In this document: piece after piece, positions 1 through 64,000 of the stretch
Layout of the letters: every line of letters starts with the position of its first letter
How positions within the stretch are numbered: the first letter of the stretch is position 1
Source: Patescibacteria group bacterium
Lineage (GTDB): Bacteria; Patescibacteriota; Microgenomatia; UBA1406
DNA: 64,000 nucleotides
Assembly (NCBI GenBank): GCA_041665145.1
Contig: JBAYJK010000002.1
Span: 232,339-296,338 of the forward strand
Reading direction: 5' to 3'
Notes under the pieces: generated by a model
Seen by the model: the letters and a program-made list of their open reading frames with translations, nothing else
What the model was told of the DNA's origin: nothing
Database searches by the model: none
Translations under genes and position numbers: made by a program

Positions 1-99
1 AACCAGTTTAATTCCGACACGCTCAAGCCTGCTAATAATTTCGCCGACAAGCCCGCGTGCCACGGTGTCAGGTTTGAGAACAATCAACGTTTGCTCCAT
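1..99 (-). CDS. ndk: nucleoside diphosphate kinase, N-terminal 33 codons (gene runs off the window start)
   Basis: Reverse-strand translation from the ATG at 99-97 reads [33 protein letters not shown]. This matches the conserved Ndk N-terminus (hhhKPDxVxRxLhGxIhxRhE). It is absent from the ORF track because it is truncated. Confidence 0.75.
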
Positions 100-126
100 T
101 TATAAATATTTAATTAATAATTACTA

Positions 127-151
127 CTTTAGACTTTAGACTTTAGACTTT
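127..151. repeat. heptamer tandem repeat AGACTTT x3 upstream of ndk
   Basis: Perfect copies at 131-137, 138-144 and 145-151. Related TACTTT words occur at 160-185 and 4130-4172. Confidence 0.9.
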
Positions 152-190
152 CCTTTATACCTTCTACTTTTTACTTTAGACTTAACTATG

Positions 191-1477
191 TTACCCAAGT
201 ATATCCCCGAGTTCAAGTTCGTTTTTCTTCAACGGTCCAAGCACGGTAATGTTCAGATTCTTCTCAATAAACAAGTCTTTTGCAAGTGAGACTATCTCGT
301 CACGTGTTACTGTATCAATTGAGGAAATTACTTCTTCCGGGGTTTTGTAGGCTCCGAAAAGTAATTGTTCGCCAGCAAAAAAGTTAGCTACGCTATATGA
401 ATCTTCAAGTGATAGTAGCACGTGCCCTTTTATCATTTCCTTCGTTCGGGTTATCTCTTCTTCGGTCACCTTTCCCTGGGCGATACTCTTATGCTCAGCG
501 ACAATTACCGACAATGCCTGCTTGATTTTATGAATATCTGTACTCACGCCTGCCTGGGTGGAAATGTGCCCCACATCGTCATATTGATCTTTTGACGTGT
601 ATATATAGTAGCATAGACCTCTTTTTTCCCGAACTTCGTTAAATAATCGGGAAGACATACCTCCTCCCAAGAGACGAGAAAGAACGGATAGTATATACCG
701 TCGCTTATCAAAAAACGAGAACGCCCGATAACCGATTACAAAATGAGTTTGTTGCGTTTTTTTATAAACCACGTTAAGAACTGGTTTCTTTTGGTTTTCC
801 GACACCGGTTCGTGTCCCGAAACTTTTCCGCCTGTCCAGTGCGAGAAAATGTCGTGGACCGAATTTACATGCTTCACTTGCTCTACGTCTTTCCCCAGGT
901 TTCCCGCAAGAGCCACAATAGCGTTGTGACTGTGGTAGTATTTTTGAAGCCACCCGACAAAATCGCTTCTTTGCATCGAATTGACAGTTTGAGGCTTACC
1001 AGCAATGTCAAAACCAAGCGGGTTTTTCGGGTATAGTTGCTTCTCGTAGAGCTCGCCCACCTTGCGCTGAGGCTCATCTTCATACATATGTATCTCTTCT
1101 ACAATAACGCCCTTCTCGCGCTGTATTTCATCTTCCTTTAATAGCGGTTGAGTAACAGTCTCATACAATATTTTCCCTGCTTTTAATAAATGTGCTGTGG
1201 GCAGCTTTATCCAAAAACCCGTATATTCACGACTAGTGAATGCATTAGAGACTCCTCCAACACCTTCTATTGCCGAAGCGAGGCTAAAAGGTGTGGGGAA
1301 ACTCGGAATTGATTTTGATGTTGCGTGCTCTAAAAAATGAGATATACCATTGTTCTTTTCATCTTCGTATCGTGAACCAACTTTCACCATCACTAACATC
1401 GTAATTGAGCCGAATGTTTCCGTATTTATACTTATGACAGGTAGACCATTCGTCAGTTTATTGAGCGTGATGTTCAT
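191..1477 (-). CDS. M16-family (insulinase/pitrilysin-like) zinc peptidase
   Basis: 428-aa ORF. The inverted zinc motif HxxEH is present as HFLEH near the N-terminus. The length fits a two-lobed M16 peptidase. The start ATG shares one nt with the leuS stop (TAATG). Confidence 0.88.
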   Translation of the reverse strand: MNITLNKLTNGLPVISINTETFGSITMLVMVKVGSRYEDEKNNGISHFLEHATSKSIPSFPTPFSLASAIEGVGGVSNAFTSREYTGFWIKLPTAHLLKAGKILYETVTQPLLKEDEIQREKGVIVEEIHMYEDEPQRKVGELYEKQLYPKNPLGFDIAGKPQTVNSMQRSDFVGWLQKYYHSHNAIVALAGNLGKDVEQVKHVNSVHDIFSHWTGGKVSGHEPVSENQKKPVLNVVYKKTQQTHFVIGYRAFSFFDKRRYILSVLSRLLGGGMSSRLFNEVREKRGLCYYIYTSKDQYDDVGHISTQAGVSTDIHKIKQALSVIVAEHKSIAQGKVTEEEITRTKEMIKGHVLLSLEDSYSVANFFAGEQLLFGAYKTPEEVISSIDTVTRDEIVSLAKDLFIEKNLNITVLGPLKKNELELGDILG

Positions 1478-4107
1478 TACGATCCCTTTACAATAAAATT
1501 AATAATTTTTCCGGGAACATAGATTGTTTTATAGTTACCTGCTACATGTTTTTGTATACTCTCTTGCGCTAAAGCCGCTTGTATTATTGATTTCTCAGTT
1601 ATATCCATAGACTTGGTAACAACCGTACCGCGAAACTTTCCATTAATCTGTACCGCAACTGTAACGTCTGACTTGTTTATCTGTTTAGCGTCAGGAACCG
1701 GGAAGGTTGATAGATGGACACTTCCTGCCATTTTAAGGGTATTGCGCCAGAGATCTTCAGCAATAAATGGGGCAAACGGTGCCAGCAGTTGGACAAAAAC
1801 TGTCGCATGCTGTTTCTGGATCTTTCCACCAAGCTCCCAGACATTCAAAAGTTTCATGAGCGTAGCAATTGCAGTATTAAATTTAACGTTCGTTATATCA
1901 CTCTCAATTTTCGATATCGACATTTGAAGCTCTGAAACAACCTTTACATCCTCATCATCAACAGCATTTGCTATCTTAGCAGGATTATTGAATATCTGAT
2001 AAATTCGCCTCAGAAATCGCGCTGACCCTTGAAGAGCTTGGGTTGACCAGGCAATCTCCATATTGAATGGAGCCATGAACATCTCATAGACCCTGAGTGT
2101 GTCAGCACCATACTCTTTAACAACATCATCAGGGTTAATTACGTTGCCAAGCGATTTGCTCATCTTGCGGTGGTCTGTTGCAAGAACCATACCTACATTG
2201 CGCAGTCTCAAAAAGGGCTCCCTGAAGCCTAAAATACCCAAGTCATTGAGAACATGCACCCAAAACCGCGCATAAAGTAAATGAAGCACAGCATGCTCGG
2301 CACCACCCAGATACCAGTCGACCGGCAACATTTCTGCACCCTTCAATTCGGCTTTCCACTTCTCAACAAGATCACCGGGCGAGGCAACCTCGCCCCTACG
2401 TACTTGCCCGTTTTGTGCAAATTTCAAAAAATACCAACACGACCCTGCCCAGTTGGGCATCGTATCAGTTTCACGACGAGCAGTTGAACCGCATGCCGGG
2501 CATGGGGTCTCGAGCCATTTTTCACCCGCTTGCACGAGGGGCGACTCTCCATTTTCTGTCGGCTCATAGTGACTCATGTATGGCAGCTCCAGTGGCAGTG
2601 TCCCTTCATTGATCGGGTACCAGCCATAGCTCTTCTCTAGAGTACTTTGATCTAGTTTGGTAGTATTTTGATACTTTTTTTGAAAGCTTTTTCCCTCAGC
2701 TGTTGTGAACCACGAATTCTTTTCCGTGGCACACTTTTCGCAATAAACGAGTGGAATCGGTTCTCCCCAATAACGTTGTCGGGAAAAAATCCAATCGCGC
2801 AAATGAAAACTGACCACCCGTTTACCCCAACCCCTTGCTTCCAAGTGATCCATCATTTTGTCTTTAGCTTTCATGATGTCAAGACCGTCGAGAAAATCGG
2901 AATTAATCATAATTCCGGATTCTTCCTGAACTTGTCTGATATCAGTTATTGGAGACGTGTCGGCATCTGACCCCTTAACCACACGCATCACCTCTATCCC
3001 GAATTCTTGCGCAAACTCAAAATCTCGTCGGTCGTGCCCGGGAACACCAACAACTGCTCCCGTTCCGAAATCTCCGAGCACGAAATCTGAAATCCATATG
3101 GGAAGCGGTTTTCCGTTAAGATTATTAACCGCGTAGAAACCCGAAAAAACACCTGTTTTCTTACGACCTTCGGCAATTCTGTCAAGGTCGGTTTTTGATA
3201 GGGCTTTCTGAATATATAAGCTCACTTTTTTATGGATTGCTTCCGTTGTTACCAGTTTTTTTTCAACCACCTTTTTAGCAAAGGGATGTTCGGGTGCTAA
3301 TACGATAAAAGTAGCACCGAAGTTGGTGTCTGGCCTTGTGGTGAAGCACGTGATCTTATCGTCGCTTCCGCGCACCTCATATGCAATATTAATTCCTTCT
3401 TTCTTACCTATCCAATTGCGCTGCATTTCCACTATTCCGTTGGGCCATTGCAGATCTTTAAGGCTATCTAACAAGCTGTTTGCATATGTGGTTATTTTGA
3501 ATATCCATTGCGGAAGATCTCGCTTTGAGATAGTTGAACCGCAACGCTCATGAGTACCATTCGGAAGCACTTCCTCTTCCGCGAGTCCGGTTTTGCAAGT
3601 TGGGCAGAAGTAAACCGAGATCTCTTTTTTAAACAGAAGTCCCAGCTTAAAGAATAATAAGAATAACTCTTGAGTTTTGCCATAGTAGGCCGGATCGGTC
3701 GTTGCAAATTCCTTCTCCCAATCGTAAGACAAACCGAGCATTTGCATTTGACGCTTGAAATTGGCAATATTTGCCGGAACCATATCCATCGGATTCTTTT
3801 TAGCCTTAATTGCTGCGTTTTCTGCCGGCAAGCCAAAGGCATCCCATCCCATCGGATGTAATACAGAGAAACCTTTCATGCGAAAATAGCGTGCCAACAC
3901 ATCTGTGCCCGTATAAATCCGAACGTGGCCTACATGCAGACCAGCGCCAGACGGATAGGGAAACATGGATAAACAGTACATCTTATTCTTATTATTCTTC
4001 AAGTCTAAAGCAGAAGGTCTAAGGTCTGAGGTTTTGTATACACCGTCTTTTTCCCACTGTTCTATCAGCTTCGACTCAAACTCTTGGGGAATATATTTAT
4101 GTTCCAT
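1477..4107 (-). CDS. leuS: leucyl-tRNA synthetase
   Basis: 876-aa ORF with the class I signatures HVGH (HIGH motif) and KMSKS. It has a long CP1/editing insertion and the typical LeuRS N-terminus (PYPSGxLHVGH). Confidence 0.97.
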   Translation of the reverse strand: MEHKYIPQEFESKLIEQWEKDGVYKTSDLRPSALDLKNNKNKMYCLSMFPYPSGAGLHVGHVRIYTGTDVLARYFRMKGFSVLHPMGWDAFGLPAENAAIKAKKNPMDMVPANIANFKRQMQMLGLSYDWEKEFATTDPAYYGKTQELFLLFFKLGLLFKKEISVYFCPTCKTGLAEEEVLPNGTHERCGSTISKRDLPQWIFKITTYANSLLDSLKDLQWPNGIVEMQRNWIGKKEGINIAYEVRGSDDKITCFTTRPDTNFGATFIVLAPEHPFAKKVVEKKLVTTEAIHKKVSLYIQKALSKTDLDRIAEGRKKTGVFSGFYAVNNLNGKPLPIWISDFVLGDFGTGAVVGVPGHDRRDFEFAQEFGIEVMRVVKGSDADTSPITDIRQVQEESGIMINSDFLDGLDIMKAKDKMMDHLEARGWGKRVVSFHLRDWIFSRQRYWGEPIPLVYCEKCATEKNSWFTTAEGKSFQKKYQNTTKLDQSTLEKSYGWYPINEGTLPLELPYMSHYEPTENGESPLVQAGEKWLETPCPACGSTARRETDTMPNWAGSCWYFLKFAQNGQVRRGEVASPGDLVEKWKAELKGAEMLPVDWYLGGAEHAVLHLLYARFWVHVLNDLGILGFREPFLRLRNVGMVLATDHRKMSKSLGNVINPDDVVKEYGADTLRVYEMFMAPFNMEIAWSTQALQGSARFLRRIYQIFNNPAKIANAVDDEDVKVVSELQMSISKIESDITNVKFNTAIATLMKLLNVWELGGKIQKQHATVFVQLLAPFAPFIAEDLWRNTLKMAGSVHLSTFPVPDAKQINKSDVTVAVQINGKFRGTVVTKSMDITEKSIIQAALAQESIQKHVAGNYKTIYVPGKIINFIVKGS

Positions 4108-4115
4108 AAAAAATA

Positions 4116-4124
4116 ATTATAGCA
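4116..4124 (-). promoter_or_regulatory. extended -10 box TGCTATAAT 8 nt upstream of the leuS ATG
   Basis: The minus strand reads aaaaTGCTATAATtattttttATG, with no SD-like purine run. Confidence 0.5.
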
Positions 4125-4171
4125 TTTTACCTTATACTTTCTACTTTCAGTTCTACTTTGTGCTTTTTACT

Positions 4172-4450
4172 TTAAGCTTTCTGCTTCTCTTCTCTCGGTT
4201 TCGCTTCAGTGACCAAAATATTGCGCTCAGTTTCGCCTATTTTCATCGGCTTTCCATTCAGAACTGCAATAGCCTGCTCCGCGAGCTCGGGGGTACTCAT
4301 AGTCACAAAAGCAAACCCTCTCGATTTACCCGAATCACGATACCGAACCAAATTTATCTCGTCAACTTCACCCACCGTCATAAAGACTGTTTTAATATCA
4401 TCTTCTACAGCCCCATACGGAAGATTCCCGACAAATAATCTATTTCCCAT
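4172..4450 (-). CDS. RRM-type RNA-binding protein
   Basis: RNP-2 (LFVGNLPY) and RNP-1 (SRGFAFVTM) motifs are present. I prefer the start at MGNRLFVGNL (4450); the ORF track start is 4459. The 5' end overlaps the stop of the upstream gene. Confidence 0.88.
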   Translation of the reverse strand: MGNRLFVGNLPYGAVEDDIKTVFMTVGEVDEINLVRYRDSGKSRGFAFVTMSTPELAEQAIAVLNGKPMKIGETERNILVTEAKPREEKQKA

Positions 4451-5474
4451 GCATATCACCCCCTTTCTTTGTATGTTTTTTATGTCTCATAAGTCTTATA
4501 AGACTTATGAGACTAACAAGACTAATAAGTCCCATAAGACCCATGAGTCTTATGGGAAAAGCCCAGAATTCAGTAGTTGCGTAAATCTTCTTATCGGCAA
4601 ATTCGAATGTCATGGCAGCTGAGACTGTATACTTACCGAAAAACCAGCCTTTGAATACAGTGCTTACCGGAATCTTGCACCGCTTGCATTCCGGAAATTC
4701 CTCTTGAACCATTAACCTTTGTGAGTTTTTGAGCACATTTGCAGGAAACAGTTTTTTCGTTTCACTTTTGCCTAATGACGAAACGAGTTTAAGAGTTACT
4801 TGTGGTGTTACCATAAATTGTCCGGTGTTGGCAATTTTAACAACCACCGGGACTTCATCATTGCTCTCGACGATGGTGAATGTTTTTCCAAATAGCGATA
4901 ACGAATATCTCGGTATAACTTGCAATTGAGCTATTTTACCTTCGATCGGCATATTTCCTGAGTTAGTAACGCTCACTAAAATATTTGCCCCGATATATGA
5001 CCTCCCCAACCCCGCTGTAGTTTGAGTAACCGGCGGATCTGCCACAAAAAACAACGTATAGTAATAGTCGCCCTCGGGAGCATTTTCCACCGCCCTGATT
5101 TTAAGCAGCGCTTGTGTTTTCTCACGGGATTTGAGTACAAATTTATCTCCCAACCCCATTTGGCTGTTCTCCAAAGAGAATCTGAGCGGTCCTTCCGCTT
5201 TATCCTTAAAAACTCTTCCTCCCTGGTCGTCTGATGGTTCAAAAGAAAGAATGCTTGTGGAAAACACCATAGTATCACCGTTGTTTTTCAAATCAATAGC
5301 CTGCAGCAACGATTTACCCGGCTTAATAACTATCTCTACCTGTGGTGGATAGACGGATACATGGAGTTTTTCGGCATTGGCAGTGGTAGATAGTTGATGG
5401 TAGATAGTTAATAGTAAAATACCCACACAAACGAGCCTCATAACTCTGATTTGTGCGGATCTATTCAATAACAT
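4440..5474 (-). CDS. secreted surface protein with C-terminal membrane anchor, DUF916/DUF3324-like architecture
   Basis: 344 aa. It has an N-terminal signal peptide (…LSTTANA), beta-rich domains and a C-terminal TM followed by a basic tail (RLMRHKKHTKK). Length and layout match ORF 11877..12905. The family call rests on pattern resemblance only. Confidence 0.5.
   Translation of the reverse strand: MLLNRSAQIRVMRLVCVGILLLTIYHQLSTTANAEKLHVSVYPPQVEIVIKPGKSLLQAIDLKNNGDTMVFSTSILSFEPSDDQGGRVFKDKAEGPLRFSLENSQMGLGDKFVLKSREKTQALLKIRAVENAPEGDYYYTLFFVADPPVTQTTAGLGRSYIGANILVSVTNSGNMPIEGKIAQLQVIPRYSLSLFGKTFTIVESNDEVPVVVKIANTGQFMVTPQVTLKLVSSLGKSETKKLFPANVLKNSQRLMVQEEFPECKRCKIPVSTVFKGWFFGKYTVSAAMTFEFADKKIYATTEFWAFPIRLMGLMGLISLVSLISLIRLMRHKKHTKKGGDMHGK
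4484..4513. repeat. 30-nt perfect palindrome inside the C-terminal anchor codons of ORF 4440..5474
   Basis: gtctcataagtcttataagacttatgagac equals its own reverse complement. A second hairpin, cccataagac-ccatga-gtcttatggg, lies about 20 nt further on. Confidence 0.9.
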
Positions 5475-5533
5475 GTCAGTTTGACTATTAACTCTAAACT
5501 ATCAACTCTCAACCCTCAACTATTAACTATCAA

Positions 5534-6295
5534 CTAATACTTAGGTACTGCAATAAAATTAATAACTGTCTGGTAAGTGCCGGTTGCTTGAGCCCCGTCG
5601 ATATTCGCTAGAAATGTAACAGTTGAAATACGGTTTTTCGCGGCTATAGTAGAGGACATGAAGGTAACCGGACTATGTCCGGCTTCACGCGAAGCAAAAG
5701 GACGGTAGTATGTGTTATTTAAAAAATCTGCAGTTACGTCATGTCCTGATGCGTTGTACCCGAATCCCGTCGCAGCAGTTGACGTCCAGACATTCGCACT
5801 GGTTCGAGAACATGCTTGGATCCCTCCGTTACAAGTTGTGTCAGGAATAAAATGTAAGGAAAGCGTCCGGAGAGGATGGTCTTCTATGACTTGGACGTCA
5901 TAGCCACGACTCGGATTAGTAATTGTTACATCTAACGTCGGCAAAGGAGTCGGAAAAGTGTTCGGAATTAATGTCCCGAAATTTATAAGAGTTGATGAAA
6001 TTTCGAATTCAAAAGGCATGGTGGTAAAAATATATTGGAAACCCACTTTTACCACAAATCCCGATGAGGTAAACCGGTCGGCAAATGTTTGTCCGAGTGA
6101 AGTGGTCATGCTGTAATTCGGGGAATCATGCCGACCGCTTCCTATATTAAGGTTGCCGAAAATTATATTATAGTTTGTTGAGTTCATGTTCACCGCATAC
6201 ACTTCAGTTGATAGTTGAGAGTTGAGAGTTAAGAGTAATACGAAGACAATACTTACTCGTATGAGCATGGAGACTAAGTTATTGATTAAATTCAT
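5534..6295 (-). CDS. secreted WxL-domain-like surface protein
   Basis: 253 aa with a signal peptide (…STEVYA). The C-terminal region carries W-containing and terminal motifs (ANVWTSTAATGFGY … GTYQTVINFIAVPKY). These resemble the two WxL-type motifs and parallel the C-terminus of ORF 10409..11854. Confidence 0.45.
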   Translation of the reverse strand: MNLINNLVSMLIRVSIVFVLLLTLNSQLSTEVYAVNMNSTNYNIIFGNLNIGSGRHDSPNYSMTTSLGQTFADRFTSSGFVVKVGFQYIFTTMPFEFEISSTLINFGTLIPNTFPTPLPTLDVTITNPSRGYDVQVIEDHPLRTLSLHFIPDTTCNGGIQACSRTSANVWTSTAATGFGYNASGHDVTADFLNNTYYRPFASREAGHSPVTFMSSTIAAKNRISTVTFLANIDGAQATGTYQTVINFIAVPKY

Positions 6296-6391
6296 GAATT
6301 AAGTATCCGCCCTGCCAACTACTATCTACCATCTACTAACCACTATCAACCATTTACTATCTACTCTAAACTAGAGACTATCAACCCTTAA

Positions 6392-7078
6392 CTAAATCTT
6401 CTCAACATAATCACGAAAATTCTTGACCAAGTCTGCCATATTTTTTATTTTCCGACGAATATACTGCAAATCCAAGTCACCCATAAAATTATCTGCACGT
6501 TCCTTCAAGTCGTCTATTTGGCGGTAAAGTGCTGTTGTCAAAAAAAGTAACGTCTGTTCTTCTTGGTAACCCTTTTGACCTTGCAATTTCTTTTTTGCTT
6601 CCACAAGACGGCTCAGTTCTTCCTTCTGTTGATAGTACTTGCGTTGAATATCACCTAAATACTTTGCAAACGGGGCAATGAACGGTAATGAAAAAACAGG
6701 CAGTAAATCTTTAAGAGATTGGACAGTGCCCATAGTCCCTAGAAAAGCTATGACCAAAAGCAGTGTCAAAACAAAACTGGTACTCGAGTCCAATAAAAGC
6801 GACGTCGCAAATAGTAGAAAATAAAAGAGAAAAAAGAATGGTGATTGAGCTCCTCCGGTTGAGAACACGGTCGAGACTATTATAAAAACAAATACGAGTG
6901 TTTCGATAACATAGAAGTTCTTGATACGGTTGAATATGCCCCGAAATATAAAATAAACAATGAAAATTGCCGCAAGAAACTGAACATCGTAGTTGGCAAG
7001 CGGTGAAAGCGAAAAAAGAACAGCACCTATTGTAACAACAGCAACACCGACCATTTCCCACAAAAGCAATTTCGACAT
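6392..7078 (-). CDS. polytopic membrane protein with C-terminal coiled coil, function unknown
   Basis: 228 aa with about 5 hydrophobic helices followed by a charged, heptad-like tail. I recognise no catalytic motif. Confidence 0.6.
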   Translation of the reverse strand: MSKLLLWEMVGVAVVTIGAVLFSLSPLANYDVQFLAAIFIVYFIFRGIFNRIKNFYVIETLVFVFIIVSTVFSTGGAQSPFFFLFYFLLFATSLLLDSSTSFVLTLLLVIAFLGTMGTVQSLKDLLPVFSLPFIAPFAKYLGDIQRKYYQQKEELSRLVEAKKKLQGQKGYQEEQTLLFLTTALYRQIDDLKERADNFMGDLDLQYIRRKIKNMADLVKNFRDYVEKI

Positions 7079-7188
7079 ATGAATTCAGTATACACAAAAT
7101 TAAGTTACAAGTTAAAAGCCTAAAGTTCTAAGTAATGTGATGCATATAGACCGTGGTATTTGTTTTTTCCGCATGTCATATTCAATAC

Positions 7189-7803
7189 ATGGCGAAAAAA
7201 CAACAAACAGTATTCCACGAGTATTTATCGGAGATACGAAAGCTTCCGAAGAGCATTGTGATACTTTTTACCACTTCCCTCCTGCTCGGGGGAATCGCCA
7301 TCATCGGTTTATTGGTCATACACTCAATAAACCAGAAATTACAAGTTTCCGTAAGCACGAACGATTTTGTCATAACAAAGCCCACAACATCTCCCGTGCG
7401 TTTGTTCGTCGACATCGAAGGTGCAGTTGAAACCCCCGGGGTATACGAAGTTACCGAATCATCACGTTTAGTCGATGCGCTAAAATTGGCCCACGGGCTT
7501 TCTTCCCAGGCTGATCGTAACTATGTTGCTCACACATTTAATCTGGCCAAGAAATTGCAGGATGAAGACAAACTATATATCCCGTTTATCGGAGAAACTC
7601 AAGACAGTGACCAAACTCAGCAAACCACAGTCAACATCAATACAGCAAGCAGAACAGAACTTGAATTATTGCCCGGCATCGGATCGGTTACCACAGAGAA
7701 CATTATTGATCATCGACCCTACGCCGACGTATACGAGCTTGTTACCAAAAAAGTTGTCGGTCAGAAAATTTTTGACCGCATCAAGAACCTCGTAGGCATA
7801 TAA
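7189..7803 (+). CDS. comEA: competence protein ComEA (SLBB + helix-hairpin-helix DNA receptor)
   Basis: N-terminal TM, an SLBB-like segment (VDIEGAVETPGVYEV) and a C-terminal HhH pair (INTASRTELELLPGIGSVTTENIIDHRPY). I prefer the start at MAKKQQ (7189) over the track start at 7153. Confidence 0.9.
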   Translation: MAKKQQTVFHEYLSEIRKLPKSIVILFTTSLLLGGIAIIGLLVIHSINQKLQVSVSTNDFVITKPTTSPVRLFVDIEGAVETPGVYEVTESSRLVDALKLAHGLSSQADRNYVAHTFNLAKKLQDEDKLYIPFIGETQDSDQTQQTTVNINTASRTELELLPGIGSVTTENIIDHRPYADVYELVTKKVVGQKIFDRIKNLVGI

Positions 7804-7806
7804 ACT

Positions 7807-8589
7807 ATGCCGTTTCTTAACTGGGTTACTGAACCGTATTTTAAGTATCTTCCTCAAGAAGAGGCAGCGCTACTTGCCGGCATTGTGTGGGGTCAAAAGA
7901 CCTACCTGACAACAGGAAGTCTTGATTTATTCCGTCAGACTGGTTTATTACATCTCCTTGTTCTATCAGGACAGAATATCACACTCCTCCTCGCATTCTT
8001 TGATCCGCTAACACAATGGGTAAATTTCAGACTTAAACTGATAATTGTCGTCATGGTTGCTGGCTTCTATTGCATAGGTTTTTCTTCTGAGCCATCAATT
8101 GTACGTGCATCGGTAATGGCTATTGTTTCCTCGGGAGTGATCATGTTTGAGCGGCAGACACCGAGTATGTATGTTTTTCTTCTATCTGAGATAGTGCTTC
8201 TTATTTACCAGCCGATGTGGCTCTGGAACATTTCATTCTGGTTATCAACCGCAGCGACGTTTGGCATTATACTTTTATATCCGTCGTTGAGAAGTAAAAA
8301 CTACATACGTAATCAAATCGGACTTACGTTTGCTGCTCAGGTCTTTACAACACCCATAATTCTATTAAACTTCCGACAGTACCCATTACTATCTATATTG
8401 TCTAACCTTTTTGTAACCTGGCTGATCGAGCCCATTATGTTTTTTGGGGTCATATTAAGCTTTGCCGGACATATCGATTCATTCCTGGCAACAGTAATGA
8501 GCTACATCACTCTCGGCGTTGTGCGTATTTTTATTTTAATCGTCCAAGTGAGTTATTTCATAAGTAGTCTACCTATCCTCCGAATATAG
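7807..8589 (+). CDS. comEC: ComEC/Rec2 membrane channel domain (separate ORF)
   Basis: 260-aa polytopic protein carrying the Competence-domain signature region (LLAGIVWGQKTYL…FRQTGLLHLLVLSGQNITLL). It ends at the TAG at 8587-8589. Confidence 0.8.
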   Translation: MPFLNWVTEPYFKYLPQEEAALLAGIVWGQKTYLTTGSLDLFRQTGLLHLLVLSGQNITLLLAFFDPLTQWVNFRLKLIIVVMVAGFYCIGFSSEPSIVRASVMAIVSSGVIMFERQTPSMYVFLLSEIVLLIYQPMWLWNISFWLSTAATFGIILLYPSLRSKNYIRNQIGLTFAAQVFTTPIILLNFRQYPLLSILSNLFVTWLIEPIMFFGVILSFAGHIDSFLATVMSYITLGVVRIFILIVQVSYFISSLPILRI

Positions 8590-8591
8590 GA

Positions 8592-9410
8592 ATGAGAAAA
8601 ACTTTTTTGATCGCATGTGTTATCGGTATATTCACTTCGACTTTTTTGTGTATCGACAACGTCCGTCGATATCAGCCACGAGCCGTGTTTTGCGACATCG
8701 GTCAAGGCGATGGAACCTATATCCGCACATCGGACGGAATAGACGTCCTTGTTGACACAGGGCCAAACGATCGGATAATTACCTGTCTTGAGCATGAACT
8801 ACCCTACTTTGATCGGACAATTGAGGTTATGTTTCTTACTCACGCACAAAAAGATCATTCCGGTGGATTGGCTTCACTTGTAAGAAGCTTCTCCATTAAA
8901 CATATATTTACCGCTCCCGACTTCATCACCATTCCAAGCAATCAATATCAGACACTTATACAAACAATTCCTATTGAATGGCAGACGATCACTCAAGGAG
9001 ACGTACTTAATTTTCCCCGAAATATTATCACCGTTATTTGGCCGCCGGCTTTAACAGATAAAGATGCAGTGAACGCGAAGGAAGTAAATAATAGAGCGTT
9101 GGGACTTTCAATACGGTCCGAAAGCAAACATATTCTTCTGCTCGCTGATTTGGACGCTACTGAAGGCGAACGTGCACTTTCTAACATTTCATCTCCCAAT
9201 ACCATACTGAAAATAAGTCATCACGGCTCACAATACGGCACAAGCAAGAAACTATTATTGTTAGCAGAACCGATGCTTGCAGTGATAAGTGTCGGAAAAA
9301 ACAATTTTTATCATCATCCCCATAAATTAGTAATTGACTTACTGAAAGCCTTAAATATACCGTACAAACGAACAGATAGGGATGGAAGCATAACTATACC
9401 GTTGGAATAA
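8592..9410 (+). CDS. comEC: ComEC-type metallo-beta-lactamase-fold domain protein (separate ORF)
   Basis: 272 aa with an N-terminal TM and MBL-like motifs (DIGQGDGTYI, LTHAQKDHSGG, ISHHGS) typical of the ComEC C-terminal nuclease domain. It starts 2 nt after the previous ORF, in another frame. Confidence 0.8.
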   Translation: MRKTFLIACVIGIFTSTFLCIDNVRRYQPRAVFCDIGQGDGTYIRTSDGIDVLVDTGPNDRIITCLEHELPYFDRTIEVMFLTHAQKDHSGGLASLVRSFSIKHIFTAPDFITIPSNQYQTLIQTIPIEWQTITQGDVLNFPRNIITVIWPPALTDKDAVNAKEVNNRALGLSIRSESKHILLLADLDATEGERALSNISSPNTILKISHHGSQYGTSKKLLLLAEPMLAVISVGKNNFYHHPHKLVIDLLKALNIPYKRTDRDGSITIPLE

Positions 9411-9524
9411 ACTTCCAGTTTTCAATTTACAATTTTCAATCAATTTTTAAGGTTCAGTTTTTAACTGTAACTTCCCGGTATTGAAAACTGAATGAAAATT
9501 GAGAACTATAAATTGAAAATTGAG
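9411..9524. terminator. composite palindrome between convergent comEC-MBL and PaaX-like genes
   Basis: cagttttcaat (9415) and caattttcaat (9431) can pair in nested fashion with attgaaaactg (9479) and attgaaaattg (9512). Confidence 0.45.
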
Positions 9525-10265
9525 TTAAAGGAGTATTTTTCGCATTTCGTCGAATATATCGAACGCCTCGAATCCGATCCATGTTTTACCGACAAGCTCC
9601 TTGGGTAAACCAGGGTCTGTTTTGAGAATATCAAGGTACAGTTCAACCACTTGTTTCATCTTATCTTCTTTTTTGGTTGTGTCTGTTGAAAGCACCTCGT
9701 GCCATTTTTTGAAGATCTTTTTATACTGCTCTTCAAGCTTGCTAATACCCCATACTTTTTCCAGCAAAATTTTCGGGTCACCCAGTACCGGTGTACCCTC
9801 AAACGCTTGCACATATTCTGCTCCCTGCTCATTGTCCGTGATTCTTTTCAACTCCTCGGTGATGGGATGCGGCGTCAGCCAGAACGATCTGTGCCATGGG
9901 CCAAGACCCCAACCGCTTACTTCTCGCCGAAGGCTATCGCGTAACGAGCGTTTACGCTCGGGAATTTCGTATGAAACAATGCGCATTTTTTGATCCCACG
10001 GAAATACAAGAAAACGTACAAACGGAAAAGCAAGTGACAACTCTTTGACACCGTCTTCCGTTATACGAAACACACCCGTGTCTTCTTTTGTGATTACCTT
10101 GTCTGTCAACATAAGCCTGATTGTTCCTCGAGATCTGGGAGAATCTGCCGGCAACGAAAATACATGTTTTACCTCGCTACTGAATATATTGTGACCAGAA
10201 TCTCTCCCCAACAAAAATAGCGTGAGAAGAATTCTTTTTCGCCGTTCTTTTATTGCAGCTTGCAT
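9525..10265 (-). CDS. PaaX-like transcriptional regulator (C-terminal PaaX domain pattern)
   Basis: The motif WDQKMRIVSYEIPERKRSLRDSLRREVSGWGLGPWHRSFWLTP fits the PaaX_C pattern W..W.hV.Y.IPE..R..R..L...L...G. I prefer the start at MQAAIKERRK (10265) over the track start at 10346. Confidence 0.55.
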   Translation of the reverse strand: MQAAIKERRKRILLTLFLLGRDSGHNIFSSEVKHVFSLPADSPRSRGTIRLMLTDKVITKEDTGVFRITEDGVKELSLAFPFVRFLVFPWDQKMRIVSYEIPERKRSLRDSLRREVSGWGLGPWHRSFWLTPHPITEELKRITDNEQGAEYVQAFEGTPVLGDPKILLEKVWGISKLEEQYKKIFKKWHEVLSTDTTKKEDKMKQVVELYLDILKTDPGLPKELVGKTWIGFEAFDIFDEMRKILL

Positions 10266-10408
10266 AATCGCACTTATAATAGCAGACGTGAAAAAAATGT
10301 CAACACCAGTAGTGATTGAGCAATGTACTTGACAAATAAAAAGCATTGTACATAATGAATTAAGCGCAGTATTTTTATATTAGAAATCATTAATTAACAT
10401 TACATTAA

Positions 10409-11854
10409 ATGAAATCTGTTAAAGGGTTCTCTTCTTATTTTGTTGCAATCGTCTTTTTATTTGTTACGGTCGCGTTTCAACTAGTAAAGCCGGCACAGGC
10501 AGCTGTCCCATTCACCCAGGCATATAGTACGTTGACAAACTCAAGATTCTCATTTAAAGGATCTCTGGCAAGTGGAATTTCAACGGGCAATGCGGTTGCA
10601 ACTATTGCAGGGTCGGGTTTTTCTGACAACAACACACAAAACCTGTTTAATGGAGATGTGATCTGTCTAAATGGTAATACCGGCAAAGGTTGTATCGGAG
10701 GAACGACTTTCACTGTTAATAACGTGTTGAATGCAACCTCACTTGCCTTTACCCCTACTCTGACTGGGTCAGCAATGGCCGGAGATTCTGTCGTTTCCAC
10801 TCAGAGCGGCCAGATGACCATTTCGTTCAGACCGACTACAAATATTGCTTCGGGTTCAAAAGTCATTCTTTTGATTCCGGCAACATCAGTGGCAGCGCAT
10901 CATAATGATGGTATTCCAGACAGTAGCGGATTTGATTCTGCAGAGCTACCTGCCGACTTGCTTGCAGGAACGTGTGCAGCAAATGTTTGTTTCAGCCCCA
11001 GCGGGTTCACTGTCTCTGCGGTTGCTCTTGCCGCTGCAATAACGAATCACACCATTACTATTACAACAAGCGCAGCATTGAATAACTCTACAACCTATTC
11101 GTTCACCCTCGGTCATGCATCTAATGCCAAATTACGGTTTCTCAACCCATCACCCGCTGGCACTACTCACACCCGCGGCGTCTCCGATACGTACTCGTTT
11201 AATCTTACAACCAAGGATTCGGGAGAAACAATAACGTATGATGAGACGAATATGAAGGTAGCTCCTATTGACGGCGTGTTCGTTTCGGCAAATGTAGAAC
11301 TCAGTATTTCATATAGTATTAATGACGGTTCGAACGGGTATTCCGGCAACATTAACTCAGCCGTTACCATAACACAGTGTCCCGGAACATGGACAACAAC
11401 CTCAGCAACCACCGCAACAGCCGTACCGTTCGGTTCCATCTTGAACTTTGATTCTTTTTATCGGGCTGCGCAATCACACTACGTGGTAACCAACGCGACA
11501 AATGGTTTTGATCTGACGGTAAAATATGATAATCCGCTTACCAGCGGTGCAAATCAAATTGCAGACGGTGGGTGTGATACTTCGCCTTCATGTACGACCA
11601 CCAGTCAACAGGCATGGAGCACATCAACATTCAACGGTTTCGGATATACCCTCGGAAACATTACCGGTTCTGAAGCGGCGTGGACAGGTGATACTTACAG
11701 AATTTTCGGCTCAACGCCGGTTACCATTATGAGCAAAGCGACTCCATCAACCGGATCACGCATCGCTATGTGTTACCAACTTTCGGTAGATGCGACACAA
11801 CCAAACGGATTGTACTATAACAAGTTGACGTACGTCGCTACGCCGAAGTTTTAA
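10409..11854 (+). CDS. secreted WxL-domain-like surface protein (long paralogue)
   Basis: 481 aa with a signal peptide ending AQA and a Thr/Ser/Ala-rich beta region. The C-terminal motifs QQAWSTSTFNGFGY and GLYYNKLTYVATPKF parallel those of ORF 5534..6295. Confidence 0.45.
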   Translation: MKSVKGFSSYFVAIVFLFVTVAFQLVKPAQAAVPFTQAYSTLTNSRFSFKGSLASGISTGNAVATIAGSGFSDNNTQNLFNGDVICLNGNTGKGCIGGTTFTVNNVLNATSLAFTPTLTGSAMAGDSVVSTQSGQMTISFRPTTNIASGSKVILLIPATSVAAHHNDGIPDSSGFDSAELPADLLAGTCAANVCFSPSGFTVSAVALAAAITNHTITITTSAALNNSTTYSFTLGHASNAKLRFLNPSPAGTTHTRGVSDTYSFNLTTKDSGETITYDETNMKVAPIDGVFVSANVELSISYSINDGSNGYSGNINSAVTITQCPGTWTTTSATTATAVPFGSILNFDSFYRAAQSHYVVTNATNGFDLTVKYDNPLTSGANQIADGGCDTSPSCTTTSQQAWSTSTFNGFGYTLGNITGSEAAWTGDTYRIFGSTPVTIMSKATPSTGSRIAMCYQLSVDATQPNGLYYNKLTYVATPKF

Positions 11855-11876
11855 TAATTTAAAAACAAATAAGAAT

Positions 11877-12905
11877 ATGAGAATATTAGGTAGCATAGCA
11901 AAAAATGTAGCTAAATTAGCCCTATATTCCTATATTCCTATATTCCTATATTCTTTTGTATCTACTGTACATGCTCAAGCAAATTTTTCCATAACCGCGT
12001 TTCCGGCAATAATCGATCAGAGAGTCGAGCCCAATCAACAAACACGGCTACTTGTTCAATTCAAGAATAATTCTGATAAAACAATTATCGGATCAGTAAA
12101 GGTGGCGAACTACACTATCAAGAACAAAGAAGGCGATATTATGTTGGTCGATGATCCGAACGTTAAGCTGAAATATGCAGCCGCATCATGGATAACTCCC
12201 GATGTTGATCAGATTGCAATACCAGCCAATAACTATGTAGCGGTCAATCTCACGGTGAAAACACCCGCAGAACTTAATACCTGTGGGAACTATGCAATCG
12301 CCTATTTCGAATACGATCAAGGACTCCAACCCGGCGCATCGGCTATTACACAATCATCTTCAACACTTGCCGCAAAGATTGGATCGCTTATAAACTTAAG
12401 CACAGTAAGTAAGAGTTGCGTTGAGAAAGTTACTGTTTCGAGCTTTAAGTATCCGGGTTTTCTTGAATTCGGTCCGGTAAAAGTTGACTTTGATCTTTTG
12501 AATTCGGGAAATGTACACGCACAGCCTATGGGAAAACTTGTATTGAGAGATATGCTGAATAATGTTGTTGAAGAAGTGAAACTAAAGGATCAACGCATAT
12601 TCCCGGAGACAGCCAAAGCATATTCAGGCAAGATCGGACCCCAATGGCTATTGGGTCGTTTTGCCATCGAATTGAAAGCCGTATACGGAGAGAATAACAC
12701 CCCACTTACACATACCGCTTACTTATGGATAATCCCATGGCGGCTTGTTGTCGTAGTGCTTCTCGCGCTCTTGATAGTTGCAATAATACTGAGGAGTATA
12801 TTCGGCAAAGTTGTACATCGTGAAGAAGAGCTGGAAACTAAGCTCAAAGAGGAAGAAAAAGAGATTGATGAGCTCAAGAAAATACTTCGTGGAAAAAAAG
12901 AGTAA
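11877..12905 (+). CDS. secreted surface protein with C-terminal membrane anchor, DUF916/DUF3324-like architecture
   Basis: 342 aa. It has a signal peptide (…VSTVHA), a DUF916-like N-domain (FSITAFPAIIDQRVEPNQ…FKNNSDK…AASWITPD), a C-terminal TM (LVVVVLLALLIVAIIL) and a charged coiled tail. Confidence 0.5.
   Translation: MRILGSIAKNVAKLALYSYIPIFLYSFVSTVHAQANFSITAFPAIIDQRVEPNQQTRLLVQFKNNSDKTIIGSVKVANYTIKNKEGDIMLVDDPNVKLKYAAASWITPDVDQIAIPANNYVAVNLTVKTPAELNTCGNYAIAYFEYDQGLQPGASAITQSSSTLAAKIGSLINLSTVSKSCVEKVTVSSFKYPGFLEFGPVKVDFDLLNSGNVHAQPMGKLVLRDMLNNVVEEVKLKDQRIFPETAKAYSGKIGPQWLLGRFAIELKAVYGENNTPLTHTAYLWIIPWRLVVVVLLALLIVAIILRSIFGKVVHREEELETKLKEEEKEIDELKKILRGKKE
11921..11952 (+). repeat. octamer tandem repeat CCTATATT x4 in signal-peptide codons
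   Basis: Four perfect copies at 11921-11952 encode LYSYIPIFLYS within the signal peptide of ORF 11877..12905. Confidence 0.95.
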
Positions 12906-13821
12906 ATTCTTTATATTTCTTATAGGAATTGCCGGCAGTCTCGGTGGCATCTATACAGCGAAGTTCCCCATTACTCAACACAGGTCCCCTGAAGCTCGTC
13001 AAGTGCTCGCTGAAGTAGATGTATCAGCTTCAGTAGGTTATGCCCCAGTTGCGTATACATTGTTCGGGTACACCTCTTCACTTGCCCTCGTTAAGCTTGA
13101 GGGTGTAGGTGTTTCTGAGGAAACTCACGCACGATCAGATGGTTATTTTGAATTCACAAACTTTTATGCCCCGCGAAACAGCAATGAATTCTGTTTGACA
13201 CCGATTGACACTGACCAGCTTGTCGGCACACCTTTGTGCATTGTCGCCCCCGTAGACGTGCAAGGTAAGCGATTTGGGCCCTATTTGCTCTCACCGACGA
13301 TCTCAGTAGCCACTGGCAATCCCCAAACCGGGCAATCCGATGCAGTATCAGGCAAAACGATACCCGGAACACTTGTTACCATCAATACCTTTGATGATCC
13401 GGATCGTCAAACACTCGCACTTGTTCCACATGCCTACGCAGCACGAAGCAAAAAAATTACAGCAACATCAAATGCAGACGGAAGTTTTAGTACACAGATA
13501 ACAGCTGAACAATCCGGAAAGATACGGGTTTTCGCGCAGTCTGTTTTTGAATCTCAAAAAACACCAAAAAGTAACACACTAACACTCACTATTTTTAGCG
13601 CATGGTTCACCGCTTTCATGCTTATGCTGGGATTATTGAGGAACCTGATCAATTGGAACATAATTATATTATTGCAGGTTAGTGTTCTGTTGTTCATTCT
13701 CTATAAACGGATCCATATGCATCATGTCTACCGACATAAGCAACGCGCATTGTTGTTACGCAGACAAAATCTTCCAATGATCGAGCCCGAACGGGAATTG
13801 GTGAAGATTAATAGAACTTAA
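12868..13821 (+). CDS. membrane protein with carboxypeptidase-regulatory-like (Ig-like) domains
   Basis: N-terminal TM (FFIFLIGIAGSLGG). SDGYFEFTNF and ADGSFSTQI motifs are typical of CarboxypepD_reg-like beta-sandwiches. C-terminal TMs are present. The ATG at 12868 (or the GTG at 12889) is preferred to the track start at 12811. Confidence 0.55.
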   Translation: MSSRKYFVEKKSKFFIFLIGIAGSLGGIYTAKFPITQHRSPEARQVLAEVDVSASVGYAPVAYTLFGYTSSLALVKLEGVGVSEETHARSDGYFEFTNFYAPRNSNEFCLTPIDTDQLVGTPLCIVAPVDVQGKRFGPYLLSPTISVATGNPQTGQSDAVSGKTIPGTLVTINTFDDPDRQTLALVPHAYAARSKKITATSNADGSFSTQITAEQSGKIRVFAQSVFESQKTPKSNTLTLTIFSAWFTAFMLMLGLLRNLINWNIIILLQVSVLLFILYKRIHMHHVYRHKQRALLLRRQNLPMIEPERELVKINRT

Positions 13822-14230
13822 GTCGCACACCTTCTGTTGCTTTAGTTCCGTTTACCAGTGCTTCTACGAAATAATCCCCTTTTAGGCTTGTGTAAGCGTC
13901 AAACACAGCTCTACCATACGTATCAGTGGTGGATTGGACTGACTCCATGGTGAGTTCTTTGGTATAGTCGAGTACTACTTGTTTGCCCGGAACTCCCCTT
14001 CCCTGATTGTTCAGTAGAAAAACTGTGATACGTATTCGGTCATTGTTGTTGGCAAGCGCTTGCAATGGGCTAAGAAAGATATACGAATTATCTACTGAAA
14101 ATGAAGCCTCAGTTCCTACACCGCTTGCACGGCTTTGGAACAAGAAACGTACATTCAGCGAGAAGCTTAAGAGTAAAAGTAGTAGCAGCAATCCAAGCAA
14201 CATCACACTCGACTTACGAAGTAGTTCCAT
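13808..14230 (-). CDS. small secreted/anchored protein with bacterial Ig-like (Big_1/invasin-like) domain
   Basis: 140 aa with an N-terminal hydrophobic leader (LLGLLLLLLLL). The motif GRGVPGKQVVL…TDTYGRAVFDAYTS is typical of Big-type Ig folds. Confidence 0.5.
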   Translation of the reverse strand: MELLRKSSVMLLGLLLLLLLLSFSLNVRFLFQSRASGVGTEASFSVDNSYIFLSPLQALANNNDRIRITVFLLNNQGRGVPGKQVVLDYTKELTMESVQSTTDTYGRAVFDAYTSLKGDYFVEALVNGTKATEGVRLKFY

Positions 14231-14653
14231 ACATCCATTATATACGGTGGAAATCGGTTAGCAACAGACACTTAATACCGCAGGGTAACAGCAAATTTCA
14301 ATCAGCAAAAAGGCTTAGCAGCACAGATGCCCAAATGCTATTCGTTGCATAAATGCTTTCACCTACCCTAAGACCTTTCTTAAAAAGCGCGAAAATACAG
14401 AGAGTGTATTTCACAAAAACAGGTAGATGTTCTCAATCTATTGCAAGAAATTGCCCGAATTATGATCAGAATAGATGCAGTTCGTTATTACTATTATATA
14501 TATGCTATAGGATTGTAGTACAGTTTGATGCATTTGTAGAAGGCAGAAAAGTTTACGGGAATATGTAGAAATTCGTGAAAATACTACTACAGGATGTTAT
14601 ATGATGTTTTGAGCTACTATAACTAAGTATATCAATATAGTCACAAATGCCTC

Positions 14654-14682
14654 TTGACAATTAATCTCTCTCTATTAATAAT
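14654..14682 (+). promoter_or_regulatory. sigma70-type promoter of the giant-protein locus
   Basis: TTGACA at 14654-14659, a 17-nt spacer, then AATAAT at 14677-14682. The ATG at 14692 is only 9 nt downstream, so the leader is very short or absent. Confidence 0.5.
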
Positions 14683-14691
14683 GTACTTAAT

Positions 14692-15189
14692 ATGGATAAC
14701 CAGTATAATTTGTATAATTTCGAGTTCAAATTTGCAGACTATCTCCAAGCCAAGAAATATGGTCAGGTTACTGTCAAAAGCTACATCAGTGACTTGCATT
14801 TATTTCTTGAGTGGCTAGCTCAAGTGATAGACATGCAGTCAATAAGGCTTTCTGTCAGCCCCGAGCTTGCAGTGGTACAGTTAATGACTGTTCCAACGCT
14901 CCATGGATATTTTTCAGATCTGATTGCACGAAAAGCGCCAAATAAAACAGTTCTGAGACGGTTGAGTGGCTTACAGTTATTTTGCACGTTCTGTATCGAT
15001 CAACAATGGATAACCGTGAATCCTATCAAAGAACTCCGAAAAGCGCTTTACCCGGCCCGTCAAAACAATCCGTTTTCTGTCATGTCTGAGTTCAAAACCT
15101 TTCTACAATCTGAGCACACTTCAACCTCAACAATAAAAAATTATCTGGCCGATATCAGAGAGCTTATTAAAATTACAAGTTCAATCTAA
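14692..15189 (+). CDS. tyrosine-recombinase core-binding (phage-integrase SAM-like N-terminal) domain protein, no catalytic domain
   Basis: 165 aa. Residues 10-115 follow the XerC/D CB-domain pattern (F..YL…TVKSYISDLHLFLEWL … LRRLSGLQLFCTFCIDQQWITVNP). The last 35 aa start a second CB domain (FKTFLQSEHTSTSTIKNYLADIRELI) and then hit a TAA. Confidence 0.7.
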   Translation: MDNQYNLYNFEFKFADYLQAKKYGQVTVKSYISDLHLFLEWLAQVIDMQSIRLSVSPELAVVQLMTVPTLHGYFSDLIARKAPNKTVLRRLSGLQLFCTFCIDQQWITVNPIKELRKALYPARQNNPFSVMSEFKTFLQSEHTSTSTIKNYLADIRELIKITSSI

Positions 15190-15195
15190 CCAAAC

Positions 15196-15360
15196 ATGAT
15201 TGCACGTTTTCATCGCGTACTTAAGTCGGTAGTTTCCTATTTGGAGCTTCTTGATCCTGCAAAGGAAGGATCAGCATATTTAAAAAGAGAATTGGCCAGA
15301 CGAGGGCAAACCAATACAATGTCCATAGGTCTCAGAGGCAAAATGCTATTTTTGAAGTAA
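15196..15360 (+). CDS. 54-codon ORF between two in-frame TAA stops (doubtful as an independent gene)
   Basis: An ATG at 15196 and a TAA at 15358-15360, in the same frame as both flanking ORFs. I recognise no motif. Confidence 0.15.
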   Translation: MIARFHRVLKSVVSYLELLDPAKEGSAYLKRELARRGQTNTMSIGLRGKMLFLK

Positions 15361-15372
15361 CGACAGTTTTTC

Positions 15373-18300
15373 ATGACAGAGAACCTCTTTTCGCCAGAGA
15401 AAGTAAGCAACTATATCGCTGCATTGCGACAAAGTGGTAATTCTGAGGCTACAATTAAACGAAAACTGTCGTCCGTATCTAAATTTGCTCAATGGGCGCT
15501 ACAAAAAGGTATAATTACAAGCGAAGAACTTAAGCATTTGGAGTCTGAATCTGCTAAACTCCGTTCCGAGTTCGCACCTCAGCAAACCCATGTTCAGCCT
15601 CAACACGAACCAAAGCCTTTTGAGAAAGCCCAAAACCTGAAAAAGTTTTTATCGCCTCAACAGTATTTTCTTGTTACACGGCGCCATTTGCTCGCAACTG
15701 TCGGAACAATTGTGCTTTTGTTCGGTTTTGCTGTTGGATTGTATAATCAATTTTTCAGCAAGGCATCAATTAATCTTGCTTACCCATCGAGCCCGACCAG
15801 AGCGGGAAGAATTTTGAACTTTCAAGGTTTTCTTACCGACAGTTCCGCGACCCCGATTACCGCTCCCATCAATATGCGCTTCAGATTGTATGACGACCCT
15901 TCTGCTGGAACAATGCTCTATGATTCAGGAACCTGCTCGATTACACCTGACATAGCCGGAGGAGTTGTGAACGTTATGGTAGGTACGAATACGCCTGCTG
16001 GGTACAGCTGTGGCGCTGAAATTGACACTGATACATTTACTAGAAACACGAACGTATATTTAGGTGTGACTGTTGGAGGTGATCCAGAGATGGGTCCGCG
16101 TCAACAAGTAGCAAATGTAGGTTACGCAATAAACTCAGAAACACTACAAGGCTTGCCACCAGGGACAGATAAATCCACCATTCCCTTTATCAATCAATTT
16201 GGTAACTTGCTAATTGCCACGTCTACCCCCGGTATACGTTCAACACTGTCAAGTGAGACCTTCCAGATCTCAAGCGCCAACTCACTCACTCTCATGTCAG
16301 CCGGTGCTGGTGACATAACACTGAATGCAACTCAGAGCGGTGCCATTAAGTTCATAACAGCCAACTCTTCAGGTAATCAGATACAAGCGTCAGACGTTAA
16401 CCTTACTTCAGGTAGCTTGTATTATGGTTACGTTGGTAATGACCTTGGTGGATACAACTTACTGCAATTGCAAAGCGGTTCTGTGCCTGAAGACCAATTC
16501 ACCGTAAGTTCTTCTGGTCAAGGGTACTTTGCCGGAAATGTTGGAGTAGGAACTACCAATCCCTCAGCCCGTTTACATGTTGCAGGTAACCTTAAGGTGG
16601 ACAGCTATGCTACTGTTTCAGCAGGACTTAACGTAGGATATTCCACAATGTTACCGGGCGGAGGAAATGGTGTATTCTCAGGACGTGTCGGCATCGGCAT
16701 CTCGAATCCGACATACCTGTTGGATGTCCAGGGAGGTGCGGGTGTTGTTGGACAATTCAGCGGACGGGTAATTGGTGCGGGAGGACTTAATTCTAACGAG
16801 TTCGTAACCGTATCTCAATTAACCGCAGCTTCTCTCTGGCAGGAAAATTCAGGAGCACTCTCCCCTGTTCACATAACCAATGATTTGCTTATTGGCCGTA
16901 TTGCCACGCCTTCAGCCGCAACACACGATTACTTCCAAGTATTCGGAACCGGAGCAACTGCCGGGGATGCGTCTTCTTCTGGTATTTTAACACTTGGTAC
17001 AAACCGATCATCTGGACTTATTCATACCGAACGCATGCTTCCTCTTGTTCTAGGCAATGCAACCACCGGGTCAGTCCAGTTATCACCTAAAGGCACGACG
17101 GGATTGTTTGTTGCAGGAAATGGTAATGTCGGAGTGGGAACGATTGATCCGGCAGCTTCACTTGACGTAAACGGATTGATAAAAGTGCTCGGGACTGCGG
17201 CAGGAGGAATACAATTCGGAACCACAGGACAAGGTCAAATTTACCGAAACGGGTCATCCGGAGATCTGTACTTTACACCCCAAGCGGGGCACAACTTTTT
17301 AGTAGATAGCGGCAATGTAGGAATAGGAACAACCACACCAGGTAGTCCATTACAAGTTAATGGCTCAGCCGCCCTCGGGTACTCTGCTGCAACCGTCGGA
17401 CCGGCAAACGGACTTGCTGTTTCGGGAAATGTAGGAATAGGAACAACAAGTCCCGCTCAAAAATTGAACGTCGTGGGAAACATACAAGTCGAGGATGCAA
17501 ATAACAGGTATATTGGCTTTGCAAATGGTACCGGAACCTTTTACAGAGGGATGTATTCCAGTACTCTCACTTCGGGATTCGCGCTTCGCCTCATTACATC
17601 CGCTTCAGGCAATACTGACCCATTTATAATTCTTGGTTCCAGTGCCGGAGGTGTGACAAACGCGATGACGGTTAACGTGTTGACGGGAAACGTAGGTATC
17701 GGAACAACTGCTCCCACAGCTAAATTACAAGTTGTGGGTGATTTAAAAGTCGACTCGTATGCAACTGTTTCAGCAGGTCTTGCTGTTGGGTATTCATCTG
17801 TGGTTGCGGGCGGAGGAAATGGTGTATTCTCGGGAAGAATCGGCATCGGTACCTCTACCCCAGCCTATCTTCTCGACGTTTCAGGAGGGACAGGAATTGT
17901 CGGGCAATTTAGCGGCAGGGTAATTGGAGCGAACGGAATCAACTCAAATGAATTTGTAACCGTATCCCAATTGACCGCTAATTCATTGTGGCAAGAGAAT
18001 TTGGGTGCGCTCTCCCCTGTCCACATAACCGATGATCTGCTGATCGGCCGCATCGCCACACCTTCAGCTGCAACACAGGATTACTTCCAAGTATTCGGAA
18101 CGGGTACAACTGCAGGAGACGCATCTTCTTCCGGAATTTTGACTCTTGGGACCAATAGAGCTTCTGGAGTTATTGGTACCGCACGCATGCTTCCTCTGGT
18201 ACTTGGAAGTTCAACTACCGGCTCAGTTCAATTGTCACCAAAGGGTACGACGGGATTGTTTGTAGATGGTACGGGAAATGTGGGAGCGGGAACAAGCGCA

Positions 18301-21300
18301 CCACAAGACAAACTTGATGTTGCCGGCGCCATCAGAGTAACAACCAACACTGCTTTTTCAGCAAATGCCGGAGCAAGGTTTTATCGCCAATCTGATCTCG
18401 GGACGACGATTCAGGGTGTTACGGGCTCGACTAACGATTTTTCTCTTGTTACACCAGCGGGCCAGAGACTCATAGATAATCCAACAGGAACGAATAATTT
18501 AATACTTATACCCGTTGCAGCAGGCAATGTCGGCGTCGGCACCACTAGTCCAGTTGCACAACTAGATTTATACTCGAACGGCGCACGATACATCAGAGCG
18601 AAAAGCACCGTTGCCGACCTTGAAGTTGTCAGCGACAATAGCACAAACCCCTTACTGTATGTAAAAGGAACCGGCACCGCCGATCTCGTGAATATATATG
18701 ATAACACCACAAATGTTTTCACTATTCGTGACGGCGGGAATGTGGGAATTGGAGTAAGCAACCCAAGTTCTTTTAAATTGGAAGTTGCCGGAAATATCGG
18801 ACCTGAGGCACATAACACCCGCAGCCTCGGCTCATCTGCCCGATATTTCTTAAACGGGTACATTTCGAACATCTTCGCCGGTGCAACAGGCGTACAAGGC
18901 TTCTGGCAACGGTATGGACAAGCAGTTTCTCCGGCAAACATAACCGACGATCTGCTTATCGGAAACATCGCTACTCCATCTGCGGCAACAACAAATTACT
19001 TCCAAATATTTGGAACAGGTGCAAATGAAGGTGACGCATCTTCTTCCGGTATCTTGACTCTTGGAACCAATAGAACTTCAGGGATTATTCATACGGAGCG
19101 CATGCTTCCATTGGTGTTGGGAAGTTCAACTACCGGCTCAGTTCAATTGTCACCAAAAGGTACGACGGGATTGTTTGTAGATGGTACGGGAAATGTGGGA
19201 GTGGGAACTGTCTCGCCGATTGGAAAATTACAAATTGTAGGCGATGAAGTCAGAGTCGGAACAGCCGGAACAGTCGATTATGCAGCAGGCGACGGCGACT
19301 TGTACATTCAAGATGTATTAGAAGTTGACGGGACTCTTTTTGGGACAGAAATCAACCGAGGGTTATCAATAACAACGAACTTCGGTCGAGATACAACCGG
19401 ATTAGCCGAAGTACAAGCAGGAGTTACTAATAGTGTCACAGGATATGGGATGTTCACCGTTTATGGAAACGGTACAGGAGCAGCACCGGGACCATACGCA
19501 GACTTCAGCTTTCCTGGAACTACGTACGCCAAAATCGCTACATCAGGAACCACAAGTCTTGCCTTAATGTCAGGCGGCAATGTTGGTATAGGAACAACGA
19601 GTCCGATAACAGCTCTTCATTTTGGTGTCGCAGCAGGAACATTCGCAGCAAGCGGTTTGTCTTTTGGCGACGGTGACACGGGTTTCTATGAAAGTTCGGA
19701 TGATAATTTCATTTTCCGCGCAGCAGGAACTGACAGAATGACGTTCAATGGCGGTTCCGGATTCTGGAATATTCTTGGAACAACGACAGGTGGAGTTGGT
19801 ATACAAGCTGCGGCAGGAAGTGCCACAGTCCCGGTATATGCATTCGGCGATGACAGTAATACCGGTATAGGTCACGCGGGAGCTGACATTCTATCTCTAA
19901 TAGCAGGTGGCACGAATGTATTGAATGTGACTGCAGGAAATGTGGGTATCGGAACTACAAATCCAGCAAGCAACTTACATGTTGCAGTAGCCGGATCTTC
20001 TATTTTAACTCTTGAACGGGTTGATGCATCTGTTTCAGCTAATGATCCTGTCGGAAAACTTCAGTTTTATGCACATGACAGCTCTACGACAACCAATTTC
20101 ATTGTTGCAGACATTGAAGCACAAGCGACAAACACTATTGGCACCGATATCAATCCGGGAAGACTTATTTTCAGAACAACTCCAACAACAATTACAGCAA
20201 CACCAATCGAAAGAATGCGAATAAATGAAGATGGAAATGTGGGTATCGGAATCACAACCCCCGCGGCAAAACTTGACATTAACGGCAATCTTCAGGTTGG
20301 ATCATATGCCTCTGTTTCTGCCGGTCTCGCTGTTGGGTATTCATCTATGGTAACGGGCGGAGGAAATGGTGTGTTCTCAGGTAGGATCGGTATTGGTACC
20401 ACTACCCCAGCCTATCTTCTCGACGTTTCAGGAGGGACAGGAATTGTCGGACGGTTCAGTGGCCGTGTCGTTGGAGGTGAAGCAATAAGCGCAAATGAGT
20501 TTACTACGCTCGGGCAGATAGCCGCCGGTGCGGGCCAATATTGGCAGAGGTTATCCGGAGTTCTCTCCCCAACTTTTATTACCGATGATATGATTGTTGG
20601 ACGGGTTTCTACACCGTCAGCCGCAACGGATAATTACTACCAAATCATTGGATCTGGCACAAACGCGGGAGATGCATCATCTTCCGGAATTTTGACTCTT
20701 GGGACCAATAGGACATCTGGGATTATCCATACCGAACGTATGCTTCCTCTAATTTTAGGAAGCACAACTACCGGATCAATCCAATTGTCACCGAAAGGAC
20801 TTGCCGGATTATTTGTTGATCAGTTTGGAAACGTGGGAATCGGAACAACAAGTCCCGGTGCAACTTTAGATGTTGTAGGTAATCTCCGTGTTACCAATGC
20901 CTCTGTAACACCCTTACAATTCGGACCCGCTACAAATCTGGCAACCGACAATAGCTATATTCTCGTAAACAACCGTGCCCGATTTGGATACAATGGAACT
21001 TCCCAAGCGATTGCTATAGATGATAATGGTTCAAACAAGCACTTTATGATCTCCAATGGAGGAGCAGAAAGAATGCGAATTGACAGCCTTAACGGTAATG
21101 TAGGAATCGGAATAACCAATCCGACAGCCAAACTTCACGTCGCCGGAAACTTGAAAGTTGATTCTTACGCCACTGTCTCCGCTTCTCTTTCAGTTGGAAC
21201 ATTTAACGCTCCTGTAGGACCGGGAAACGCTGTGTTTTCGGGAAACGTGGGAATCGGAACAAGTGCGCCCGCTGCACTTCTCGCCATAGTACCCCCTTCC

Positions 21301-24300
21301 GGAGCAGCAGATGGATTCGGATTACGACTGCACAACGGAGGCGGTGGGAATACCTGGGAACTGAAAGCAGGAAGTCCGGGTATCAATAATAGCTTTTTCA
21401 CTTTGAAGGATATCACCAGTGGTAATACCCGGCTCACGGTTGATAACTCCGGTTATCTCGGTGTTGGAACTACCAGCCCCGGAGCTCTTCTTGATGTTGC
21501 CGGAAACATGAGATCAACTACGGGAACACTGCAGGTCGGCAACACCACAAATGCAGCATACAATAGAATGGGTACGGCCGCTACTGCACAGGGACTAAAT
21601 GCATCAGACGATCTGGTTATCGGGGATGACTTGGAAGTTCAAGGAACAATTTATGGAACTGTTGTCGGAGTTCCTATGGTTGGATTCACCCCAGGATCTA
21701 TCATTTATACCGGTCCAACCGGAGCGCTTGCACAAGATAATCTTAATTTCTTTTGGGACAGCACTAACCAGCGAATGGGACTGGGAACATCAACACCTTC
21801 TGCCCAATTACATCTCAGCAAAAATATCGAATCGCTTGGTGCTTACAATAATCCGCATGGTGGAATCGGTCTGTATCAAAACAGAATCACTCAATCCGAA
21901 GCTATTAATACATGGTCTGCAAACAATGTAACTTTCACCGCAAATTCAGTAGCTGCCCCCAATGGAGAAACGACCGCAGATACCATAACCAGCACTGTCG
22001 CAAACGGTTATGCTTATAACGGCACCACCGGGGGTACGGTCAGCGGTAACACGTATACATTCTCCTTTTGGGCACGAACCGCATCGGGTAATCAAACAAT
22101 GAGGTACAGTATCGCGGAATGCGGATATGATGGCGGCAATCTTACTACCAGCACCGTCACTCCGACGTGGCAGAGATATTCAGTAACCAGAAGCAGTTGG
22201 ACAAACGGAGCCGGAAGCCCGTGCCCGATTATCTATCCCGTCTCGGGCGGGACCGGTTCTATATATGTATGGGGTGCACAAAACGAAACAGGCGTAACTG
22301 TAGCCGGACCGTACGCAAAAACGTCAGGCACAGCAATAACAGGATCCAATGGCATCGTTGCATCAGCTTCAACCGGGAATTCGCTGTTTTATGGAAATGT
22401 TAACATTGCCGGTTATGCAACAGCTTCCGCGTCTCTCGCGGTCGGATACAATGGTGTACTTGGAGGGGTGGGAAATGGCGTATTCAGTGGTAACGTCGGA
22501 ATAGGAACTTCGGCACCTACATCAAAATTACATGTGTACCGGGCGGAAGCAACTGGAACAAACCTCGTGCTTTCAAATATACAAAGTGTACCGGCAAATG
22601 GTGGGGCAAGTGTAATTTCTCGGATATCTGCAGGCGCATACACCAGTGATTTTGAACAAAACAACGGAAGCACGGGTCCATTCAGATATGGCACATATCT
22701 TGATACAAACGTCGTAAATAACTACGTAACAGCAAGTGGTGCATATGGGAATATGAACTTTGTTACTAATGGTGCAATAGCCATGCGCGTCACCGGGGGC
22801 AATGCGGCGGGAAATGTGGGAATCGGAACAACAACCATCGGAAGCAGGTTGCAAGTGAATGGCACAACCGCCCTCGGGTACTCCGCTTCAACCACCGGAC
22901 CGGCAAACGGGCTTGCAGTTTCGGGAAATGTGGGGATCGGAACAACTGCACCCGGACAACTTCTTACTGTTGGTGCTCCGGTAGGAACATACGGAGGTGC
23001 CGGAACAGCATATACCATGGTCAACGGAGCAAATAACACAACTATTAACGGCGGTATGATGAGAATTTTTAGTACCGATACTGCAACTACCGATTTTGGT
23101 GGATCAGTTGCGTTCGGAGGAAATTATTCAGGCACTTCGAATAGCATTGATTTTGCAAGCATTGCCGGAAGGAAACAGGCAAGCATGACCAGCGGTGGTT
23201 ATTTGCAATTTGCCACTCGCGTTGATACCGGAAATATGACTGAAAAGATGCGGATTGCAAGCAATGGTAATGTCGGCATTGGGACAACAAACCCTGCAGC
23301 TAAGCTACAGATAGCAGGCGATTTGAAAGTAGATACGTATGCGACAATATCCGCTTCCCTTTCGGTGGGTACATACAATGCCTATGCCGGACCCGGAAAT
23401 GGTGTTTTCTCAGGAATGGTCGGAATCGGGACATCTGCTCCAACATCAAAATTACACGTAGTCGGAAGTTTGAATGGCAACATTTTTACTGTTAATGATG
23501 GAACATCCGACCTTGTTACCGTCGCCAGTGCGCAAACAACAATCAATAATCCGACTTCATTCACCTCGTCCGGTGATGTGTCTATCGCGTATGACATTAA
23601 TTTCACTAACCCGACTTCTTCATTTATTAAGTCCGCAGCGCCTTTGACTATTGCGTCAGGCGAAACATTTAATTCTTCAGATTTGACATTGAAATCATAT
23701 ATGAACGGCGACATCGTAATGGACGCCGGAACAAGTGGAAGCACCGGTACTATAACTTTTTATGATGCATATGTTAAAGCCGCAACAGTCACCACACCGA
23801 TAGATTTTTCACAGGCCAGTGCTGACATCAATGCATTCCGCACCAATTTTATCTCCAACCAGACGATCATCGGAGCACTTAACTCGTTGGCTGGAGGAAG
23901 CAGTGGTTCGTGGATTTATACTGGCGCATCCAATTACTATTTGTATCCGAATGATTACGCAAACGCCAAGGTGGGAATCGGTAACAGTAACCCGGTAAAC
24001 CGTTTGTCTGTTACCGGTGCTGCTTCCATCGGTTCGGCAGCGTACAATGTTGCTGCGCCGGCAAATGGACTGATTGTCGAAGGTAATGTGGGCATCGGCA
24101 CAACAAATCCAGCGAGTAAGTTGGATATCGATCCCAATTCCAATTCGCTTGGGATTCGTCTACGAGGACTGGCAGAGACTACCGAAATTGCAGATATGTT
24201 TGTCGGAGCAAATGGAAACCTTATTCTAACCACCCGCAACACAGGTGCATCTGCAGCATATGTTGAAATAGATCCTGAGGACGACGGATATGGCTTAGTT

Positions 24301-27300
24301 CTCCGTGATTCAAATATCGGCTCAAGTGTCTACGCTAACATGTTCATGAACGACAGCGCAGGGGTTGACTATTTGAATATTATTACCAATACAACGAATA
24401 GTACGACCGGATTAGTTATACAAGACGGAGGAAATGTCGGCATCGGGACAACAATTCCAACTGAAAAACTCCATGTTGCAGGTACGGTACGAAGTAATTA
24501 TGAGTACACCACATCAGTAACTTTCACGGACGGCTGGGCTATTAATGATTACCAAAATGTCGTGCAGGTAACTCCAGGATCCGCTGGTGCTTCTGGTCTC
24601 TATGAAATTACGATTGATTCTACAAGAAATGGCTTAGCAGAATCATCAACATACCTTTCAGCTATCGATCACGCAAACGGAAACACATGGAGAGAAACAG
24701 GTGTTGTCAATGATAACTCGTATGTTGCGGGTAGTCGTTGTTTCACTGTTGACACTAATGGTAACTCTGGAGCAGCACAACTGAGAGTTCGTGCCTTACG
24801 GGCAAGCGCATCGTGTGGTACTACGGGAAACCTTGTTGTTAACGTAAAAATTCGTTCCATTGGCAGAAATACCGCATGGACTGCGCTAGCCGGCGGAGGA
24901 TCCGGAGCATCGGTTACCGGTTTCCAATCTATGGCGGGTCAATCTTGGAATTTGTACACCGGAAACCCGTATAGCGGTGCAGGAAATCCGGCAATAAGCG
25001 CTAACGCTTCAGGAAACGTCGGCATTGGAACAACCGCTCCTGTTGCAGCGCTGTCTTTAGGTGGCGGCGCAAACACTCTTCCCACCAACACAAAACTCTG
25101 GGTCTCGGGAGCAGCTACCGGACCAGGTTCGGCCATTCAATCACGTATTAGCATCGGCGCCGATACAAATCTTGATTATGGCGCATATATGGCAGAGATA
25201 AATGCTGACGGAGGCGCGGGTCAAATAGCACAATTTGGCACGCGGTCTGGTGGAACAGATTTTGCAACTCTGAATTTGAGACAAGGAAATGTGGGTATCG
25301 GAACAACAAGTCCCGGATCATTGTTGGAATTAAGCAATGCCGTTGCCGATGGTCCTCAATTAATAATTAGAAACACCGGGACAAACGCCACACACGCAGG
25401 ATTGAGAATAAACACCGACAGCACCACAAGCGCCGACTCAAGAACCTGGTTGATGGGAACAAACAATACAGCATACGGCGATCTTGCATTTATTCAAAGT
25501 AACGCAAAAGGTGGCGACCCGATAGCCGCAGGAACAACAAGATTGTATATCGAAAATACGGGCGACATCGGTATCGGAAACACGGCTCCCGCATATAAAT
25601 TAGATGTTACCGGCGACATTCATACGGTAGGTGGAACAACGGGAGTCTTTGTTGCGGGCGGATGTACCGGCGGGTCATGTGGTTACACTCAGGGAGCAGA
25701 ATTATGGAATCATTTTGGTGCTGACGCTTTAAGTTTCGGCCCGGGAATTACCGGCGTTCTTACCAATGCAAGCGATGTATTTATCGGAGATTCTCTCGTA
25801 GTTGGTGGAAGTATGTACGGAAATGCGACAGAAGCAAACTACATTAATATAGCGTCAGCTGGCGTGGGAATGGTGCTCAGAGGCTCTGCTGCAATTGGAG
25901 CAACCGGAGACCCAAGTTCCATGTTTAACGTGGTAACCGGTGCATCAAAGGGTGTGACCATCGGAAATGCAGCCGCTTATACCAGTGTTGCCGGCCCGGC
26001 AAAAGGTATGATTATCGAAGGAAATGTCGGTATCGGTTCCACCAACCCTGCCTCCAAACTCTCTATGAATTACATTACCAACGGCGCAGGCGCTCCGGCA
26101 GGAACCCCCTCTGCTTCAGGAGGAAGTATGGCTACGGGGACATATTATTATGTTGTCACCGTTGTCGGAGCCGACGGGGAAACACAACAATCCGCACAGT
26201 CCGCCGCAAAAGCCGTAACCGGCCCGACCGGTTCGGTTGCATTAAGTTGGACTAACGTTACCGGAGCTGCATATTACAAAGTGTATAGAACTACAACATC
26301 TGGATCGTATGGTGCTACAAGCCTGATTGCCACCGGAACCTGTGCATTTGTTAAAGCAACAAGTTGTACTGACACTGCAGCGAGCACTTCAACCGGCGCA
26401 CCTCCAGCTGCTGCAAATGAGAATGCAAATATGTTTGCGGTTGACAACCTGGGTAATGCCACCACAACCGGAACGTTAACAATAGCTGGCAAGAGTCAAA
26501 CGGGAGGAACTGCACAAATACTCGGATTCGACCAAAAGAATTGGACTCCGATTGAACTCATGGGTGCGTCCGGCTCACGTACAAACACTTCTGTCTGTGT
26601 CAGCTGGTTCGGACAAGGTGGTACTAGCTGCGACGGAAAAATCGACGCCGGAACTGTCGACCCTCCATACACAATCGACGGTGAGAAATTTGCTACATAT
26701 TTGACGGCAATGACCGGCATAAAAGAAGAGACCACCGGAACTGTTGAAGTATCAAGCTACGTGCCGAATGTCGGATATCGCGCGATTGTTGATTTTAAAA
26801 CTGCCGAAAAGGGTTCTGATATATGGTTATTCTCTCAGGTCACGAATTTGGGAGCTAATATGGAAAAAATGATTGTGCTTCTTACTCCATCAAACAACGC
26901 ACGAACATGGTATAGCGTCGACATGAGTAATTACACGCTTACATTCTTCAGTTCCCGACCGACCACCATTTCATATCGCTTGAGCGCTCCACGGTTTGAC
27001 TCGGAAGAATGGGCAAATACCCGAGCTCCAGGTGCAATCGGTACCGGATTTATTATCGACTCGACAAAATATGCGTTGAATTTGAATAACTCAGGCGATC
27101 TCATGGAAGTGAGCACGCGTATTCAACAGACAACAGACGACAATCAACAAACAACGTTTAACCTCGTTGACACTGCAGGAAATATACTCACAGAGGTTGC
27201 AAGCTATGCACAAGCGACCATCGCTAAAATCGAGGTAGGGATAGTTACGACACAACAACTTGTCGTCAAGCAAGGTGCGACATTTCTTTCAGACGTAAAT

Positions 27301-28221
27301 GTATCTGGAACAATCACTGCTAAGAATATTCAATCAGACAACATACTGCAACTGGCATCAGACACTGCAACCCTCACTACCAACTATCAACTACTAACTT
27401 CCAAAGTAAATGATCTTCAAGGAACAATGGATGCAATCGTTTCAAAAGATGTAGCAAGCAGCGAGTATTATATGAGCGTTGATGGATTAACCACTATGAA
27501 TCTGACTGTCCAAGATACCGCAAATCTCAGTAGAGTTATTGCAACAAGTGCTCAAATCGGTTCAATTCAGATAAATGGGAATACCTTGAGCTCAGCTCTT
27601 TCCGATCTTCACTTTAACGCACTCGCTCAAATCACCTTCTTTGATAATGCAGTTACTATAGCCAAAGATGGGACAATAACAACCACAGGAACACTTATTG
27701 CAAAAGGCGGAGTCAAGACAGATACCATAACAACCACAAAGCCAGGAAACGATTTGGTAGTAACGCTCGCGAATGATCAGTCTGCAAGTGACTCGAGCCA
27801 ACTGGTAACCGATAACGGACAACCTAAATTCAAAATACAAAACACTGATGGAACAGACGTCGCCTCTATCGATGCGTCGGGTTCGGCATACTTTGCCGAC
27901 GGCGTCACATTCGATAAAAACATCGCGAGTTCTTCTGCGATAATTGATGCAAATACCGCATGGCAACAGTACGGTGTAGCAACTGCGGCAATCAGAACAA
28001 ATGGTGAATCATCAGGCCAGGCTGTTATACCGGCTGGAACAACGGAATTAACCATTCTTAATACCAAAGTAAAAGGAAATTCGTTAGTATATGTAACAGC
28101 ACTTTCTTCTACGAATAACCAAACCATCTATGTGGAAGCGAAGAAAGAAGGAGCGTGGTTCAAAATCAAGATCGATCAGCCGATCAGTACAGAAGTAACG
28201 TTTAATTGGTGGATATTATAA
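15373..28221 (+). CDS. giant (4282 aa) N-terminally membrane-anchored fibrous surface protein built from tail-fibre-like repeats
   Basis: The N-terminus looks like the second half of a CB/SAM-like domain (VSNYIAALRQSGNSEATIKRKLSSVSKFAQWALQKG). One TM follows (LLATVGTIVLLFGFAVGLY, about nt 15685-15750). I count 24 GNVG(I/V/A)G motifs plus about 9 degenerate ones, each followed by xxP…KL(H/D/Q)V. There are four large internal modules, a CBM-like module (…YVWGAQNE), an FN3-like module (YYYVVT…YYKVYR) and a coiled C-terminal region. Confidence 0.9.
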   Translation: MTENLFSPEKVSNYIAALRQSGNSEATIKRKLSSVSKFAQWALQKGIITSEELKHLESESAKLRSEFAPQQTHVQPQHEPKPFEKAQNLKKFLSPQQYFLVTRRHLLATVGTIVLLFGFAVGLYNQFFSKASINLAYPSSPTRAGRILNFQGFLTDSSATPITAPINMRFRLYDDPSAGTMLYDSGTCSITPDIAGGVVNVMVGTNTPAGYSCGAEIDTDTFTRNTNVYLGVTVGGDPEMGPRQQVANVGYAINSETLQGLPPGTDKSTIPFINQFGNLLIATSTPGIRSTLSSETFQISSANSLTLMSAGAGDITLNATQSGAIKFITANSSGNQIQASDVNLTSGSLYYGYVGNDLGGYNLLQLQSGSVPEDQFTVSSSGQGYFAGNVGVGTTNPSARLHVAGNLKVDSYATVSAGLNVGYSTMLPGGGNGVFSGRVGIGISNPTYLLDVQGGAGVVGQFSGRVIGAGGLNSNEFVTVSQLTAASLWQENSGALSPVHITNDLLIGRIATPSAATHDYFQVFGTGATAGDASSSGILTLGTNRSSGLIHTERMLPLVLGNATTGSVQLSPKGTTGLFVAGNGNVGVGTIDPAASLDVNGLIKVLGTAAGGIQFGTTGQGQIYRNGSSGDLYFTPQAGHNFLVDSGNVGIGTTTPGSPLQVNGSAALGYSAATVGPANGLAVSGNVGIGTTSPAQKLNVVGNIQVEDANNRYIGFANGTGTFYRGMYSSTLTSGFALRLITSASGNTDPFIILGSSAGGVTNAMTVNVLTGNVGIGTTAPTAKLQVVGDLKVDSYATVSAGLAVGYSSVVAGGGNGVFSGRIGIGTSTPAYLLDVSGGTGIVGQFSGRVIGANGINSNEFVTVSQLTANSLWQENLGALSPVHITDDLLIGRIATPSAATQDYFQVFGTGTTAGDASSSGILTLGTNRASGVIGTARMLPLVLGSSTTGSVQLSPKGTTGLFVDGTGNVGAGTSAPQDKLDVAGAIRVTTNTAFSANAGARFYRQSDLGTTIQGVTGSTNDFSLVTPAGQRLIDNPTGTNNLILIPVAAGNVGVGTTSPVAQLDLYSNGARYIRAKSTVADLEVVSDNSTNPLLYVKGTGTADLVNIYDNTTNVFTIRDGGNVGIGVSNPSSFKLEVAGNIGPEAHNTRSLGSSARYFLNGYISNIFAGATGVQGFWQRYGQAVSPANITDDLLIGNIATPSAATTNYFQIFGTGANEGDASSSGILTLGTNRTSGIIHTERMLPLVLGSSTTGSVQLSPKGTTGLFVDGTGNVGVGTVSPIGKLQIVGDEVRVGTAGTVDYAAGDGDLYIQDVLEVDGTLFGTEINRGLSITTNFGRDTTGLAEVQAGVTNSVTGYGMFTVYGNGTGAAPGPYADFSFPGTTYAKIATSGTTSLALMSGGNVGIGTTSPITALHFGVAAGTFAASGLSFGDGDTGFYESSDDNFIFRAAGTDRMTFNGGSGFWNILGTTTGGVGIQAAAGSATVPVYAFGDDSNTGIGHAGADILSLIAGGTNVLNVTAGNVGIGTTNPASNLHVAVAGSSILTLERVDASVSANDPVGKLQFYAHDSSTTTNFIVADIEAQATNTIGTDINPGRLIFRTTPTTITATPIERMRINEDGNVGIGITTPAAKLDINGNLQVGSYASVSAGLAVGYSSMVTGGGNGVFSGRIGIGTTTPAYLLDVSGGTGIVGRFSGRVVGGEAISANEFTTLGQIAAGAGQYWQRLSGVLSPTFITDDMIVGRVSTPSAATDNYYQIIGSGTNAGDASSSGILTLGTNRTSGIIHTERMLPLILGSTTTGSIQLSPKGLAGLFVDQFGNVGIGTTSPGATLDVVGNLRVTNASVTPLQFGPATNLATDNSYILVNNRARFGYNGTSQAIAIDDNGSNKHFMISNGGAERMRIDSLNGNVGIGITNPTAKLHVAGNLKVDSYATVSASLSVGTFNAPVGPGNAVFSGNVGIGTSAPAALLAIVPPSGAADGFGLRLHNGGGGNTWELKAGSPGINNSFFTLKDITSGNTRLTVDNSGYLGVGTTSPGALLDVAGNMRSTTGTLQVGNTTNAAYNRMGTAATAQGLNASDDLVIGDDLEVQGTIYGTVVGVPMVGFTPGSIIYTGPTGALAQDNLNFFWDSTNQRMGLGTSTPSAQLHLSKNIESLGAYNNPHGGIGLYQNRITQSEAINTWSANNVTFTANSVAAPNGETTADTITSTVANGYAYNGTTGGTVSGNTYTFSFWARTASGNQTMRYSIAECGYDGGNLTTSTVTPTWQRYSVTRSSWTNGAGSPCPIIYPVSGGTGSIYVWGAQNETGVTVAGPYAKTSGTAITGSNGIVASASTGNSLFYGNVNIAGYATASASLAVGYNGVLGGVGNGVFSGNVGIGTSAPTSKLHVYRAEATGTNLVLSNIQSVPANGGASVISRISAGAYTSDFEQNNGSTGPFRYGTYLDTNVVNNYVTASGAYGNMNFVTNGAIAMRVTGGNAAGNVGIGTTTIGSRLQVNGTTALGYSASTTGPANGLAVSGNVGIGTTAPGQLLTVGAPVGTYGGAGTAYTMVNGANNTTINGGMMRIFSTDTATTDFGGSVAFGGNYSGTSNSIDFASIAGRKQASMTSGGYLQFATRVDTGNMTEKMRIASNGNVGIGTTNPAAKLQIAGDLKVDTYATISASLSVGTYNAYAGPGNGVFSGMVGIGTSAPTSKLHVVGSLNGNIFTVNDGTSDLVTVASAQTTINNPTSFTSSGDVSIAYDINFTNPTSSFIKSAAPLTIASGETFNSSDLTLKSYMNGDIVMDAGTSGSTGTITFYDAYVKAATVTTPIDFSQASADINAFRTNFISNQTIIGALNSLAGGSSGSWIYTGASNYYLYPNDYANAKVGIGNSNPVNRLSVTGAASIGSAAYNVAAPANGLIVEGNVGIGTTNPASKLDIDPNSNSLGIRLRGLAETTEIADMFVGANGNLILTTRNTGASAAYVEIDPEDDGYGLVLRDSNIGSSVYANMFMNDSAGVDYLNIITNTTNSTTGLVIQDGGNVGIGTTIPTEKLHVAGTVRSNYEYTTSVTFTDGWAINDYQNVVQVTPGSAGASGLYEITIDSTRNGLAESSTYLSAIDHANGNTWRETGVVNDNSYVAGSRCFTVDTNGNSGAAQLRVRALRASASCGTTGNLVVNVKIRSIGRNTAWTALAGGGSGASVTGFQSMAGQSWNLYTGNPYSGAGNPAISANASGNVGIGTTAPVAALSLGGGANTLPTNTKLWVSGAATGPGSAIQSRISIGADTNLDYGAYMAEINADGGAGQIAQFGTRSGGTDFATLNLRQGNVGIGTTSPGSLLELSNAVADGPQLIIRNTGTNATHAGLRINTDSTTSADSRTWLMGTNNTAYGDLAFIQSNAKGGDPIAAGTTRLYIENTGDIGIGNTAPAYKLDVTGDIHTVGGTTGVFVAGGCTGGSCGYTQGAELWNHFGADALSFGPGITGVLTNASDVFIGDSLVVGGSMYGNATEANYINIASAGVGMVLRGSAAIGATGDPSSMFNVVTGASKGVTIGNAAAYTSVAGPAKGMIIEGNVGIGSTNPASKLSMNYITNGAGAPAGTPSASGGSMATGTYYYVVTVVGADGETQQSAQSAAKAVTGPTGSVALSWTNVTGAAYYKVYRTTTSGSYGATSLIATGTCAFVKATSCTDTAASTSTGAPPAAANENANMFAVDNLGNATTTGTLTIAGKSQTGGTAQILGFDQKNWTPIELMGASGSRTNTSVCVSWFGQGGTSCDGKIDAGTVDPPYTIDGEKFATYLTAMTGIKEETTGTVEVSSYVPNVGYRAIVDFKTAEKGSDIWLFSQVTNLGANMEKMIVLLTPSNNARTWYSVDMSNYTLTFFSSRPTTISYRLSAPRFDSEEWANTRAPGAIGTGFIIDSTKYALNLNNSGDLMEVSTRIQQTTDDNQQTTFNLVDTAGNILTEVASYAQATIAKIEVGIVTTQQLVVKQGATFLSDVNVSGTITAKNIQSDNILQLASDTATLTTNYQLLTSKVNDLQGTMDAIVSKDVASSEYYMSVDGLTTMNLTVQDTANLSRVIATSAQIGSIQINGNTLSSALSDLHFNALAQITFFDNAVTIAKDGTITTTGTLIAKGGVKTDTITTTKPGNDLVVTLANDQSASDSSQLVTDNGQPKFKIQNTDGTDVASIDASGSAYFADGVTFDKNIASSSAIIDANTAWQQYGVATAAIRTNGESSGQAVIPAGTTELTILNTKVKGNSLVYVTALSSTNNQTIYVEAKKEGAWFKIKIDQPISTEVTFNWWIL
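16570..17142 (+). repeat. giant-gene internal module, copy 1 (~190 aa)
   Basis: RLHVAGNLKVDSYATVSAGL…SSSGILTLGTNRSSGLIHTERMLPLVLG…LSPKGTTGLFVAGNGNVGVGT. Copy 2 starts 1152 nt downstream. Confidence 0.9.
17722..18294 (+). repeat. giant-gene internal module, copy 2
   Basis: KLQVVGDLKVDSYATVSAGL…LSPKGTTGLFVDGTGNVGAGT. Positions 18205-18293 match 19120-19208 at 87/89 nt by manual alignment. Confidence 0.9.
18901..19209 (+). repeat. giant-gene internal module, copy 3 (C-terminal half only)
   Basis: FWQRYGQAVSPANITDDLLIGNIATPSAAT…SSSGILTLGTNRTSGIIHTERMLPLVLGSSTTGSVQLSPKGTTGLFVDGTGNVGVGT. Confidence 0.9.
20269..20847 (+). repeat. giant-gene internal module, copy 4
   Basis: KLDINGNLQVGSYASVSAGL…SSSGILTLGTNRTSGIIHTERMLPLILGSTTTGSIQLSPKGLAGLFVDQFGNVGIGT. 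Confidence 0.9.
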
Positions 28222-28225
28222 TTCG

Positions 28226-31200
28226 ATGAAAGCATTAAAAAAAGCTCGCGTACAGTTTCTGCTTGTACTCATTCTTTTTATTGCTACTACATTAATATAT
28301 GTAAAGCTTCAGCCGAAAAAATCAGCTGAAGCCGCCTGGTACAACGACAGTTGGCAGTATCGCCAAACATTTACTGCAACAAACGGAAGCGCCTACTCTG
28401 CAACAAATGTCCCTTATCGATTAATTTTTGACACCGCTTCCCCCATCGCTGCCAACAAAATGCTTGCATCAGGTAATGATATCCGCATCGTCAATTCAAA
28501 GGGTGCGGTCGTACGTTTTCAGGTCGAGCAAAGTACACTCAACACAACCCAAACCGGAATATGGTTTGAAGCAACCATACCGGCAAATACTTCTGCGGTT
28601 TACTACATTTATTATGGCAATAACCAAGCAAGCGCACCTTCGTTCACTTCCGATGTCAGTACTGTTTCCGGAAGCGGAACCACTGTCGAAATGAAAGACG
28701 GCTCGGGATACACCACAAGTACGAACGGCGGCCAAGTCTCGGACATACGTAAAAATGGAACCAACCTGGGAGTGAACGGAAACGCTCATCACACAACCAG
28801 TTATCCCGGAAACTGGTGGGATGACCGGCCCTTTACCCAGACACTTCTCGCTTCCGGTCCTTTGTTTGTCGAGGTTAAATACACCGATTCGACATATGGT
28901 AGCTACTCTGATTTCGGAACGAATATTAAAATGTTCAAAAACAATTTCGCAGAGGTTCGGGTGTATATGACCTACAACACGGCCGGTTCGGAACAACTGT
29001 ATTACTATCTCAATTTTGATAATGGAACCCGCAATTCAGTATGGGTAAACGGAAGCGAAGTAGTTGTTGACCAAGCACCAGATTCTGGTGGACTTACCCA
29101 AGCCAGTCTTGGAGATAGTTGGTTTGGACAACGCTGGACAGGTACAGGTGTATACGGAGGCACGATAATACGAAAGAATAACTCCGATTGGACCTCCGGT
29201 TTCACCAGTGCACAGAGTTCATACTACCAAACAAATTATTCCAACAATTCTGCCTATACCAACGGCTCGAGTCGTGAAATTCGCTACGGGATATTTGCAG
29301 GCGACGGAGGTTTGAGTGAAATGACACAAAAAGGAAGCAGTTACGGTGATCAGACCACCACTATAAACGGATCCGAAGAAAAGTCTGTTGCCCCAGTTGC
29401 CTATTGGAAATTTGACGAAGGAACGGGAGGAAACGCTCACGACTCGACAGCTAATAAAAATGACGGCACGACCGGCGGAACGTGGACCAACGAAGACCAG
29501 TGTATTAACGGAAAATGTCTATACTTTAACGGCACTGATGTCTCCGTACCCGATACAAACAGCACACTGGATTTAACTTCAAAGATGAGTTTCAGCTTTT
29601 GGTGGCGTCCCATGTCCCAACACACGGGATACGCATATCAACTTTTGAGCAAGTGGTCAACTACAACCGATGCCAATCTTGCGTTCTATTTTTTCGGAGA
29701 TTATAACGGTACCCTTCCCGCAAACAAGGGATTGATGCGCATTTACGCAACCGCCGGAGGAACATGGAAAGTAATCTCAGGTTCATACTTCGTAACAGAT
29801 GCCGATCTGGGTAAATGGATGCATGTATCGTTCAACTACGATACTGCAACTGGTGGGCAACTATACATTAACGGCTCTCCGGTGGGAGTCAGAACCGGTT
29901 CGGGTGACTTGACCACAAACAATTTGCCGTTCAGAATCGGTGGCTATATTCCTAAGGCGTATTTTGATGAAGTTAAGATTTATGGATACGAACGAACTGC
30001 TACACAAATCAAAACAGATTACCAACTTCGTGGTTCTTCCAAGAGCACCTCGGTAGCCATGGGTTCGAGCAAAAGTAACAACGATGCATTTTCAAACGGA
30101 TTGGTGGGATATTGGAAGATGGATGAAAACACCGGAACAACAGTAGCTGATACGTCAGGAAACGGCGGTACCATGACTTTCACTGGAAATGCCCCCTCGT
30201 GGGTTGTCGGAAAATATGGTTCAGCAATTCGATACAACGGAACTAACAGCCTCGCAACCGTACCAAATTCCACTCCTCTTAATATTACCGGTAACGCCAT
30301 TACACTTTCTGCCTGGGTATACTTGACCGCATATCCTGCTTCGTATGGCGTTATTTATCAAAAAGACGGATACGCTGACGGATATCGGATGATGATCGCG
30401 TCAACCGGACAAATATATTCGGACATGAAAGCGTCCGAAAGAAGTATGTCGTCAACAGGAACGGTACCACTCAATACATGGACACTCGTAAACGTTACAT
30501 ATGATGGGGCTAAAATGTATACGTACATCAATGGAGCTTCTGCAGGATCGCTGTCCGTTACGCCCGGCAACCTCACCGGAACCACGGCAAGCATAAGTTT
30601 TGGACTTACGGAATACCCTCCTATTACCGGATCGATTGATGAGGCGCGTGTTTATAATCGTGCACTCTCTGCATCGGAAGTATCGTCCCTCTACAATTTC
30701 GCTCCCGGTCCGGTCGGTTACTGGAATTTTGATGCAAAAACAGGGGCGACTGTTGCCGATCTGTCAGGAAACAATAACGTCGGTGCTTTCATCGACTCCC
30801 CTTCGTGGACTGTCGGAAAGTACGGCGGAGGGCTCAAACTTGATGGTTCAAATGACGGAATACAAATAGCTCAATCTAATTCGATGAAACCCGCCAAGAA
30901 GTTCACGGTGTCCGCATGGATAAACATTCCTTCCTATCGTGCAGCCGGAGAATACGGACCTATCATAGAAGGCGCCGGCAATCTTAATTCATGGACTGGC
31001 TACTATCTCGGATTTGATACAAGCGCCAATCTATGGTTTTACGCGGGAAATGGAACAGCGTGGACAAATACATCTACCCCACAAGCGAGCATACCATTAA
31101 ACTCGTGGCACTATGTAACCGGTGTTGTCGATGATAGCACTATTTCCATCTATGTTGACGGGATACTCAAGTCTACCTCTGCACATACTTTGACGGCGAT

Positions 31201-33469
31201 CAGTTATTCCGCCGACCCTATTCGAATCGGCAGGCTTGCGTATTGCTGCACAACTAATCATGATTTGACCGGCTCTGTCGACGAAGTCAAAATCTATGAT
31301 TATGCGCGTTCGTCGAAACAGATAATCGAAGATATGAATGCTGGCCATCCCGCCGGCGGGTCCCCTGTCGGGAGTCAAGCCCTATATTGGAAGCTCGATG
31401 AAGGGATAGATGATACTGCCCATAGCTCCGGTGCGACAACGGTTGATGGTACGCTTACTTGTACGGGAGGAACGTGTACAAATCCCACATGGACCAATAA
31501 CGGAAAATTCGGCAAAGCCGTGACTTTTTCTTCTTCAGGAACTGATCGGGCATACATTACTGCAGCCACAGTCAGCCCAGTGAATTTACCTGTCGCAGTA
31601 GGATCAAAAATAACTATTTCGACGTGGATGAATCCTCTCGCAACACAATCAGGTGGGGGTTGGTATGTACGTAATGGGACCGGTGTAGATGAAAACTATG
31701 CGCTACACCTATCTAATTCACCCACAAACGGGAATTACCCTGTCAGTATGGAATACTATGACGGAACATGGAGAAGTATCAGCACAACCGGTCAACATGT
31801 TCCCCAGGCAGTTTGGTCGCACGTTACGGTAGTATTGTCTCAGGGACAGTGGATGAAAGTATATGTGAATGGTGTGTTCAAAGAACAGGTTACCTGGGTT
31901 GGCTCACCTTCCGTACTTTCAACGTCGTCATTCAACATCGGTGGTCATGCAGGAACAACCGGTCAGTATTTTAACGGATCGCTCGACGAATTTAAGGTGT
32001 ATGGAACAGAGTTGACTGCCGACGAAATTAAACTGGATTATAACCGCGGGCAGACTATGGTTTTAGGCTCTGCATCAGTTAATTCTTCTGGTGTTGTCGA
32101 CAATTCTTCAGCCGGACAATACTGTGTGCCAGGAGACGCAACTTCCTGCCTTGGTCCTGTTGGTGAGTGGAATTTTGAGGAAGGTTCGGGAACAACGGCG
32201 AATGATTCCAGCGAAAATGACAATGTCGGCAATTTCACCAGTTCGCCGGTTCCTTCGTGGACAATTGGAAAAATAGGTAAATCTTTGCGATACAATACGG
32301 GGGGATACCTCTCGGTCACCGATGCCGCTCCCCTCCAGACAACTGCGGCAGTTACCCTTGAGGCCTGGGTGAATTTTGCCAACATTACGAGTTTTATGGG
32401 AATTACGGGTAAAGAGAAAACAGGAACGCCGGGAGCGCTGGCATATGGGATGCGAATGAATAATGTCGGAACCGTATTTGGCGACTTTTACATAAGTGGC
32501 GTACGCAAGACTTTCGGCACATTTACCGCTGCACCAAATACATGGTATCACGTGACCGTAACGTTTGACGGGACTAACTTGGCGCTTTACAAAAACGGCC
32601 AACTCTCCGGCAGTGTAATGAATGCTCCCGGAACAATTGATTCTACGGTTGGCGTACCGTTACTCATCGGAAGAGACGGCGGGTATGGTTCATTTACCGG
32701 CCATATTGATCAAGTTCGCATATTTAACTACGCCCGTACTCCTGCACAAATTGCTTGGGATTACAATCAGGGTAAACCAGCCGTTCAATGGAAATTCGAC
32801 GAATGCCAAGGTACTACGGCAAATGATTCGAGCGGAAACGGAAATACAGGAACCATCACGATCGGTGCAACAGTCCCTCAGTCTTCTGCCGGAACATGCA
32901 CGGATGGATTGGGAACTTCTGCGTGGAATAACGGTGCAACAGGAAAATATAATTCAAGTTTGCGGTTTGACGGCGTGGATGATTATATGTCAAAACCTAT
33001 GACCGTCTCTGCTTCAAATGGAACCATTTCATTCTGGATTAAAGATTTTGCGATCGGGGTGGGCACGTATCTCTTCAGATCAGATGCAAATGTCCGTACC
33101 TATATCGGAGCAAACAGCAGTACGATTTACTTTTTCAAAGGCAATCCGGCAGTCGTAGTTCCCACTACCCCTGCCCTCACGGTAGGCAGTTGGAACCATA
33201 TCGTATTACGGTGGTGGACAACGGGAGGGGTGCAGTATGCAGAAGCTTATGCGAACGGAAAATCTACAGGGGCTCCCGTAACGTTTCTCGACTCAACCGT
33301 CGGCACATATGTTACCGTCGGCGGATTCGGACCGACAGGTACGCAAAATGCCGCAGGACAGTTTGATGATATACAAGTGTTTAACTACGCGCTGACCACG
33401 CAACAAATAAAGAATCTGTATAACCAAAATTCCGCAATACGTTTTGGTCCAGCAAGTGGAATGCCGTAG
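28226..33469 (+). CDS. 1747-aa membrane-anchored DUF2341 + 6x LamG (concanavalin A-like lectin) repeat protein
   Basis: N-terminal TM (FLLVLILFIATTLIYV) followed by a DUF2341-like start (WQYRQTFTATN…GNDIRIV…IWFEATIPANTSAVYYIYYGN). Six modules follow. Each opens with (V/G)YWKFDEGTG-type motifs and closes with IDE(V/A)(K/R)(I/V)Y…A..(Q/E)I motifs. Confidence 0.85.
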   Translation: MKALKKARVQFLLVLILFIATTLIYVKLQPKKSAEAAWYNDSWQYRQTFTATNGSAYSATNVPYRLIFDTASPIAANKMLASGNDIRIVNSKGAVVRFQVEQSTLNTTQTGIWFEATIPANTSAVYYIYYGNNQASAPSFTSDVSTVSGSGTTVEMKDGSGYTTSTNGGQVSDIRKNGTNLGVNGNAHHTTSYPGNWWDDRPFTQTLLASGPLFVEVKYTDSTYGSYSDFGTNIKMFKNNFAEVRVYMTYNTAGSEQLYYYLNFDNGTRNSVWVNGSEVVVDQAPDSGGLTQASLGDSWFGQRWTGTGVYGGTIIRKNNSDWTSGFTSAQSSYYQTNYSNNSAYTNGSSREIRYGIFAGDGGLSEMTQKGSSYGDQTTTINGSEEKSVAPVAYWKFDEGTGGNAHDSTANKNDGTTGGTWTNEDQCINGKCLYFNGTDVSVPDTNSTLDLTSKMSFSFWWRPMSQHTGYAYQLLSKWSTTTDANLAFYFFGDYNGTLPANKGLMRIYATAGGTWKVISGSYFVTDADLGKWMHVSFNYDTATGGQLYINGSPVGVRTGSGDLTTNNLPFRIGGYIPKAYFDEVKIYGYERTATQIKTDYQLRGSSKSTSVAMGSSKSNNDAFSNGLVGYWKMDENTGTTVADTSGNGGTMTFTGNAPSWVVGKYGSAIRYNGTNSLATVPNSTPLNITGNAITLSAWVYLTAYPASYGVIYQKDGYADGYRMMIASTGQIYSDMKASERSMSSTGTVPLNTWTLVNVTYDGAKMYTYINGASAGSLSVTPGNLTGTTASISFGLTEYPPITGSIDEARVYNRALSASEVSSLYNFAPGPVGYWNFDAKTGATVADLSGNNNVGAFIDSPSWTVGKYGGGLKLDGSNDGIQIAQSNSMKPAKKFTVSAWINIPSYRAAGEYGPIIEGAGNLNSWTGYYLGFDTSANLWFYAGNGTAWTNTSTPQASIPLNSWHYVTGVVDDSTISIYVDGILKSTSAHTLTAISYSADPIRIGRLAYCCTTNHDLTGSVDEVKIYDYARSSKQIIEDMNAGHPAGGSPVGSQALYWKLDEGIDDTAHSSGATTVDGTLTCTGGTCTNPTWTNNGKFGKAVTFSSSGTDRAYITAATVSPVNLPVAVGSKITISTWMNPLATQSGGGWYVRNGTGVDENYALHLSNSPTNGNYPVSMEYYDGTWRSISTTGQHVPQAVWSHVTVVLSQGQWMKVYVNGVFKEQVTWVGSPSVLSTSSFNIGGHAGTTGQYFNGSLDEFKVYGTELTADEIKLDYNRGQTMVLGSASVNSSGVVDNSSAGQYCVPGDATSCLGPVGEWNFEEGSGTTANDSSENDNVGNFTSSPVPSWTIGKIGKSLRYNTGGYLSVTDAAPLQTTAAVTLEAWVNFANITSFMGITGKEKTGTPGALAYGMRMNNVGTVFGDFYISGVRKTFGTFTAAPNTWYHVTVTFDGTNLALYKNGQLSGSVMNAPGTIDSTVGVPLLIGRDGGYGSFTGHIDQVRIFNYARTPAQIAWDYNQGKPAVQWKFDECQGTTANDSSGNGNTGTITIGATVPQSSAGTCTDGLGTSAWNNGATGKYNSSLRFDGVDDYMSKPMTVSASNGTISFWIKDFAIGVGTYLFRSDANVRTYIGANSSTIYFFKGNPAVVVPTTPALTVGSWNHIVLRWWTTGGVQYAEAYANGKSTGAPVTFLDSTVGTYVTVGGFGPTGTQNAAGQFDDIQVFNYALTTQQIKNLYNQNSAIRFGPASGMP

Positions 33470-33472
33470 TTT

Positions 33473-33500
33473 GTAAGGGCGCGGCGTGACGCGCCCGTCT
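33473..33500. repeat. REP-like hairpin R1 just after the LamG stop
   Basis: GTAA-GGGCGCG-gcgtga-CGCGCCC-GTCT, a 7-bp GC stem with a 6-nt loop. It lies 4 nt after the stop at 33469 and upstream of the rayT-like ATG at 33510. Confidence 0.6.
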
Positions 33501-33509
33501 TGCACAAAT

Positions 33510-34163
33510 ATGCATAACCGTCAATCAATCAGATTGAAAAATTACGATTATTCGCAATCAGGTTTGTATTTTATAACCATATGCACACAAAACAGAGAAA
33601 ATATATTTGGCAACATTGTAGGGGCGGACCCACGTGTCCGCCCGATATCAAACCCATGTGTCCGCCCAATATTAAAACCTGTCCGCCCAACATCAAATGC
33701 ACACATCGACACAATACGTATGACATTAAATAAATACGGGAATATTGTTGAAAAATGGTTAAATAAAATTCCTCATAAATTCCATGTTGTTATGGATAAA
33801 TGCCAAATTATGCCCAATCATATTCATATGATAATCAATATTATTTCTGACGATGGTTTGATCCAGAATTTATATTCAGGGCAGACACAAGGGTCTGCCC
33901 CTACATCAACGCCACCCACAACAATCGGCACAATAATCCAATGGTTCAAAACCATGGTAACGAATGAATATATCCAAAATGTACATAATAAGAATTGGAA
34001 ACCATTTGAAGGACGGTTGTTTCAACGCAATTATTATGAACACATTATCCGTTCTGATAATGATTTATGCAAAACACGCGAATACATCATGAATAATCCT
34101 GCCTTATGGTACCGTGATCGAAATAATCCAGAAAAAACAAACAACAATATTCTGTTACAATAA
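33510..34163 (+). CDS. IS200/IS605-family Y1 HUH transposase-like protein, RayT (REP-associated tyrosine transposase) type
   Basis: N-terminus RLKNYDYSQSGLYFITICTQNRENIFG, the HUH motif as HIHMI, and a catalytic-Tyr region QRNYYEHIIRSDNDL…YIMNNPALW. I prefer the ATG at 33510 to the track's GTG at 33486. No terminal inverted repeats or tnpB partner were seen. Confidence 0.8.
   Translation: MHNRQSIRLKNYDYSQSGLYFITICTQNRENIFGNIVGADPRVRPISNPCVRPILKPVRPTSNAHIDTIRMTLNKYGNIVEKWLNKIPHKFHVVMDKCQIMPNHIHMIINIISDDGLIQNLYSGQTQGSAPTSTPPTTIGTIIQWFKTMVTNEYIQNVHNKNWKPFEGRLFQRNYYEHIIRSDNDLCKTREYIMNNPALWYRDRNNPEKTNNNILLQ
33618..33690 (+). repeat. REP-like hairpin R2 plus two extra tandem half-sites, translated inside rayT
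   Basis: GTAG-GGGCGGAC-ccacgt-GTCCGCCC (33618-33643). GTGTCCGCCC recurs at 33658-33667 and GTCCGCCC at 33681-33688, about 23 nt apart. The region encodes VGADPRVRPISNPCVRPILKPVRP. Confidence 0.7.
33879..33904 (-). repeat. REP-like hairpin R3 translated inside rayT
   Basis: GGGCAGAC-acaagg-GTCTGCCC-CTAC, which puts GTAG on the minus strand. It encodes GQTQGSAPT. Confidence 0.65.
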
Positions 34164-34167
34164 AAAT

Positions 34168-34518
34168 ATGCAGAATATAAAAGTCATGCTCCTTTCAGCA
34201 GTAACTGTTTTTTTCCTGCTTTTTGCCATATCTGCAAAACCTGTAACTCTTGCCGTCCCCGGTCAGCTTATTTACGATGTCAATACACCCGCTATTGATA
34301 ACTCGCTCTGCAACGAGACAATCGCAAACTGCAAAAAAGAAACTGAAGCAACGTATTCACTTTATAACACCTGCGTGAGCCAAAAAGCCCAAACTGAAAA
34401 AATCAATACATTACTTGGGTTGCTTCTCGGCGCTGTTATACTAGCCTTGCTACTTATCACCGGAATAGCCCTGTTTGTTCTGAGAAAAAGACCTGCACCT
34501 CAACAAACTACGTCTTGA
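34168..34518 (+). CDS. small type-I membrane protein (signal peptide, Cys-containing ectodomain, C-terminal TM)
   Basis: MQNIKVMLLSAVTVFFLLFAISA leader, 3 Cys in the ectodomain, then the TM LLGLLLGAVILALLLITGIALFVL followed by RKR. I prefer the start at 34168 to the track start at 34114, which overlaps rayT. Confidence 0.55.
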   Translation: MQNIKVMLLSAVTVFFLLFAISAKPVTLAVPGQLIYDVNTPAIDNSLCNETIANCKKETEATYSLYNTCVSQKAQTEKINTLLGLLLGAVILALLLITGIALFVLRKRPAPQQTTS

Positions 34519-34548
34519 CAATTTCTTCAGATCTACTATTCTTAATAT

Positions 34549-36762
34549 ATGAGTCCAAAAAAAACTCTCAAAAATTATGGTCATGCAATTCCACGGTTTC
34601 TGGTAGCTTCATTTACGTTTCTCGGTTTAGCCCTTGCAGCAACGTTTTCGTATCAGATCATTCGTCAGGGAATTAAAGAGGCAACAGCCGTTCCCGGTGC
34701 CATTCAATTCGGAACAACGGGCGCAAACCCCACTCCGGCATTTCTCCGCTCGGGAAATGTGACGACTTTTTATGACACCACCTATTATTCTGCTCCTATT
34801 ATTGCTGGTGGCGGATCAAGTTCAAATTGGGCAGCAATTAATGCACCAGGAATACAGACAAGCAGCTATGTCTATTCATATGGGCCATTATGTACGAACA
34901 ATGCATCCGCAAGTTGTAATATGAGCGGAGGAGTCGGTATGTATCCGGGAGCCTTTCAGGGGACTCCAGGAGTAGCCATTGCCGGAACCGGCACAAGTTA
35001 TTTCAATGCCGGTAACGTGGGAATCGGAACAACGAACCCCTCTGGAAAGCTTGAGATATATAATGCCAGCGGGTGGTCTCCGGAAAACTCTAATCCCACT
35101 CCATTGGGTGGTTTGATCATAAAAAATTCAGCAAGTACGGCTCTGGTTATGGGTATCCAGCAGGGAACACCATACAACGGGTGGATACAGGTACGGCACG
35201 GTACCGTCGCAGGCAATTCATATCCATTATCGCTGCAACCGATCGGTGGCAATGTAGGAATTGGAATATCAGACCCCAAGGCAGTATTACATACCAGTCT
35301 CAGTGCATCAGGTCTTGTTCCCATGCTCTATTCACACAACACACTTCCGCAGTTTCCCCGGACCTTGCAAAACGTATCTGCTTCGATCACCACGAATGAT
35401 ACGACTGTCGCAACCGGACCTGTTATAGGGTTAAATCTTGAGAATTCTTCCATCACAAACGGGACATACTCTCCCCTCATAACTTTTTCAAGACGATCAG
35501 CTTCAAATAGTTACAACACTATATATGCATCGATCGGAGGTTATGCTGTCGGCAGTGGCGGAGATACGAATTGGACTTCTGGCGATCTGACTTTCGGAAC
35601 TGCACAGAGCAACGGTTACGGTCCGCTTGAAAGAATGAGAATTTCAGCGAGCGGCAATGTGGGTATCAATACAGCCAGTCCTCTTGCAAAACTTGATGTT
35701 GTAGGTATGACGTGGGTTCGGGATTCTGTAAGCACGGGAGCAACAGCTATCGTACAAGGTTATAATAGTGGAGCACTTTTCGCGAGTATGACTTCTGGTT
35801 ACCCCGTATTCATCGGAGGATCGAATAATTTCTATGCATTAACGGTCATGAATAGTGTCGGAAACAGCAATGTGGGAATCGGTACAACTGGCCCTACTCA
35901 AAAACTTGATGTAGCCGGAAATGTGCAGGTAACTGGTAATATAGTATCCATACCAACCAATGCATCTTTAGTTACGGACGCGCATGTAACTGTGCCCCGT
36001 ACAACTGCGGGATTTAATCAAATTTTTAACAAATATAACGCAGCGGGCGCATTTATTTTCAGAAGAGTACCTAACGCAGGAAGCACATCAGGTTATAATG
36101 ATTTGTTAAACATCGATAATGCAGGAACTGTTGTGTTCAACGGAGCATATTCAGCCGTCGGTTCTGGTACAAGCCAAATTTATTGGACACCAGGCGAGGG
36201 TCTCACGTTCAGAATGAATGCAAATAATGGAACCAACGTGCATATGGAAAATTTGAACGGAGTATGGAGACTTATAAATAGCCCATGGAACTTAGAAATG
36301 GCCAAAGTGAGTCAGACAGGAGATTTGACCATCGGTTCTCAAGGATACAAGCCAGGTGGTGGTAGTTGGGCTGCTTCATCTGATAGAAGAGTTAAAAGAG
36401 ACATAAATTCGTTTACTGACGGATTAAGTGTATTAGAAAAAATTAACCCAGTAAACTATACGTACAATGGACTTGCGGGTAACCCTGCAGGTTACAAAAG
36501 CATTGGTGTTATTGCCCAAGACATTCAACCGGTAGCTCCCTACACTGTTTCCAGTAAAATGGTTAAGCTCAATCCAACAGACAAAGATCTTACAAAAGTT
36601 CTCTATTTTGACCCAAGCGCACTGACATACATTAACATTAACGCAACAAAAGAATTAAACAAGAAGGTTGAAGATCTTACTATCAAACTTGATGCGCAAC
36701 AGAAAGAAATCGATGAACTCAAAAAGATTGTTAAAGACCTCCAGGAAAAGATTGGCAAGTAA
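34549..36762 (+). CDS. tail-fibre-like protein with C-terminal Peptidase_S74 intramolecular chaperone domain, N-terminal TM anchor
   Basis: 737 aa with an N-terminal TM (FLVASFTFLGLALAATF). Four GNVGIGT…KL(E/D)(I/V) motifs are like those in the giant protein. The S74 signature is SSDRRVKRDINSF…INPVNYTYN…IGVIAQDIQPVAPYTV, followed by a coiled coil (KELNKKVEDLTIKLDAQQKEIDELKK). Confidence 0.85.
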   Translation: MSPKKTLKNYGHAIPRFLVASFTFLGLALAATFSYQIIRQGIKEATAVPGAIQFGTTGANPTPAFLRSGNVTTFYDTTYYSAPIIAGGGSSSNWAAINAPGIQTSSYVYSYGPLCTNNASASCNMSGGVGMYPGAFQGTPGVAIAGTGTSYFNAGNVGIGTTNPSGKLEIYNASGWSPENSNPTPLGGLIIKNSASTALVMGIQQGTPYNGWIQVRHGTVAGNSYPLSLQPIGGNVGIGISDPKAVLHTSLSASGLVPMLYSHNTLPQFPRTLQNVSASITTNDTTVATGPVIGLNLENSSITNGTYSPLITFSRRSASNSYNTIYASIGGYAVGSGGDTNWTSGDLTFGTAQSNGYGPLERMRISASGNVGINTASPLAKLDVVGMTWVRDSVSTGATAIVQGYNSGALFASMTSGYPVFIGGSNNFYALTVMNSVGNSNVGIGTTGPTQKLDVAGNVQVTGNIVSIPTNASLVTDAHVTVPRTTAGFNQIFNKYNAAGAFIFRRVPNAGSTSGYNDLLNIDNAGTVVFNGAYSAVGSGTSQIYWTPGEGLTFRMNANNGTNVHMENLNGVWRLINSPWNLEMAKVSQTGDLTIGSQGYKPGGGSWAASSDRRVKRDINSFTDGLSVLEKINPVNYTYNGLAGNPAGYKSIGVIAQDIQPVAPYTVSSKMVKLNPTDKDLTKVLYFDPSALTYININATKELNKKVEDLTIKLDAQQKEIDELKKIVKDLQEKIGK

Positions 36763-36778
36763 AACTCTTGAGGCTATA

Positions 36779-37627
36779 ATGATAAATACTCGCAAATATT
36801 TCGTAGTTGATGTGGCGTTACTTGCTCTTGGAGCGTGCGTCACACTTGGGTGGCTATATTGGAAACGCAACCTTCCTCCCCCGACCCTGCCGAAAGACAC
36901 TCTTCCCCCCTTTGTTAAAAAACTTCCCAATACGGTATCTTCGATTTCCGGAAAAATAGCGAAGATTGAAAATAACTCCATAGATGTAGTTGTCAGCATT
37001 CCTCGCGTAAGCCCTACTTCAATCACTACCACCCCGGTACTTGAAGCCTCCTTTAAGATTATGGTGTCGAAGTCTACCCAAATATTATTACAGATTCCAC
37101 CTATTCCCTATCTTTACAAGGAGCCTGTCAATACCAAAAAGAGCGTAAACCTGAAAGATTTGCATGTCGGTCAATATGTCTCCATACAAACAACCGGTGA
37201 TGTGCGTTCACTCAAATCCGATAAGGTAGACGCAATATCTATACAGGTAACTATTTCAAACGCTATTGAAGGAACGGTTTTAGAAGTTACCAATGGATCT
37301 GTGATCAAACTGAGCGCTCTGCCGCCAGCACCGTTATATACATTTAACACTATGAATCAACAGCAAGCCAAAGTCGAATACCTCCTTACCATCACCAAAG
37401 ATACTGAAATTTCGTATTACGGTGAGAAGGACGGGATGGTGAAAAATAAGATGCGACTGACCCCCAGTCAGCTGAAAACCGGCATGCAGATTAAAGTTTA
37501 CACCGACGCTGATCTGCAATTTGCAAAGACAGGTAACACGTTACGGATAGAGCCGATGAATGTAATGCCTACCGGCGGTACAACTGACAATCCCACGTTC
37601 ATACTCCCCACGCTCGGAGCACAATAA
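36779..37627 (+). CDS. putative lipoprotein, function unknown
   Basis: Start at MINTRKYFVVDVALLALGAC, where the lipobox-like L-G-A-C follows a hydrophobic leader. I prefer 36779 to the track start at 36668, which overlaps the upstream gene. Confidence 0.5.
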   Translation: MINTRKYFVVDVALLALGACVTLGWLYWKRNLPPPTLPKDTLPPFVKKLPNTVSSISGKIAKIENNSIDVVVSIPRVSPTSITTTPVLEASFKIMVSKSTQILLQIPPIPYLYKEPVNTKKSVNLKDLHVGQYVSIQTTGDVRSLKSDKVDAISIQVTISNAIEGTVLEVTNGSVIKLSALPPAPLYTFNTMNQQQAKVEYLLTITKDTEISYYGEKDGMVKNKMRLTPSQLKTGMQIKVYTDADLQFAKTGNTLRIEPMNVMPTGGTTDNPTFILPTLGAQ

Positions 37628-37630
37628 AAT

Positions 37631-37753
37631 ACAGTTCTTATTTCTTAGTTCACAGTTCTCAAAGATTTCTCAAGTGACAGTTCTTAAGCAATTTGTTTGA
37701 TAATTAAGAATTGAGAACTCTTTAAGAACTGAAAAGTGTGAACTAAAAACTGT
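37631..37753. terminator. long imperfect palindrome between convergent genes
   Basis: The left arm acagttcttatttcttagttcacagttctcaaag pairs (with bulges) with ctttaagaactgaaaagtgtgaactaaaaactgt. It is built from GTTCT/AGAAC words and lies between the stops at 37627 (+) and 37757 (-). Confidence 0.45.
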
Positions 37754-37756
37754 ATG

Positions 37757-39739
37757 TTACGGTGTTGGAGTGACTGTGGCTGTCGGGATTGCCGGAGGAG
37801 CGCTGTCAGCAGGCAATTTAATAGGTGTTCCGCTGATGGTAGGAATTGGTGATGGTGAAGTTAACGTCTGTTCCCCAGTACCTTCTGTAGTAGTGTCTGT
37901 GGATGTTTCTTCTTCCTTCGGTAACATCGCCTTAAACTCCTCTAATTCCTTTTGGGCCTTTGTATAGTCTGCTGACTTTGCCTGGATGTACTGCAATGCG
38001 TTTTGCATCGCGTTTACTGCTTTGGAATAATCCTTTATTTGGTACGCAGCCCACGCAAGGTTATAAAAATAATTCGCGACATCCGGTTTCAGTGTGGCTG
38101 CCTGTTCAAAGAGAGTTGCTGCAGCACTGTAATTTTTCAAGCTATAGTACACGGCACCGAGATTAAAGTAATAACCGGGATTCTTCGGGTCGAGCGCAAT
38201 CGCCCGTTGGTAAGAAGATACTGTCCACACATCCGCTTGTTGCGCGAAAGACAAAACCAGTCGATAAACCTCGGCTAAATTCGCCCAATACACTGCCTTT
38301 TGAGGATTGAGGGCAACAACAGACTTTGCTTCACTTATCCCCTGTTGAATAAGTGTGGTGATGGTTTGTTTATCGGCATCAGTCAAATCTTTTTTTTGGG
38401 CGACGTTCTGCGCCAATAACATATTCGTTTGGCTGAACGTCAATCGGACTTTCTCATTATATGGGTTGACCGTACTTGCCTGACGTTGCAGGTCATACAC
38501 GTCTTGCGCTTTATTTTGTGATGCAGCATAAACCGATGATGCAAGTAAGTATTCAGAAGCAAAGACCTGATATGTAAGAAACCCCATGCCTCCCACAAAC
38601 AGCACAATTATTCCGGCAAGTCCGTATCCGATAAGCTCTACTTCTTTGAAATCAAGTTCTCGAACTTTGTGAGATTCTCGAACAAAGTAAATCATGAGAA
38701 ATAGCAGGAAGAAATACGTCGGAGACAGCGGGAAAAACACAGTCCAGACAAATATAACGAGCAATGGCAACCACATTTTTGATTTTCGTGCCGCATTCAG
38801 AAGAGGCAAGAACACCAGTGCGAGTGCCCCTGCTCCCAGAACGCCGACTTCGGTAATAAGCTGCAATAGTGAGCTGTGCGAGTATTCAACATTGACACTC
38901 CACAACGTTTGCAATGTGTTGTACGCATACGGTTTTGCAATAGTGAATAAAGACAGATAATTAGCAGGTCCAACGCCGAACAATGCGTTCTTGACATCCT
39001 TCAATCCCTCAACCGCAACCTGCCATGAAAACGTGTATGGTAAGAAAACGGGCTTAACGGTACGCACGACTATAAAGAGAGCAAGTAATATCGTCGGCAA
39101 AGCCAGAACAAACATTACGTTTACCAGTACTTTTTGAGTTTTATCTTGAACCGATTTTAAGTGTCTGAGCGTTTCCAATGCAACTGCCAAAAAGTAGCCC
39201 GCAAAGAATGCGAGGTCAAGCATACTCCCTATCGGGGTAAACATCGAATTATTCACGAATGAAAGTGACTGGGGAAGGAATTTAAATACTCCGAAAAATG
39301 AACCAAACGCCGTAACGGCAAGTACAAAAAGCGCACTCAAACTTCCATACAGCGCCAACATCTTATTACTCGGCAATAGCAGTTGTAATAGGATGAACAC
39401 AACAACCATCAGCGCACCGCGAGTAGGATCCAGTAGTCCTTCTATCTTGTTAGGTGATGATATGATCACCGAGACAAGATATGCAACGCCCAACAAAAAC
39501 AACGGACTGTCGAATGATGAGCTAAAAAGTTCGATCTTCCTGTTGATGACTATCTTAGCTGCTTTGACTGCTAGAAGAACAAGGAGTACGACTATCAACA
39601 ATAATAATTTTGTTGATGCAAAGATATTCGAAAATGCTGTCGAAAAAATGAGCGGGTAAAGAAAAAAAGTTGCGAATAACAGGACTTTTTCGATCACCTC
39701 CAAAAACCCATGAATTGCTTTTCTATCCATACGACTCAT
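37757..39739 (-). CDS. polytopic membrane protein with C-terminal TPR repeats (O-antigen ligase/polymerase-like)
   Basis: 660 aa with more than 10 predicted TM helices. TPR-like repeats follow (YWANLAEVY…YQRAIALDPKNPGYYFNLGAVYYSLKNYSAAATLFEQAATLKPD…), then a Thr/Pro-rich tail. Confidence 0.55.
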   Translation of the reverse strand: MSRMDRKAIHGFLEVIEKVLLFATFFLYPLIFSTAFSNIFASTKLLLLIVVLLVLLAVKAAKIVINRKIELFSSSFDSPLFLLGVAYLVSVIISSPNKIEGLLDPTRGALMVVVFILLQLLLPSNKMLALYGSLSALFVLAVTAFGSFFGVFKFLPQSLSFVNNSMFTPIGSMLDLAFFAGYFLAVALETLRHLKSVQDKTQKVLVNVMFVLALPTILLALFIVVRTVKPVFLPYTFSWQVAVEGLKDVKNALFGVGPANYLSLFTIAKPYAYNTLQTLWSVNVEYSHSSLLQLITEVGVLGAGALALVFLPLLNAARKSKMWLPLLVIFVWTVFFPLSPTYFFLLFLMIYFVRESHKVRELDFKEVELIGYGLAGIIVLFVGGMGFLTYQVFASEYLLASSVYAASQNKAQDVYDLQRQASTVNPYNEKVRLTFSQTNMLLAQNVAQKKDLTDADKQTITTLIQQGISEAKSVVALNPQKAVYWANLAEVYRLVLSFAQQADVWTVSSYQRAIALDPKNPGYYFNLGAVYYSLKNYSAAATLFEQAATLKPDVANYFYNLAWAAYQIKDYSKAVNAMQNALQYIQAKSADYTKAQKELEEFKAMLPKEEETSTDTTTEGTGEQTLTSPSPIPTISGTPIKLPADSAPPAIPTATVTPTP

Positions 39740-39775
39740 TCTATGATCTCAGGGAAAAAAGTCAAGGGCAGATTT

Positions 39776-39784
39776 TGTTATAAT
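39776..39784 (+). promoter_or_regulatory. extended -10 box (TGtTATAAT) 8 nt upstream of the ATG at 39793
   Basis: tgttataat at 39776-39784. No purine-rich SD lies between it and the ATG, which implies a leaderless or near-leaderless transcript. Confidence 0.45.
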
Positions 39785-39792
39785 AGAGAAAT

Positions 39793-40875
39793 ATGTTGAA
39801 GGAAGAGTCGTTACAAGAAGATATTCGATCTTTTATAACGTTCATCGGAACTTACACCAGAAAGAAAACCGTGAGAGCGGCTGTACTTTTCGAGAAAGCA
39901 AAAGATGCGTTAGTAACTCTTCTCGTGGCCAAGCGAGGAAAATATCAGCATTCATTCTTGAATACGTCATTTTTTCTGCTCGTCATAGCAATTTGGTTTG
40001 CCGGACCGATTATTGCTGAAAATAACCCTCTCCTCGGGCAGAATACCACATCAACCGCTACCTCAAGTTCCGTTGTCTCCGTGTACTCCCTGGGATCAGG
40101 AGACATGGTCACTACAAAGGTTTCACAAAAACCACGAGACAGCATTGTATATTATAAAATTCAATCAGGAGATACGCTCGCCGGGATAGCCCAGAAATTC
40201 GATATTTCCGTAAACACCATAAAATGGGCAAATGATCTGAAGTCCGAAACCATTAACGTGAACGATACATTAAAAATTCTTCCTGTCTCCGGAATTGCAC
40301 ACAAAGTAACAAGTGGTGACACTATTTATTCAATCGCGAAGAAATACAACACTGACGCTCAAAAGGTAGTAAACTTTCCGTTCAATGAATTTGCTGATCT
40401 TGATACTTTTGCAATAACTCCGGGTCAGATTCTGTTTGTCCCGGATGGAACACCTCAACAAGCACAACCTCTTGTTCAACCAAGCTATGCTCAATATTTC
40501 GCCGGCCAGGGCGGGACCGGTTCTTTTATCTGGCCGACAACCGGAATGATTACTCAGTATCCCATTTGGTACCATATGGCGCTGGATATCGCGAATCCCA
40601 GTTCACCCCCAGTTCTTGCTGCAGATAGCGGCACCGTCAGTTTTGCCGGCTGTATAAATTGGGGATACGGTTGTCATGTCATTATCAATCATCAATCAGG
40701 GTATCAAAGTTTATACGGCCATCTGTCTCAAGTGGCAGTCAGTGACGGCCAAGCAGTAACAAAGGGTCAACAGATCGGCAATATGGGTTCCACCGGCCGG
40801 TCGACCGGGACCCATTTGCATTTTGAAATTCGACAAGGTGGGGCCCTGCTCAGCCCGTTAAGTTTCTTACAGTAA
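39793..40875 (+). CDS. LysM-domain M23 peptidoglycan endopeptidase
   Basis: N-terminal TM and two LysM motifs (YKIQSGDTLAGIAQKF…, HKVTSGDTIYSIAKKY…). The M23 metal motifs are HMALDI and GSTGRSTGTHLHFEIR. Confidence 0.92.
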   Translation: MLKEESLQEDIRSFITFIGTYTRKKTVRAAVLFEKAKDALVTLLVAKRGKYQHSFLNTSFFLLVIAIWFAGPIIAENNPLLGQNTTSTATSSSVVSVYSLGSGDMVTTKVSQKPRDSIVYYKIQSGDTLAGIAQKFDISVNTIKWANDLKSETINVNDTLKILPVSGIAHKVTSGDTIYSIAKKYNTDAQKVVNFPFNEFADLDTFAITPGQILFVPDGTPQQAQPLVQPSYAQYFAGQGGTGSFIWPTTGMITQYPIWYHMALDIANPSSPPVLAADSGTVSFAGCINWGYGCHVIINHQSGYQSLYGHLSQVAVSDGQAVTKGQQIGNMGSTGRSTGTHLHFEIRQGGALLSPLSFLQ

Positions 40876-40879
40876 TTGT

Positions 40880-41506
40880 ATGAATATAAAACCGCTTATT
40901 TTATTTGACCTGGACTGGACTCTGATTAATGTTTCAAAACTCAAACAAGCTTTGTACGTTCTCCTTGCCGCCGTTTGCAAAACCGAAGCAAGCAAGATAG
41001 AAAAAGAGTTCGAGCAGTACATCTCCACCTTGGTAAGCAGAACAGATTTTAGTGTCGAGGAGTTAACGGAACACTTAACCCGGAAATACCAAGTACCGCA
41101 GAGTGCAATTCTTACAGCAATCACCGGTACTAAACAAATTTATTCCTCATCACTTTATCCAGAAGTAGCTGCTACAGTTGAAAAACTATCATCAAAATAT
41201 ACGTTGGGAATTTTTTCTGAAGGGACATCTTTGTGGCAAAAAACAAAAGTCACCCTCTCAGAGTTGCTGCCATTTCTTAATAAAGACCGAATCTATATTT
41301 TCAGACGTAAATGCGATTCGGTTTCACTTCAACAAATACCTGACAATGCATTTGTCGTCGACGATAAGATAGCAGTCTGTGAGACGCTACAAAGCAAAAC
41401 CGCACTCACCCCCATCTGGCTCAATAGAAAATCAGAAGAAAGTTCTTCGACTATTAAGACCATTCACAACTTGTCTGAGCTTACTGTAATCCTGCAATCC
41501 GAGTAA
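40880..41506 (+). CDS. HAD-superfamily hydrolase
   Basis: Motif I DxDxT is present as FDLDWTLI, with a cap region and later GIFSEG/DD motifs. The 3' end overlaps convergent gdh by 26 nt. Confidence 0.7.
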   Translation: MNIKPLILFDLDWTLINVSKLKQALYVLLAAVCKTEASKIEKEFEQYISTLVSRTDFSVEELTEHLTRKYQVPQSAILTAITGTKQIYSSSLYPEVAATVEKLSSKYTLGIFSEGTSLWQKTKVTLSELLPFLNKDRIYIFRRKCDSVSLQQIPDNAFVVDDKIAVCETLQSKTALTPIWLNRKSEESSSTIKTIHNLSELTVILQSE

Positions 41507-42812
41507 GAGCAACAGCAAAAGCCCCTTCTTTCATGTTTATTTTGAGGGTTTTTGATTTGTTCCATACCGCCTCAAACGCCAGTTGGAGTTGTCTTTCGAG
41601 CTTATCATTCACTTCTTTCTCGCTCCACCAATAACCGGCAAGACCCTGCACCCATTCAAAGTATGAAACAGTCACTCCCCCGCTGTTTGCCAGAATATCG
41701 GGGACGACAATAATTCCCATTTTATCGAGAATCGGATATGCGTCTTCTGCAATAGGACCGTTTGCCATTTCGATAATAATTTTCGCTTTGATTTTTCCGG
41801 CGTTTTCAGCAGTTATGACGTTCTCAAGCGCGGCAGGCACCAATATGTCTACCGGAAGTTCCAAAAGTTCTTCCTGACTAACTGTCCTCCCGTATTTGAT
41901 GTCGCAGACGGTGCCCTTGCAATAACACCCGGCAACACTTCCTTTTTTCTTTTTACAATCAAGTGTTGAGGCAACGCTCAGACCTTCTTTAACATAGACA
42001 CCTCCCTTGGAGTCAGATACGGCAACTACGGAAAAACCTTCTTCTTCGGCAATTTTGGCAAAATAGTAGCCGACATTACCGAATCCCTGGACCGCAATCG
42101 ATGGCGATTGCGGAATCTCGAATCTCGAATCTCGAATCTCGAAATTTCCTTTTTTTTGGGATTTTGTATTTGTTTCGGATTTCGGATTTCGGATTTCGGA
42201 TTTTAACTTTGAAAGTAACGCTTTCAAGACCATTACGCCGCCGCGTCCGGTTGCTTCGGTTCTTCCCAAGGATCCACCAAGCGCCACCGGCTTACCGGTG
42301 AATGTAGCGGGACTTTTTGCTCCCACGGCTTTTTCGTATTCATCGAGCATCCACAGCATTATCTGACCGTTGGTATTTACATCCGGTGCCGGGACATCCG
42401 TCCACGGTCCTATATATGAAGCGATTGCCCGTCCATAGGTGCGGGACAGAGATTCCAATTCTTCAACCGTCAATTCTTTGGGGTCAACAATAATCCCGCC
42501 TTTAGCACCTCCATAGGGCAATCCAGCAACTGCGCATTTTAAGCTCATGAGTGTGGAAAGCGCCATCACCTCTTCACGGCTTACATTCTGATGAAATCGA
42601 ATTCCACCTTTGTACGGTCCGAGCGTATTGCTATGTTGGCTTCGAAATCCTTGAAACGTTTTGATTGTGCCGTTTTTCATCTTAACGGGAAGCTTTACCT
42701 CAATAACCCGGTCAGGCTGCACGAGTTTTTCGGTAAGATCTTCCGCAAGACCGATTTTTTTGGCAGTTTTTCTAATAAGACCCTGAGCCGTTTCAAGCAT
42801 TTGATTGGACAT
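41481..42812 (-). CDS. gdh: glutamate dehydrogenase with ~27-aa in-frame insertion
   Basis: Catalytic region PYGGAKGGIIVDP and the Rossmann motif QGFGNVG. The insertion KSEIRNPKSETNTKSQKKGNFEIRDSRFEIPQS lies immediately N-terminal to QGFGNVG. Confidence 0.93.
   Translation of the reverse strand: MSNQMLETAQGLIRKTAKKIGLAEDLTEKLVQPDRVIEVKLPVKMKNGTIKTFQGFRSQHSNTLGPYKGGIRFHQNVSREEVMALSTLMSLKCAVAGLPYGGAKGGIIVDPKELTVEELESLSRTYGRAIASYIGPWTDVPAPDVNTNGQIMLWMLDEYEKAVGAKSPATFTGKPVALGGSLGRTEATGRGGVMVLKALLSKLKSEIRNPKSETNTKSQKKGNFEIRDSRFEIPQSPSIAVQGFGNVGYYFAKIAEEEGFSVVAVSDSKGGVYVKEGLSVASTLDCKKKKGSVAGCYCKGTVCDIKYGRTVSQEELLELPVDILVPAALENVITAENAGKIKAKIIIEMANGPIAEDAYPILDKMGIIVVPDILANSGGVTVSYFEWVQGLAGYWWSEKEVNDKLERQLQLAFEAVWNKSKTLKINMKEGAFAVALTRIAGLQ
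42113..42210 (-). repeat. ~98-nt imperfect-palindromic element inserted in frame in gdh
   Basis: 4x GAATCTC (42113-42140), a 32-nt spacer, then 4x TTTCGGA (42173-42200) and ttttaacttt. It is homologous along its whole length to 43251-43352 in trxB. Confidence 0.85.
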
Positions 42813-42836
42813 AAACTAAATTAAACTACTAATAAT

Positions 42837-42960
42837 AAGTTGTAACTTGTAAGTTGCAAGTTGTATTAAAGTCGTAATGATTAAGTTGTAAGTTTTAACC
42901 AGTCGTTTCAACTTACAACTTCAAGCTTTATTACAACTTACACCTTACGACTTTCAACTT
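42837..42960. repeat. ~124-nt intercistronic palindromic repeat, copy A (trxB-gdh spacer)
   Basis: Words AAGTTGTAA/TTACAACTT form two imperfect arms. It is about 93% identical (9 differences by eye) to 43997-44119. Its last 23 nt supply the trxB C-terminal codons EVESRKV and the stop. Confidence 0.85.
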
Positions 42961-43990
42961 CATCTAAATATTTCTCAATTTCTAATTCTGCTGCAACTCC
43001 CATTCCTGCAGCTGTCGCTGCTTGCCGGTAGACATGATCAACGCAGTCTCCTGCAGCAAATATTCCATCTACCGAGGTCGCATACTGAAACTTTTTGTCA
43101 AATTTTTCCCGTGATACACCCTCCGGTAATTCAAATGCAACCCTGGCGCCTGTATATATGTATTGCTTCGGATCAAGAAGCACACCCGAGCCCTCAAGAA
43201 ATTTAGTTGCCGGCGTATGACCAATAGCCACAAATACTCCGTCCAAGGGTAAATCTCGAAGCTCGAAGCTCGAATTTCGAAGTTGTTTTAGATCTTCGGA
43301 TTTTAGTGCTTGTTTCGGATTTCGGTTTTCGGATTTCGGAATTTTTAACTTTATTCCCGTTACTTTCTCTTCTCCGACTATTTCCAAAACCTCAGCGTTA
43401 AGAATAACTTCTATCTTCGGATGTTTTAATACTCTCTCCTGCATAATTTTTGATGCCCGAAAACTGTCCCTTCGATGAATTACATAGACTTTTGTCGCAA
43501 AACGTGTGAGTACCAATGCATCCTCCATGGCGGAATCGCCACCACCCAGAACCGCGACCACTTTATTTCTGAAGAAAAATCCATCGCACGTCGCACATGC
43601 CGAGACTCCTTTGCCTCGAAGTTTCTGCTCGGACGGTAACCCGAGCCATCGGGCATCTGCACCTGTCGCAACCAAAATAACCCGTGCAGAATACATCGTA
43701 CCACTGCTTACTATAACATTTTTGGCTCTTTTGTCTGACTCAATCTTTTGTACAGAATCGGAAATAAACCGCGTTCCAAATCGCTCTGCCTGTAATTTCA
43801 TTTCCTGGACAAGCTCAGGTCCAAGTATCCCTTTCGAGAAACCCGGATAGTTTTCTACATCTGAAGTAAGTGTTAATTGCCCTCCAGGAACAGAGCCTTC
43901 AATAACTAACGGTTTTAAATTTGCGCGGGCTGCATATGTTGCTGCCGCAAGTCCTGCCGGTCCTCCGCCGATGATGATAAGGTTTTCCAT
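42938..43990 (-). CDS. trxB: thioredoxin-disulfide reductase with ~22-aa in-frame insertion
   Basis: GGGPAG FAD motif, redox-active CATC, the GGGDSA NADPH motif and GVFVAIGHTP. The insertion PKSENRNPKQALKSEDLKQLRNSSFE lies between VTGIKLK and LPLDGVFVAIGH. Confidence 0.95.
   Translation of the reverse strand: MENLIIIGGGPAGLAAATYAARANLKPLVIEGSVPGGQLTLTSDVENYPGFSKGILGPELVQEMKLQAERFGTRFISDSVQKIESDKRAKNVIVSSGTMYSARVILVATGADARWLGLPSEQKLRGKGVSACATCDGFFFRNKVVAVLGGGDSAMEDALVLTRFATKVYVIHRRDSFRASKIMQERVLKHPKIEVILNAEVLEIVGEEKVTGIKLKIPKSENRNPKQALKSEDLKQLRNSSFELRDLPLDGVFVAIGHTPATKFLEGSGVLLDPKQYIYTGARVAFELPEGVSREKFDKKFQYATSVDGIFAAGDCVDHVYRQAATAAGMGVAAELEIEKYLDEVESRKV
43251..43352 (-). repeat. ~100-nt imperfect-palindromic element inserted in frame in trxB
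   Basis: aatctcgaagctcgaagctcgaatttcgaag … TTTCGGA/TTTCGGT/TTTCGGA/TTTCGGA (43313-43340) … tttttaacttt. It has the same orientation and the same end sequences as the gdh element. Confidence 0.85.
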
Positions 43991-43996
43991 GCTTTA

Positions 43997-44119
43997 AAGT
44001 TATAACTTGTAAGTCGTAAGTTGTATTAAAGTCGTAATAATTAAGTTGTAGTTTTAATCAGCTGTTTCAACTTACAACTTCAAACTTTATTACAACTTAC
44101 ACCTTACGACTTTCAACTT
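43997..44119. repeat. ~123-nt intercistronic palindromic repeat, copy B (csoR-like-trxB spacer)
   Basis: Direct repeat of 42837-42960. It starts 7 nt after the trxB ATG position and ends at the stop of the CsoR-like gene. Confidence 0.85.
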
Positions 44120-44363
44120 ATATTCGTGATATTTCTTTTAACACTGCTTCCAATTTTTCCTTATGCTCAGGCATAAGATTACACACCTCGCCTTTTGCAA
44201 TTTCAAGTCCTAAATTATTGACCGCCGCTTTTATGGCACCTATCTGGAGCAATACAGCAGTACAATCACGCTTGCCTTCAAGCATTTTTTGAATACCTTT
44301 TAACTGTCCGATGATCTTATTTATCCGTTGAATATGTATAGTGCTCTCATTTAAATCTTTCAT
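44118..44363 (-). CDS. CsoR/RcnR/FrmR-family (DUF156) metal- or thiol-responsive repressor
   Basis: 81 aa with the family pattern IQRINKIIGQLKGIQKMLEGKRDCTAVLLQIGAIKAAV. There are only two Cys (C34, C61) and no His at the usual Cu(I) ligand spacing. Confidence 0.75.
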   Translation of the reverse strand: MKDLNESTIHIQRINKIIGQLKGIQKMLEGKRDCTAVLLQIGAIKAAVNNLGLEIAKGEVCNLMPEHKEKLEAVLKEISRI

Positions 44364-44418
44364 AATTGCTTGTTACTTTAAACTTTTAACTTTTTACTTA
44401 CCCCGACTTTGTCGGGAT

Positions 44419-44441
44419 ATACCCCTACCCCCTAAGGGTAT
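44419..44441. promoter_or_regulatory. candidate operator for the CsoR-like repressor
   Basis: ATACCC-N11-GGGTAT inverted repeat with a C5/G5 tract (minus strand ATACCCTTAGGGGGTAGGGGTAT). It lies 56-78 nt upstream of the repressor ATG. An adjacent small hairpin CCCGAC-ttt-GTCGGG sits at 44402-44416. Confidence 0.45.
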
Positions 44442-44771
44442 CAATGTACTCAAGAAATGTCAAGCCAATGCGGTTCTTGACAACTACTGTATAATGGGAT
44501 ATAGTAAGGATGCTACTGTAAGGTTAAGAAGCGCATTGAAATATTTTCCTACACAAGAACTTATTTAGGGTAACCTCCAGCCTGAGAAGGCTGAAGATTA
44601 TAAAGTGTAGTTCTTCGATCCCGACTACGTCGTGGATTGAGACGCACTCACCTTTTGCAAACCGTGGGAAAACAACAATGCGACATTGCTTTATAGTAGC
44701 AATTTTATTGTCGATACTTATACATCAGGTTCTCGTTTCCAATTAGATTATCAATTTATTATTCCTTATTC

Positions 44772-46190
44772 ATGGTCAGATCAAAAACTGCTCCTGCAGA
44801 GCCTGCTAAAGAAGAGATGCTCGACGTCTCTACCCTTATTAACACGCCCGAGGACAAACGTATTGTGGCAGAACCAGAAGTTAAGAGTCCAGAGTTAATG
44901 GTTAATAGTTCAAGAGTTAATGAGACACCGAGTGTAGCTGAGGGACAACAAACTCCCAGTTCCAAACTACCCGCTTCGCAGCGAGGCGAGCCAACTACTA
45001 ATTACCAATCACCAGCTGCTCGACCGACAGGACCGGATGAAGGTATGTTTGAACGGCGCATTCAAGACGATCTTCGAAGCGCTTTTGAAGTTAAAGGATT
45101 TTTGGATATCGTAAATACAACATATGGATTTTTGCGACCGGGCTTTGCCCCATCAAGTGACGATATCTACGTTTCCATGTCACAGATCCGCAAATTTCAG
45201 CTTCGCCAAGGTGATCAGGTAGTCGGGCTCGCTCGACCACCGAAGCAAAACGAGAAATATCATGGTCTTTTGAAAATTACAAAAATAAATGATCTTCCCC
45301 TGCAAGGCGATACTATTAAACGTCGTAAATATGAGGAACTTACTCCTATTTACCCAGACAGACAGATTACGCTTGAGTATGATACAAAAATCGTGTCTAC
45401 CCGTATTATTGACCTTCTCTCTCCTATTGGTTATGGTCAACGAGGCATGATCGTATCTCCTCCAAAAGCAGGAAAGACAACCTTTTTGAAAGAAATTGCA
45501 CAAGGTGTGATCACCAACAACCCGAACTCGCACCTTATTGCCATTCTTATCGGCGAGCGACCTGAGGAAGTAACCGATATGAAACGAAACATAAAAGGTG
45601 AAGTGGTTGCTTCGAATTTTGACGAGTCGCCTGAACATCAAATCGCTGTTGCTGAACTCGGTTTGGCACGAGCGAAACGGTTGGTTGAAATAGGAAAAGA
45701 TGTTGTTATTTTGCTTGACTCAATAACACGTCTTGCCCGAGCATACAATCTTTCCGTTGGTCCGTCTGGTAAGACCTTGTCCGGAGGATTTGACCCGGCA
45801 GCACTCTTCCCCGCCAAAAAGTTCTTAGGAGCAGCGAGAAACTGTGAAGAAGGCGGTAGTTTGACCATCATTGGTACTGCGCTTATCGAAACAGGTTCGC
45901 GCATGGATGATCTTATCTACGAAGAATTCAAGGGTACCGGCAACATGGAGGTACATCTTGAAAGAAAACTTGCCGAAAAACGCATTTATCCGGCAATCAA
46001 TATAGAAAGATCAGGCACACGACATGACGAGTTGTTGCAAAACGACGAATTGTTTAAGAAAATTACAACACTTCGACACATGTTGCTGCTTCTCGACGAA
46101 GAACAGCGTTTAGTATCACTTATCGACAAGCTCGGCAAGTCTAAGACTAACAAAGACTTCCTTGAGACGCTGAATATGGCGAAAAAGTAA
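44772..46190 (+). CDS. rho: transcription termination factor Rho with non-canonical N-terminal extension
   Basis: CSD-like RNA-binding region (GFLDIV…YGFLRP…DDIYVSMSQIRKFQLRQGD), Walker A PPKAGKT, and Q/R-loop regions. The first ~100 aa are Pro/Glu/Ser-rich rather than a Rho_N helix bundle. Confidence 0.96.
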   Translation: MVRSKTAPAEPAKEEMLDVSTLINTPEDKRIVAEPEVKSPELMVNSSRVNETPSVAEGQQTPSSKLPASQRGEPTTNYQSPAARPTGPDEGMFERRIQDDLRSAFEVKGFLDIVNTTYGFLRPGFAPSSDDIYVSMSQIRKFQLRQGDQVVGLARPPKQNEKYHGLLKITKINDLPLQGDTIKRRKYEELTPIYPDRQITLEYDTKIVSTRIIDLLSPIGYGQRGMIVSPPKAGKTTFLKEIAQGVITNNPNSHLIAILIGERPEEVTDMKRNIKGEVVASNFDESPEHQIAVAELGLARAKRLVEIGKDVVILLDSITRLARAYNLSVGPSGKTLSGGFDPAALFPAKKFLGAARNCEEGGSLTIIGTALIETGSRMDDLIYEEFKGTGNMEVHLERKLAEKRIYPAINIERSGTRHDELLQNDELFKKITTLRHMLLLLDEEQRLVSLIDKLGKSKTNKDFLETLNMAKK

Positions 46191-46266
46191 ATTTAAGCTT
46201 AAATATTAAAGCTTAAAGATTAATTGAAGCCTAAACCTTAAAGCTTGAAGTTTCCTTGTTGCTTTG
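46191..46266. terminator. AAGCTT-word palindromic spacer between convergent rho and the SpoU gene
   Basis: tttaagcttaaa (46193-46204) is a perfect 12-nt palindrome. Further TTAAAGCTT words follow, with AAGCTT cores at 46196, 46210 and 46242. Confidence 0.4.
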
Positions 46267-46839
46267 CTATTTGTCCTCTAAGCTTAGAGTTCTCCGTATT
46301 TCATAGAGTGCTATTCCCGTGGATACAACCACATTGAGGGATTTGTTGATACCGTACATCGGAAGTTCGACAACAATGTCCGCAAGCTCTATCACCTCTT
46401 GCTTGACACCAAAGGTTTCATTGCCGGATATCAATGCGATATTTTGTTGTACGGGCAAGGCATGCCTTGCCCCTACGTTCCCCATTCTCATCCCTAATTC
46501 ATCAATTGAAATCGATTTCTCGTTCTGTTCCAGCACAATAATCGTATAACCTTCGACTTTCAGACTTTTGACAAGTGCCAGAATGTCTTGTTTGTATTCC
46601 CACGGAATATAGTTCACCAGCCCGACCGAGGCACGGACTATTTTCGGATCAGGCGGTACGGGAGTTTGTCCGCAATGATAGACTTTGGTCACCCCCGCCG
46701 CATCGGAAACCCGATACATACCACCCACATTGAATGTGTCGTACACATCGTCAAGAATGAGTATAAAATTACCGTTTTCTTTTGGAGTGCTCGGACTTTT
46801 TTGTATGTCCCCTTTTCTGAGAGATCGTGCAAACGCCAT
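46267..46839 (-). CDS. SpoU/TrmH-family RNA 2'-O-methyltransferase carrying an in-frame REP hairpin
   Basis: Motifs LILDDVYDTFNVGGMYRVSDAAGV and LISGNETFGV…ELPMYGINKSLNVVVSTGIALYE. The insertion reads MGNVGARHALPVQQN. Confidence 0.88.
   Translation of the reverse strand: MAFARSLRKGDIQKSPSTPKENGNFILILDDVYDTFNVGGMYRVSDAAGVTKVYHCGQTPVPPDPKIVRASVGLVNYIPWEYKQDILALVKSLKVEGYTIIVLEQNEKSISIDELGMRMGNVGARHALPVQQNIALISGNETFGVKQEVIELADIVVELPMYGINKSLNVVVSTGIALYEIRRTLSLEDK
46449..46476 (-). repeat. REP-like hairpin R4 inside the SpoU methyltransferase gene
   Basis: GTAC-GGGCAAGGCATGCCTTGCCC-CTAC, with a perfect 20-nt palindrome at 46453-46472. The minus strand reads GTAGGGGCAAGGCATGCCTTGCCCGTAC and encodes VGARHALPV. 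Confidence 0.8.
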
Positions 46840-47383
46840 GATTTAATTGTAAACTGAAAACTGTAAACTGAAAATTACTTATCGCATAGGCGATAAGTAT
46901 CCCTATTATAGCACCCGCAAGCACATCCCCTGCATAATGTACCCCCAAATACAGGCGCGAGAATGATATCAGGCCGGCTAATGTATAAAATAGCGCTTTC
47001 TTCTTCCTATGGTAGAAAGTTAACAACGTAGCAGCAAAAAAGGATGTTGCCGCGTGGGTTGAAGGAAACGAATAATCCGCGGGTTTGGCAATCGCATTCG
47101 CAAAAGACGGACGGGAACGATGAACAACCGGTTTAATAACAAAACTGGTGAGTACCGCAGTGACAATCAAGCCACCCAGGAAAAACAGGACAAACTCATG
47201 ATGCTTTTTTTCTTCAATGACAATAAGTATTATTCCCAACACTATCCAGATAACAGAAAATGATCCTACGGCAGAAAAGAACATAAAAAAAAGATTAGTT
47301 ATATAGGCGTGAGGTAAAAGATTATAAAGAAATTGAGTAATTAACTGATCAAGAATAAGCATAATACAACCATTGACTATCAA
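46769..47383 (-). CDS. PAP2-family phosphatase (undecaprenyl-diphosphatase/lipid phosphatase-like)
   Basis: PAP2 motifs RSRPS, FPSTHAA and SRLYLGVHYAGDV. The last ~35 codons read through a word-repeat spacer and overlap the SpoU gene start by 71 nt. Confidence 0.85.
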   Translation of the reverse strand: MIVNGCIMLILDQLITQFLYNLLPHAYITNLFFMFFSAVGSFSVIWIVLGIILIVIEEKKHHEFVLFFLGGLIVTAVLTSFVIKPVVHRSRPSFANAIAKPADYSFPSTHAATSFFAATLLTFYHRKKKALFYTLAGLISFSRLYLGVHYAGDVLAGAIIGILIAYAISNFQFTVFSLQLNHGVCTISQKRGHTKKSEHSKRKR

Positions 47384-47401
47384 CTAGTGACTATTAACTA
47401 T

Positions 47402-50400
47402 TCACGACTGGTTCTTCGAATCATCCATCTTCATTTCCTGCACCGGGAGCTCTGCTGTTACCGCCGGTTCTTTAGCTGTCGCCGGCAATTCTACATACTC
47501 GATTGCTTTTTCTTCAAGCATTTTCTTGAGTTCTTCCTCTTTCAAGAGGGCTTCACTTACTTCCTGAGCAGCTGCAAGCTTGGCTTTCAAGTACATGGCA
47601 ATGTCCTGAATAGTCATATCGGTCAACATAAAGAACGGAATAATATCGGAGACGGCAGTAAGTCCTTGCGCTTTAATTTCTTCGTTTGCTGACACGAGCT
47701 TGTTCAAGACGTTGGTGAGTATTACCGCATCCCGTTGTACCCAGACAATGCGAGAAGTTATTTCTTTGGTAAATGGTACTTCTCCATTTGTATAGTGTTC
47801 TATCCACATGCGTTTGAGCTCTTCATATTCGTCAATACCCATAGTTTTGGGTGTCGCGATCATTTTTCCAGAATCAAGTATTTTTGACCTCAAATTCACT
47901 CCCTTATCGAGCGGTTTCTTTCCGCGATCGGCCAGCGCAGCCGGTCGAAGTGCTTGTTGCACGAGCTGTTGTGTTTCCTTAACAGTTGTTTTCTCATTAG
48001 TTTTCTCTGTAAGCTTCTCCAGCATTCTTTCAACAGTTTCTTTAGTGGTTTCTGTTGCTTTTACGAGCGTTGAGATTACGTTTGCCGGCTGCTGTGTTGT
48101 GACGACCTGTGGAATTTTTTGTATAACCGCCTGTATAACATCCGCTTTCATTCCCGATGCTTGTGCAATGCTTTCCACAGCCACCTGGTCCACGGCAACG
48201 GCGGCAAGAGCCGATTGTAATGTTTGCACCAGTCCTTCGGGCTTCTGGTGCGTTTCTGCAGCTATGGACTGCAAGGTGGTTACCCCCGCCGCTTCGGTGA
48301 GCGTTGAATTTACTTTTTCAATTACATCCTTCACTATATCTGTTGTTGTGTTTTGAGATGTCGCAATACCGGTAAGAACTTCTTTGGAAAGTGCGCTTTC
48401 CGTTATTTTTTTAACAACTTGGGTAACCGTTTCTTTTTCTATATTGGTCTTCTCGGAAAGCACAGTCAGCATGTCTCGGGGTGTTGTTGTCGCACTGACC
48501 TCTGATAATGTCGTAAGAATACGTGCAACATCCGGTGTCGAGACATGTGTGATCTCAGACACTCTGGACAACAGTTGTTGATCGTTAGAGACACCCGTTG
48601 TCCATAGGTCCAGAATTTTTTGCACGTTGGAAACGGTAGATTTGGTTTCGGTTGAAACTGCGTCTGTCGTATTCATCAGCGACAATTCCTGATGAGATAA
48701 CTGTTGGATTTTTTCCTGGACAGCCTCGGTTGACTTATTGACCAATTGCTTATATTCCTGTGCAGACTGAGTGTTGGATTGCTCAGCCTTAACGATTGTT
48801 GTTTGTGCGCGGGCAATATCTGAAAGCTTTTGAATTTGGATATCCATGCGTTTCAAAATACTTTCGAATTCCTGCCTGTTGATGCCTTGATTTATAACAA
48901 CGGTTTTTGCTGACATGCCTGCAAATGACGAAACGTCAGCGGGCGAAGTAACTTCGCCCCTACTTGTGTTTTCATTGAATTGCGATTCTTGACTCGCGAC
49001 TCGCGACTCGCGACTCTTGGTCTGGACGTCTTCGATTTCCTGTTCGAGTTGCATTGTTTGCTCTTTAACCCCCTCGGCTTGCTGTTCTACATCCACAAAC
49101 TGTTCCTCGACTTTGTTACCCATTGCCTGCTGAACTTCTTCAACCGCCCCCATCTTGTTCTGGATTTCTTGTGCAGCAGAAACCTTCGCCTTCAAATATG
49201 CTGCGATATCCTGCATACTCATATTACCGAGCATGAAGAATGGAATAACATCGGCAACTTCTTGCAATCCTTCGGCACGAACTTCTTCGTTATCGGAAAT
49301 GAGCTTGTTAAGCGTATTGTTTAACGAGACCACATCTTTCTCAACCCAATCTTTACGCGTTTTAATTGTGTCACTGAGTGGTATCTCTCCCTTTTCATAA
49401 TGGTCGGTCCACATCTTCTTAACTTCCTCGTATTCATCTATCGACATTGTCTGTGGCCGAGCGATAAGCTCTGCGGGAGCGCTTACTTTCTGTGTAGCCG
49501 GCTTAGACAGCACTTCTTGTGCCACTTTCTTGACCTGATCGATATTGGTTTTTGTTTGCGATGCAATTCGTTCTGCTACCGCTGTTGTCTGTACATGCTC
49601 GGCAGCTTTTGTAAGAATTGTTGTTGCTTTGTCTGTAGTGATTCCTGCCGTTTGTGCTACCGATTTGATAACCTCCGACTGCTTCGACTCCTCGACCGCT
49701 TTCGGTATTGATTGCAACACTTGTGACGTTTGAGAATCCGAAACATGTGCATTATTGGCAATGTTGTTAACAACCTTCTTGTCACCTACAACGTCGTTTA
49801 CCATGGATTGCGTGATGTTTTTGACCTCGTTCTGGGATATGTTCACGTGTTGTGAAATATTCTGAATATTCGTTACCGTTTGTGCCTTATTCTGGGCAAA
49901 TTGCTGAATCGCCTGACGCACGCTTGTTGCCGTACTTGTTGTCGCATTGAGGAATTGTTGTGCATTCACATCACCCTTAACTGCCCGTTCGGACATTTCG
50001 GTCTTCAGTTTAATAAATTGAGACCGTTCTTCCTTACTTTCAGCTGCCATCGGATTGCGCATCTTTTCCATAAACTCACGCACGTATTCTTTTCGGTCTG
50101 TCTTTGTTTCAAACCGGGCAATATCCGAAAGCTTTTCGATCTGGACATCCATACGCCGAGTAATCTCGGACACATCCATTTGTTTCATATTTTGCATGTT
50201 TTCGATTGCCGATGTGGCACGCATACCTTGTGAGACTGCCTGCTCGTGCGGTATCTGCATTTTCTGTGAGAAGGATTGTTTTGGAATATTCGCAGGTCCT
50301 ATCGGTCCCGGTGTTGGTCCGTGACTCTGTTGTTCCAACATGTTTAAGAGTATGTTTTTCATGGCGTAAATACCTTCGCAACAATAATCTCTGAATATTC

Positions 50401-51475
50401 TCAGAAGCCACCACGGAAGAATCATAACTACCCACAACATAACAAGGGAAATAACGTACTCTGCAAACGTGTCGACATAGTTCGAGGTATTGATCGATCC
50501 GTCAGTTGATGATAACGGAGCACCCTGCGCACCCGGAGCTTGCTGCGGACCACCGTAAAGGATATTGATACTTAATGGATATACGACTTTGTCAGTTGAA
50601 CTTGCCGTAGTGCCGTTCAAAATACGGTAGAAATTAAACCTGAACGGAATTCCTGCTGACCAGATTGCAGTCAATGAACCCAGAAAAAGTGCAAATAACG
50701 GTCCGTAAAAAGCCCATTGAAAGAAAACCCCGATCCAGATCCACCCGGTATTTCTGATAAGCCGAAACGGAATAAGAAGTGCCAAAAACGGAGCGACAAT
50801 AAGCAAAAACCACAGAACAATTTTACGCAGTACAACCACAATTCCCATGACGAAGTAGGTATAAGAAGATACATCGATCAGAAACCAGGATGTTTTCACC
50901 ATTTCTTGCTTCAACGGATCAAAATCCCGATAACCCACAAAGTTTCGATACCCGTCCTCGCTGGTTGCGGCAAAGAAGATGCGGAAGAGTTTATCCGCAT
51001 TCAGCAATTTGATAAAAAATTGCATAAGAATATCCGTTGCCTGCATAAGACCAAGCACAATCCAGTATGAAAATGCGGTGTACACCAGAAGCAGTACAAC
51101 CTTCCAGAGAATCGGTGCGATGTCGACTTTAATTGAAATATCACGCTTTCGGGCAACCAGAACTCCTACACCCATCAGTATGACCGTTAGAAGAATCAGA
51201 AAGAACGTAACACCTGACGAGATAAGCCACACCTGGCGAAAAACTGCATGATTGTCGATGGAGGGATGAGTTAATATCCAATTTACAAATTGACGCGCAC
51301 GCTCTGCTCGCTTCCCGACTTCGGTCGTCACCGGGTCAAAACGCCATGCAGAAACTCCCGGTGCATCGGTGGGCATGGGAGTGATTTGTGCATAGACGTT
51401 ACCGGCACAAGACAGGAGTAACAAAAAGAACAAAATACCACTAAAAATACGTTTCTTCACCATTACTAACATCAT
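47402..51475 (-). CDS. 1357-aa membrane protein: VirB6/TrbL-like polytopic N-domain plus long repetitive hydrophilic C-terminal extension
   Basis: Signal peptide (…GNVYAQ) and about 7 TM helices in the first ~390 aa, with Trp/Phe-rich loops (IRNTGWIWIGVFFQWAFYGPLF). About 950 aa of Gln/Glu/Thr-rich sequence follow, containing a duplicated ~110-aa module. The VirB6/TrbL call is pattern-based only. Confidence 0.45.
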   Translation of the reverse strand: MMLVMVKKRIFSGILFFLLLLSCAGNVYAQITPMPTDAPGVSAWRFDPVTTEVGKRAERARQFVNWILTHPSIDNHAVFRQVWLISSGVTFFLILLTVILMGVGVLVARKRDISIKVDIAPILWKVVLLLVYTAFSYWIVLGLMQATDILMQFFIKLLNADKLFRIFFAATSEDGYRNFVGYRDFDPLKQEMVKTSWFLIDVSSYTYFVMGIVVVLRKIVLWFLLIVAPFLALLIPFRLIRNTGWIWIGVFFQWAFYGPLFALFLGSLTAIWSAGIPFRFNFYRILNGTTASSTDKVVYPLSINILYGGPQQAPGAQGAPLSSTDGSINTSNYVDTFAEYVISLVMLWVVMILPWWLLRIFRDYCCEGIYAMKNILLNMLEQQSHGPTPGPIGPANIPKQSFSQKMQIPHEQAVSQGMRATSAIENMQNMKQMDVSEITRRMDVQIEKLSDIARFETKTDRKEYVREFMEKMRNPMAAESKEERSQFIKLKTEMSERAVKGDVNAQQFLNATTSTATSVRQAIQQFAQNKAQTVTNIQNISQHVNISQNEVKNITQSMVNDVVGDKKVVNNIANNAHVSDSQTSQVLQSIPKAVEESKQSEVIKSVAQTAGITTDKATTILTKAAEHVQTTAVAERIASQTKTNIDQVKKVAQEVLSKPATQKVSAPAELIARPQTMSIDEYEEVKKMWTDHYEKGEIPLSDTIKTRKDWVEKDVVSLNNTLNKLISDNEEVRAEGLQEVADVIPFFMLGNMSMQDIAAYLKAKVSAAQEIQNKMGAVEEVQQAMGNKVEEQFVDVEQQAEGVKEQTMQLEQEIEDVQTKSRESRVASQESQFNENTSRGEVTSPADVSSFAGMSAKTVVINQGINRQEFESILKRMDIQIQKLSDIARAQTTIVKAEQSNTQSAQEYKQLVNKSTEAVQEKIQQLSHQELSLMNTTDAVSTETKSTVSNVQKILDLWTTGVSNDQQLLSRVSEITHVSTPDVARILTTLSEVSATTTPRDMLTVLSEKTNIEKETVTQVVKKITESALSKEVLTGIATSQNTTTDIVKDVIEKVNSTLTEAAGVTTLQSIAAETHQKPEGLVQTLQSALAAVAVDQVAVESIAQASGMKADVIQAVIQKIPQVVTTQQPANVISTLVKATETTKETVERMLEKLTEKTNEKTTVKETQQLVQQALRPAALADRGKKPLDKGVNLRSKILDSGKMIATPKTMGIDEYEELKRMWIEHYTNGEVPFTKEITSRIVWVQRDAVILTNVLNKLVSANEEIKAQGLTAVSDIIPFFMLTDMTIQDIAMYLKAKLAAAQEVSEALLKEEELKKMLEEKAIEYVELPATAKEPAVTAELPVQEMKMDDSKNQS
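48991..49018 (-). repeat. heptamer array GACTCGC x3 + GACTCTT, translated (SRESRVASQES)
   Basis: Perfect tandem copies at 48991-48997, 48998-49004 and 49005-49011. The same word family occurs in argS, at 53418-53440 and at 58143-58199. Confidence 0.85.
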
Positions 51476-51502
51476 ACATAATTTTCAGTATGAAGTCATG
51501 AA

Positions 51503-51591
51503 GTCATTGCGAGCGCAGCGAAGCAATCCAGAATAAGTACAAGAATAATTACGAGATTGCTTCGGCCGGTTCTATCGAGCCTCGCAATGAC
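51503..51591. repeat. nested inverted repeat between argS and the VirB6-like gene
   Basis: GTCATTGCGAG (51503-51513) pairs with CTCGCAATGAC (51581-51591). The inner CGAAGCAATC (51519-51528) pairs with GATTGCTTCG (51555-51564). Confidence 0.75.
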
Positions 51592-51596
51592 AATTT

Positions 51597-53399
51597 TTAC
51601 ATTCTTTCGACAGTCCGGATTCCCAAAAGATACAAGCCATTTTTGAGAACTTGTGAGACTGCTTGAGTAAGATTTATACGAAGTTCCATTTGCTCCCCAC
51701 TTAATATGGAATGTTTGTTGTAAAACGTATTAAACGTCTGGGCAAGTTCGTTTAAATATACCGCAACAAAATGAGGGTCATAACTCTTTGTCGCTGTTTC
51801 AACAACTTCAGGAAATTTGGCAAGAGCTTTAAGGATAGCGAGTTCTTCGTTGTTGTATTCGTATGCATGTGTCGCGGGTCTCGCGTCTTGGGTCTCGCGT
51901 CTTGGTTCCTTAGACTCGTGACTCGTGACTCGTGACTCAGGACTCTTTCTTAACACACTCTTACATCGTGCGTAGGTATATTGCAAATACGGACCAGAAT
52001 CTCCGCTCATTGAAACGCTTGAGGTAATATCAAATGCTAAGTATTTAAATGCACTCATTTTAAGAAACGAATACTTGACTGCTGCTAATGCGATCGCATC
52101 AACATCACTTTCTGGTAAAACTGATTTATTCTCCACAATTACCTTGGCAATTGCTTTGTGTGCTTCATCGAGAATCAACTCTGCTGTAACCACCTGACCT
52201 TTTCGTGAAGACATTTTCCCGCTTTTCAAACCGACAAACTCATATGCGTTGTGGTATTGCTTTCCCTTGAACAATTCCGGGTTCAAAAGCTCTTCAACTT
52301 TGAAGGTTACCTCGAAAAAACTTTTTTGCTCTACCGCGACGTTATGAACACACAAATCTATGTGGCCAAAGTCTTTAAACTCCATTTGTGCAAGACCAAG
52401 TTCTTTACCCTCGTACGTCGGCAGCCCTTCACTGTTAAGAAAAACCCTCGTATCGAGTTTATACGGCTCGCCGTTAAAAATAATCGCTCCCTTACTTTTG
52501 ACAAGAATTCCTTTTTTAATAGCTTCTTCGTTTTGTACTTTGGCAACTTCCAATGTTTCGCTTTCAAGATATTCCCGCTCGAAATGACTATCAAGACGAT
52601 CATAAATTTGGTGAAACTTTTCCAAACTCCACTTTACTCCGAGCTTCCACAATTCATGAACCTCTCCTTCCTTTTCCGTATATATCTTCTTGTTAACTTC
52701 GATGATTTCTTTTTTATTTTCCTCACTTTCTTCAAAGGCTTTTGCCCCCTCAACATAACATTCGGATAATAATTTGACACGTGCATCGGGCGAATCAAGA
52801 TTCGCCCCTACAACGTCCCCGTTTCGAATTTCGAATTTCGAATTTCGAATTTTCTTTTGCAACGCCCACACACATTTGGCAACATGCATTCCAACGTCAC
52901 CCTGGTAGTTCGTCCGTATGACTGTGGCTCCCGATGCCTCTAGAAGTCTGGCAATGGACACTCCTAAACAAAAATTTCTCAAATGTCCAATATGCATGAC
53001 TTTAAACGGGTTCGGATGCCCGTATTCGACCATAATTTTCTTATTCTTCAGCTCGGAATTCTGCCCATAGTTATCATTCTGAGCAAGAACCTCCTGTACA
53101 ACCTTGCTGTACGCTTCAGGCTTCAGGAAGAAATTTATGTATCCCGGCTTTGCTACCTCCACTCGAGCTACATGAAGGGTTGAACCCTTCATGCCATTAG
53201 AAAAAGATAGGTTTAGCTTGTCAACAAGAGCTGCAGCGAGTTGCATTGGATTCGTCTTGACGTGACGGGCTAAAATCATGGCAATATTCGTCGAATAATC
53301 TCCGTGAGCAACTTCAGGAGACACAAAGACCTCTATTAAAGAATGAAATTCTGCATCAACAACCTGTTTTAATAGATCAATTATCTGCTGTTTGAACAT
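51597..53399 (-). CDS. argS: arginyl-tRNA synthetase with three in-frame repeat insertions
   Basis: 600 aa with the HIGH motif as MHIGH and the KMSKS-equivalent GKMSSRKG. The N-terminal Arg_tRNA_synt_N-like region and a C-terminal DALR-like anticodon-binding region ending in M are present. Confidence 0.94.
   Translation of the reverse strand: MFKQQIIDLLKQVVDAEFHSLIEVFVSPEVAHGDYSTNIAMILARHVKTNPMQLAAALVDKLNLSFSNGMKGSTLHVARVEVAKPGYINFFLKPEAYSKVVQEVLAQNDNYGQNSELKNKKIMVEYGHPNPFKVMHIGHLRNFCLGVSIARLLEASGATVIRTNYQGDVGMHVAKCVWALQKKIRNSKFEIRNGDVVGANLDSPDARVKLLSECYVEGAKAFEESEENKKEIIEVNKKIYTEKEGEVHELWKLGVKWSLEKFHQIYDRLDSHFEREYLESETLEVAKVQNEEAIKKGILVKSKGAIIFNGEPYKLDTRVFLNSEGLPTYEGKELGLAQMEFKDFGHIDLCVHNVAVEQKSFFEVTFKVEELLNPELFKGKQYHNAYEFVGLKSGKMSSRKGQVVTAELILDEAHKAIAKVIVENKSVLPESDVDAIALAAVKYSFLKMSAFKYLAFDITSSVSMSGDSGPYLQYTYARCKSVLRKSPESRVTSHESKEPRRETQDARPATHAYEYNNEELAILKALAKFPEVVETATKSYDPHFVAVYLNELAQTFNTFYNKHSILSGEQMELRINLTQAVSQVLKNGLYLLGIRTVERM
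51877..51946 (-). repeat. tandem arrays inside argS: 14-mer x2 + heptamer x5
   Basis: GTCTCGCGTCTTGG at 51877-51890 and 51891-51904. GACTCGT x3 (51912-51932) is followed by GACTCAG and GACTCTT. The region encodes KSPESRVTSHESKEPRRETQDARP. Confidence 0.85.
52788..52811 (-). repeat. REP-like hairpin R5 inside argS
   Basis: GGGCGAATC-aa-GATTCGCCC-CTAC. The minus strand reads GTAGGGGCGAATCTTGATTCGCCC and encodes VGANLDSP. Confidence 0.8.
52822..52849 (-). repeat. heptamer array TTTCGAA x4 inside argS
   Basis: Four perfect copies, one substitution away from the TTTCGGA arrays in gdh and trxB. It encodes IRNSKFEIRN and lies 10 nt from REP R5. Confidence 0.85.
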
Positions 53400-53405
53400 G
53401 TGACA

Positions 53406-53414
53406 ATTATAGCA
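53406..53414 (-). promoter_or_regulatory. extended -10 box TGCTATAAT 6 nt upstream of the argS ATG
   Basis: The minus strand reads ttttTGCTATAATtgtcacATG. The identical 9-mer precedes leuS at 4116-4124, 8 nt from that ATG. Confidence 0.5.
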
Positions 53415-53581
53415 AAAAGTCGCGAGTCACGAGTCTAAGAGTCTAAAGGTCTGAATGTCTGATTGTCTGAAAGTCTTGTAACAATAATAGCCAGGCTGCG
53501 AAGATACCAATTTTCGGCGACTTGGGGAAACTAAGGGGCCCCCACGGAGCGTAGAAAACTGGGTATCGAGCTGCCTACAAA

Positions 53582-54472
53582 CTATGATTGTTCTCTTTTA
53601 ATTACTTTTATATTCGGCAGCGCGGCTGAAGCAACGATCAAGACCCCACCGATAATCGTACCGATTCCGAGTGTTTCACCGAAGAACATAATTCCGAATG
53701 TTACACCGAAAAGTATTTCCGCAAGCCCGATAAGACTTCCGATGCTCGCATCAAGGTATTTAAATCCTTCAATAACAGCCCAATTGGCAAGAAGCATTGC
53801 AGTAGCATATCCCAGTTGTGCCAACCAGGGGATCGATATGGCAAGTGACGGAAGCGGGTCGTGAAGGACAATTCCCAGAAAACCGTTTACTACAATCATG
53901 ACAATAAAATACCCTGCCATAATCTGGAATTCCGGATACTCACCAGACAATTTCTTCGGCATAACCGCTGCAGTCGCTCCCAATAATCCGGCAATCATCG
54001 TGAGAGCTGCCGGAATAAATTGATCGGGAGTGAGGGAAAACCGGTATACCGCACCGATTCCGATAAGTGCTAGAGCAAGACTTATAAGTTTTATTCCTGT
54101 TATCTTTTCCCGAAAAACGAGTTTTCCGATCACATATCCCCCAACAACCAGCGCAGCATAAAAAAGCATGGTCGCCGTACCGATGCTGAGATATTTAAAA
54201 CCGATAAAATATGGAGCCTGATTCAGTCCTCCGGCAAGCGCTATCCCAATAAACCACGGCCAGTCTTTTTTTTGTATTTTCTTGAAAATTCTAAATCGAA
54301 AATTGAGAATTAAGATACATGCAAGCAACATCGCTCCTCTTGTCCATGCCTGAGAAAATTCTCCGAACGAACTACTCATCAGTCGGGACCAGATTCCGTA
54401 CGTTCCATAGAAGAACGCCGAAACGAGTATAAAAGTTGTCCCTTTGTTTTTCATACGCTTGATTATAATCAA
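53582..54472 (-). CDS. EamA/DMT-superfamily transporter
   Basis: 296 aa with 10 hydrophobic helices in two EamA-like halves. The alternative start MKNKGTTF is at 54454. Confidence 0.8.
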   Translation of the reverse strand: MIIIKRMKNKGTTFILVSAFFYGTYGIWSRLMSSSFGEFSQAWTRGAMLLACILILNFRFRIFKKIQKKDWPWFIGIALAGGLNQAPYFIGFKYLSIGTATMLFYAALVVGGYVIGKLVFREKITGIKLISLALALIGIGAVYRFSLTPDQFIPAALTMIAGLLGATAAVMPKKLSGEYPEFQIMAGYFIVMIVVNGFLGIVLHDPLPSLAISIPWLAQLGYATAMLLANWAVIEGFKYLDASIGSLIGLAEILFGVTFGIMFFGETLGIGTIIGGVLIVASAALPNIKVIKREQS

Positions 54473-54494
54473 GGTACCTGATAATGTATACTTG

Positions 54495-55313
54495 ATGTCC
54501 GATCAAACAGACAATGCCATTGCTCTACTCAAGCCGTTCGGTCTAAGTACCGAGGAGGCTCAAATTTACCTCGATTTACTGGAAAAAAAATCCGCGACAG
54601 CCCTGAGTATCAGCAGAAGCATTCATATTGGTAGAACCAAAGTGTACAGAATTTTGGACAAACTGATTGAAAAGCGTCTTGTTTTGCAGAAATTTGAAAC
54701 AGCAGGGTTTAAATTTATTGCCAATAGTCCGTCTCAGTTCGATTTACTACTTGCAGAAAAGGAGCGCGAGCTTGTTGCGTTGAAATCAAGTCTTCCGAAA
54801 ACGGTTCAGACATTAGAACAGTATGTCGGTTCGAATAAACCGGGTTCACAGATTTTGTTTTATCGTGGTGAGCGCGGCCTTTCACAAGTAAACTGGAACC
54901 TTCTCCATGCAAAGCACGAATTACTCAGTTATGAAGTTGCAACAGCTGATGCGTATATGCCTCAGAAAGAGGCGGAAGAACTGAGAAAAGGACTTGTTGA
55001 GAATAAAATTTTTATCCGCTCACTTACAAACTCAAAAATAGTCAAACCGTTCACTAATGTTCTTGAACTTATCGCCCATTGGTGTGAATTACGTCACCTC
55101 AGTCCGTCAGTGCTCACTATTACGCAGGATATTTTTATATATAACAACGTGTATGCGGTGTGCAATTACCTTGATGATGGGGATATTTTTTGTTTTGAAA
55201 TCTACAACAGTCATCTCGCGACAATGCAGAAGGAAATATTCGAAAATTTGTGGAACCAAGGAAAAAAGATGCTCCTTCTCGATAAACACGGTTCCTGTGC
55301 GCTTTCTAAATAG
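54495..55313 (+). CDS. TrmB-family transcriptional regulator
   Basis: N-terminal winged HTH LKPFGLSTEEAQIYLDLLEKKSATALSISRSIHIGRTKVYRILDKLIEKRLV. I prefer the start at MSDQTD (54495) to the track start at 54444. It is divergent from the EamA gene. Confidence 0.8.
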   Translation: MSDQTDNAIALLKPFGLSTEEAQIYLDLLEKKSATALSISRSIHIGRTKVYRILDKLIEKRLVLQKFETAGFKFIANSPSQFDLLLAEKERELVALKSSLPKTVQTLEQYVGSNKPGSQILFYRGERGLSQVNWNLLHAKHELLSYEVATADAYMPQKEAEELRKGLVENKIFIRSLTNSKIVKPFTNVLELIAHWCELRHLSPSVLTITQDIFIYNNVYAVCNYLDDGDIFCFEIYNSHLATMQKEIFENLWNQGKKMLLLDKHGSCALSK

Positions 55314-55316
55314 CAA

Positions 55317-55616
55317 TTACTGTTGAAAAGTTCCGGAGGGGGTTGTTACTTCTGGAGTCGGCACATCCGTCGGCACAACAAATGTCGTCGGTATGCGGAA
55401 TTGGGGTGTCGGAGGTAAATCAGATGCTCGAGAGTTGGTTTTTGGTCCCTGAAAAAGCAAGAATGTGAAACTCCCTAAAACAACAAACAATGTAAGAAGC
55501 ACTCCCACCATCGCTTTTGTTGCAATTCCTACTCCGTTATTTTGATGTCCGGGTTGCTGAGCGTGTTCAAGAGAGTTAATAAGATACTGCGGGAGCGGCG
55601 TGTAATTCATACACAC
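55317..55616 (-). CDS. small single-pass membrane protein with Pro/Thr-rich tail
   Basis: 99 aa with the TM MVGVLLTLFVVLGSFTFLLF. It lies downstream of the VirD4-like ATPase on the same strand. Confidence 0.5.
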   Translation of the reverse strand: MCMNYTPLPQYLINSLEHAQQPGHQNNGVGIATKAMVGVLLTLFVVLGSFTFLLFQGPKTNSRASDLPPTPQFRIPTTFVVPTDVPTPEVTTPSGTFQQ

Positions 55617-55657
55617 ACGATAACAAAATACAGAGAAAAGTCAACATCGGAAACATA

Positions 55658-55735
55658 AGTACAAAGCTAGAATATTGAAGACAGAATAAAGCTTAAAGAC
55701 TGAAAATTGAAGCTTTAAGCTTAAAACTTTGTACT
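55658..55735. repeat. intercistronic hairpin built from AAGCTT/TGAA words
   Basis: AGTACAAAG (55658-55666) pairs with CTTTGTACT (55727-55735). The interior is aaagcttaaagactgaaaattgaagctttaagcttaaaa. Confidence 0.6.
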
Positions 55736-55766
55736 TTATTTGGGCTTAATTATTCAGCATTTGTAC

Positions 55767-57941
55767 TTATATTTTCCGGTAGTATTTTTCGAGAGATAGA
55801 CGAATAATTTTGTCCTTATTGGCATTAATTACTTTCGGCAATGGCAGCGTATTTGCGAAAAACGGGTCGGATGTGAGTCCACCTATCGACATCTTAAGAA
55901 GCGTCTGGAACTTCCCCAATGCAACAAGATCGTTGGCTGTGAATTTTCCACCAAATTCATGTTGAATAAGCTCTGCGTCACTTGCTCCAATAACAAACGT
56001 AATCATGGTACCGATGTTTCCGAATATTGCTTTTTGAATATCTTCCTCTACCTGACCGATGTACTGATTGGCGAGAACGAGATTCAAACGGTATTTACGT
56101 GCTTCCGAAAGAATTTTTATAAATGAGCCGGTCGCAAAATTCTGAAACTCGTCGACGTACAAGTAAAAATCTTTGCGCTTGTCCTTATTCATCCCCACTC
56201 GACGCATGGCGGTAAGCTGCATTTTGGTGATAAACATAGCGCCCAGTAGGGCTGTCGTGTCTTCTCCGAGTTTCCCTTGAGACAAGTTTAGAATAAGAAT
56301 CTTGCCGTTATTCATAATGTCATCAAGTGAAAACGTCGAATGCTGACTGCTGACAATATGACGAATACGGAGTGATGAAAGAAATTGACCGACTTTATTC
56401 TGGATTGGTGAGATTGCTTCGATTCGCAGTTTTTCGGTCATTTTTTCGTATTCATTATTCCAGAATTCGGCAAGGATAGTATCCTTTAACGCTATCTTTG
56501 CAACAACCTGTGCACGGAATTTCGGTTGAGACAACAAGCGGGGAATATCCGCAAACGTCCCGTCGCCGTAATAAAGCATTGTCAGAATCGTATTGCGCAG
56601 AATATATTCGAGACGTGGACCCCACGAGTCATGATACAACTTGTAAAAGACAGAAACGATGCCTGAAGCGATCACGTCCGTATGTTCTGCTGCCTCTTTA
56701 TCAAACAGATTTAAGGCAAAAGCACGTCCGTCGTCAAGTGTCGGGTCGAGATACACCACGTCCTGCATTCGACGTTTGGGAATATATTCGAGAATCATTT
56801 CCGAAAGGTCTCCGTGAGGATCGATTACCGCAACCCCTTCACCGTTTCTAATATCATTAATCGCCATATTGGCAATGAGGGTAGATTTTCCGGCACCTGT
56901 TTTCCCGATGACATACACATGTTTGGTTCTGTCCTCACGGCTCAAGCCGAAGATCGCATCATGATTATGCCATTCGGTTTTCGCAAAGAAATTGACTTCT
57001 TTCTTTTCTTCGTCGGTTTTCATCTCCTCCGCAACAGGCAAATTGTCCGGAGCTTCGGAAAGATATGTTTTACCCCAATGAATCGCTTTGATTTTTTCGA
57101 ATTTTTTATCGGGCAAATGCCACAGCGAACTTACTTCGTCAAGATTAAGCAATGTTTTCGGCTCCATGAAATAAAATTTCCGTTCGGCAATTTTGTTAAA
57201 TAAAGGCCGTTTGGTCATTCCGTTTGCTACTTGAAACTTGAAACTATTACCCTCAGATAATGTGTAAATACCGAATGATCCCGCAAGTTCTGCAAGCCGC
57301 GAGCGCGTTTCTTCTTTTTGGGAAGTAGAAAATACTAAACGTAACTGGCATTGCACGAGGGGTGCGGTTAATTTTTCCTGAATCAGTTTACTGAAGGGGT
57401 TGGCTTCTTCTTTTCCTTCGCTACCTGCAACTTTCATGGCTGAACGAAGCTTTTGTTGCTCTGCTGTTTGGCTTCCGGGTACCCGCAAAAGAAACTGAAT
57501 AAATGCTGCTTCGTTGTCTTTCAGGCGCGACAGAAACCCGAGAAGCGCCGTAAGCGGAGGCATGTCCGTAAACTGTTTATATGTCTTGAACGGATAATGA
57601 TACGTATGCACGAGTTGCAACGACGCAACTGAGCTTGTTTTTCCTTTTACGACTGCGTAGAGCGGATCTGTTTTTTCGTCGGTAACGAGTGTTTTCGGGT
57701 AATGAGACAAAACCTGGCTTACGAAATACCCTTTCAATTCTTCCGGCGGATACAAATAAAACCGGGTCTTTTGTTCGAAGTTTGCTATCTCAAAACTTAA
57801 ATACTTGTGCGGCTTCAATAAAAGAGAATCAACGAGCGACCGTTTGCCGATGTTAAGAAACGAAGAAATAAGACCCACCTGCGCACTGGGCGATATTTCT
57901 TCGGTTTTTGCAGGCCTTAATAATAGAAACGTGGAGTTCAT
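55767..57941 (-). CDS. VirD4/TraG/TrwB-like P-loop ATPase (type IV secretion coupling-protein-like), no N-terminal TM
   Basis: Walker A VIGKTGAGKST, Walker B FYLYVDEFQNFAT, and a region IDPHGDLSEMILEYIP typical of T4SS DNA-transfer ATPases. I prefer the start at MNSTFLLLRP (57941); the track start at 58097 overlaps the upstream gene. Confidence 0.65.
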   Translation of the reverse strand: MNSTFLLLRPAKTEEISPSAQVGLISSFLNIGKRSLVDSLLLKPHKYLSFEIANFEQKTRFYLYPPEELKGYFVSQVLSHYPKTLVTDEKTDPLYAVVKGKTSSVASLQLVHTYHYPFKTYKQFTDMPPLTALLGFLSRLKDNEAAFIQFLLRVPGSQTAEQQKLRSAMKVAGSEGKEEANPFSKLIQEKLTAPLVQCQLRLVFSTSQKEETRSRLAELAGSFGIYTLSEGNSFKFQVANGMTKRPLFNKIAERKFYFMEPKTLLNLDEVSSLWHLPDKKFEKIKAIHWGKTYLSEAPDNLPVAEEMKTDEEKKEVNFFAKTEWHNHDAIFGLSREDRTKHVYVIGKTGAGKSTLIANMAINDIRNGEGVAVIDPHGDLSEMILEYIPKRRMQDVVYLDPTLDDGRAFALNLFDKEAAEHTDVIASGIVSVFYKLYHDSWGPRLEYILRNTILTMLYYGDGTFADIPRLLSQPKFRAQVVAKIALKDTILAEFWNNEYEKMTEKLRIEAISPIQNKVGQFLSSLRIRHIVSSQHSTFSLDDIMNNGKILILNLSQGKLGEDTTALLGAMFITKMQLTAMRRVGMNKDKRKDFYLYVDEFQNFATGSFIKILSEARKYRLNLVLANQYIGQVEEDIQKAIFGNIGTMITFVIGASDAELIQHEFGGKFTANDLVALGKFQTLLKMSIGGLTSDPFFANTLPLPKVINANKDKIIRLSLEKYYRKI

Positions 57942-58023
57942 GCTGGAATTTATTATATACTTCTTACCAACTTTCACACAATCGAAACTATGATTGCCAA
58001 AACAGACGTGGTGCGCGGCACGT

Positions 58024-61000
58024 TTATTCCCTCTCCACTCGCCGCTTCGGAAACAGCACCACAACGAGCAACGTAACGACAACGAGCCCAAACCCAATAT
58101 ATTCCAAATACTGCGGCCAGAAGACTATAACTATATTTTGTTGACCCGTGACTCGTGCTTGCCGGCCGTAGTCTTGACGAAGGCTGGACCCGTGACTCGC
58201 GACTTTCCATCCGTTCGCCCAGTTATTGACCAAAACGTGATCAATCAGTTTCTTTCCCGATATATACGGGAAGTACGTATCGACAAATCCCGTACCCGGA
58301 ACAACATACGCATCCCAACCTTTATCGAACGCCTGGGGGATTTGTACTATTCCTCCTACGACACCAGTGATCATATACACGGAAGGCAGCGGATGATCTG
58401 TTGCTGTTACATCCGACCCCGCTACCTGCGTTTCGTTAACCACGGGGACCAAACGAATCGTCTTCAACCAGCGATATGGAATATATCCTTGATATAACCC
58501 TTGAATTTGAGTTTCAGAGATAGTCTGATCGTAAGAAACCGCGCGAGCATGAAAACCATAGCCTTCATAATCAAACGTGGTTGTCGGTGGAACAAGCAGT
58601 ACGCCCAACAATGAGTGGGAGCTGAGTTTTGAGTCAATAACATTTGTACTTTGCTGTGGGTTATCAACCACTACACGCAAAGTTAAGCCTCTTTGATAAT
58701 TTGTAACAATTGCAATAACCACCCCACTCGATTGTTTTGCCTGAGAAAAATACTGATGAAAACAGGTAGAAGCTGTTTTTGCGAGTAATGAAACTGCGGT
58801 ATCAGAGAGAATAGCAGTACTGATACCATCATCAATAAAACGTTCCGTTTCACTGCAGGGAGACTCTAATTTATAATTACCACTGTCCAGTATATTTTCA
58901 CCAATATTAATTGTGATACGAGATGCAGCACCAGGCAGTAATTCTCCCGATCGTTTTAATTCGGGATCTTTAAAAAGGTATTCGGAGGTGAAGGTAAGCA
59001 CATGCTGCCGTTTGCCTATAACTATGTTGGGAAACTTTGTCAAAGCACTCACATGTTTAGTTACTCCAAAAGGAATTGGCTCACCGTTAAAACTTATCTC
59101 ATCTATCCCCTTGGGCAATGATAAAATTACTTTGTTACGTACAAACGATTCATCCAAACGCAAACCAAAAACTTCCAATCCCGAGAATGCCGGCTCGATA
59201 GTCATCTTGTCATTTTCAACACGTACCAATGTGTCAACATACTGCTCGTAATCACTGTATTTACCGACAACCAGCGCCTGTCCCGCGTTTCGGTCTAATG
59301 TATAATCGAGTGGTACCGTTAATGTTAATGTTCCGTTTGTCAAACTACTGGTAAAATCAAGACTGTCTTGCGTCAGATTGGTGAATAAATTAGGAAACGC
59401 ATAAACGATTCCAGCACCTGCAGTATTTGCTACGTAGTCTCCAGAGTCATAATATGCCTGGTCAATATATTCATGCGTACCTGAATAACTTACTTCTTTA
59501 AGGTTATTCATAAATCCAACAGTTCTTTTTGGAGACAGCGTATACACAGTTATGTTGCCCCATTTTTCCACCTGAACAACCGGTAATGATGCGCGAATAA
59601 ATTTATCAAGCTTTAGGGATTCTTGAACCTTACTGTCAGTTTTAACCCAACCGTCAAGAACAATATGGGAAATCGCATACTTACTTATCACATTCTGCAG
59701 GAGACTGGAATCCTGCAGCTGCAGCGCATAATGAAGTTCGTTAAAATACTGTTCATTCAATTTGCTCCACGGATCGAATGGCCGTTCAAGAACCGCCTGT
59801 TTGACACCGTACCACCAAAAACCGGAACCCCTACCTCCCCATGTATAAAACATCCAGTTGCTATACGAAGGTTGCGGGAGTGTCATAATCCGACCGTCTG
59901 CCTGTTGTTTTTGAAAGAAACTGATCAGTTGAAAATACTCAGCAGGAATCGTCAGTCGTAAAGAGTCATAGAAGAAATTACCCTTGAAAATTTGCTGTTG
60001 CGCAACAAATAATACGAAGATAAAAGCAAGAATAAGCATACGGGTAAACTTAACACTCTTAATGAACGAGAGCAATCTCTCAAGCCCCAAAGATATAAAT
60101 GTACTATAACAGAAAACAAAAAGTAGAGAAAATTTCGTAAACGGGAAGCGGAATGCCTCACCAAAAAGAGGTATTTTTCCTCGCAACCACCAATTGAACT
60201 CGCCAAGCAGCGGGATTTGAGTTCCTAGCATGAAAAACGCAACAGCAATCGCGGGCACCAGATACAACTCTTTCTTTTGAATTGCACTAATAACACCAAG
60301 AAAAGCAAGCGCTGCAAATACAAAACCAACTACCATATACCAAGATGAATTGGTAATTTCACGCCACGTACTCATAATGTAATTGAACTCTCCATTTTTA
60401 TCGGATTCTGTGGTATCGAGCATAAAGCCGCGCAAATTTACCACATCAGACACCGCTCCTCTGCGGTTATTCTTCTCAAGAATCTCCTCCGACGAGAGTA
60501 GATTGATCTTCGTGGTGCGGATATTGTCTCCCTGTGTCATTGCAGCATGTGCAAACGGCAACAACCAAAAGCTATTAACCAGCACAATGACACTTCCTAC
60601 CAACAGAACGTACTTAAATTTCTTGAACGTATCTTGGAAAAGAAACGCCACACAAACGGAAATAACCCCCACCATGTACGCTATAAATACTGTCGGTACA
60701 AAACCCTGCGGAGTGAATAGTATGTTCAGTAAAGCAAGAACGAATAACCTTTTCTTTGACGGTTTATGTAAGTAATGTATGAGAATCCCTATCAGTATCG
60801 GCAAAGCGGCAAAATGTACGGAGAATACTTCGAGCGGTGCATAAAACATTTGGACAGTTGCCAAATTGAGCTGGTAAAAGAGACCTCCTACCAATCCATA
60901 TTCGCGCGGACGTTTCAACGTGTGGGTCAGGAAAAAAAACATTCCGATTCCCCCGACGAGATGCATTAAAAATTGAAAGAAATAACGGATGATCGGCAAC

Positions 61001-61278
61001 GGAAGAATTTTGACGAGAAGAAAAATAAGTAGCGTATGCATAATGTTAGCTGCGTGTGCCAAGCCATCCTCAACCCCCAGCCCTCGGTATTCCTGCCACA
61101 CGGAGTTGAGATTCATGGTAAATGCGTGAGAGGGGTTAAGTTCTGAAAAAACATTATCCCAACCGACCAAAAAAGTTCCCGGTTTATAGTTAACCGCCAC
61201 AATGACTAATTCCAATAAAACAAATATCAATAACATCCAATACGAACGTATTATTTTCTTCATTGTGTTATGCTCCAA
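58024..61278 (-). CDS. 1084-aa polytopic membrane protein with large extracytoplasmic C-domain (GT-C-like glycosyltransferase candidate)
   Basis: About 13 TM helices in the first ~480 aa with an early acidic loop (WDNVFSELNP…EYRGLGVED). A beta-rich domain and a final TM follow. The alternative start at 61263 forms an ATGA overlap with the upstream stop. Function is inferred from architecture only. Confidence 0.4.
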   Translation of the reverse strand: MEHNTMKKIIRSYWMLLIFVLLELVIVAVNYKPGTFLVGWDNVFSELNPSHAFTMNLNSVWQEYRGLGVEDGLAHAANIMHTLLIFLLVKILPLPIIRYFFQFLMHLVGGIGMFFFLTHTLKRPREYGLVGGLFYQLNLATVQMFYAPLEVFSVHFAALPILIGILIHYLHKPSKKRLFVLALLNILFTPQGFVPTVFIAYMVGVISVCVAFLFQDTFKKFKYVLLVGSVIVLVNSFWLLPFAHAAMTQGDNIRTTKINLLSSEEILEKNNRRGAVSDVVNLRGFMLDTTESDKNGEFNYIMSTWREITNSSWYMVVGFVFAALAFLGVISAIQKKELYLVPAIAVAFFMLGTQIPLLGEFNWWLRGKIPLFGEAFRFPFTKFSLLFVFCYSTFISLGLERLLSFIKSVKFTRMLILAFIFVLFVAQQQIFKGNFFYDSLRLTIPAEYFQLISFFQKQQADGRIMTLPQPSYSNWMFYTWGGRGSGFWWYGVKQAVLERPFDPWSKLNEQYFNELHYALQLQDSSLLQNVISKYAISHIVLDGWVKTDSKVQESLKLDKFIRASLPVVQVEKWGNITVYTLSPKRTVGFMNNLKEVSYSGTHEYIDQAYYDSGDYVANTAGAGIVYAFPNLFTNLTQDSLDFTSSLTNGTLTLTVPLDYTLDRNAGQALVVGKYSDYEQYVDTLVRVENDKMTIEPAFSGLEVFGLRLDESFVRNKVILSLPKGIDEISFNGEPIPFGVTKHVSALTKFPNIVIGKRQHVLTFTSEYLFKDPELKRSGELLPGAASRITINIGENILDSGNYKLESPCSETERFIDDGISTAILSDTAVSLLAKTASTCFHQYFSQAKQSSGVVIAIVTNYQRGLTLRVVVDNPQQSTNVIDSKLSSHSLLGVLLVPPTTTFDYEGYGFHARAVSYDQTISETQIQGLYQGYIPYRWLKTIRLVPVVNETQVAGSDVTATDHPLPSVYMITGVVGGIVQIPQAFDKGWDAYVVPGTGFVDTYFPYISGKKLIDHVLVNNWANGWKVASHGSSLRQDYGRQARVTGQQNIVIVFWPQYLEYIGFGLVVVTLLVVVLFPKRRVERE

Positions 61279-63341
61279 ACTTCGCGTTCAGAATCCTGGT
61301 ATTCCAATTGTAAACCGTTCATTACCGGTATTTTTTTCTTTATATCAGAAGTCGGTGTGAACGCATAAGTGACCGTAAAAAAAGACGGTTGCATCACTGA
61401 ATACATACTTGAGAAATCCAGGAAATCGCCTGCCCGAAGCGCGAGACGATATGGATATGAGTCGTGCGGGGGCGCATGCCAAATATTCTTACCGGACGGA
61501 ATTATCTCATCTGTTACAATCCATTTATCCAGAGCCATGGGATTTCCATTGAGTGAAATAGTTATGAGTGGTGAGCCATTTACATATGTGTAGTGAAGAC
61601 TCCATAAGTCTAGATATCCGTCCTGCGGAAAATACCAACGTTCAGTTAACGCACCCATGTCCCAATGATATTCAAGAAGCGACTCTGGTGGAGCAGGGTC
61701 AATTTCCGTAACATGAGGAAACAGCTCTTTATAGCGGCGGACTACATCTACGCATTCCGGCCAATTCCACCGATCGTCTTTGTGCACAACAATGGTATCT
61801 ACACCGTTCCTCGATAAATTCCCAAGCAGTTGCGAGAACCACGCTTTTGTGTCAATAATGGCAGGAGCATTACTGTAACAGGTAAACCAAACCAATTGAT
61901 TCTGGTTCAAAAACAGTTGTGCATCTGACGTGTCCCCTGACCAGTGAATATATCCACCGATAATTGGCTTTTTGTAATACGAAGGCAGTACGTCGTATCG
62001 GGGAGAAGCAATGGGAATATCCAGAACCGCTCTGCTAGGTAGTGACTGTGCAACAGAAAGAAAATCTCCTTTAAACGTATCAGAAAGTGCGTACGTGAAA
62101 GTAAGTCGTTCAAGAATCAACAAACAAAAAACCGTCGCAACCACCATTTTCCCGATGACTGAGCGATGATACAGCCTCCCCAGTACCACACTGATGCCAA
62201 GGGTGATCCCCACATAAAAAAGAATGTAATAGCGCCCGGTTTCCACAATCGCTTTAAAAGGCAACACAGATATTAACAATACGTACGGCATCGGTAAACC
62301 GGTTTCGGGGTTTCTTACTCCCAACGAGAAAAGAAAAAAGATTCCGATTAATAACACCAACGGTCTTTTAAGTCTCATGCCACGGGTTTTTATCAAAAAC
62401 CAAACAAAGAGAATGAGCTCCACAAACCCGATAAATACACCCTCTTCCACATGCTTTGCCGCACCAGACAATAAGTTCACGTACCACATTGGGAAAAGCT
62501 TATTGGGAATAAAATAGTCGCGAATCCACGGATTGTACACCCATTTCTGAGCAAAAAGAAAATCCCCCTTTATAAGCGCGACTACTTGGCTCGTAAACAA
62601 AATACAAAAAACAGTAACGATCGCGACAACAAACCAGACCAGTGCCTGACGATGCGAAAGCAATTTTTTAACCAGTTCCATCACCACCTCCCGATGTGCC
62701 GCAAAAAATACCAATCCTCCAACAATAACAGCAATCGAAAGAAGTGCGGTGTATTGCAGAGAACTCATAAACACAACAACCAGAGCAACTGCTACAAAAA
62801 AGAGGTTTCGTTTAGTTGATTGATGATAATATTGCAGGAGACAAAATAAAAGAAACGGAAAACCTCCGGTTACAATAAGGTTCGGGTGTCCAAAACCCCG
62901 CAAGAGCGAATAGAATGACAATCCATATATCATTCCACCGATAAATCCGACAAAGCGGGATTTACTGATATAGCGAAAAAGAAAATAACTTAAGAAACCG
63001 TTTAATGCCAACAGAAACAAGACTGTCAGATTGTAGGAAAGCACGATGTTTTGAAACAATCCAAATAAGAGCGCCCCCGTCAGAGTACTTAAGACACCAT
63101 CGAATCCGCGACTGAAATCAAAACCGACCGGAAAGCGCCAGAGCGCAGTATGACTAAACGGCCAATGCCCTGCGCGCATACTCTCATACGCGACATGTTG
63201 AAAACCGGCATGCTGATAGTTATCTACTCCGTCACCGATAAATTTATCCGTAAGATGCAAAACAGAGGGAAAGGTAAACAATAGTGCCAGGAAAAAAAAC
63301 AGAGCAAAAAGAATTACATAACCAATGATACGCTTACGCAT
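61260..63341 (-). CDS. ~690-aa polytopic membrane protein with extracytoplasmic C-domain (GT-C/YfhO-like candidate)
   Basis: Start at MRKRIIGYVILF (63341) rather than the track start at 63395. There are about 12 TM helices and then a soluble domain. It lies in tandem with the preceding GT2 gene and the following GT-C-like gene. Confidence 0.4.
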   Translation of the reverse strand: MRKRIIGYVILFALFFFLALLFTFPSVLHLTDKFIGDGVDNYQHAGFQHVAYESMRAGHWPFSHTALWRFPVGFDFSRGFDGVLSTLTGALLFGLFQNIVLSYNLTVLFLLALNGFLSYFLFRYISKSRFVGFIGGMIYGLSFYSLLRGFGHPNLIVTGGFPFLLFCLLQYYHQSTKRNLFFVAVALVVVFMSSLQYTALLSIAVIVGGLVFFAAHREVVMELVKKLLSHRQALVWFVVAIVTVFCILFTSQVVALIKGDFLFAQKWVYNPWIRDYFIPNKLFPMWYVNLLSGAAKHVEEGVFIGFVELILFVWFLIKTRGMRLKRPLVLLIGIFFLFSLGVRNPETGLPMPYVLLISVLPFKAIVETGRYYILFYVGITLGISVVLGRLYHRSVIGKMVVATVFCLLILERLTFTYALSDTFKGDFLSVAQSLPSRAVLDIPIASPRYDVLPSYYKKPIIGGYIHWSGDTSDAQLFLNQNQLVWFTCYSNAPAIIDTKAWFSQLLGNLSRNGVDTIVVHKDDRWNWPECVDVVRRYKELFPHVTEIDPAPPESLLEYHWDMGALTERWYFPQDGYLDLWSLHYTYVNGSPLITISLNGNPMALDKWIVTDEIIPSGKNIWHAPPHDSYPYRLALRAGDFLDFSSMYSVMQPSFFTVTYAFTPTSDIKKKIPVMNGLQLEYQDSEREVWSITQ

Positions 63342-63348
63342 ATCATCA

Positions 63349-64000
63349 TTATGCCATGAACACGGAAGCAAATACACGGGCTTTTTGCAGCACAAGTGAC
63401 GGAAAACGCAGCTGTTCTTTTAGATAGGCTACTAGTAACTGACGATCGAGTATTTTGCGAGCAAACAGATAGATGAAGTAGGTTATACTTTCGGGCAATA
63501 AAAGCACCACTGCACATTGCGTGAGATTCTGTACCACCGTCCGCAGATCCAACGGATATCCATAGGTTTTATATATACTCCAACGAGCACGAAGAGTGTT
63601 AAGGAAACTCTTTTTGATGTGCCTCAAAGAATCGTTTTTTCCATAAATCCGATAATGTAAGAGATGCTCGGACATATTGGCAAATTTCAATCCTTTGCTG
63701 ATAAATTCAAAAAAAGTGTAGTAATCGTTATTGGTCGGAAGCACTGTTTTGTAAAACGGCTTTTGTTTTACGACACCATTTCTAAACATAATCGTCGGAT
63801 GAATCATAGGGTGGAACGTAAAATACTCACGGTAAATCGCCTCGTTTGTCGTCGGCATGTTCTTTTCACCCGTTCGTTTTCCGTCGCCGTTGATAACATA
63901 TGCAGAAGAACCAACCATAAAAATATCCTGGTGTTTTTGCAGATAAGCAACTTGTTTGGCTAAGCGTTCAGGGTGGGATATATCGTCAGCATCCATACGA
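63349..64000 (-). CDS. family 2 glycosyltransferase, C-terminal part (gene runs off the window end)
   Basis: DADD (DxD) motif followed by ISHPERLAKQVAYLQKH…FMVGS…HPTIMFR, typical of GT2 enzymes. The ORF is still open at 64000. Confidence 0.8.
   Translation of the reverse strand, partial: RMDADDISHPERLAKQVAYLQKHQDIFMVGSSAYVINGDGKRTGEKNMPTTNEAIYREYFTFHPMIHPTIMFRNGVVKQKPFYKTVLPTNNDYYTFFEFISKGLKFANMSEHLLHYRIYGKNDSLRHIKKSFLNTLRARWSIYKTYGYPLDLRTVVQNLTQCAVVLLLPESITYFIYLFARKILDRQLLVAYLKEQLRFPSLVLQKARVFASVFMA

Follow-up and report, generated by a model that had tools for sequence, protein, structure and literature searches.

Heptanucleotide repeat arrays in the spacers and genes of a Patescibacteria genome

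Described heptanucleotide repeats and the unit length in the window

Tandem heptanucleotides reportedly make up the STRR sequences that Mazel et al. described in cyanobacteria in 1990. As relayed in PMC4679880 and PMC4692102, heptanucleotide simple sequence repeats (SSRs) are overrepresented compared to other unit lengths, a bias that Mrazek et al. 2007 attributed to polymerase slippage; in the same two accounts, long SSRs (LSSRs) are mainly intergenic and phylogenetically sporadic, and several words per genome are possible. The words GGGAATC in Xanthomonas and GGGGAYT in Nostoc form heptameric G-rich SSRs of mostly four units, a preference explained by G-quadruplex formation (Rehm et al. 2015, PMC4692102). 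Xanthomonas arrays are ~90% intergenic, positioned close to the 3' end of the preceding gene and rarely between divergent genes; they frequently occur as close inverted pairs able to form stem-loops, a minority are intragenic, and the arrays as a whole belong to no single gene class (PMC4692102). Direct repeats of TAACTGA occur in marine Beggiatoaceae, Cyanobacteria, and Bacteroidetes, in arrays that precede start codons by only a few nucleotides, in many cases where a Shine-Dalgarno sequence is missing; open reading frames (ORFs) do not contain the orientations that would bring in stop codons, and occasional ORF arrays lie at protein peripheries (MacGregor 2015, PMC4679880). No report of heptanucleotide arrays in Patescibacteria was found in the literature. 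A sequence-only reading of the DNA presented here had described spacers built from short repeated words and knew of no system that would explain them, but heptanucleotide LSSRs and cyanobacterial STRRs were already known.

The window (the whole 64-kb stretch that was analyzed) and ~10 kb of flank were covered, with ORF-based gene starts. The left flank beyond the window was mostly one giant gene and contained no further arrays. Tandem Repeats Finder (TRF) returned 64 rows for the window, 32 with period 7 and 10 with period 14 or 21. Across 2,680 nt of intergenic DNA, self-similarity exceeded that of dinucleotide shuffles only at lags 7, 14, and 21 (z = 8.8, 7.7, and 6.0, respectively). The unit length of the repeats is 7 nt, and the mix of 5- to 8-nt words in the sequence-only reading was not borne out. 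Stringent period-7 arrays (at least 12 of 14 lag matches) numbered 17, compared to 0.35 expected (maximum of 3; 100 block shuffles), and six perfect arrays of 26 to 31 nt (at least 14 matching lag-7 positions) were found, compared to 0 across 50 shuffles. Counts of stringent arrays at periods 4 to 6 and 9 to 12 equaled expectation, and there were two at period 8 (0.02 expected). The density of period-7 rows was 5.0 per 10 kb in the window versus 0.29 (17-fold lower) in 80 other genomes (1.33 Mb) from many phyla, which were TrxB relatives of ≤53% identity.

Some word repetition is expected in short AT-rich spacers, but it is extremely improbable that the arrays are a chance or compositional by-product of such spacers, given the yields of the dinucleotide-preserving and block shuffles and the density in the control genomes, or that they are an assembly artifact, given that three independent assemblies (ENA, JGI, and Logan) agreed base for base over 21 kb. 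The expectation that shuffles of equal composition would fall far below the observed array density held, as did the description of spacers as nonrandom sequence pieced together from direct and inverted copies of a single word. Repeated short words were present at all but one of the sites that had been listed; position 58143 contained ~1.5 copies and no array. Head-to-tail 7-nt units in excess of composition, in predominantly intergenic positions, are features that the arrays share with LSSRs and STRRs.

Arrays in spacers

Arrays (lag-7 z ≥ 3.5) were found in 12 of the 19 spacers in the window. These were 12 of the 14 spacers downstream of at least one gene and none of the 5 divergent spacers, and an earlier statement that almost every spacer is built this way was overstated to that extent. 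About half of the arrays were intergenic, although intergenic DNA makes up 4% of the window. Spacers with arrays measured ~125 nt, compared to about 20 to 40 nt in relatives. The usual layout was two inverted runs of one word, ~4 units each, folding as long imperfect A/U-rich hairpins (z of −5 to −7), in agreement with the hairpins proposed between convergent or tandem genes. Partner arrays were inverted in 26 cases and direct in 5, among 114 arrays. Array size was narrow (mode, ~4.5 units); 51 perfect runs were 21 to 27 nt long, 56 were 28 to 34 nt, and 1 was longer than 34 nt, a cap at ~31 to 33 nt that was also true of words not selected for. The minority type, direct arrays that lack structure and closely precede start codons, was found at 4 to 5 loci only, with its own word at each, and stopped 9 to 30 nt before the start codon; direct arrays lay beside start codons or −10 boxes, in support of the earlier description of such arrays just upstream of promoters.

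Between convergent genes, hairpins were formed by TTTTCAA/TTGAAAA (9411..9524; z = −5.4) and CAGTTCT/AGAACTG (37628..37756; z = −5.1). Two copies of a 124-nt AAGTTGT/ACAACTT hairpin flanked trxB on the minus strand, one in the trxB-gdh spacer (42837..42960; z = −6.3) and one in the spacer between the csoR-like gene and trxB (43997..44119; z = −7.0), with 92.7% identity over 124 nt. Inverted GATAGTT/AACTATC arrays (5383..5537, minus strand) formed a long hairpin (−47 kcal/mol; z = −5.3) with 9 G-U pairs in the sense strand, the 3' arm of which is translated within the signal peptide of ORF 4440..5474. Arrays of the same word family (GATAGT/AACTCTC; 6200..6391, minus strand) lay around the start of ORF 5534..6295, with a 3' arm encoding LLLTLNSQLST of its signal peptide; a 150-nt slice of this region gave no significant fold (z = −0.7), and only the array segment is common to the two ORFs. 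A third member of the family, an AACTATT array (47368..47405, minus strand), spanned the 18-nt spacer between a membrane-protein gene and a PAP2 gene. AAGCTTA arrays, in which the word core is palindromic, were found between convergent rho and spoU (46191..46266; TRF period 7, 8.4 copies; lag-7 z = 5.2), where the fold was not significant, and AAGCTT-based inverted arrays at 55658..55735 (minus strand; lag-7 z = 5.0) formed a weaker hairpin (z = −2.9).

The direct arrays were all on the minus strand. The AAAGTCT/AAAGTAG array (mRNA sense; 121..185; TRF period 7, 8.6 copies; lag-7 z = 6.0), with ~30 nt between its end and the start codon of ndk downstream, was less structured than shuffles (z = +1.6). 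An AAAGTAG/AAAGTAT array between an RRM-protein gene and a probable leuS (4125..4186), followed by TGCTATAAT and then ATG, shared 73% identity with the array at 111-183 over 73 nt. An AAAGTTA array (44373..44401) lay 9 nt ahead of the start codon of the csoR-like gene, and a TTTTCAG/TTTACAG array (sense; 46843..46876), preceded by a small terminator-like hairpin, lay 10 nt ahead of the spoU start. The array that precedes TGCTATAAT and the start of argS (53415..53476), with CGCGACT, CGTGACT, and then 8-nt units, drifted in its unit along its length and was less structured than shuffles (z = +2.4).

The absence of arrays from divergent spacers and the proximity of direct arrays to start codons, as with the Beggiatoaceae TAACTGA repeats, would be consistent with selected RNA-level elements: hairpins as transcript-end, stabilizing, or RNase III processing signals and direct arrays as unstructured leaders or platforms for RNA-binding proteins such as the RRM protein (4172..4459). 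This is considered unlikely. The sense strand folded better in 4 of the 5 tandem-spacer hairpins, two of them G-U rich, but the arrays are not canonical terminators, consensus terminator sites were no more common than in shuffles, and the same arrays also occur inside ORFs; furthermore, Rehm et al. could assign no role in regulation to the arrays of Xanthomonas (PMC4692102). Promoter and terminator consensus scans revealed no enrichment, with 17 terminator-like sites versus 17.9 in shuffles and none coinciding with a heptamer hairpin. The hairpins were rejected as intrinsic terminators, their stems being long and A/U rich rather than short and G+C rich with a U tract. No tRNA or tmRNA was found in the window, and Rfam gave no match at gathering thresholds across its whole length.

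Arrays inside genes, shared words, and relatives

Several arrays are translated, as had been noted from the sequence: in GDH, TrxB, ArgRS, Rho, a probable LeuRS, a 1,357-aa membrane protein, and the two signal peptides. In GDH, TrxB, and ArgRS, in-frame arrays lengthen variable loops by 12 to 27 residues. The GDH insert (42109..42206, minus strand), composed of (AAATCCG)x4.4, a linker, and (GAGATTC)x4.4, encodes KSEIRNPKSE...FEIRDSRFEI, 23 aa that are extra relative to 72%-identical orthologues; on PDB 8zmu it maps between residues 208 and 213, directly ahead of the GxGxxG motif in the second segment of the match. The TrxB insert (43250..43344, minus strand), an insertion when compared with L085 and L004, has the same layout and words, and the two inserts were 84% identical over 50 nt, including the nonrepeat linker, and 79% over 34 nt. 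In ArgRS, (TTCGAAA)x4.4 (52818..52855, minus strand) encodes KIRNSKFEIRN, an insertion relative to 8 homologues, and (ACGAGTC)x3.7 with partly complementary GTCTCGG-type units (51871..51946, minus strand) forms a second in-frame insertion of 14 aa. The gene for the 1,357-aa membrane protein contained (GCGAGTC)x3.7 (48984..49020, minus strand), a word shared with 51910 and 53415. In Rho, the variable N-terminal region contained a degenerate heptamer array (44880..44922, plus strand) that adjoined a ~35-aa lineage-specific insert, and a short AGACCTT array (4012..4035, minus strand) lay near the N terminus of the probable leucyl-tRNA synthetase, named from its Pfam domains. Hairpin geometry was present in the coding inserts, with energies that were not significant (z of −0.4 to −1.5).

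The gdh and trxB coding inserts lie ~1,140 to 1,160 nt apart, as do the two hairpin copies; segmental duplication was rejected as the source of this spacing, there being no other similarity between the two segments. CPR genomes are very small and streamlined. In this one, several spacers are tripled and ArgRS, GDH, TrxB, and Rho contain repeat-encoded loops. The arrays inflate ORFs, and annotators should recognize the odd low-complexity peptides that result, such as KSEIRNPKSE and FEIRDSRFEI.

Identical words at loci separated by over 1 kb numbered 6, compared to 1.18 by composition-matched chance (P ~ 0.002), and words within one mismatch numbered 25, compared to 14.9 (P ~ 0.008). Families were small, with at most 2 to 3 copies each within 64 kb. 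The sequence-only reading had proposed that each spacer has a private word that arose by in situ slippage rather than from a dispersed element. This reading was not supported, given the recurrence of words across distant loci, the near identity of the trxB hairpins, the shared linker of the GDH and TrxB inserts, and, as described below, the placement of hairpin families in a second CPR lineage and the invariant copy numbers between assemblies and strains.

ArgRS was identical to a protein listed by NCBI as "Patescibacteria group bacterium", and a cyanobacterial origin, as for STRRs proper, was rejected on this basis. The nearest named ArgRS relatives were Roizmanbacteria and Dojkabacteria, and the protein collection contained none between 70% and 100% identity. 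Syntenic relatives (L084 to L086) with the same operon layout had no arrays and much shorter spacers; trxB and gdh were separated by 30 to 44 nt, and the csoR-like gene and trxB by 18 nt or by none, the genes overlapping. The arrays are lineage-specific additions, and the relatives indicate that they are not required, which counts against a selected RNA-level role. Sequences L001 to L003 were identical to the window and therefore uninformative on strain-level array polymorphism.

Within a second CPR lineage (L100, L207, and L208), genomes with ~86% nucleotide identity had hairpin families in common but in different spacers, including a nonorthologous spacer of L208; some copying process therefore exists. 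Two strains of this lineage with 98.8% identity (L207 and L209) showed no indels and no change in copy number. Such stability, which also held between assemblies, is unlike that of slippage-driven microsatellites and of contingency loci; phase-variable contingency SSRs were rejected, as no length variation was seen and the affected genes (argS, gdh, trxB, and rho) have housekeeping roles. One hairpin, F3, was 97.7% identical between genomes in which the flanking genes were 73 to 86% identical, which suggests constraint or recent copying and not neutral drift. In the L100 lineage, a hairpin of some kind was present in almost every spacer although the family differed, which, with the conservation of F3, would favor RNA-level selection, but the sense-strand folding preference of the window was absent there; that preference, suggestive in the window, was accordingly set aside as proof of such selection. 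Arrays were also found in GatA and LigA of the second lineage. The GatA array fills existing length and was not inserted, which points to in-place conversion.

The hairpins might instead be nonautonomous mobile palindromes resembling REPINs, MITEs, or Rickettsia palindromic elements, inserted in spacers, or in permissive gene loops when their length is a multiple of three, and possibly moved by a RAYT-like tyrosine transposase encoded at 33486..34163. This is judged rather unlikely, although several observations are in its favor: the two nearly identical 124-nt copies, the linker common to the GDH and TrxB inserts, the families that occupy different spacers of close relatives, the conservation of F3 beyond that of its flanking genes, the narrow array size, and the RAYT-like gene itself. 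That ORF scored 58.9 bits against NF047646, under the NCBIfam cutoff of 80, and 28.4 bits against Pfam Y1_Tnp (cutoff, 23); no hairpins flanked it, its spacers being 16 nt or overlapping. RAYTs recognize one specific REP, for which a classical REP-like hairpin at 51476-51596 is the better candidate. Mobility is further opposed by the many words and few copies per family in one small genome, by the replacement of existing sequence at unchanged length in GatA, and by the lack of a target site duplication or shared flank at the two 124-nt copies. The words were unrelated, and one palindromic family in many near-identical copies, as in REPINs, was not found. MITEs were rejected; the arms are inverted, but the two 124-nt copies had no target site duplication and no autonomous partner was seen.

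Origin of the arrays and comparison with known systems

With slightly better than even confidence, this Patescibacteria genome is considered to have accumulated heptanucleotide arrays akin to LSSRs and STRRs through a combination of local slippage and hairpin copying. Replication slippage, known to favor 7-nt units, would create and homogenize arrays locally, and template switching from arm to arm would keep the arms complementary, so that each locus would acquire a word that looks like its own. Whole hairpins might reach new spacers by recombination, template switching, or mobilization in trans. Selection would filter the survivors, words in ORFs being free of stop codons in all frames and spacers with divergent promoters being avoided, and perfect runs may end at ~31 to 33 nt because out-of-register homology beyond that length would be unstable to recombination. 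Any function, as transcript-end or intercistronic hairpins or as unstructured leaders, would be putative and secondary. Several observations count against this explanation: no slippage events were seen, copy numbers were invariant in every comparison available, F3 was conserved beyond its flanking genes, and the sharp mode at ~4.5 units is no natural outcome of simple slippage.

A broader proposal, held to be quite unlikely, is that heptamer-array palindromes form a distinct and widespread class of elements defined by structure and not by sequence. In each element, an arbitrary 7-nt word would be repeated in two inverted runs of ~4.5 units (~32 nt). Such elements would spread by copying from spacer to spacer and also into the permissive loops of essential genes, and the length cap and inverted pairing would reflect the copying mechanism and not G-quadruplexes or simple slippage. 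Arrays were also found on contigs of 35% to 70% GC, and such a class would, on that basis, span Patescibacteria and many other phyla.

The occurrence of arrays in two CPR lineages shows that they are not confined to the large genomes of cyanobacteria or to Xanthomonas and that they can reshape essential proteins. The arrays differ from LSSRs and STRRs in their invariant copy number where compared, in being mostly inverted pairs, and in whole hairpins common to several loci, and the name STRR is tied to a heterocystous cyanobacterial host, whereas the host here belongs to Patescibacteria. The architecture is the same as that of GGGAATC in Xanthomonas (a 7-nt unit, approximately four units, inverted pairs, and mainly intergenic positions). 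However, Xanthomonas and Nostoc each have one dominant G-rich word, whereas dozens of A/T-rich or mixed words without G-quadruplex capacity were found here, in a CPR host and with several arrays in essential genes. The preference for approximately four units holds for these words, which weakens the published G-quadruplex explanation. The TAACTGA system likewise has short direct heptamer arrays near start codons but consists of a single word in almost exclusively direct repeats, whereas each direct locus here has its own; the nearest word, AAACTGA (46848-46874), is in the opposite orientation. Rickettsia palindromic elements, which Ogata et al. reportedly described in 2000 in frame within conserved protein genes at tolerated positions, are alike in behavior only, as in-frame palindromic inserts in conserved genes. 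REPs and REPINs with RAYTs are likewise extragenic hairpins of ~100 nt with two inverted halves in spacers (Bertels and Rainey 2011, PMC3116915). Both REPINs and Rickettsia palindromic elements, however, comprise one or a few families of many similar copies with no 7-nt periodicity, whereas in the arrays presented here the periodic architecture is constant and the sequence varies.

Heptamer period of the arrays

The window is bacterial DNA with a G+C content of about 43%. Coverage of this genome amounted to about 74 kb, with open reading frame (ORF)-based gene starts. Direct reading of the listed spacers confirmed that they contain repeated words of the kind that the sequence-only reading had described. 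The words were not of mixed length (5 to 8 nt), as it had proposed; 32 of 64 Tandem Repeats Finder rows had period 7 and 10 had period 14 or 21, and in the intergenic class (2,680 nt of the window) lags 7, 14, and 21 alone exceeded dinucleotide shuffles in self-similarity (z = 8.8, 7.7, and 6.0, respectively). Six perfect heptamer arrays (26, 26, 26, 31, 31, and 31 nt) were found, versus none in 50 shuffles. The shuffled-control comparison suggested with that reading, made with 100 composition-preserving block shuffles, gave 17 period-7 arrays in which 12 or more of 14 lag positions matched, versus 0.35 expected (maximum, 3); other periods matched expectation, save period 8 (2 versus 0.02). 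Period-7 rows numbered 5.0 per 10 kb in the window versus 0.29 in 1.33 Mb from 80 unrelated control genomes, the richest of which was an Actinomycetota MAG (5 rows in 21 kb).

Array architecture in spacers and genes

The claim that almost every spacer carries such words was too strong. A lag-7 z score of at least 3.5 was reached in 12 of 19 spacers, all 12 downstream of at least one gene, and in 0 of 5 divergent spacers (P ~0.002, hypergeometric arithmetic). In one architecture, paired inverted arrays of a single word form the long imperfect hairpins described earlier for some arrays, with folding well beyond shuffles at six spacers (5388-5537, z = -5.3; 9405-9530, z = -5.4; 37625-37760, z = -5.1; 42813-42962, z = -6.3; 43991-44125, z = -7.0; and 55640-55766, z = -2.9). 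In the other, direct arrays are structured below shuffle level (101-190, z = +1.6; 53400-53549, z = +2.4). These stop 9 to 30 nt short of a start codon and in two cases are closely followed by TGCTATAAT; the sequence-only reading had placed such arrays just upstream of promoters. This extended -10 sequence, at 4145-4171 and 53393-53420, ends 7 to 10 nt before the probable leuS and argS starts, which suggests that the mRNAs of argS and the probable leuS may be leaderless or very short-leader. A selected RNA role for the arrays is the second rival explanation; in the window, a terminator scan indicated that the heptamer hairpins are not of the canonical terminator type, and an Rfam search gave no match.

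Two other repeats were observed. The period-9/18 repeat at 4486-4544, directly upstream of an RRM-protein gene, encodes a hydrophobic stretch (LMGLMGLISLVSLISLI) that forms the C-terminal tail of ORF 4440..5474; it is a codon-phase repeat outside the heptamer class. The non-heptamer hairpin at 51476-51596 (z = -4.4; arm GTCATTGCGAGCGCAGCGAAGCAATCC) matches a Bradyrhizobium inverted pair (contig L029, 8956-8987 and 9004-9033) with 97% identity over 30 to 32 nt, and its arm is probably a REP-like motif common to different phyla.

Translated arrays, also reported from sequence alone, were borne out, with five of the six perfect arrays falling within ORFs. Relative to eight homologues, two variable loops of ArgRS are lengthened by ~12 and ~14 residues (alignment A1). 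GDH has a 23-residue insert versus 72%-identical orthologues (A3), mapping between residues 208 and 213 of the solved structure 8zmu, right before the GxGxxG of the second matched segment. TrxB has an insert of 21 to 33 residues in a loop that holds a different insert in one relative (A4), and the N-terminal insert of Rho adjoins a degenerate array (A5). The GDH and second ArgRS inserts each comprise two partly complementary arrays, with folding energies that are not significant. On inspection, ORF words (AAATCCG, GAGATTC, ACGAGTC, GCGAGTC, and TTCGAAA) are stop-free in all frames, whereas many spacer words (AAAGTCT, GATAGTT, AAGTTGT, and TTGAAAA) contain stop codons, which accounts for part of the apparent difference in vocabulary. 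The sole stretch common to two unrelated secreted proteins is the array-encoded part of their signal peptides. ORF 5534-6295, whose signal peptide is partly array-encoded, has a weak likeness to the CPR-type pilus protein PamT/Pam pilin (NCBIfam, below cutoff).

Shared words and lineage specificity

The words were only partly private to their loci. In a set of 33 arrays, identical words recurred 6 times between arrays separated by more than 1 kb, versus 1.18 expected (P ~0.002), and words within one mismatch recurred 25 times at such distances, versus 14.9 expected (P ~0.008). The hairpins flanking trxB (42837-42960 and 43997-44119) show 92.7% identity across 124 nt, and identity between the GDH insert and the TrxB insert is 84% over 50 nt, linker included. 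Within 42109-44119, the coding inserts lie 1,138 to 1,140 nt apart and the hairpin copies 1,159 to 1,160 nt apart, so that gdh and trxB each have a hairpin just upstream of the start and an insert ~650 to 700 nt downstream of it; no further similarity was found between the two segments.

The main rival explanation is that the arrays are a trans-mobilized element, and a RAYT-like gene is present in the window; the two 124-nt hairpins have no target-site duplication. The RAYT-like ORF (REP-associated tyrosine transposase/IS200-like; 33486-34163) scores below the NCBIfam cutoff and contains an in-frame 24-nt tandem repeat (33628-33697) encoding PRVRPISN-type units. The region 15373-36762 (G+C, 0.44 to 0.48, above the rest of the window) contains two giant ORFs (4282 and 1747 aa) and a 737-aa ORF to which the contig annotation assigns a Peptidase_S74 domain; a 55-nt unit (GGAAATGTGGGAATCGGAACAAC...) has 25 copies in the 4282-aa and 737-aa ORFs.

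ArgRS is identical to an NCBI protein named "Patescibacteria group bacterium," and the closest named relatives are Roizmanbacteria and Dojkabacteria. Three independent assemblies of the same sequence showed 0 to 1 differences in 21 kb and unchanged array lengths. Relatives with 59 to 70% ArgRS identity keep the order argS, membrane protein, PAP2, spoU, rho, csoR-like gene, trxB, gdh. The comparison of spacers with related genomes, also suggested earlier, revealed essentially no heptamer arrays in these relatives and shorter spacers (trxB-gdh, 30 to 44 nt versus 125 nt in the window; csoR-like-trxB, 18 nt or overlap versus 127 nt), which shows that the arrays are recent additions specific to the window's lineage. 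The membrane protein (47402-51475) has 1357 aa, compared to 813 to 819 aa in these relatives, and contains the motif ...IDEYEE.KKMW..HY..GE.P... twice; a large internal duplication seems likely.

Other genomes and known systems

A metagenome scan with three units of TTTCGRA matched at least 120 contigs, and the 80 examined ranged from 35% to 70% G+C. Many of those examined also hold several other heptamer words, likewise as inverted pairs. Among the contigs listed, perfect arrays with a length of 21 nt or more had a partner within 150 nt inverted in 26 of 114 cases and direct in 5 of 114; about one-third of the arrays lay in long open frames. Perfect runs in these contigs numbered 51 of 21 to 27 nt, 56 of 28 to 34 nt, and 1 longer, with a second mode at 31 to 33 nt and then a stop, seen equally for words outside the query.

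One of these contigs (L100), from a Parcubacteria-group CPR genome, carries arrays in GatA and LigA, the former taking up existing length without insertion (A6). Its close relatives keep synteny but not hairpin identity. One hairpin family (F3) is 85/87 identical at an orthologous spacer versus 73 to 86% for flanking genes, with a further copy (~80% identity) at a nonorthologous spacer of a third genome; two other hairpin families sit in different spacers of the two genomes. Two strains 98.8% identical showed no indel or copy number change in any array.

The data argue against G-quadruplex formation as the cause of the four-unit preference, a single dispersed element, and hypervariable slippage loci. 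The data fit a process in which arrays would be homogenized locally, whole hairpins would occasionally be copied, and selection would filter the result.

The literature search found no paper linking heptanucleotide repeats to Patescibacteria. The statement that no described system was known is contradicted, and the window arrays are an already described phenomenon: two papers (PMC4692102 and PMC4679880) describe heptanucleotide repeats for many bacteria and as cyanobacterial STRRs. GGGAATC repeats in Xanthomonas mostly have four units, with frequent inverted pairs, ~90% intergenic location, and few copies in divergent spacers, and no function has been reported for them (PMC4692102); their architecture is nearly that of the window's arrays.

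Follow-up and report, generated by a model that had tools for sequence, protein, structure and literature searches.

One of the questions raised by this locus concerns what kind of surface structure is encoded by two pairs of secreted-protein genes that lie on either side of genes for DNA uptake. What do the pairs assemble into, and is their association with the competence genes more than one of position? The locus resides in a 64 kb stretch of DNA (the window) from a Patescibacteria group bacterium (Microgenomatia; GCA_041665145.1, contig JBAYJK010000002.1, 232,339-296,338), and all coordinates below are those of the window. A first-pass annotation had described two inverted cassettes, each with a WxL-like subunit and a DUF916-like partner, around a competence-gene core. 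The region is quite probably the Pam pilus locus of CPR bacteria in a divergent, Microgenomatia form, and the new part is the link between pilus genes and competence genes.

Two subunit genes and their membrane-anchored partners

The four open reading frames are found where they had been described, at 4440-5474 (-; 344 aa), 5534-6295 (-; 253 aa), 10409-11854 (+; 481 aa) and 11877-12905 (+; 342 aa), and both pairs have the same gene order, the subunit being followed by the membrane-anchored partner. Also borne out are hydrophobic signal segments at the N-terminus, a transmembrane (TM) helix with a charged tail toward the C-terminus, and the C-terminal motifs ...INFIAVPKY and ...LTYVATPKF. HMM searches of every ORF in the 64 kb return no subunits or partners beyond these two of each. 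The pairs are ancient paralogues whose likeness is true homology and not chance, since the subunits align by BLASTP over their last ~130 aa (E 5e-13), their common C-terminal domain gives an hhalign probability of 99.7% (E 3e-27) and the partners are full-length homologues (99.8%, E 7e-30, 294 columns), although pairwise BLASTP gives the latter only E 2e-4. The inverted layout is true of the window but is a minority, lineage-specific rearrangement among relatives, with cassette 1 co-directional with and directly upstream of comEA in 52 of 59 informative metagenome loci. One of the window proteins has an identical counterpart in a Patescibacteria MAG, and the named relatives are nearly all CPR (Roizmanbacteria, Beckwithbacteria, Microgenomates).

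The membrane-anchored partners are WxLIP/DUF916 relatives with a fold similar to that of pilus chaperones, so that this part of the first-pass annotation stands. Chaperone B (11877-12905, +) matches PF06030 WxLIP_PGBD at 28.8 bits, above the 27.3 cutoff, and the same family is matched by 9 of 15 relatives. Its signal peptide leads into two beta-sandwich domains, behind which come a TM helix and a long charged helix (288-341); its AlphaFold model (pLDDT 84) likewise displays the two sandwiches and the C-terminal helix, and a low-confidence loop at 152-163 is followed by a conserved amphipathic strand. The three best PDB matches in Foldseek are E. faecium WxLIP (9i25/9i1y; E 4e-12 to 2e-11), followed by the chaperone-usher chaperones CfaA (1e-9), CsuC, EcpB and Caf1M (E 1e-9 to 5e-7 for the group), with a probability of 1.00 for each. 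Chaperone A (4440-5474, -), the partner of the short pilin, is a full-length homologue of the chaperone B family, and two beta-sandwich domains are assigned to it by homology. A signal peptide precedes these domains, and the C-terminal part consists of a TM helix (~304-330) followed by a basic tail; in public gene calls the protein starts at Met12, giving 333 aa, and none of 36 family members has a direct match in Pfam. The Pam chaperone and PamR NCBIfam models gave no match.

Pam pilins, WxL proteins and chaperone-usher fibres

What, then, are the subunits? The short pilin (5534-6295, -) comprises a signal peptide, a conserved N-terminal segment of ~65 aa and, from residue 102 to 253, a C-terminal pilin domain of the Pam type, in which Cys155 and Cys162 form a conserved pair and which ends in ...A-x-P-x-Y/F. 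It matches the PamT model NF058579 with E 7.7e-11 and 41.9 bits, which does not reach the curated cutoff of 240, and the Pam pilin C-terminal domain model NF058581 with E 1.3e-5, also under the curated cutoff; all nine of its orthologues match PamT (E 1e-6 to 7e-14), six of them collinearly over the entire profile. The long pilin (10409-11854, +) has a PamA-like architecture, in which a signal peptide and an N-terminal beta-rich domain are joined through a linker (~283-304) to a C-terminal Pam pilin domain (337-481) with conserved cysteines, the full NF058581 domain being covered at E 6.4e-5, under the curated cutoff. In both window subunits the NF058581 match extends over the entire domain as far as the C-terminus and scores 23-25 bits against a curated cutoff of 55, and 18 of 43 relatives match as well. 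The homology to Pam pilin models, with all matches below curated cutoffs, is remote but consistent. The long-pilin family has 2,255 representatives at 50% clustering, and the full-length AlphaFold model (pLDDT 89.8) gives structural matches that are diffuse and multi-domain only. The most conserved stretch of the long pilin is the inter-domain linker, with an invariant block P286-I304 between the two domains, which makes a candidate donor strand; in the Pam pilin, the most conserved block is the donor strand seen by cryo-EM (bioRxiv 10.64898/2026.03.03.709456).

The Pam pilus is assembled by chaperones through donor-strand exchange, with paired cysteines in PamA/B, PapD-like PamC/D that carry a C-terminal TM helix, and LM-detected PamA homologues in Roizmanbacteria (bioRxiv 10.64898/2026.03.03.709456). 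By homology with this Mycosynbacter amalyticus model, and with chaperone-usher and WxL-WxLIP complexes, a comparable mechanism can be proposed for the window. Two Sec-exported subunits would share an incomplete Ig-like C-terminal pilin domain; the PamT-like 253-aa protein, essentially this domain alone, would form the tip, and the PamA-like 481-aa protein, with its extra N-terminal beta-rich domain and conserved linker strand, the shaft. Each subunit would be received by the chaperone encoded by the next gene, whose two Ig-like domains would be held at the membrane by the C-terminal helix and one of whose beta-strands would cap the open groove of the subunit, until the linker strand of the next subunit displaces it in donor-strand exchange. 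The predicted result is a thin, non-retractile fibre made without an usher or an ATPase.

The system resembles the Pam pilus of Candidatus Mycosynbacter amalyticus (Saccharimonadia; PamA/B/E/T pilins, PamC/D chaperones, PamR) in its restriction to CPR, its Sec-exported pilins with a common C-terminal truncated-Ig domain, a short subunit consisting of that domain only and longer ones in which a linker joins it to an N-terminal domain, two-domain chaperones of the PapD-like kind with a TM helix as C-terminal anchor, the lack of an usher or ATPase, paired cysteines and a giant tail-fibre-like gene nearby. It differs in that the sequence similarity of its proteins is remote and under curated cutoffs, in its division into two cassettes, each pairing a single pilin, short in one and long in the other, with a chaperone dedicated to it, in lacking a recognisable PamR, in its neighbours (comEA, split comEC, PaaX-like and Big_1 rather than ATP synthase, CorB and MFS), and in that no filament has been observed. 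With the chaperone-usher pili (CFA/I class 5 CfaA-CfaB/E, archaic Csu, Caf1M-Caf1 and Pap/Fim) it shares the two-Ig-domain chaperone fold, tip and shaft subunits and, presumably, donor-strand complementation and exchange. Unlike these Gram-negative systems it has no outer membrane and no usher, its chaperone is membrane-tethered rather than soluble, the part of its putative donor strand is played by an internal linker and not by an N-terminal extension, and its shaft subunit has two domains.

The WxL/WxLIP (Csc) clusters of Lactobacillales/Bacillales (PF13731, PF06030, PF11797; PDB 9i25, 9i1y) suggest a different product, a static adhesion platform like that of Firmicutes, in which unpolymerised subunits are each held 1:1 at the surface by their own WxLIP-like partner via strand insertion. 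The best structural matches of the chaperone are to E. faecium WxLIP both free and bound to a long WxL protein, the PF06030 cutoff is passed, and the strict pairing of one subunit with one partner gene would suit a stable heterodimer. The three-part logic is also that of WxL clusters, namely a small single-domain subunit, a large subunit with the common domain at its C-terminus and a TM-anchored WxLIP homologue of two Ig-like domains, a strand of which is predicted to complete the subunit beta-sandwich. However, the WxL family that had been assigned to the subunits is rejected: Pam pilin models are matched instead, Pfam WxL matches number 0 of 45 (the two window proteins at E<=1 and 43 relatives), the subunits lack the W-x-L motif, the cluster has no LPxTG partner, and no WxL chain occurs in PDB profile searches or among the best 50 Foldseek matches. 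The strongly conserved, donor-strand-like linker of the long pilin and the lack of a DUF3324 match by sequence speak further against such a platform, which is improbable, although the two readings may be compatible if both systems share ancestry. The WxL systems also belong to a different host phylum, and their WxL proteins are described as a peptidoglycan-bound platform and not a polymer.

The competence genes and their linkage to the pilus genes

The core between the cassettes is as first described, with Pfam domain matches for ComEA, a split ComEC and the PaaX-like protein. A conserved multi-pass membrane protein of 228 aa (6392-7078, -) has a C-terminal coiled-coil-like tail and no match in family searches. 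Almost every locus has its gene directly upstream of the short pilin (74 of the 80 from metagenomes, together with L001, L004, L005 and L009-L016). The DNA receptor ComEA (7153-7803, +; probable start ATG at 7189) carries SLBB and helix-hairpin-helix domains (PF10531 E 5e-7; PF12836 E 1.6e-12). ComEC is represented by its membrane channel domain only (7807-8589, +; 260 aa; PF03772 E 9e-38), without an OB/DUF4131 domain or a fused metallo-beta-lactamase (MBL) domain, and the counterpart of its C-terminal nuclease domain is a separate MBL gene 2 bp further on (8592-9410, +; PF00753, PF12706). This split is kept in all relatives inspected, and the absence of a ComEC-MBL fusion in CPR was known before (PMC6744442). 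The PaaX-like putative transcription regulator (9525-10346, -; start probably near 10265; PaaX_M E 1e-17, PaaX_C E 1e-7) is divergent from the long-pilin operon; its gene is kept between comEC and the long pilin wherever comE genes part the two cassettes, and is absent from contiguous-operon loci. Back-to-back promoter-like sites lie at 10276-10356, TTGACA-16-TATTAT on the minus strand toward the PaaX-like gene and TTGACA-16-CATAAT on the plus strand toward the long pilin; as consensus matches only, they belong to the four sites scoring 11/12, the highest in 4000-15500. Expression may start from neighbouring promoters, with the PaaX-like protein perhaps controlling the long-pilin operon.

The proposed association with comEA/comEC recurs in relatives, in all 14 loci from genomes and assemblies and in 25 of the 26 metagenome loci that reach 5 kb or more to each side, the metagenome loci being phylogenetically non-independent and every sampled locus coming from one class. 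Despite several rearrangements, comEA, the split comEC and usually the PaaX-like regulator are found inside or beside the pilus genes. This holds through four or more gene orders and three or more flanking contexts, and in metagenome loci the comE gene closest to the short pilin lies at a median distance of 1.3 kb. The first-pass annotation therefore escapes refutation on both of its own counts, with similarity to PF06030/WxLIP found and the arrangement conserved in relatives, but its interpretation is only half correct. Since the comE neighbourhood is kept in nearly all sampled relatives, there are hints of attachment fibres and DNA import working together. In a likely scenario for such functional coupling with ComEA/ComEC, the pilus and a giant fibre would attach to a host or to debris, and released DNA would be imported as a nucleotide source. 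Like type IV competence pili and the Com pseudopilus, the system links a surface fibre genetically to the ComEA receptor and ComEC channel; the fibre type is nonetheless unrelated, with no prepilin peptidase, PilB/PilT ATPase or retraction. As a donor-strand-exchange pilus is unable to retract, a direct role in DNA capture is mechanistically awkward, and type IV pili, the accepted partner of ComEA/ComEC, are already present in CPR genomes (PMC6744442).

It is possible, at somewhat less than an even chance, that the pilus is correctly recognised and that the comE neighbourhood is devoid of functional meaning, an ancestral leuS-comEA-comEC block having lain beside the pilus operon and local inversions having shuffled the genes without separating them. 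In L009, L013 and the P0084 contig the pilus operon is uninterrupted and the comE genes stand next to it as a divergent block of their own, which includes leuS in two of the three, and leuS and an M16 peptidase recur nearby in several loci, the window included. A conserved promoter-like block just upstream of comEA is missing from the pilin promoters, so comEA may be transcribed independently. The sampling of a single class also favours inherited order, as does the Saccharimonadia pam neighbourhood, for which ATP synthase and transporters are listed and comE is not (bioRxiv 10.64898/2026.03.03.709456). Against this, the adjacency outlasts the four or more gene orders and a full change of flanks, from leuS/M16 to secE-nusG-rplK, and holds at 25-45% protein identity. 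Moreover, most loci have comE embedded between the pilin cassettes (co-directional directly after the chaperone in the 52 of 59), and the ORFs of the chaperone and of comEC share 8 bp in L011. For the linkage, too, no terminator-like hairpin with a T-run was seen in the chaperone-comEA spacers.

Genes downstream of the second cassette

Two Ig-like surface proteins had been proposed downstream of chaperone B. This is accurate for the small protein at 13808-14230 (-), an invasin/intimin-type Big_1 protein (PF02369, 43.9 bits; cutoff 34.9) that has a hydrophobic segment at its N-terminus and a position conserved in relatives. The family of p336 (12868-13821, +) gives only weak beta-sandwich matches, its relatives matching CarboxypepD_reg and Big_6. 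The p336 protein is a conserved membrane-anchored surface protein with C-terminal TM segment(s), whose gene is always directly 3' of chaperone B. As a paralogue of the chaperones it is rejected (hhalign probability 9.9%). It occupies the place expected for an anchor or terminator such as PamR, and in a Pam-type pilus it would be a candidate base anchor.

Finally, a pair of genes at 14692-28221 (+) is conserved at the end of the cluster and is also present in L010-L016. The product of the first (14692-15189) is small and carries an integrase SAM-like domain (Phage_int_SAM_1), and that of the second (15373-28221) is a 4,282-aa membrane-anchored repeat fibre, the cytoplasmic N-terminus of which contains a SAM-like segment too. 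A 'tail fibre-like protein' is reported to be consistently co-localised with pam operons (bioRxiv 10.64898/2026.03.03.709456).

Two paralogous pairs of putative pilin and chaperone

The best-supported reading of the locus is that of a divergent Pam-type pilus locus working by chaperone-assisted donor-strand exchange, in which one tip-like subunit with its chaperone would be accompanied by one shaft-like subunit with its own. The first-pass annotation had described two inverted pairs of WxL-like and DUF916-like surface proteins on either side of competence genes, and all four open reading frames are confirmed at the coordinates it gave. The first cassette comprises the short pilin (5534-6295, minus strand, 253 aa) and chaperone A (4440-5474, minus strand, 344 aa), and the second comprises the long pilin (10409-11854, plus strand, 481 aa) and chaperone B (11877-12905, plus strand, 342 aa). 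Both pilins have N-terminal hydrophobic signal segments and end in ...INFIAVPKY (short) and ...LTYVATPKF (long), while both chaperones have a signal segment, a hydrophobic C-terminal segment predicted as a helix, and a charged tail, all as had been claimed. The core between the pairs likewise holds a multi-pass membrane protein, ComEA, a split comEC and a PaaX-like protein, the last three recognised with Pfam. The observation therefore stands; of its interpretation, the DUF916-like nature of the partners survives but the WxL identity of the subunits is not supported by sequence.

Sequence comparison identifies the two pairs as true paralogues. The last ~150 residues are common to both pilins (BLASTP E 5e-13; hhalign 99.7%, E 3e-27). 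The chaperones look almost unrelated by pairwise BLASTP (E 2e-4), and their family profiles align over 294 columns that include both domains and the transmembrane helix (99.8%, E 7e-30). When the family HMMs are run on the 64-kb window they recover exactly two subunits and two partners.

Chaperone B matches WxLIP_PGBD (PF06030, formerly DUF916) with 28.8 bits against a gathering cutoff of 27.3 (E 1.3e-6), and 9 of 15 relatives match it too. None of the 36 members of the chaperone A family has a direct Pfam match, and at the profile level this family is homologous to that of chaperone B over its full length. The expected second domain, DUF3324 (PF11797), has no sequence match in chaperone B or its relatives. 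The AlphaFold model of chaperone B (pLDDT 84) contains two beta-sandwich domains, a low-confidence loop at residues 152-163 and a long C-terminal helix at residues 288-341. Its best three PDB matches in Foldseek are Enterococcus faecium WxLIP, both free and bound to 'long WxL' (9i25, 9i1y; E 4e-12 to 2e-11), with 247 columns of the model aligned to the full-length WxLIP structures and the transmembrane helix also present. Since chaperone B passes the PF06030 cutoff and is best matched by WxLIP structures, and the chaperone A family is homologous to it, the DUF916-like label is correct. Behind WxLIP, Foldseek ranks the pilus chaperones CfaA, CsuC, EcpB, Caf1M, CupB2 and YadV, all with a probability of 1.00, and gives weaker matches to RbmA with an rmsd of around 15. 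As modelled, the partners thus also have the fold of donor-strand chaperones, and the model, the Foldseek matches, the hydrophobic C-terminal segments of both partners and the homology of the two families together place here a PapD/FimC-like chaperone held in the membrane by a C-terminal transmembrane helix, as in the Pam system.

The putative pilin subunits and their relation to known systems

The Pam pilus was described in a 2026 preprint from filaments of Ca. Mycosynbacter amalyticus, a parasite of the Saccharimonadia, that were imaged by cryo-EM. Its pilins PamA and PamB are built of an N-terminal sandwich, a linker that serves as donor strand, and a C-terminal domain with a truncated Ig fold; PamT, at the tip, is made of the C-terminal domain alone; PamC and PamD are PapD-like chaperones with a C-terminal transmembrane helix; PamR is an RbmA-like terminator or anchor that also ends in a transmembrane helix; and there is no usher (10.64898/2026.03.03.709456). 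The same preprint reports Pam homologues in Microgenomatia (Roizmanbacteria) from language-model searches, is the source of the CPR-specific models NF058579 and NF058581, and mentions none of WxL, DUF916, competence, ComEA or ComEC (10.64898/2026.03.03.709456).

Both models were searched in the June 2026 release of NCBIfam. NF058579, 'CPR-type pilus protein PamT', matches the short pilin with 41.9 bits (E 7.7e-11), far under its equivalog cutoff of 240 bits, and matches all nine short-pilin orthologues at 28-52 bits (E 1e-6 to 7e-14), again always below cutoff. Six of these nine are collinear over the whole 241-position profile, and the length and architecture of the short pilin fit the single-domain PamT. 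NF058581, the 148-position model 'Pam pilus system pilin subunit', is matched in full by both window subunits with the match ending at the C-terminus, although the scores for the short pilin (25.3 bits, E 1.3e-5) and the long pilin (23.1 bits, E 6.4e-5) are sub-cutoff. Of the long-pilin relatives 18 of 43 match it, as do all nine short-pilin orthologues, again below cutoff. These NF058581 matches represent remote sequence homology and not curated membership; the Pam-model matches of the subunits as a whole are below cutoff but consistent.

The AlphaFold model of the long pilin (pLDDT 89.8) is all-beta with two regions, between which lies the most conserved block of the protein, an invariant P286-I304 that is largely unpaired in the monomer model. 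The family also has conserved cysteine pairs. This layout would be compatible with the PamA plan of an N-terminal beta-sandwich, a linker and a C-terminal domain. In Foldseek the full-length model is matched only diffusely and by multi-domain proteins (integrins, MSCRAMMs, CfaE, CsuE, BcpA, TasA), none reaching a TM-score of 0.3, such that the domain fold is not identified by a whole-chain search. PDB sequence searches with all four family profiles returned nothing significant, and EcpB (E 1.9) and PLK2 (E 0.08) were disregarded on that ground.

It is for the subunits that the earlier WxL call finds no support in sequence. The Pfam WxL domain (PF13731) is matched at E<=1 by neither window subunit and by none of the 43 long-pilin relatives; the subunits have no W-x-L motif, with only one conserved Trp in the domain; no cluster protein carries an LPxTG motif; and no WxL chain appears in the PDB profile or Foldseek match lists. 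Every sequence test for homology of the subunit C-terminal domain to the WxL domain was negative.

An exhaustive profile search at E<=1e-3 places 2,255 representatives at 50% clustering in the long-pilin family, and among the 150 matches listed all are close relatives. A MAG labelled 'Patescibacteria group bacterium' has a sequence identical to the window, and nearly every homologue that carries a name is assigned to Patescibacteria, Roizmanbacteria, Beckwithbacteria or Microgenomates, in keeping with a restriction to CPR/Patescibacteria. The exceptions are two 'Gammaproteobacteria' contigs and one 'Nitrosocosmicus'. The former, L003 and L006 (CAZLAJ010000007.1 and CAZWRH010000050.1), carry the CPR-specific cluster in MAGs labelled 'uncultured Gammaproteobacteria', and the protein P0131 is labelled 'Candidatus Nitrosocosmicus'; these labels are probably binning errors.

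How, then, does the cluster compare with the known systems? In M. amalyticus the filaments have been seen by cryo-EM; for the window locus, helical filaments assembled by donor-strand exchange are predicted. A classical chaperone-usher pilus has an outer-membrane usher and a soluble periplasmic chaperone, whereas the cluster has no usher-like gene and its chaperones are membrane-anchored. The WxL/Csc clusters of Firmicutes follow the same logic of small subunit, large subunit and membrane-anchored partner, and there the sandwich of WxL is predicted to be completed by a strand from WxLIP, but they belong to Firmicutes and usually include an LPxTG protein, whereas the present cluster sits in a CPR host and is without one. 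The conserved membrane-anchored protein p336 (12868-13821, plus strand) is positioned as PamR would be and gives only weak matches to beta-sandwich families. It was also considered as a third chaperone paralogue, which was rejected (hhalign 9.9%).

Beyond the Pam preprint, the chaperones are homologues of WxLIP/DUF916. This connects a CPR pilus with the WxL clusters for virulence and adhesion in Enterococcus, Listeria and lactobacilli, which are still poorly understood, and suggests that Pam and WxL may share a mechanism of strand complementation. A literature search found nothing tying WxL to donor-strand systems. Pam-like loci are now annotated as hypothetical proteins, and as the long-pilin family is large (>2,000 clusters at 50% identity) naming it correctly would matter for the annotation of many genomes.

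Conserved association with comEA and comEC

The core of the window comprises ComEA (7153-7803, plus strand; SLBB and HHH_3), a channel-only ComEC (7807-8589; PF03772, E 9e-38) that lacks the N-terminal OB/DUF4131 domain, an ORF for the MBL nuclease domain that follows 2 bp later (8592-9410), and the PaaX-like protein on the opposite strand (9525-10346). The division of ComEC into adjacent channel and MBL genes is kept in all loci inspected, and the window comEC is therefore not a pseudogene. The absence of the ComEC fusion in CPR was already known (PMC6744442).

By tblastn of the window proteins, eight reference-genome loci share the order memb (6392-7078, minus strand), short pilin, chaperone A, comEA, comEC, MBL, PaaX (opposite strand), long pilin, chaperone B, p336, Big_1 (13808-14230, opposite strand), SAM-like protein and giant fibre. 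The inverted arrangement noted earlier is real in the window, but among these eight loci it recurs only in L005; in L001, L003 and L004 the first cassette and comEA are on the same strand. With divergent homologues on long contigs (25-38% identity) the comE genes always lie inside or beside the pilus genes, while orders and flanks differ. Thus the P0084 contig and L009 (Beckwithbacteria) have leuS-comEA-comEC-MBL divergent from a contiguous pilus operon, L013 has a similar layout with an M16 peptidase nearby and no leuS, and L010-L012 and L014-L016 have secE-nusG-rplK flanks. In L011 the chaperone A ORF overlaps the start of comEC by 8 bp.

A metagenome scan seeded on the short pilin gave 416 relatives, and the following counts come from the best 80 of them. 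Where at least 5 kb is available on both sides, comEA/comEC is present in 25 of 26 loci, the single exception (L056) being an uninterrupted pilus operon that has no comE gene within reach. The short pilin and the closest comE gene lie a median of 1.3 kb apart, a gap filled by the chaperone gene alone. In 52 of 59 informative loci comEA directly follows chaperone A on the same strand; four others are convergent, and three are divergent like the window and also keep a leuS, M16 or RRM gene beside the chaperone. The proposed association of the pairs with comEA/comEC is thus upheld across reference loci, long contigs and metagenomes. The gene memb, encoding a 228-aa multi-pass protein with a coiled-coil tail and no family assignment, adjoins the upstream side of the short pilin in 74 of the 80 loci and may encode a part of the pilus system that is yet to be characterised.

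The spacers between chaperone A and comEA (83-124 bp) contain no terminator-like hairpin with a T-run. They do contain a conserved ~22-nt block, TTTGTCGCTTATAATCCATTGA, which stands 45-65 nt upstream of comEA in loci that share only 30-40% protein identity, with copies at L001:6159-6174, L010:7833-7848 (minus strand), L014:11041-11056, L015:11049-11064 and L016:11067-11082 and a degenerate copy in the window at ~7141-7162. The block has partial dyad symmetry (TATAGTC-N4-GACTAT in L015) and is found in L010 although the upstream gene there is RNase HII, so that it travels with comEA and not with the upstream gene. Each locus has a single copy and the pilin genes are never preceded by one, so that the block is likely to be a promoter or operator of comEA itself. 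The idea of one operator common to the comEA and pilin promoters was rejected, given that the block lies only upstream of comEA and has no good copy in the window. Of the four best promoter-like sites (11/12 matches) at 4000-15500 of the window, two stand back to back in the interval that separates the PaaX-like gene from the long pilin. We infer that the PaaX-like protein may control the long-pilin operon from this divergent arrangement. Rfam detects no RNA family anywhere in the 64-kb window.

A second step beyond the Pam preprint is that in Microgenomatia comEA, comEC, the MBL gene and the PaaX-like gene belong, together with the pilus genes, to one conserved supercluster. The pilus type itself is no longer new; what is new and testable is the conserved embedding of DNA-uptake genes together with the WxLIP bridge. 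Functional coupling of the pilus to DNA uptake is plausible because the linkage survives repeated rearrangement and one locus has overlapping ORFs. A serious rival is that the neighbourhood is simply synteny inherited within one class. A literature search found nothing tying a Pam-type pilus to competence genes.

Unable to make nucleotides, CPR bacteria are believed to live by attachment to hosts and import of DNA, for which, to our knowledge, only type IV pili have so far been implicated. A second, newly discovered pilus type that is physically clustered with comEA/comEC across many Microgenomatia links attachment to DNA import in a concrete way that can be tested, and does so for a large group without cultures. 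A broader joint reading is unlikely to hold in full: that the Pam-type pilus of Microgenomatia is dedicated to acquiring DNA, as a chaperone-assembled, non-type-IV fibre that would join the giant fibre in capturing host cells or DNA on behalf of ComEA/ComEC, and that CPR Pam and Firmicute WxL/WxLIP branched from a single ancient system of chaperone and subunit, with no usher, in single-membrane bacteria. Were the two-branch part true, WxL proteins may also assemble by donor-strand exchange.

The giant fibre and other genes of the window

Downstream lies a 4,282-aa repeat fibre (15373-28221, plus strand) with GNVGIGTTxP-type repeats, whose cytoplasmic N-terminal segment resembles the SAM-like core-binding domain of tyrosine integrases and is followed by a transmembrane helix. 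It is preceded by a small protein made of two SAM-like segments (14692-15189, plus strand), and in relatives, including L010-L016, the same pair closes the pilus/comE cluster. This would place a DNA-binding-type domain on the inner side of a giant surface fibre, beside DNA-uptake genes.

Two further large surface proteins follow. The first is a 1,747-aa protein (28226-33469, plus strand) with six Laminin_G_3 domains and a DUF2341, which matches the NCBIfam 'TafC family fimbrial protein' at E 1e-62 but sub-cutoff. The second, a 737-aa protein (34549-36762, plus strand), carries Peptidase_S74, a domain that serves tail fibres as an intramolecular chaperone, and is perhaps the counterpart of the 'tail fibre-like protein' found beside pam operons (10.64898/2026.03.03.709456). 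Between these fibre genes is an ORF (33486-34163, plus strand) resembling a REP-associated tyrosine transposase/IS200-family Y1 transposase (NF047646, E 5e-16, sub-cutoff).

AT skew is strongly negative (-0.277) at 48001-50000, inside a 1,357-aa minus-strand ORF (47402-51475) with no Pfam match. A VirD4/TrwB-like type IV secretion coupling protein is encoded at 55767-58097 (minus strand), followed by two large ORFs without Pfam matches (58024-61278 and 61260-63395), and these three genes may belong to a T4SS of the monoderm type that has been described in Patescibacteria.

Follow-up and report, generated by a model that had tools for sequence, protein, structure and literature searches.

A conserved operon of three genes (ORF1, ORF2 and ORF3) in a bacterium of the Microgenomates (CPR/Patescibacteria) appears, with a probability that we place at about 70%, to have arisen by gene fission within the second core-binding (CB) domain of a giant surface protein, such that the two domain halves are now encoded separately and redock as polypeptides while ORF2 sits in the gap between them. 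A first-pass annotation of the window (the entire 64,000-nt stretch of DNA that we analyzed) had pointed out three co-framed reading frames parted by only two TAA codons, and had proposed a broken ancestral gene, stop-codon read-through, an insertion of ~190 nt, or a small cytoplasmic partner encoded beside a giant protein. It is the last of these that the evidence supports: by comparison with related loci, ORF1, ORF2 and ORF3 are separate genes. Our searches found no literature account of this architecture in CPR bacteria.

Results

Layout of the locus

The three ORFs all read in frame 1, with spacers of 6 nt between ORF1 and ORF2 and 12 nt between ORF2 and ORF3 (Table 1). The sole interruptions of their common frame are the TAA codons that terminate ORF1 (15187-15189) and ORF2 (15358-15360), exactly where the first-pass annotation had placed them, and both peptides that it quoted from the flanking proteins are present. 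A promoter-like site upstream of ORF1 is likely to be the single promoter of an ORF1-ORF2-ORF3 operon; a cctcTTGACA motif also precedes ORF1 in a related locus (L001), and no terminator-like site was found on the plus strand between the ORFs. The divergent neighbor upstream, a small Big_1/Invasin_D3 gene, is found likewise in L001, L002, L085-L089 and a JGI contig. A Shine-Dalgarno analysis was uninformative, because the organism generally lacks such motifs, and a tRNA scan returned none.

Table 1. Positions in the window of the three ORFs, the parts of the split domain and neighboring features.
Feature	Coordinates	Strand	Remarks
Divergent small Big_1/Invasin_D3 gene	13808..14230	-	Pfam; conserved cassette neighbor
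Promoter-like site, TTGACA-17 nt-AATAAT	14654..14682	+	Best match in region, 11/12; upstream of ORF1
ORF1	14692..15189	+	165 aa; basic, pI 9.1; no TM helix (hydropathy, pI), no signal sequence
Helices 1-2, predicted first half of split CB domain 2	15076..15180	+	ORF1 C-terminus, aa ~129-163
Extra 186 nt relative to uninterrupted homologues	15187..15372	+	ORF1 stop, 6-nt spacer, ORF2, 12-nt spacer; aligned with P0008, P0010, P0013, P0014, P0020
ORF2	15196..15360	+	54 aa; very basic, pI 10.7; no TM helix or signal sequence; NCBI hypothetical protein WC775_04955
ORF3	15373..28221	+	4282 aa giant protein; own ATG
Helices 3-4, predicted second half of split CB domain 2	15391..15552	+	ORF3 N-terminus, aa ~7-60
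Single TM helix of ORF3	15682..15744	+	aa ~104-124; Kyte-Doolittle scan; position kept in homologue alignment

One core-binding domain in two proteins

Pfam searches assign to ORF1 a complete Phage_int_SAM_1 domain (residues 14-103) followed by the first half of another (residues 130-160), in agreement with the earlier proposal that the ORF1 tail comprises helices 1-2 of a second CB/SAM-like domain; the protein ends ...DIRELIKITSSI-TAA. The head of ORF3 had been taken for the matching second half, and its residues 7-46 indeed align with positions 44-83 of the 83 positions in the profile. When the two proteins are fused directly, the CB-profile search that had been suggested for such a conceptual fusion returns one Phage_int_SAM_1 match spanning profile positions 3-83 of 83 (whole-protein E-value 1.4e-18), and CB families PF02899, PF13495 and PF13102 are matched both by ORF1 and by the ORF1+ORF3 fusion. 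Each half follows the consensus of its own portion of the Pfam profile. The break falls in the loop between helices 2 and 3 with no residues lost, and the loop of the direct fusion has the same length as that of uninterrupted homologues.

Structure prediction gave a concordant picture. An artificial covalent fusion of the two halves (106 residues) was modeled by AlphaFold2 with a pLDDT of 92.1 and a pTM of 0.85, and Foldseek superposed this model onto a solved integrase N-domain (3nrw) with TM-scores of 0.80/0.81 and an rmsd of 1.7 Å over 99 columns; the CB domains of lambda Int, XerA and IntI were recovered at a probability of 1.00. A sequence search of the PDB with the ORF1+ORF3 fusion yielded nothing significant, its best junction-spanning alignment (chain 9i5v_14) having an E-value of 0.28. 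In a model of the three-part ORF1-ORF2-ORF3 concatenation, the ORF2 segment has no confident structure (pLDDT 38-55), and the only notable Foldseek matches to the whole model cover ~106-111 columns of integrase and XerD structures. MAFFT alignments of the three-part concatenation together with partial homologues were discarded, having misplaced the ORF2 and ORF3 N-terminal rows onto CB domain 1. Judged by profile and predicted fold together, the ORF1 tail and the ORF3 head are two halves of a single tyrosine-recombinase CB (SAM-like) domain.

The source annotation names ORF1 'site-specific recombinase XerD'. Pfam searches, however, show the catalytic Phage_integrase domain (PF00589, with its R-H-R-Y active site) to be absent from ORF1, from ORF2 and from the whole of ORF3, and the NCBIfam models for XerC and XerD are matched over only their first ~100-120 positions, with 47 and 36 bits against cut-offs of ~330. 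As there is no catalytic domain, the XerD label is, on these searches, unjustified, and for the same reason none of the three proteins would be classed as a recombinase. Public records call ORF1-type proteins 'XerD' or 'site-specific integrase' despite this lack.

In ORF3, a linker connects the half-domain to the single TM helix, which is preceded by a basic stretch (TRRH). This arrangement implies an N-in/C-out topology and, because the basic residues come before the TM helix, a cytoplasmic half-domain. The compartments of the three predicted proteins agree, with ORF1 and ORF2 devoid of TM or signal sequences and the ORF3 half-domain on the cytoplasmic side. Past the TM helix lie ~4150 residues of acidic extracellular region, opening with a conserved RILNFQGFLTD...PRQQIANVGYAINSETLQGLPPG module and containing a weak NCBIfam match (residues 142-209) to Bdello_MAT_N, a fibre N-terminal region. 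Giant surface proteins of CPR bacteria are thought to mediate attachment to a host.

The split is conserved but the shared frame is not

Roughly 500 loci with the cytoplasmic CB module were detected in species-representative genomes of a large Microgenomates group. Among 80 related loci, 44 are split at the same loop, a conservation of position that is far beyond chance on this comparison. ORF1 stops at the same place both in close homologues (54-79% identity) and throughout these 44 loci, its last residues in every case being ...EF[LI]xI(I)[NS]S or the like. The first residue of ORF3 is in all of them a methionine a few residues ahead of helix 3, the ATG being kept throughout. In other relatives (P0008, P0010, P0013, P0014 and P0020; loci L002, L072, L074 and L075) domain 2 is whole and forms one polypeptide with the TM helix and the giant region, and in these the ATG of ORF3 has no counterpart at that position. 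The question of continuity in related loci, which the first-pass annotation had raised, thus has a divided answer: continuous homologues exist, but 44 of the 80 loci share the split. A further 22 loci lack ORF2 and both half-domains, and in them CB domain 1 is fused straight onto the TM helix and the giant region. By this comparison, the CB module takes three forms that can convert into one another: a fused single domain, a fused double domain, and a split domain with a micro-gene. With both halves retained side by side in 44 loci spanning deep clades, the split is conserved across Microgenomates and the arrangement is ancient.

A layout common to dozens of related species argues that the window contains neither a broken nor a read-through gene. 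That uninterrupted homologues exist could be taken to suggest a recently broken gene, or an error of sequencing or assembly. We regard the chance of either as negligible: three independent assemblies agree at every one of the 3165 nt around the junction, the 12.8-kb frame of ORF3 is intact (no in-frame TAA in 4282 codons), and different species have the same split (44 loci), all three ORFs being under purifying selection. The notion of an ancestral gene now broken is likewise contradicted by the variable frames and the conserved ATG of ORF3.

The common frame itself, which the first-pass annotation had viewed as suggestive, turns out to be coincidental. All three ORFs are co-framed in 3 of the 35 homologous loci that possess them (8.6%, versus 11% expected), and ORF1 and ORF3 in 16 of the 44 split loci (36%, versus 33% expected). 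The nearest relatives (L083/L084, L088 and L089) have frames unlike those of the window; in L083 ORF1 is read in another frame than ORF2 and ORF3, and ATGA overlaps occur in L088 and L089. By these counts, the frame shared by the three window ORFs is a matter of chance.

These observations bear directly on programmed read-through, TAA recoding or ribosomal bypass, any of which would generate a single protein of ~4500 residues, and to which three co-framed ORFs with just two TAA codons between them lend some appeal. We consider such recoding extremely improbable. The frame is conserved neither in most homologous loci nor among the nearest relatives, the split is kept, ORF3 always has the ATG that uninterrupted homologues lack, and ORF2 is conserved as a separate protein that often overlaps the ORF1 stop in another frame. 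TAA is moreover the main stop codon of the window, where it ends 23 of 32 ORFs. Folding revealed no structured RNA signal, positions 15170-15400 being predicted to fold no better than shuffled sequence (z = 0.02). With respect to bypass, the potential take-off codon, the ATC that precedes the first TAA, finds no partner for landing ahead of position 15373; bypass of the T4 gene 60 type involves a short non-coding gap of ~50 nt, whereas the gap here measures 186 nt and holds a conserved protein-coding gene. For genome scans, the locus is a caution against assuming recoding whenever ORFs share a frame with nothing but stop codons between them.

ORF2 is a gene of its own

Homologues of ORF2 occupy the equivalent position in ~34 related loci and share an N-terminal helix, a DPAxEGxPY motif (DPAKEGSAY in the window) and a basic C-terminal tail. 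Comparison of ORF2 with its counterpart in L083 reveals 42 differences, distributed 11/3/28 over codon positions 1/2/3, with 23 codon changes synonymous and 11 non-synonymous. By this pattern, ORF2 is a real protein-coding gene under purifying selection; the first-pass annotation had missed its status as a conserved coding gene. A profile search collected 128 representatives, nearly all stand-alone proteins of 47-83 residues; long-protein matches that might have been fusions were rejected as CRISPR-repeat translations or repeats. ORF2 has no match in Pfam, NCBIfam or PHROG, and as defined by these searches it is a member of an undescribed, unnamed family of basic proteins of ~50-65 residues. 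A likeness of the ORF2 motif to a linker in ORF1 ('LYPARQNNPF') came from a faulty alignment and was dropped, the linker not being conserved in other ORF1 proteins.

In 30 of 34 loci the distance from the ORF1 stop to the ORF2 start falls between -20 and +20 nt, and in 14 of these the two genes overlap. Judged by this spacing, the two positions are closely linked, and ORF2 is translationally coupled to ORF1. Nine split loci lack ORF2, so it is not essential to the split arrangement.

An insertion of ~190 nt, as once proposed, holds in an evolutionary sense only: relative to uninterrupted homologues, the window has exactly 186 extra nucleotides. In other lineages the same gap holds 23S_rRNA_IVP and NYN genes, which indicates that the site accepts insertions, and the split may have arisen through an ancient one. 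The uptake of such genes, together with an interruption placed exactly in a loop at no cost in residues, is also what might be expected of an active mobile or self-splicing element that is excised from the transcript or the protein, whether a group I/II intron, an intein, a MITE or a homing-endonuclease cassette. An element of this kind nevertheless seems highly improbable. Rfam gave no match at gathering score across the whole window, and nothing relevant at E-values up to 10 within 14300-15800 (best E = 7.6); the folding energy of the RNA is, as noted above, like that of shuffled sequence. Terminal or flanking repeats are absent, and a search for direct and inverted repeats returned short chance matches only. 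An intein is excluded by the two in-frame stops, Pfam and PHROG searches found no nuclease or Hint domain in ORF2, and the ORF2 sequence diverges together with its host locus. To our knowledge, an insert of 186 nt is too short for any known self-splicing intron.

Discussion

The picture that we favor is one of a giant, fibre-like surface protein, anchored in the membrane, whose cytoplasmic N-terminal module has been divided by gene fission inside CB domain 2. ORF1 would carry CB domain 1 and helices 1-2 of the second domain, and ORF3 helices 3-4, the TM helix and the ~4150 extracellular residues, with ORF2 lodged in the gap and its translation coupled to that of ORF1. ORF1 probably binds the cytoplasmic tail of ORF3 by rebuilding the split domain. 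This non-covalent docking would restore the four-helix CB fold from both halves and keep CB domain 1 attached to the giant protein, to which it is covalently linked in the fused lineages. The 22 fused-single loci provide a 'Rosetta stone' argument from sequence for the association of ORF1 with ORF3. ORF2 would act as a cytoplasmic partner of ORF1, possibly for assembly or regulation.

The genes could instead be separate without their products reassembling, the ORF1 tail and ORF3 head forming independent helical hairpins for self-association or for other partners, and the split being a tolerated relic. Consistent with this idea, 10 loci have a half-domain giant gene with no ORF1 immediately upstream, some of them tandem paralogues behind another giant gene, and from these loci it follows that the half-domain may act alone or share an ORF1 encoded elsewhere; fused lineages with CB domain 1 only also do without the entire second domain. 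Against it stand the retention of the halves as neighbors across deep clades, the persistence in each of the consensus of its part of the profile, and a fusion whose loop matches uninterrupted homologues in length and which models as a compact CB fold. On balance we find the absence of reassembly doubtful, though it is the alternative to be taken most seriously.

Redocking of the halves would have a parallel in phage Aeh1, whose nrdA-a and nrdA-b genes are separated by mobE and encode halves that reassemble non-covalently into a functional protein, with neither RNA nor protein splicing (Crona et al. 2011, PMC3045599). As in the Aeh1 nrdA described in that account, a coding sequence that runs unbroken in relatives has become two neighboring genes of the same orientation, separated by a small independent ORF. 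The intervening gene of Aeh1 is, however, a mobile homing endonuclease that entered in a recent event, whereas ORF2 is a basic protein of 54 residues without a nuclease domain, in an arrangement that is ancient and kept in many species; and Aeh1, as reported there, presents a split enzyme with reassembly, whereas here the split lies in a small four-helix domain whose reassembly we infer. The features by which 'genes in pieces' are recognized are found in part: uninterrupted relatives exist, and the pieces are separate genes, side by side and in the same orientation, the first with a stop codon and the second with a start codon of its own, but the ORF between them is no mobile endonuclease.

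Both CB domains resemble those of tyrosine recombinases (XerC/XerD, lambda Int, XerA) in sequence profile and fold. Unlike in the recombinases, there is no catalytic domain, the CB domains are joined, covalently or across the split, to a TM-anchored giant extracellular protein, and the second is shared between two polypeptides. In Nanoarchaeum equitans, a small-genome organism thought to be host-dependent, the halves of split protein genes are usually dispersed in the genome and presumed to associate. The present case is similar in that fission has struck conserved proteins of a small-genome organism, and differs in that a single operon holds both halves, on either side of a conserved micro-gene. 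Regulators of the ToxR/CadC type have an N-terminal cytoplasmic DNA-binding domain (a winged helix), a single TM helix and an extracytoplasmic C-terminal region. The topology predicted here is comparable by functional analogy only, with a CB domain in place of the winged helix and, unlike in ToxR/CadC, a giant fibre as the extracellular part.

A speculative extension, which we think unlikely, is that the split serves as a switch rather than a scar. ORF1, a basic CB protein perhaps able to bind DNA, would be captured by the half-domain on the tail of the attachment fibre and held at the membrane, co-translated ORF2 would compete with or chaperone this docking, and surface events such as host contact, fibre loss or turnover would be relayed to the nucleoid through capture and release of ORF1. 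Such a switch, if true, would mean that host-dependent CPR bacteria have turned a split recombinase domain into ToxR-like or anti-sigma-like signaling logic. Gene fission with redocking would, for its part, make this locus a natural example of fission at the level of a single domain, and ORF1 and ORF3 a simple pair for split-domain complementation.

A core-binding domain is divided between two genes

Re-reading of the sequence agrees with the first-pass annotation that ORF1, ORF2 and the giant surface-protein gene ORF3 lie in one common frame interrupted by two TAA codons (see the table). Pfam searches identify a complete Phage_int_SAM_1 domain, the SAM-like core-binding (CB) domain of tyrosine recombinases, at residues 14-103 of ORF1 and a partial SAM-like match at residues 130-160, while residues 7-46 of ORF3 fill positions 44-83 of the Phage_int_SAM_1 profile, which has 83 positions. 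A direct join of ORF1 to ORF3 gives a single match that spans the junction (profile positions 3-83; whole-protein E-value 1.4e-18). Alignment with unbroken two-domain homologues shows that the ORF1 C-terminus (helices 1-2 of CB domain 2) and the ORF3 N-terminus (helices 3-4, the half-domain) abut in the helix 2-helix 3 loop, whose length in the join is native-like; the extra material in the window is exactly 15187-15372, or 186 nt. AlphaFold2 folds a 106-residue direct fusion with a mean pLDDT of 92.1 and a pTM of 0.85, and Foldseek comparison of this model with the PDB returns CB domains, namely 3nrw (TM 0.80/0.81, rmsd 1.7 Å, 99 columns), Lambda Int 1p7d (TM 0.69), and those of XerA, IntI, Brujita Int and others at probability 1.00. 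In a one-chain model of ORF1, ORF2 and ORF3 residues 1-70, confidence is mostly high for CB domain 1 and for the two halves of domain 2 (means of 83-91 over 10-residue blocks) and low for the ORF2 segment (38-55). The earlier proposal that the ORF1 tail and ORF3 head are halves of one CB domain is thus borne out by a profile match across the junction and a fusion that folds as a CB domain.

Domain searches of all three ORFs found no catalytic recombinase domain; NCBIfam XerC/XerD models match in their N-terminal ~100-120 positions alone, far under cut-offs. ORF1 and ORF2 are hypothetical proteins at NCBI (WC775_04960 and WC775_04955, Patescibacteria MAG), and JGI labels ORF1 'site-specific recombinase XerD'. 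No terminator-like site was found between the ORFs on the + strand, and Shine-Dalgarno motifs are generally missing in the organism. ORF1, ORF2 and ORF3 are three separately translated genes of one operon.

As a separate observation, the first ~100 residues of PDB chain 9i5v_14 (401 aa, deposited as 'Ribosome-associated translation inhibitor RaiA') align with the fused CB domain across the junction (E = 0.28); this N-terminus resembles a SAM-like/CB domain, an unexpected feature for a protein named RaiA.

Features of the window and genes in the gap ahead of the giant gene in related loci (L numbers)
Feature	Position	Strand	Remarks
PaaX-like regulator	9525-10346	-	PaaX_M, PaaX_C domains; upstream of surface-protein cluster, opposite strand
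Promoter-like site	14654-14682		best found; directly upstream of ORF1
ORF1	14692..15189	+	165 aa; stop TAA 15187-15189
ORF2	15196..15360	+	54 aa; stop TAA 15358-15360; 6-nt spacer after ORF1
ORF3	15373..28221	+	4282 aa; 12-nt spacer after ORF2
Six Laminin_G_3 stretches + DUF2341	28226-33469	+	1747 aa; downstream of ORF3
C-terminal Peptidase_S74 (endosialidase/fibre chaperone)	34549-36762	+	737 aa; downstream of ORF3
Big_1/Invasin_D3 gene			divergently transcribed; conserved neighbour
23S_rRNA_IVP four-helix-bundle gene	L042 1735-2118		Pfam-confirmed
23S_rRNA_IVP four-helix-bundle gene	L059 3511-3891		sequence similarity
23S_rRNA_IVP-type ORF	L039 721-1428		235 aa; sequence similarity
23S_rRNA_IVP gene	L019 2941-3663		split locus without ORF2; Pfam-confirmed
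NYN-domain gene	L062 3371-3949		split locus without ORF2; Pfam-confirmed
ORFs like the L062 NYN gene	L067 2044-2880; L077 3305-3871		188-278 aa; no ORF2; sequence similarity

The fission is conserved among Microgenomates

By protein searches, the locus belongs to CPR Microgenomates (Roizmanbacteria, Woesebacteria and others). Scanning one genome per species with the conserved extracellular N-terminal module of ORF3 yielded 500 related stretches, of which we fetched 80 and assigned states from the upstream regions. The split occurs exactly as in the window in 44 of the 80: ORF1 (about 155-200 aa) ends directly behind helix 2 of CB domain 2, with the consensus ...D[IV]xEF[LI]xI(I)[NS]S, and the giant gene's own Met sits a few residues ahead of helix 3, in the pattern M..IN..TI+.YI..L...G.S...I.RKL.SV.KF..WA. 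A fused single state (22/80) runs from CB domain 1 through a linker and TM helix to the giant region, with the second CB domain absent. Both CB domains are unbroken and joined to the giant in four loci, as in proteins P0008, P0010, P0013, P0014 and P0020. The remaining state (10/80) is a giant that starts with the half-domain and has no ORF1 directly upstream, several such loci being tandem paralogues behind another giant gene. A rough neighbour-joining tree built from the extracellular module places the split state in several deep clades, and fused-single clades are nested among these; the split is thus old and was retained, and the fission inside CB domain 2 is fixed.

In three loci (L009, L021, L045; ~3-3977, then 3965 onward) the half-domain giant directly follows another giant gene of >1324 aa, with concanavalin/LamG-like motifs judged by eye and no ORF1 or ORF2 between the two; this means either that several giants share a single ORF1 or that the half-domain acts unaided. 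Many loci (e.g. L005, L008, L013, L015, L021) bear the title 'uncultured Gammaproteobacteria bacterium' (binchicken/SRP co-assembly MAGs) despite a clearly Microgenomates-type cassette, and two related contigs are titled Micrarchaeia archaeon and Melioribacter roseus; such titles look like placeholder or wrong taxonomy.

The common frame is coincidental and the stops are genuine

The common frame had been taken as suggestive, but its frequency matches chance: a common frame for ORF1 and ORF3 occurs in 16 of 44 split loci (expected 1/3), and one for all three ORFs in 3 of 35 (L008, L042 and the window; expected about 1/9). The nearest relatives differ. In L083/L084, whose ORF2 is 80% identical, the ORF1 frame differs from that of ORF2 and ORF3; in L088 the ORF2 ATG overlaps the ORF1 stop (ATGA) in a different frame, L089 has the same kind of overlap, and L001 (Roizmanbacteria) overlaps at both junctions (ATGA and ATGcgTGA). 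The co-framing in the window is coincidental.

The varying frames also argue against programmed read-through, which we reject: TAA is the commonest type of stop, ending 23 of 32 large window ORFs, and the folding of RNA at 15170-15400 is matched by that of shuffled sequence (z = 0.02). An intron is rejected on the same folding result, with no Rfam match at the locus and no repeats flanking the insert. A broken gene, also proposed at first, does not fit a split that recurs at the same point in 44 of 80 loci and has been kept across clades, and an assembly artefact is dismissed because three independent assemblies (Logan SRR6484324, ENA ERZ27249449, JGI 3300037810) agree in all 3165 nt around the junction.

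ORF2 belongs to a micro-protein family

A small ORF occupies the place of ORF2 in about 34 related loci, with an N-terminal helix, the motif ...L+..FDPAxEGxPY, about 15-25 variable residues and a basic, aromatic-rich tail (RRKxxxR). Between the ORF2 genes of the window and L083, 42 of 165 nt differ, with 11, 3 and 28 differences at codon positions 1, 2 and 3 (23 codon changes are synonymous, 11 non-synonymous), and the other two frames show no such bias. In 30 of 34 loci the ORF2 start lies between -20 and +20 nt from the end of ORF1, 14 of them with an overlap. ORF2 is a gene, a selected micro-gene coupled to ORF1.

Searched with a profile of the family, 1.84 billion representative proteins yielded 128 members (E up to 1e-3), almost all stand-alone (47-83 aa) and none fused to ORF1 or ORF3. 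Long matches were rejected as real fusions, being CRISPR-repeat translations or repeats; P0107 and P0166, with the repeated peptide FNPSIEGQPLQ, are presumably spurious translations of CRISPR-repeat arrays, and such repeats can yield false positives in searches for the DPAxEGxPY motif. Family proteins are very basic (median pI 10.2), lack a TM helix and have no Pfam, NCBIfam or PHROG match; they make up a micro-protein family without a previous name. In L027 (2787-2936) and L059 (3274-3426) the homologue ends directly after DPAxEGxPY, without the basic tail; it could be a shortened variant, or a frameshift or assembly error could have cut it off.

Spacing between ORF2 and ORF3 is less strict (<=30 nt in 21 loci, >150 nt in 9), and long spacers contain other, inserted genes (see the table; Pfam confirmation covers L042, L019 and L062), including an unassigned 154-aa ORF in L020. 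L013 is split with a gap of just 66 nt and no ORF2. Since ORF2 is coupled closely to the ORF1 stop and absent from some split loci, it travels with ORF1 and is dispensable for the split. The inserted genes suggest that small cassette-like genes have landed repeatedly in the gap.

A surface-fibre neighbourhood and a tethered CB module

ORF3 has one TM helix (residues ~104-124) preceded by TRRH, so that the N-terminal half-domain lies on the cytoplasmic side; neither ORF1 nor ORF2 has a TM helix or signal sequence. The extracellular part of ORF3 has no Pfam domain, and its start weakly matches the NCBIfam N-terminal region of Bdellovibrio mosaic adhesive trimer fibres. The Peptidase_S74 domain encoded downstream is typical of trimeric fibres, and genes upstream of the cassette carry weak cell-surface signatures. 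With these neighbours, the cassette sits in what looks like an island of surface-fibre or adhesin genes.

A 225-aa ORF with a GTG start (33486-34163, +), located after the two giant genes and before another fibre-like gene, matches positions 60-121 alone of the IS200-like Y1 transposase profile PF01797 and may be a degraded IS200/IS605 element. Upstream, three ORFs of 481, about 340 and about 336 aa (10409-13821, +) are conserved in size in L002 (3559-7089) and L088 (1-2106), their sole domain matches being a borderline one to WxLIP_PGBD (28.8 bits, cut-off 27.3) and a sub-threshold one to Big_5; 11877-12905 and 12811-13821 overlap as listed, and the true start of the latter is probably further downstream.

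We infer that ORF1 would be held non-covalently on the giant protein's cytoplasmic tail, the two halves together restoring the four-helix CB domain, because the complementary halves are strictly adjacent, fused homologues exist (a Rosetta-stone argument), the cytoplasm is their common compartment and the fusion folds confidently. Such tethering would recreate, without a covalent bond, what the fused lineages have in one polypeptide. That the two halves act independently, without reassembly, is a live but less likely alternative, kept in play by the orphan half-domain giants (10/80 loci). The closest precedent described is the phage Aeh1 nrdA-a/mobE/nrdA-b 'genes in pieces' (PMC3045599), a fission with an intervening gene in which the fragments reassemble without splicing; there, unlike at the ORF2 locus, the intervening gene is a mobile endonuclease and the event is recent.

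The domain interpretation is correct, and the locus is a conserved split-domain operon. By analogy with ToxR, the CB module might conceivably have a membrane-tethered DNA-binding role. Gene fission with an intervening ORF is already known; here it occurs in a poorly studied protein family, together with a micro-protein family that had no name.
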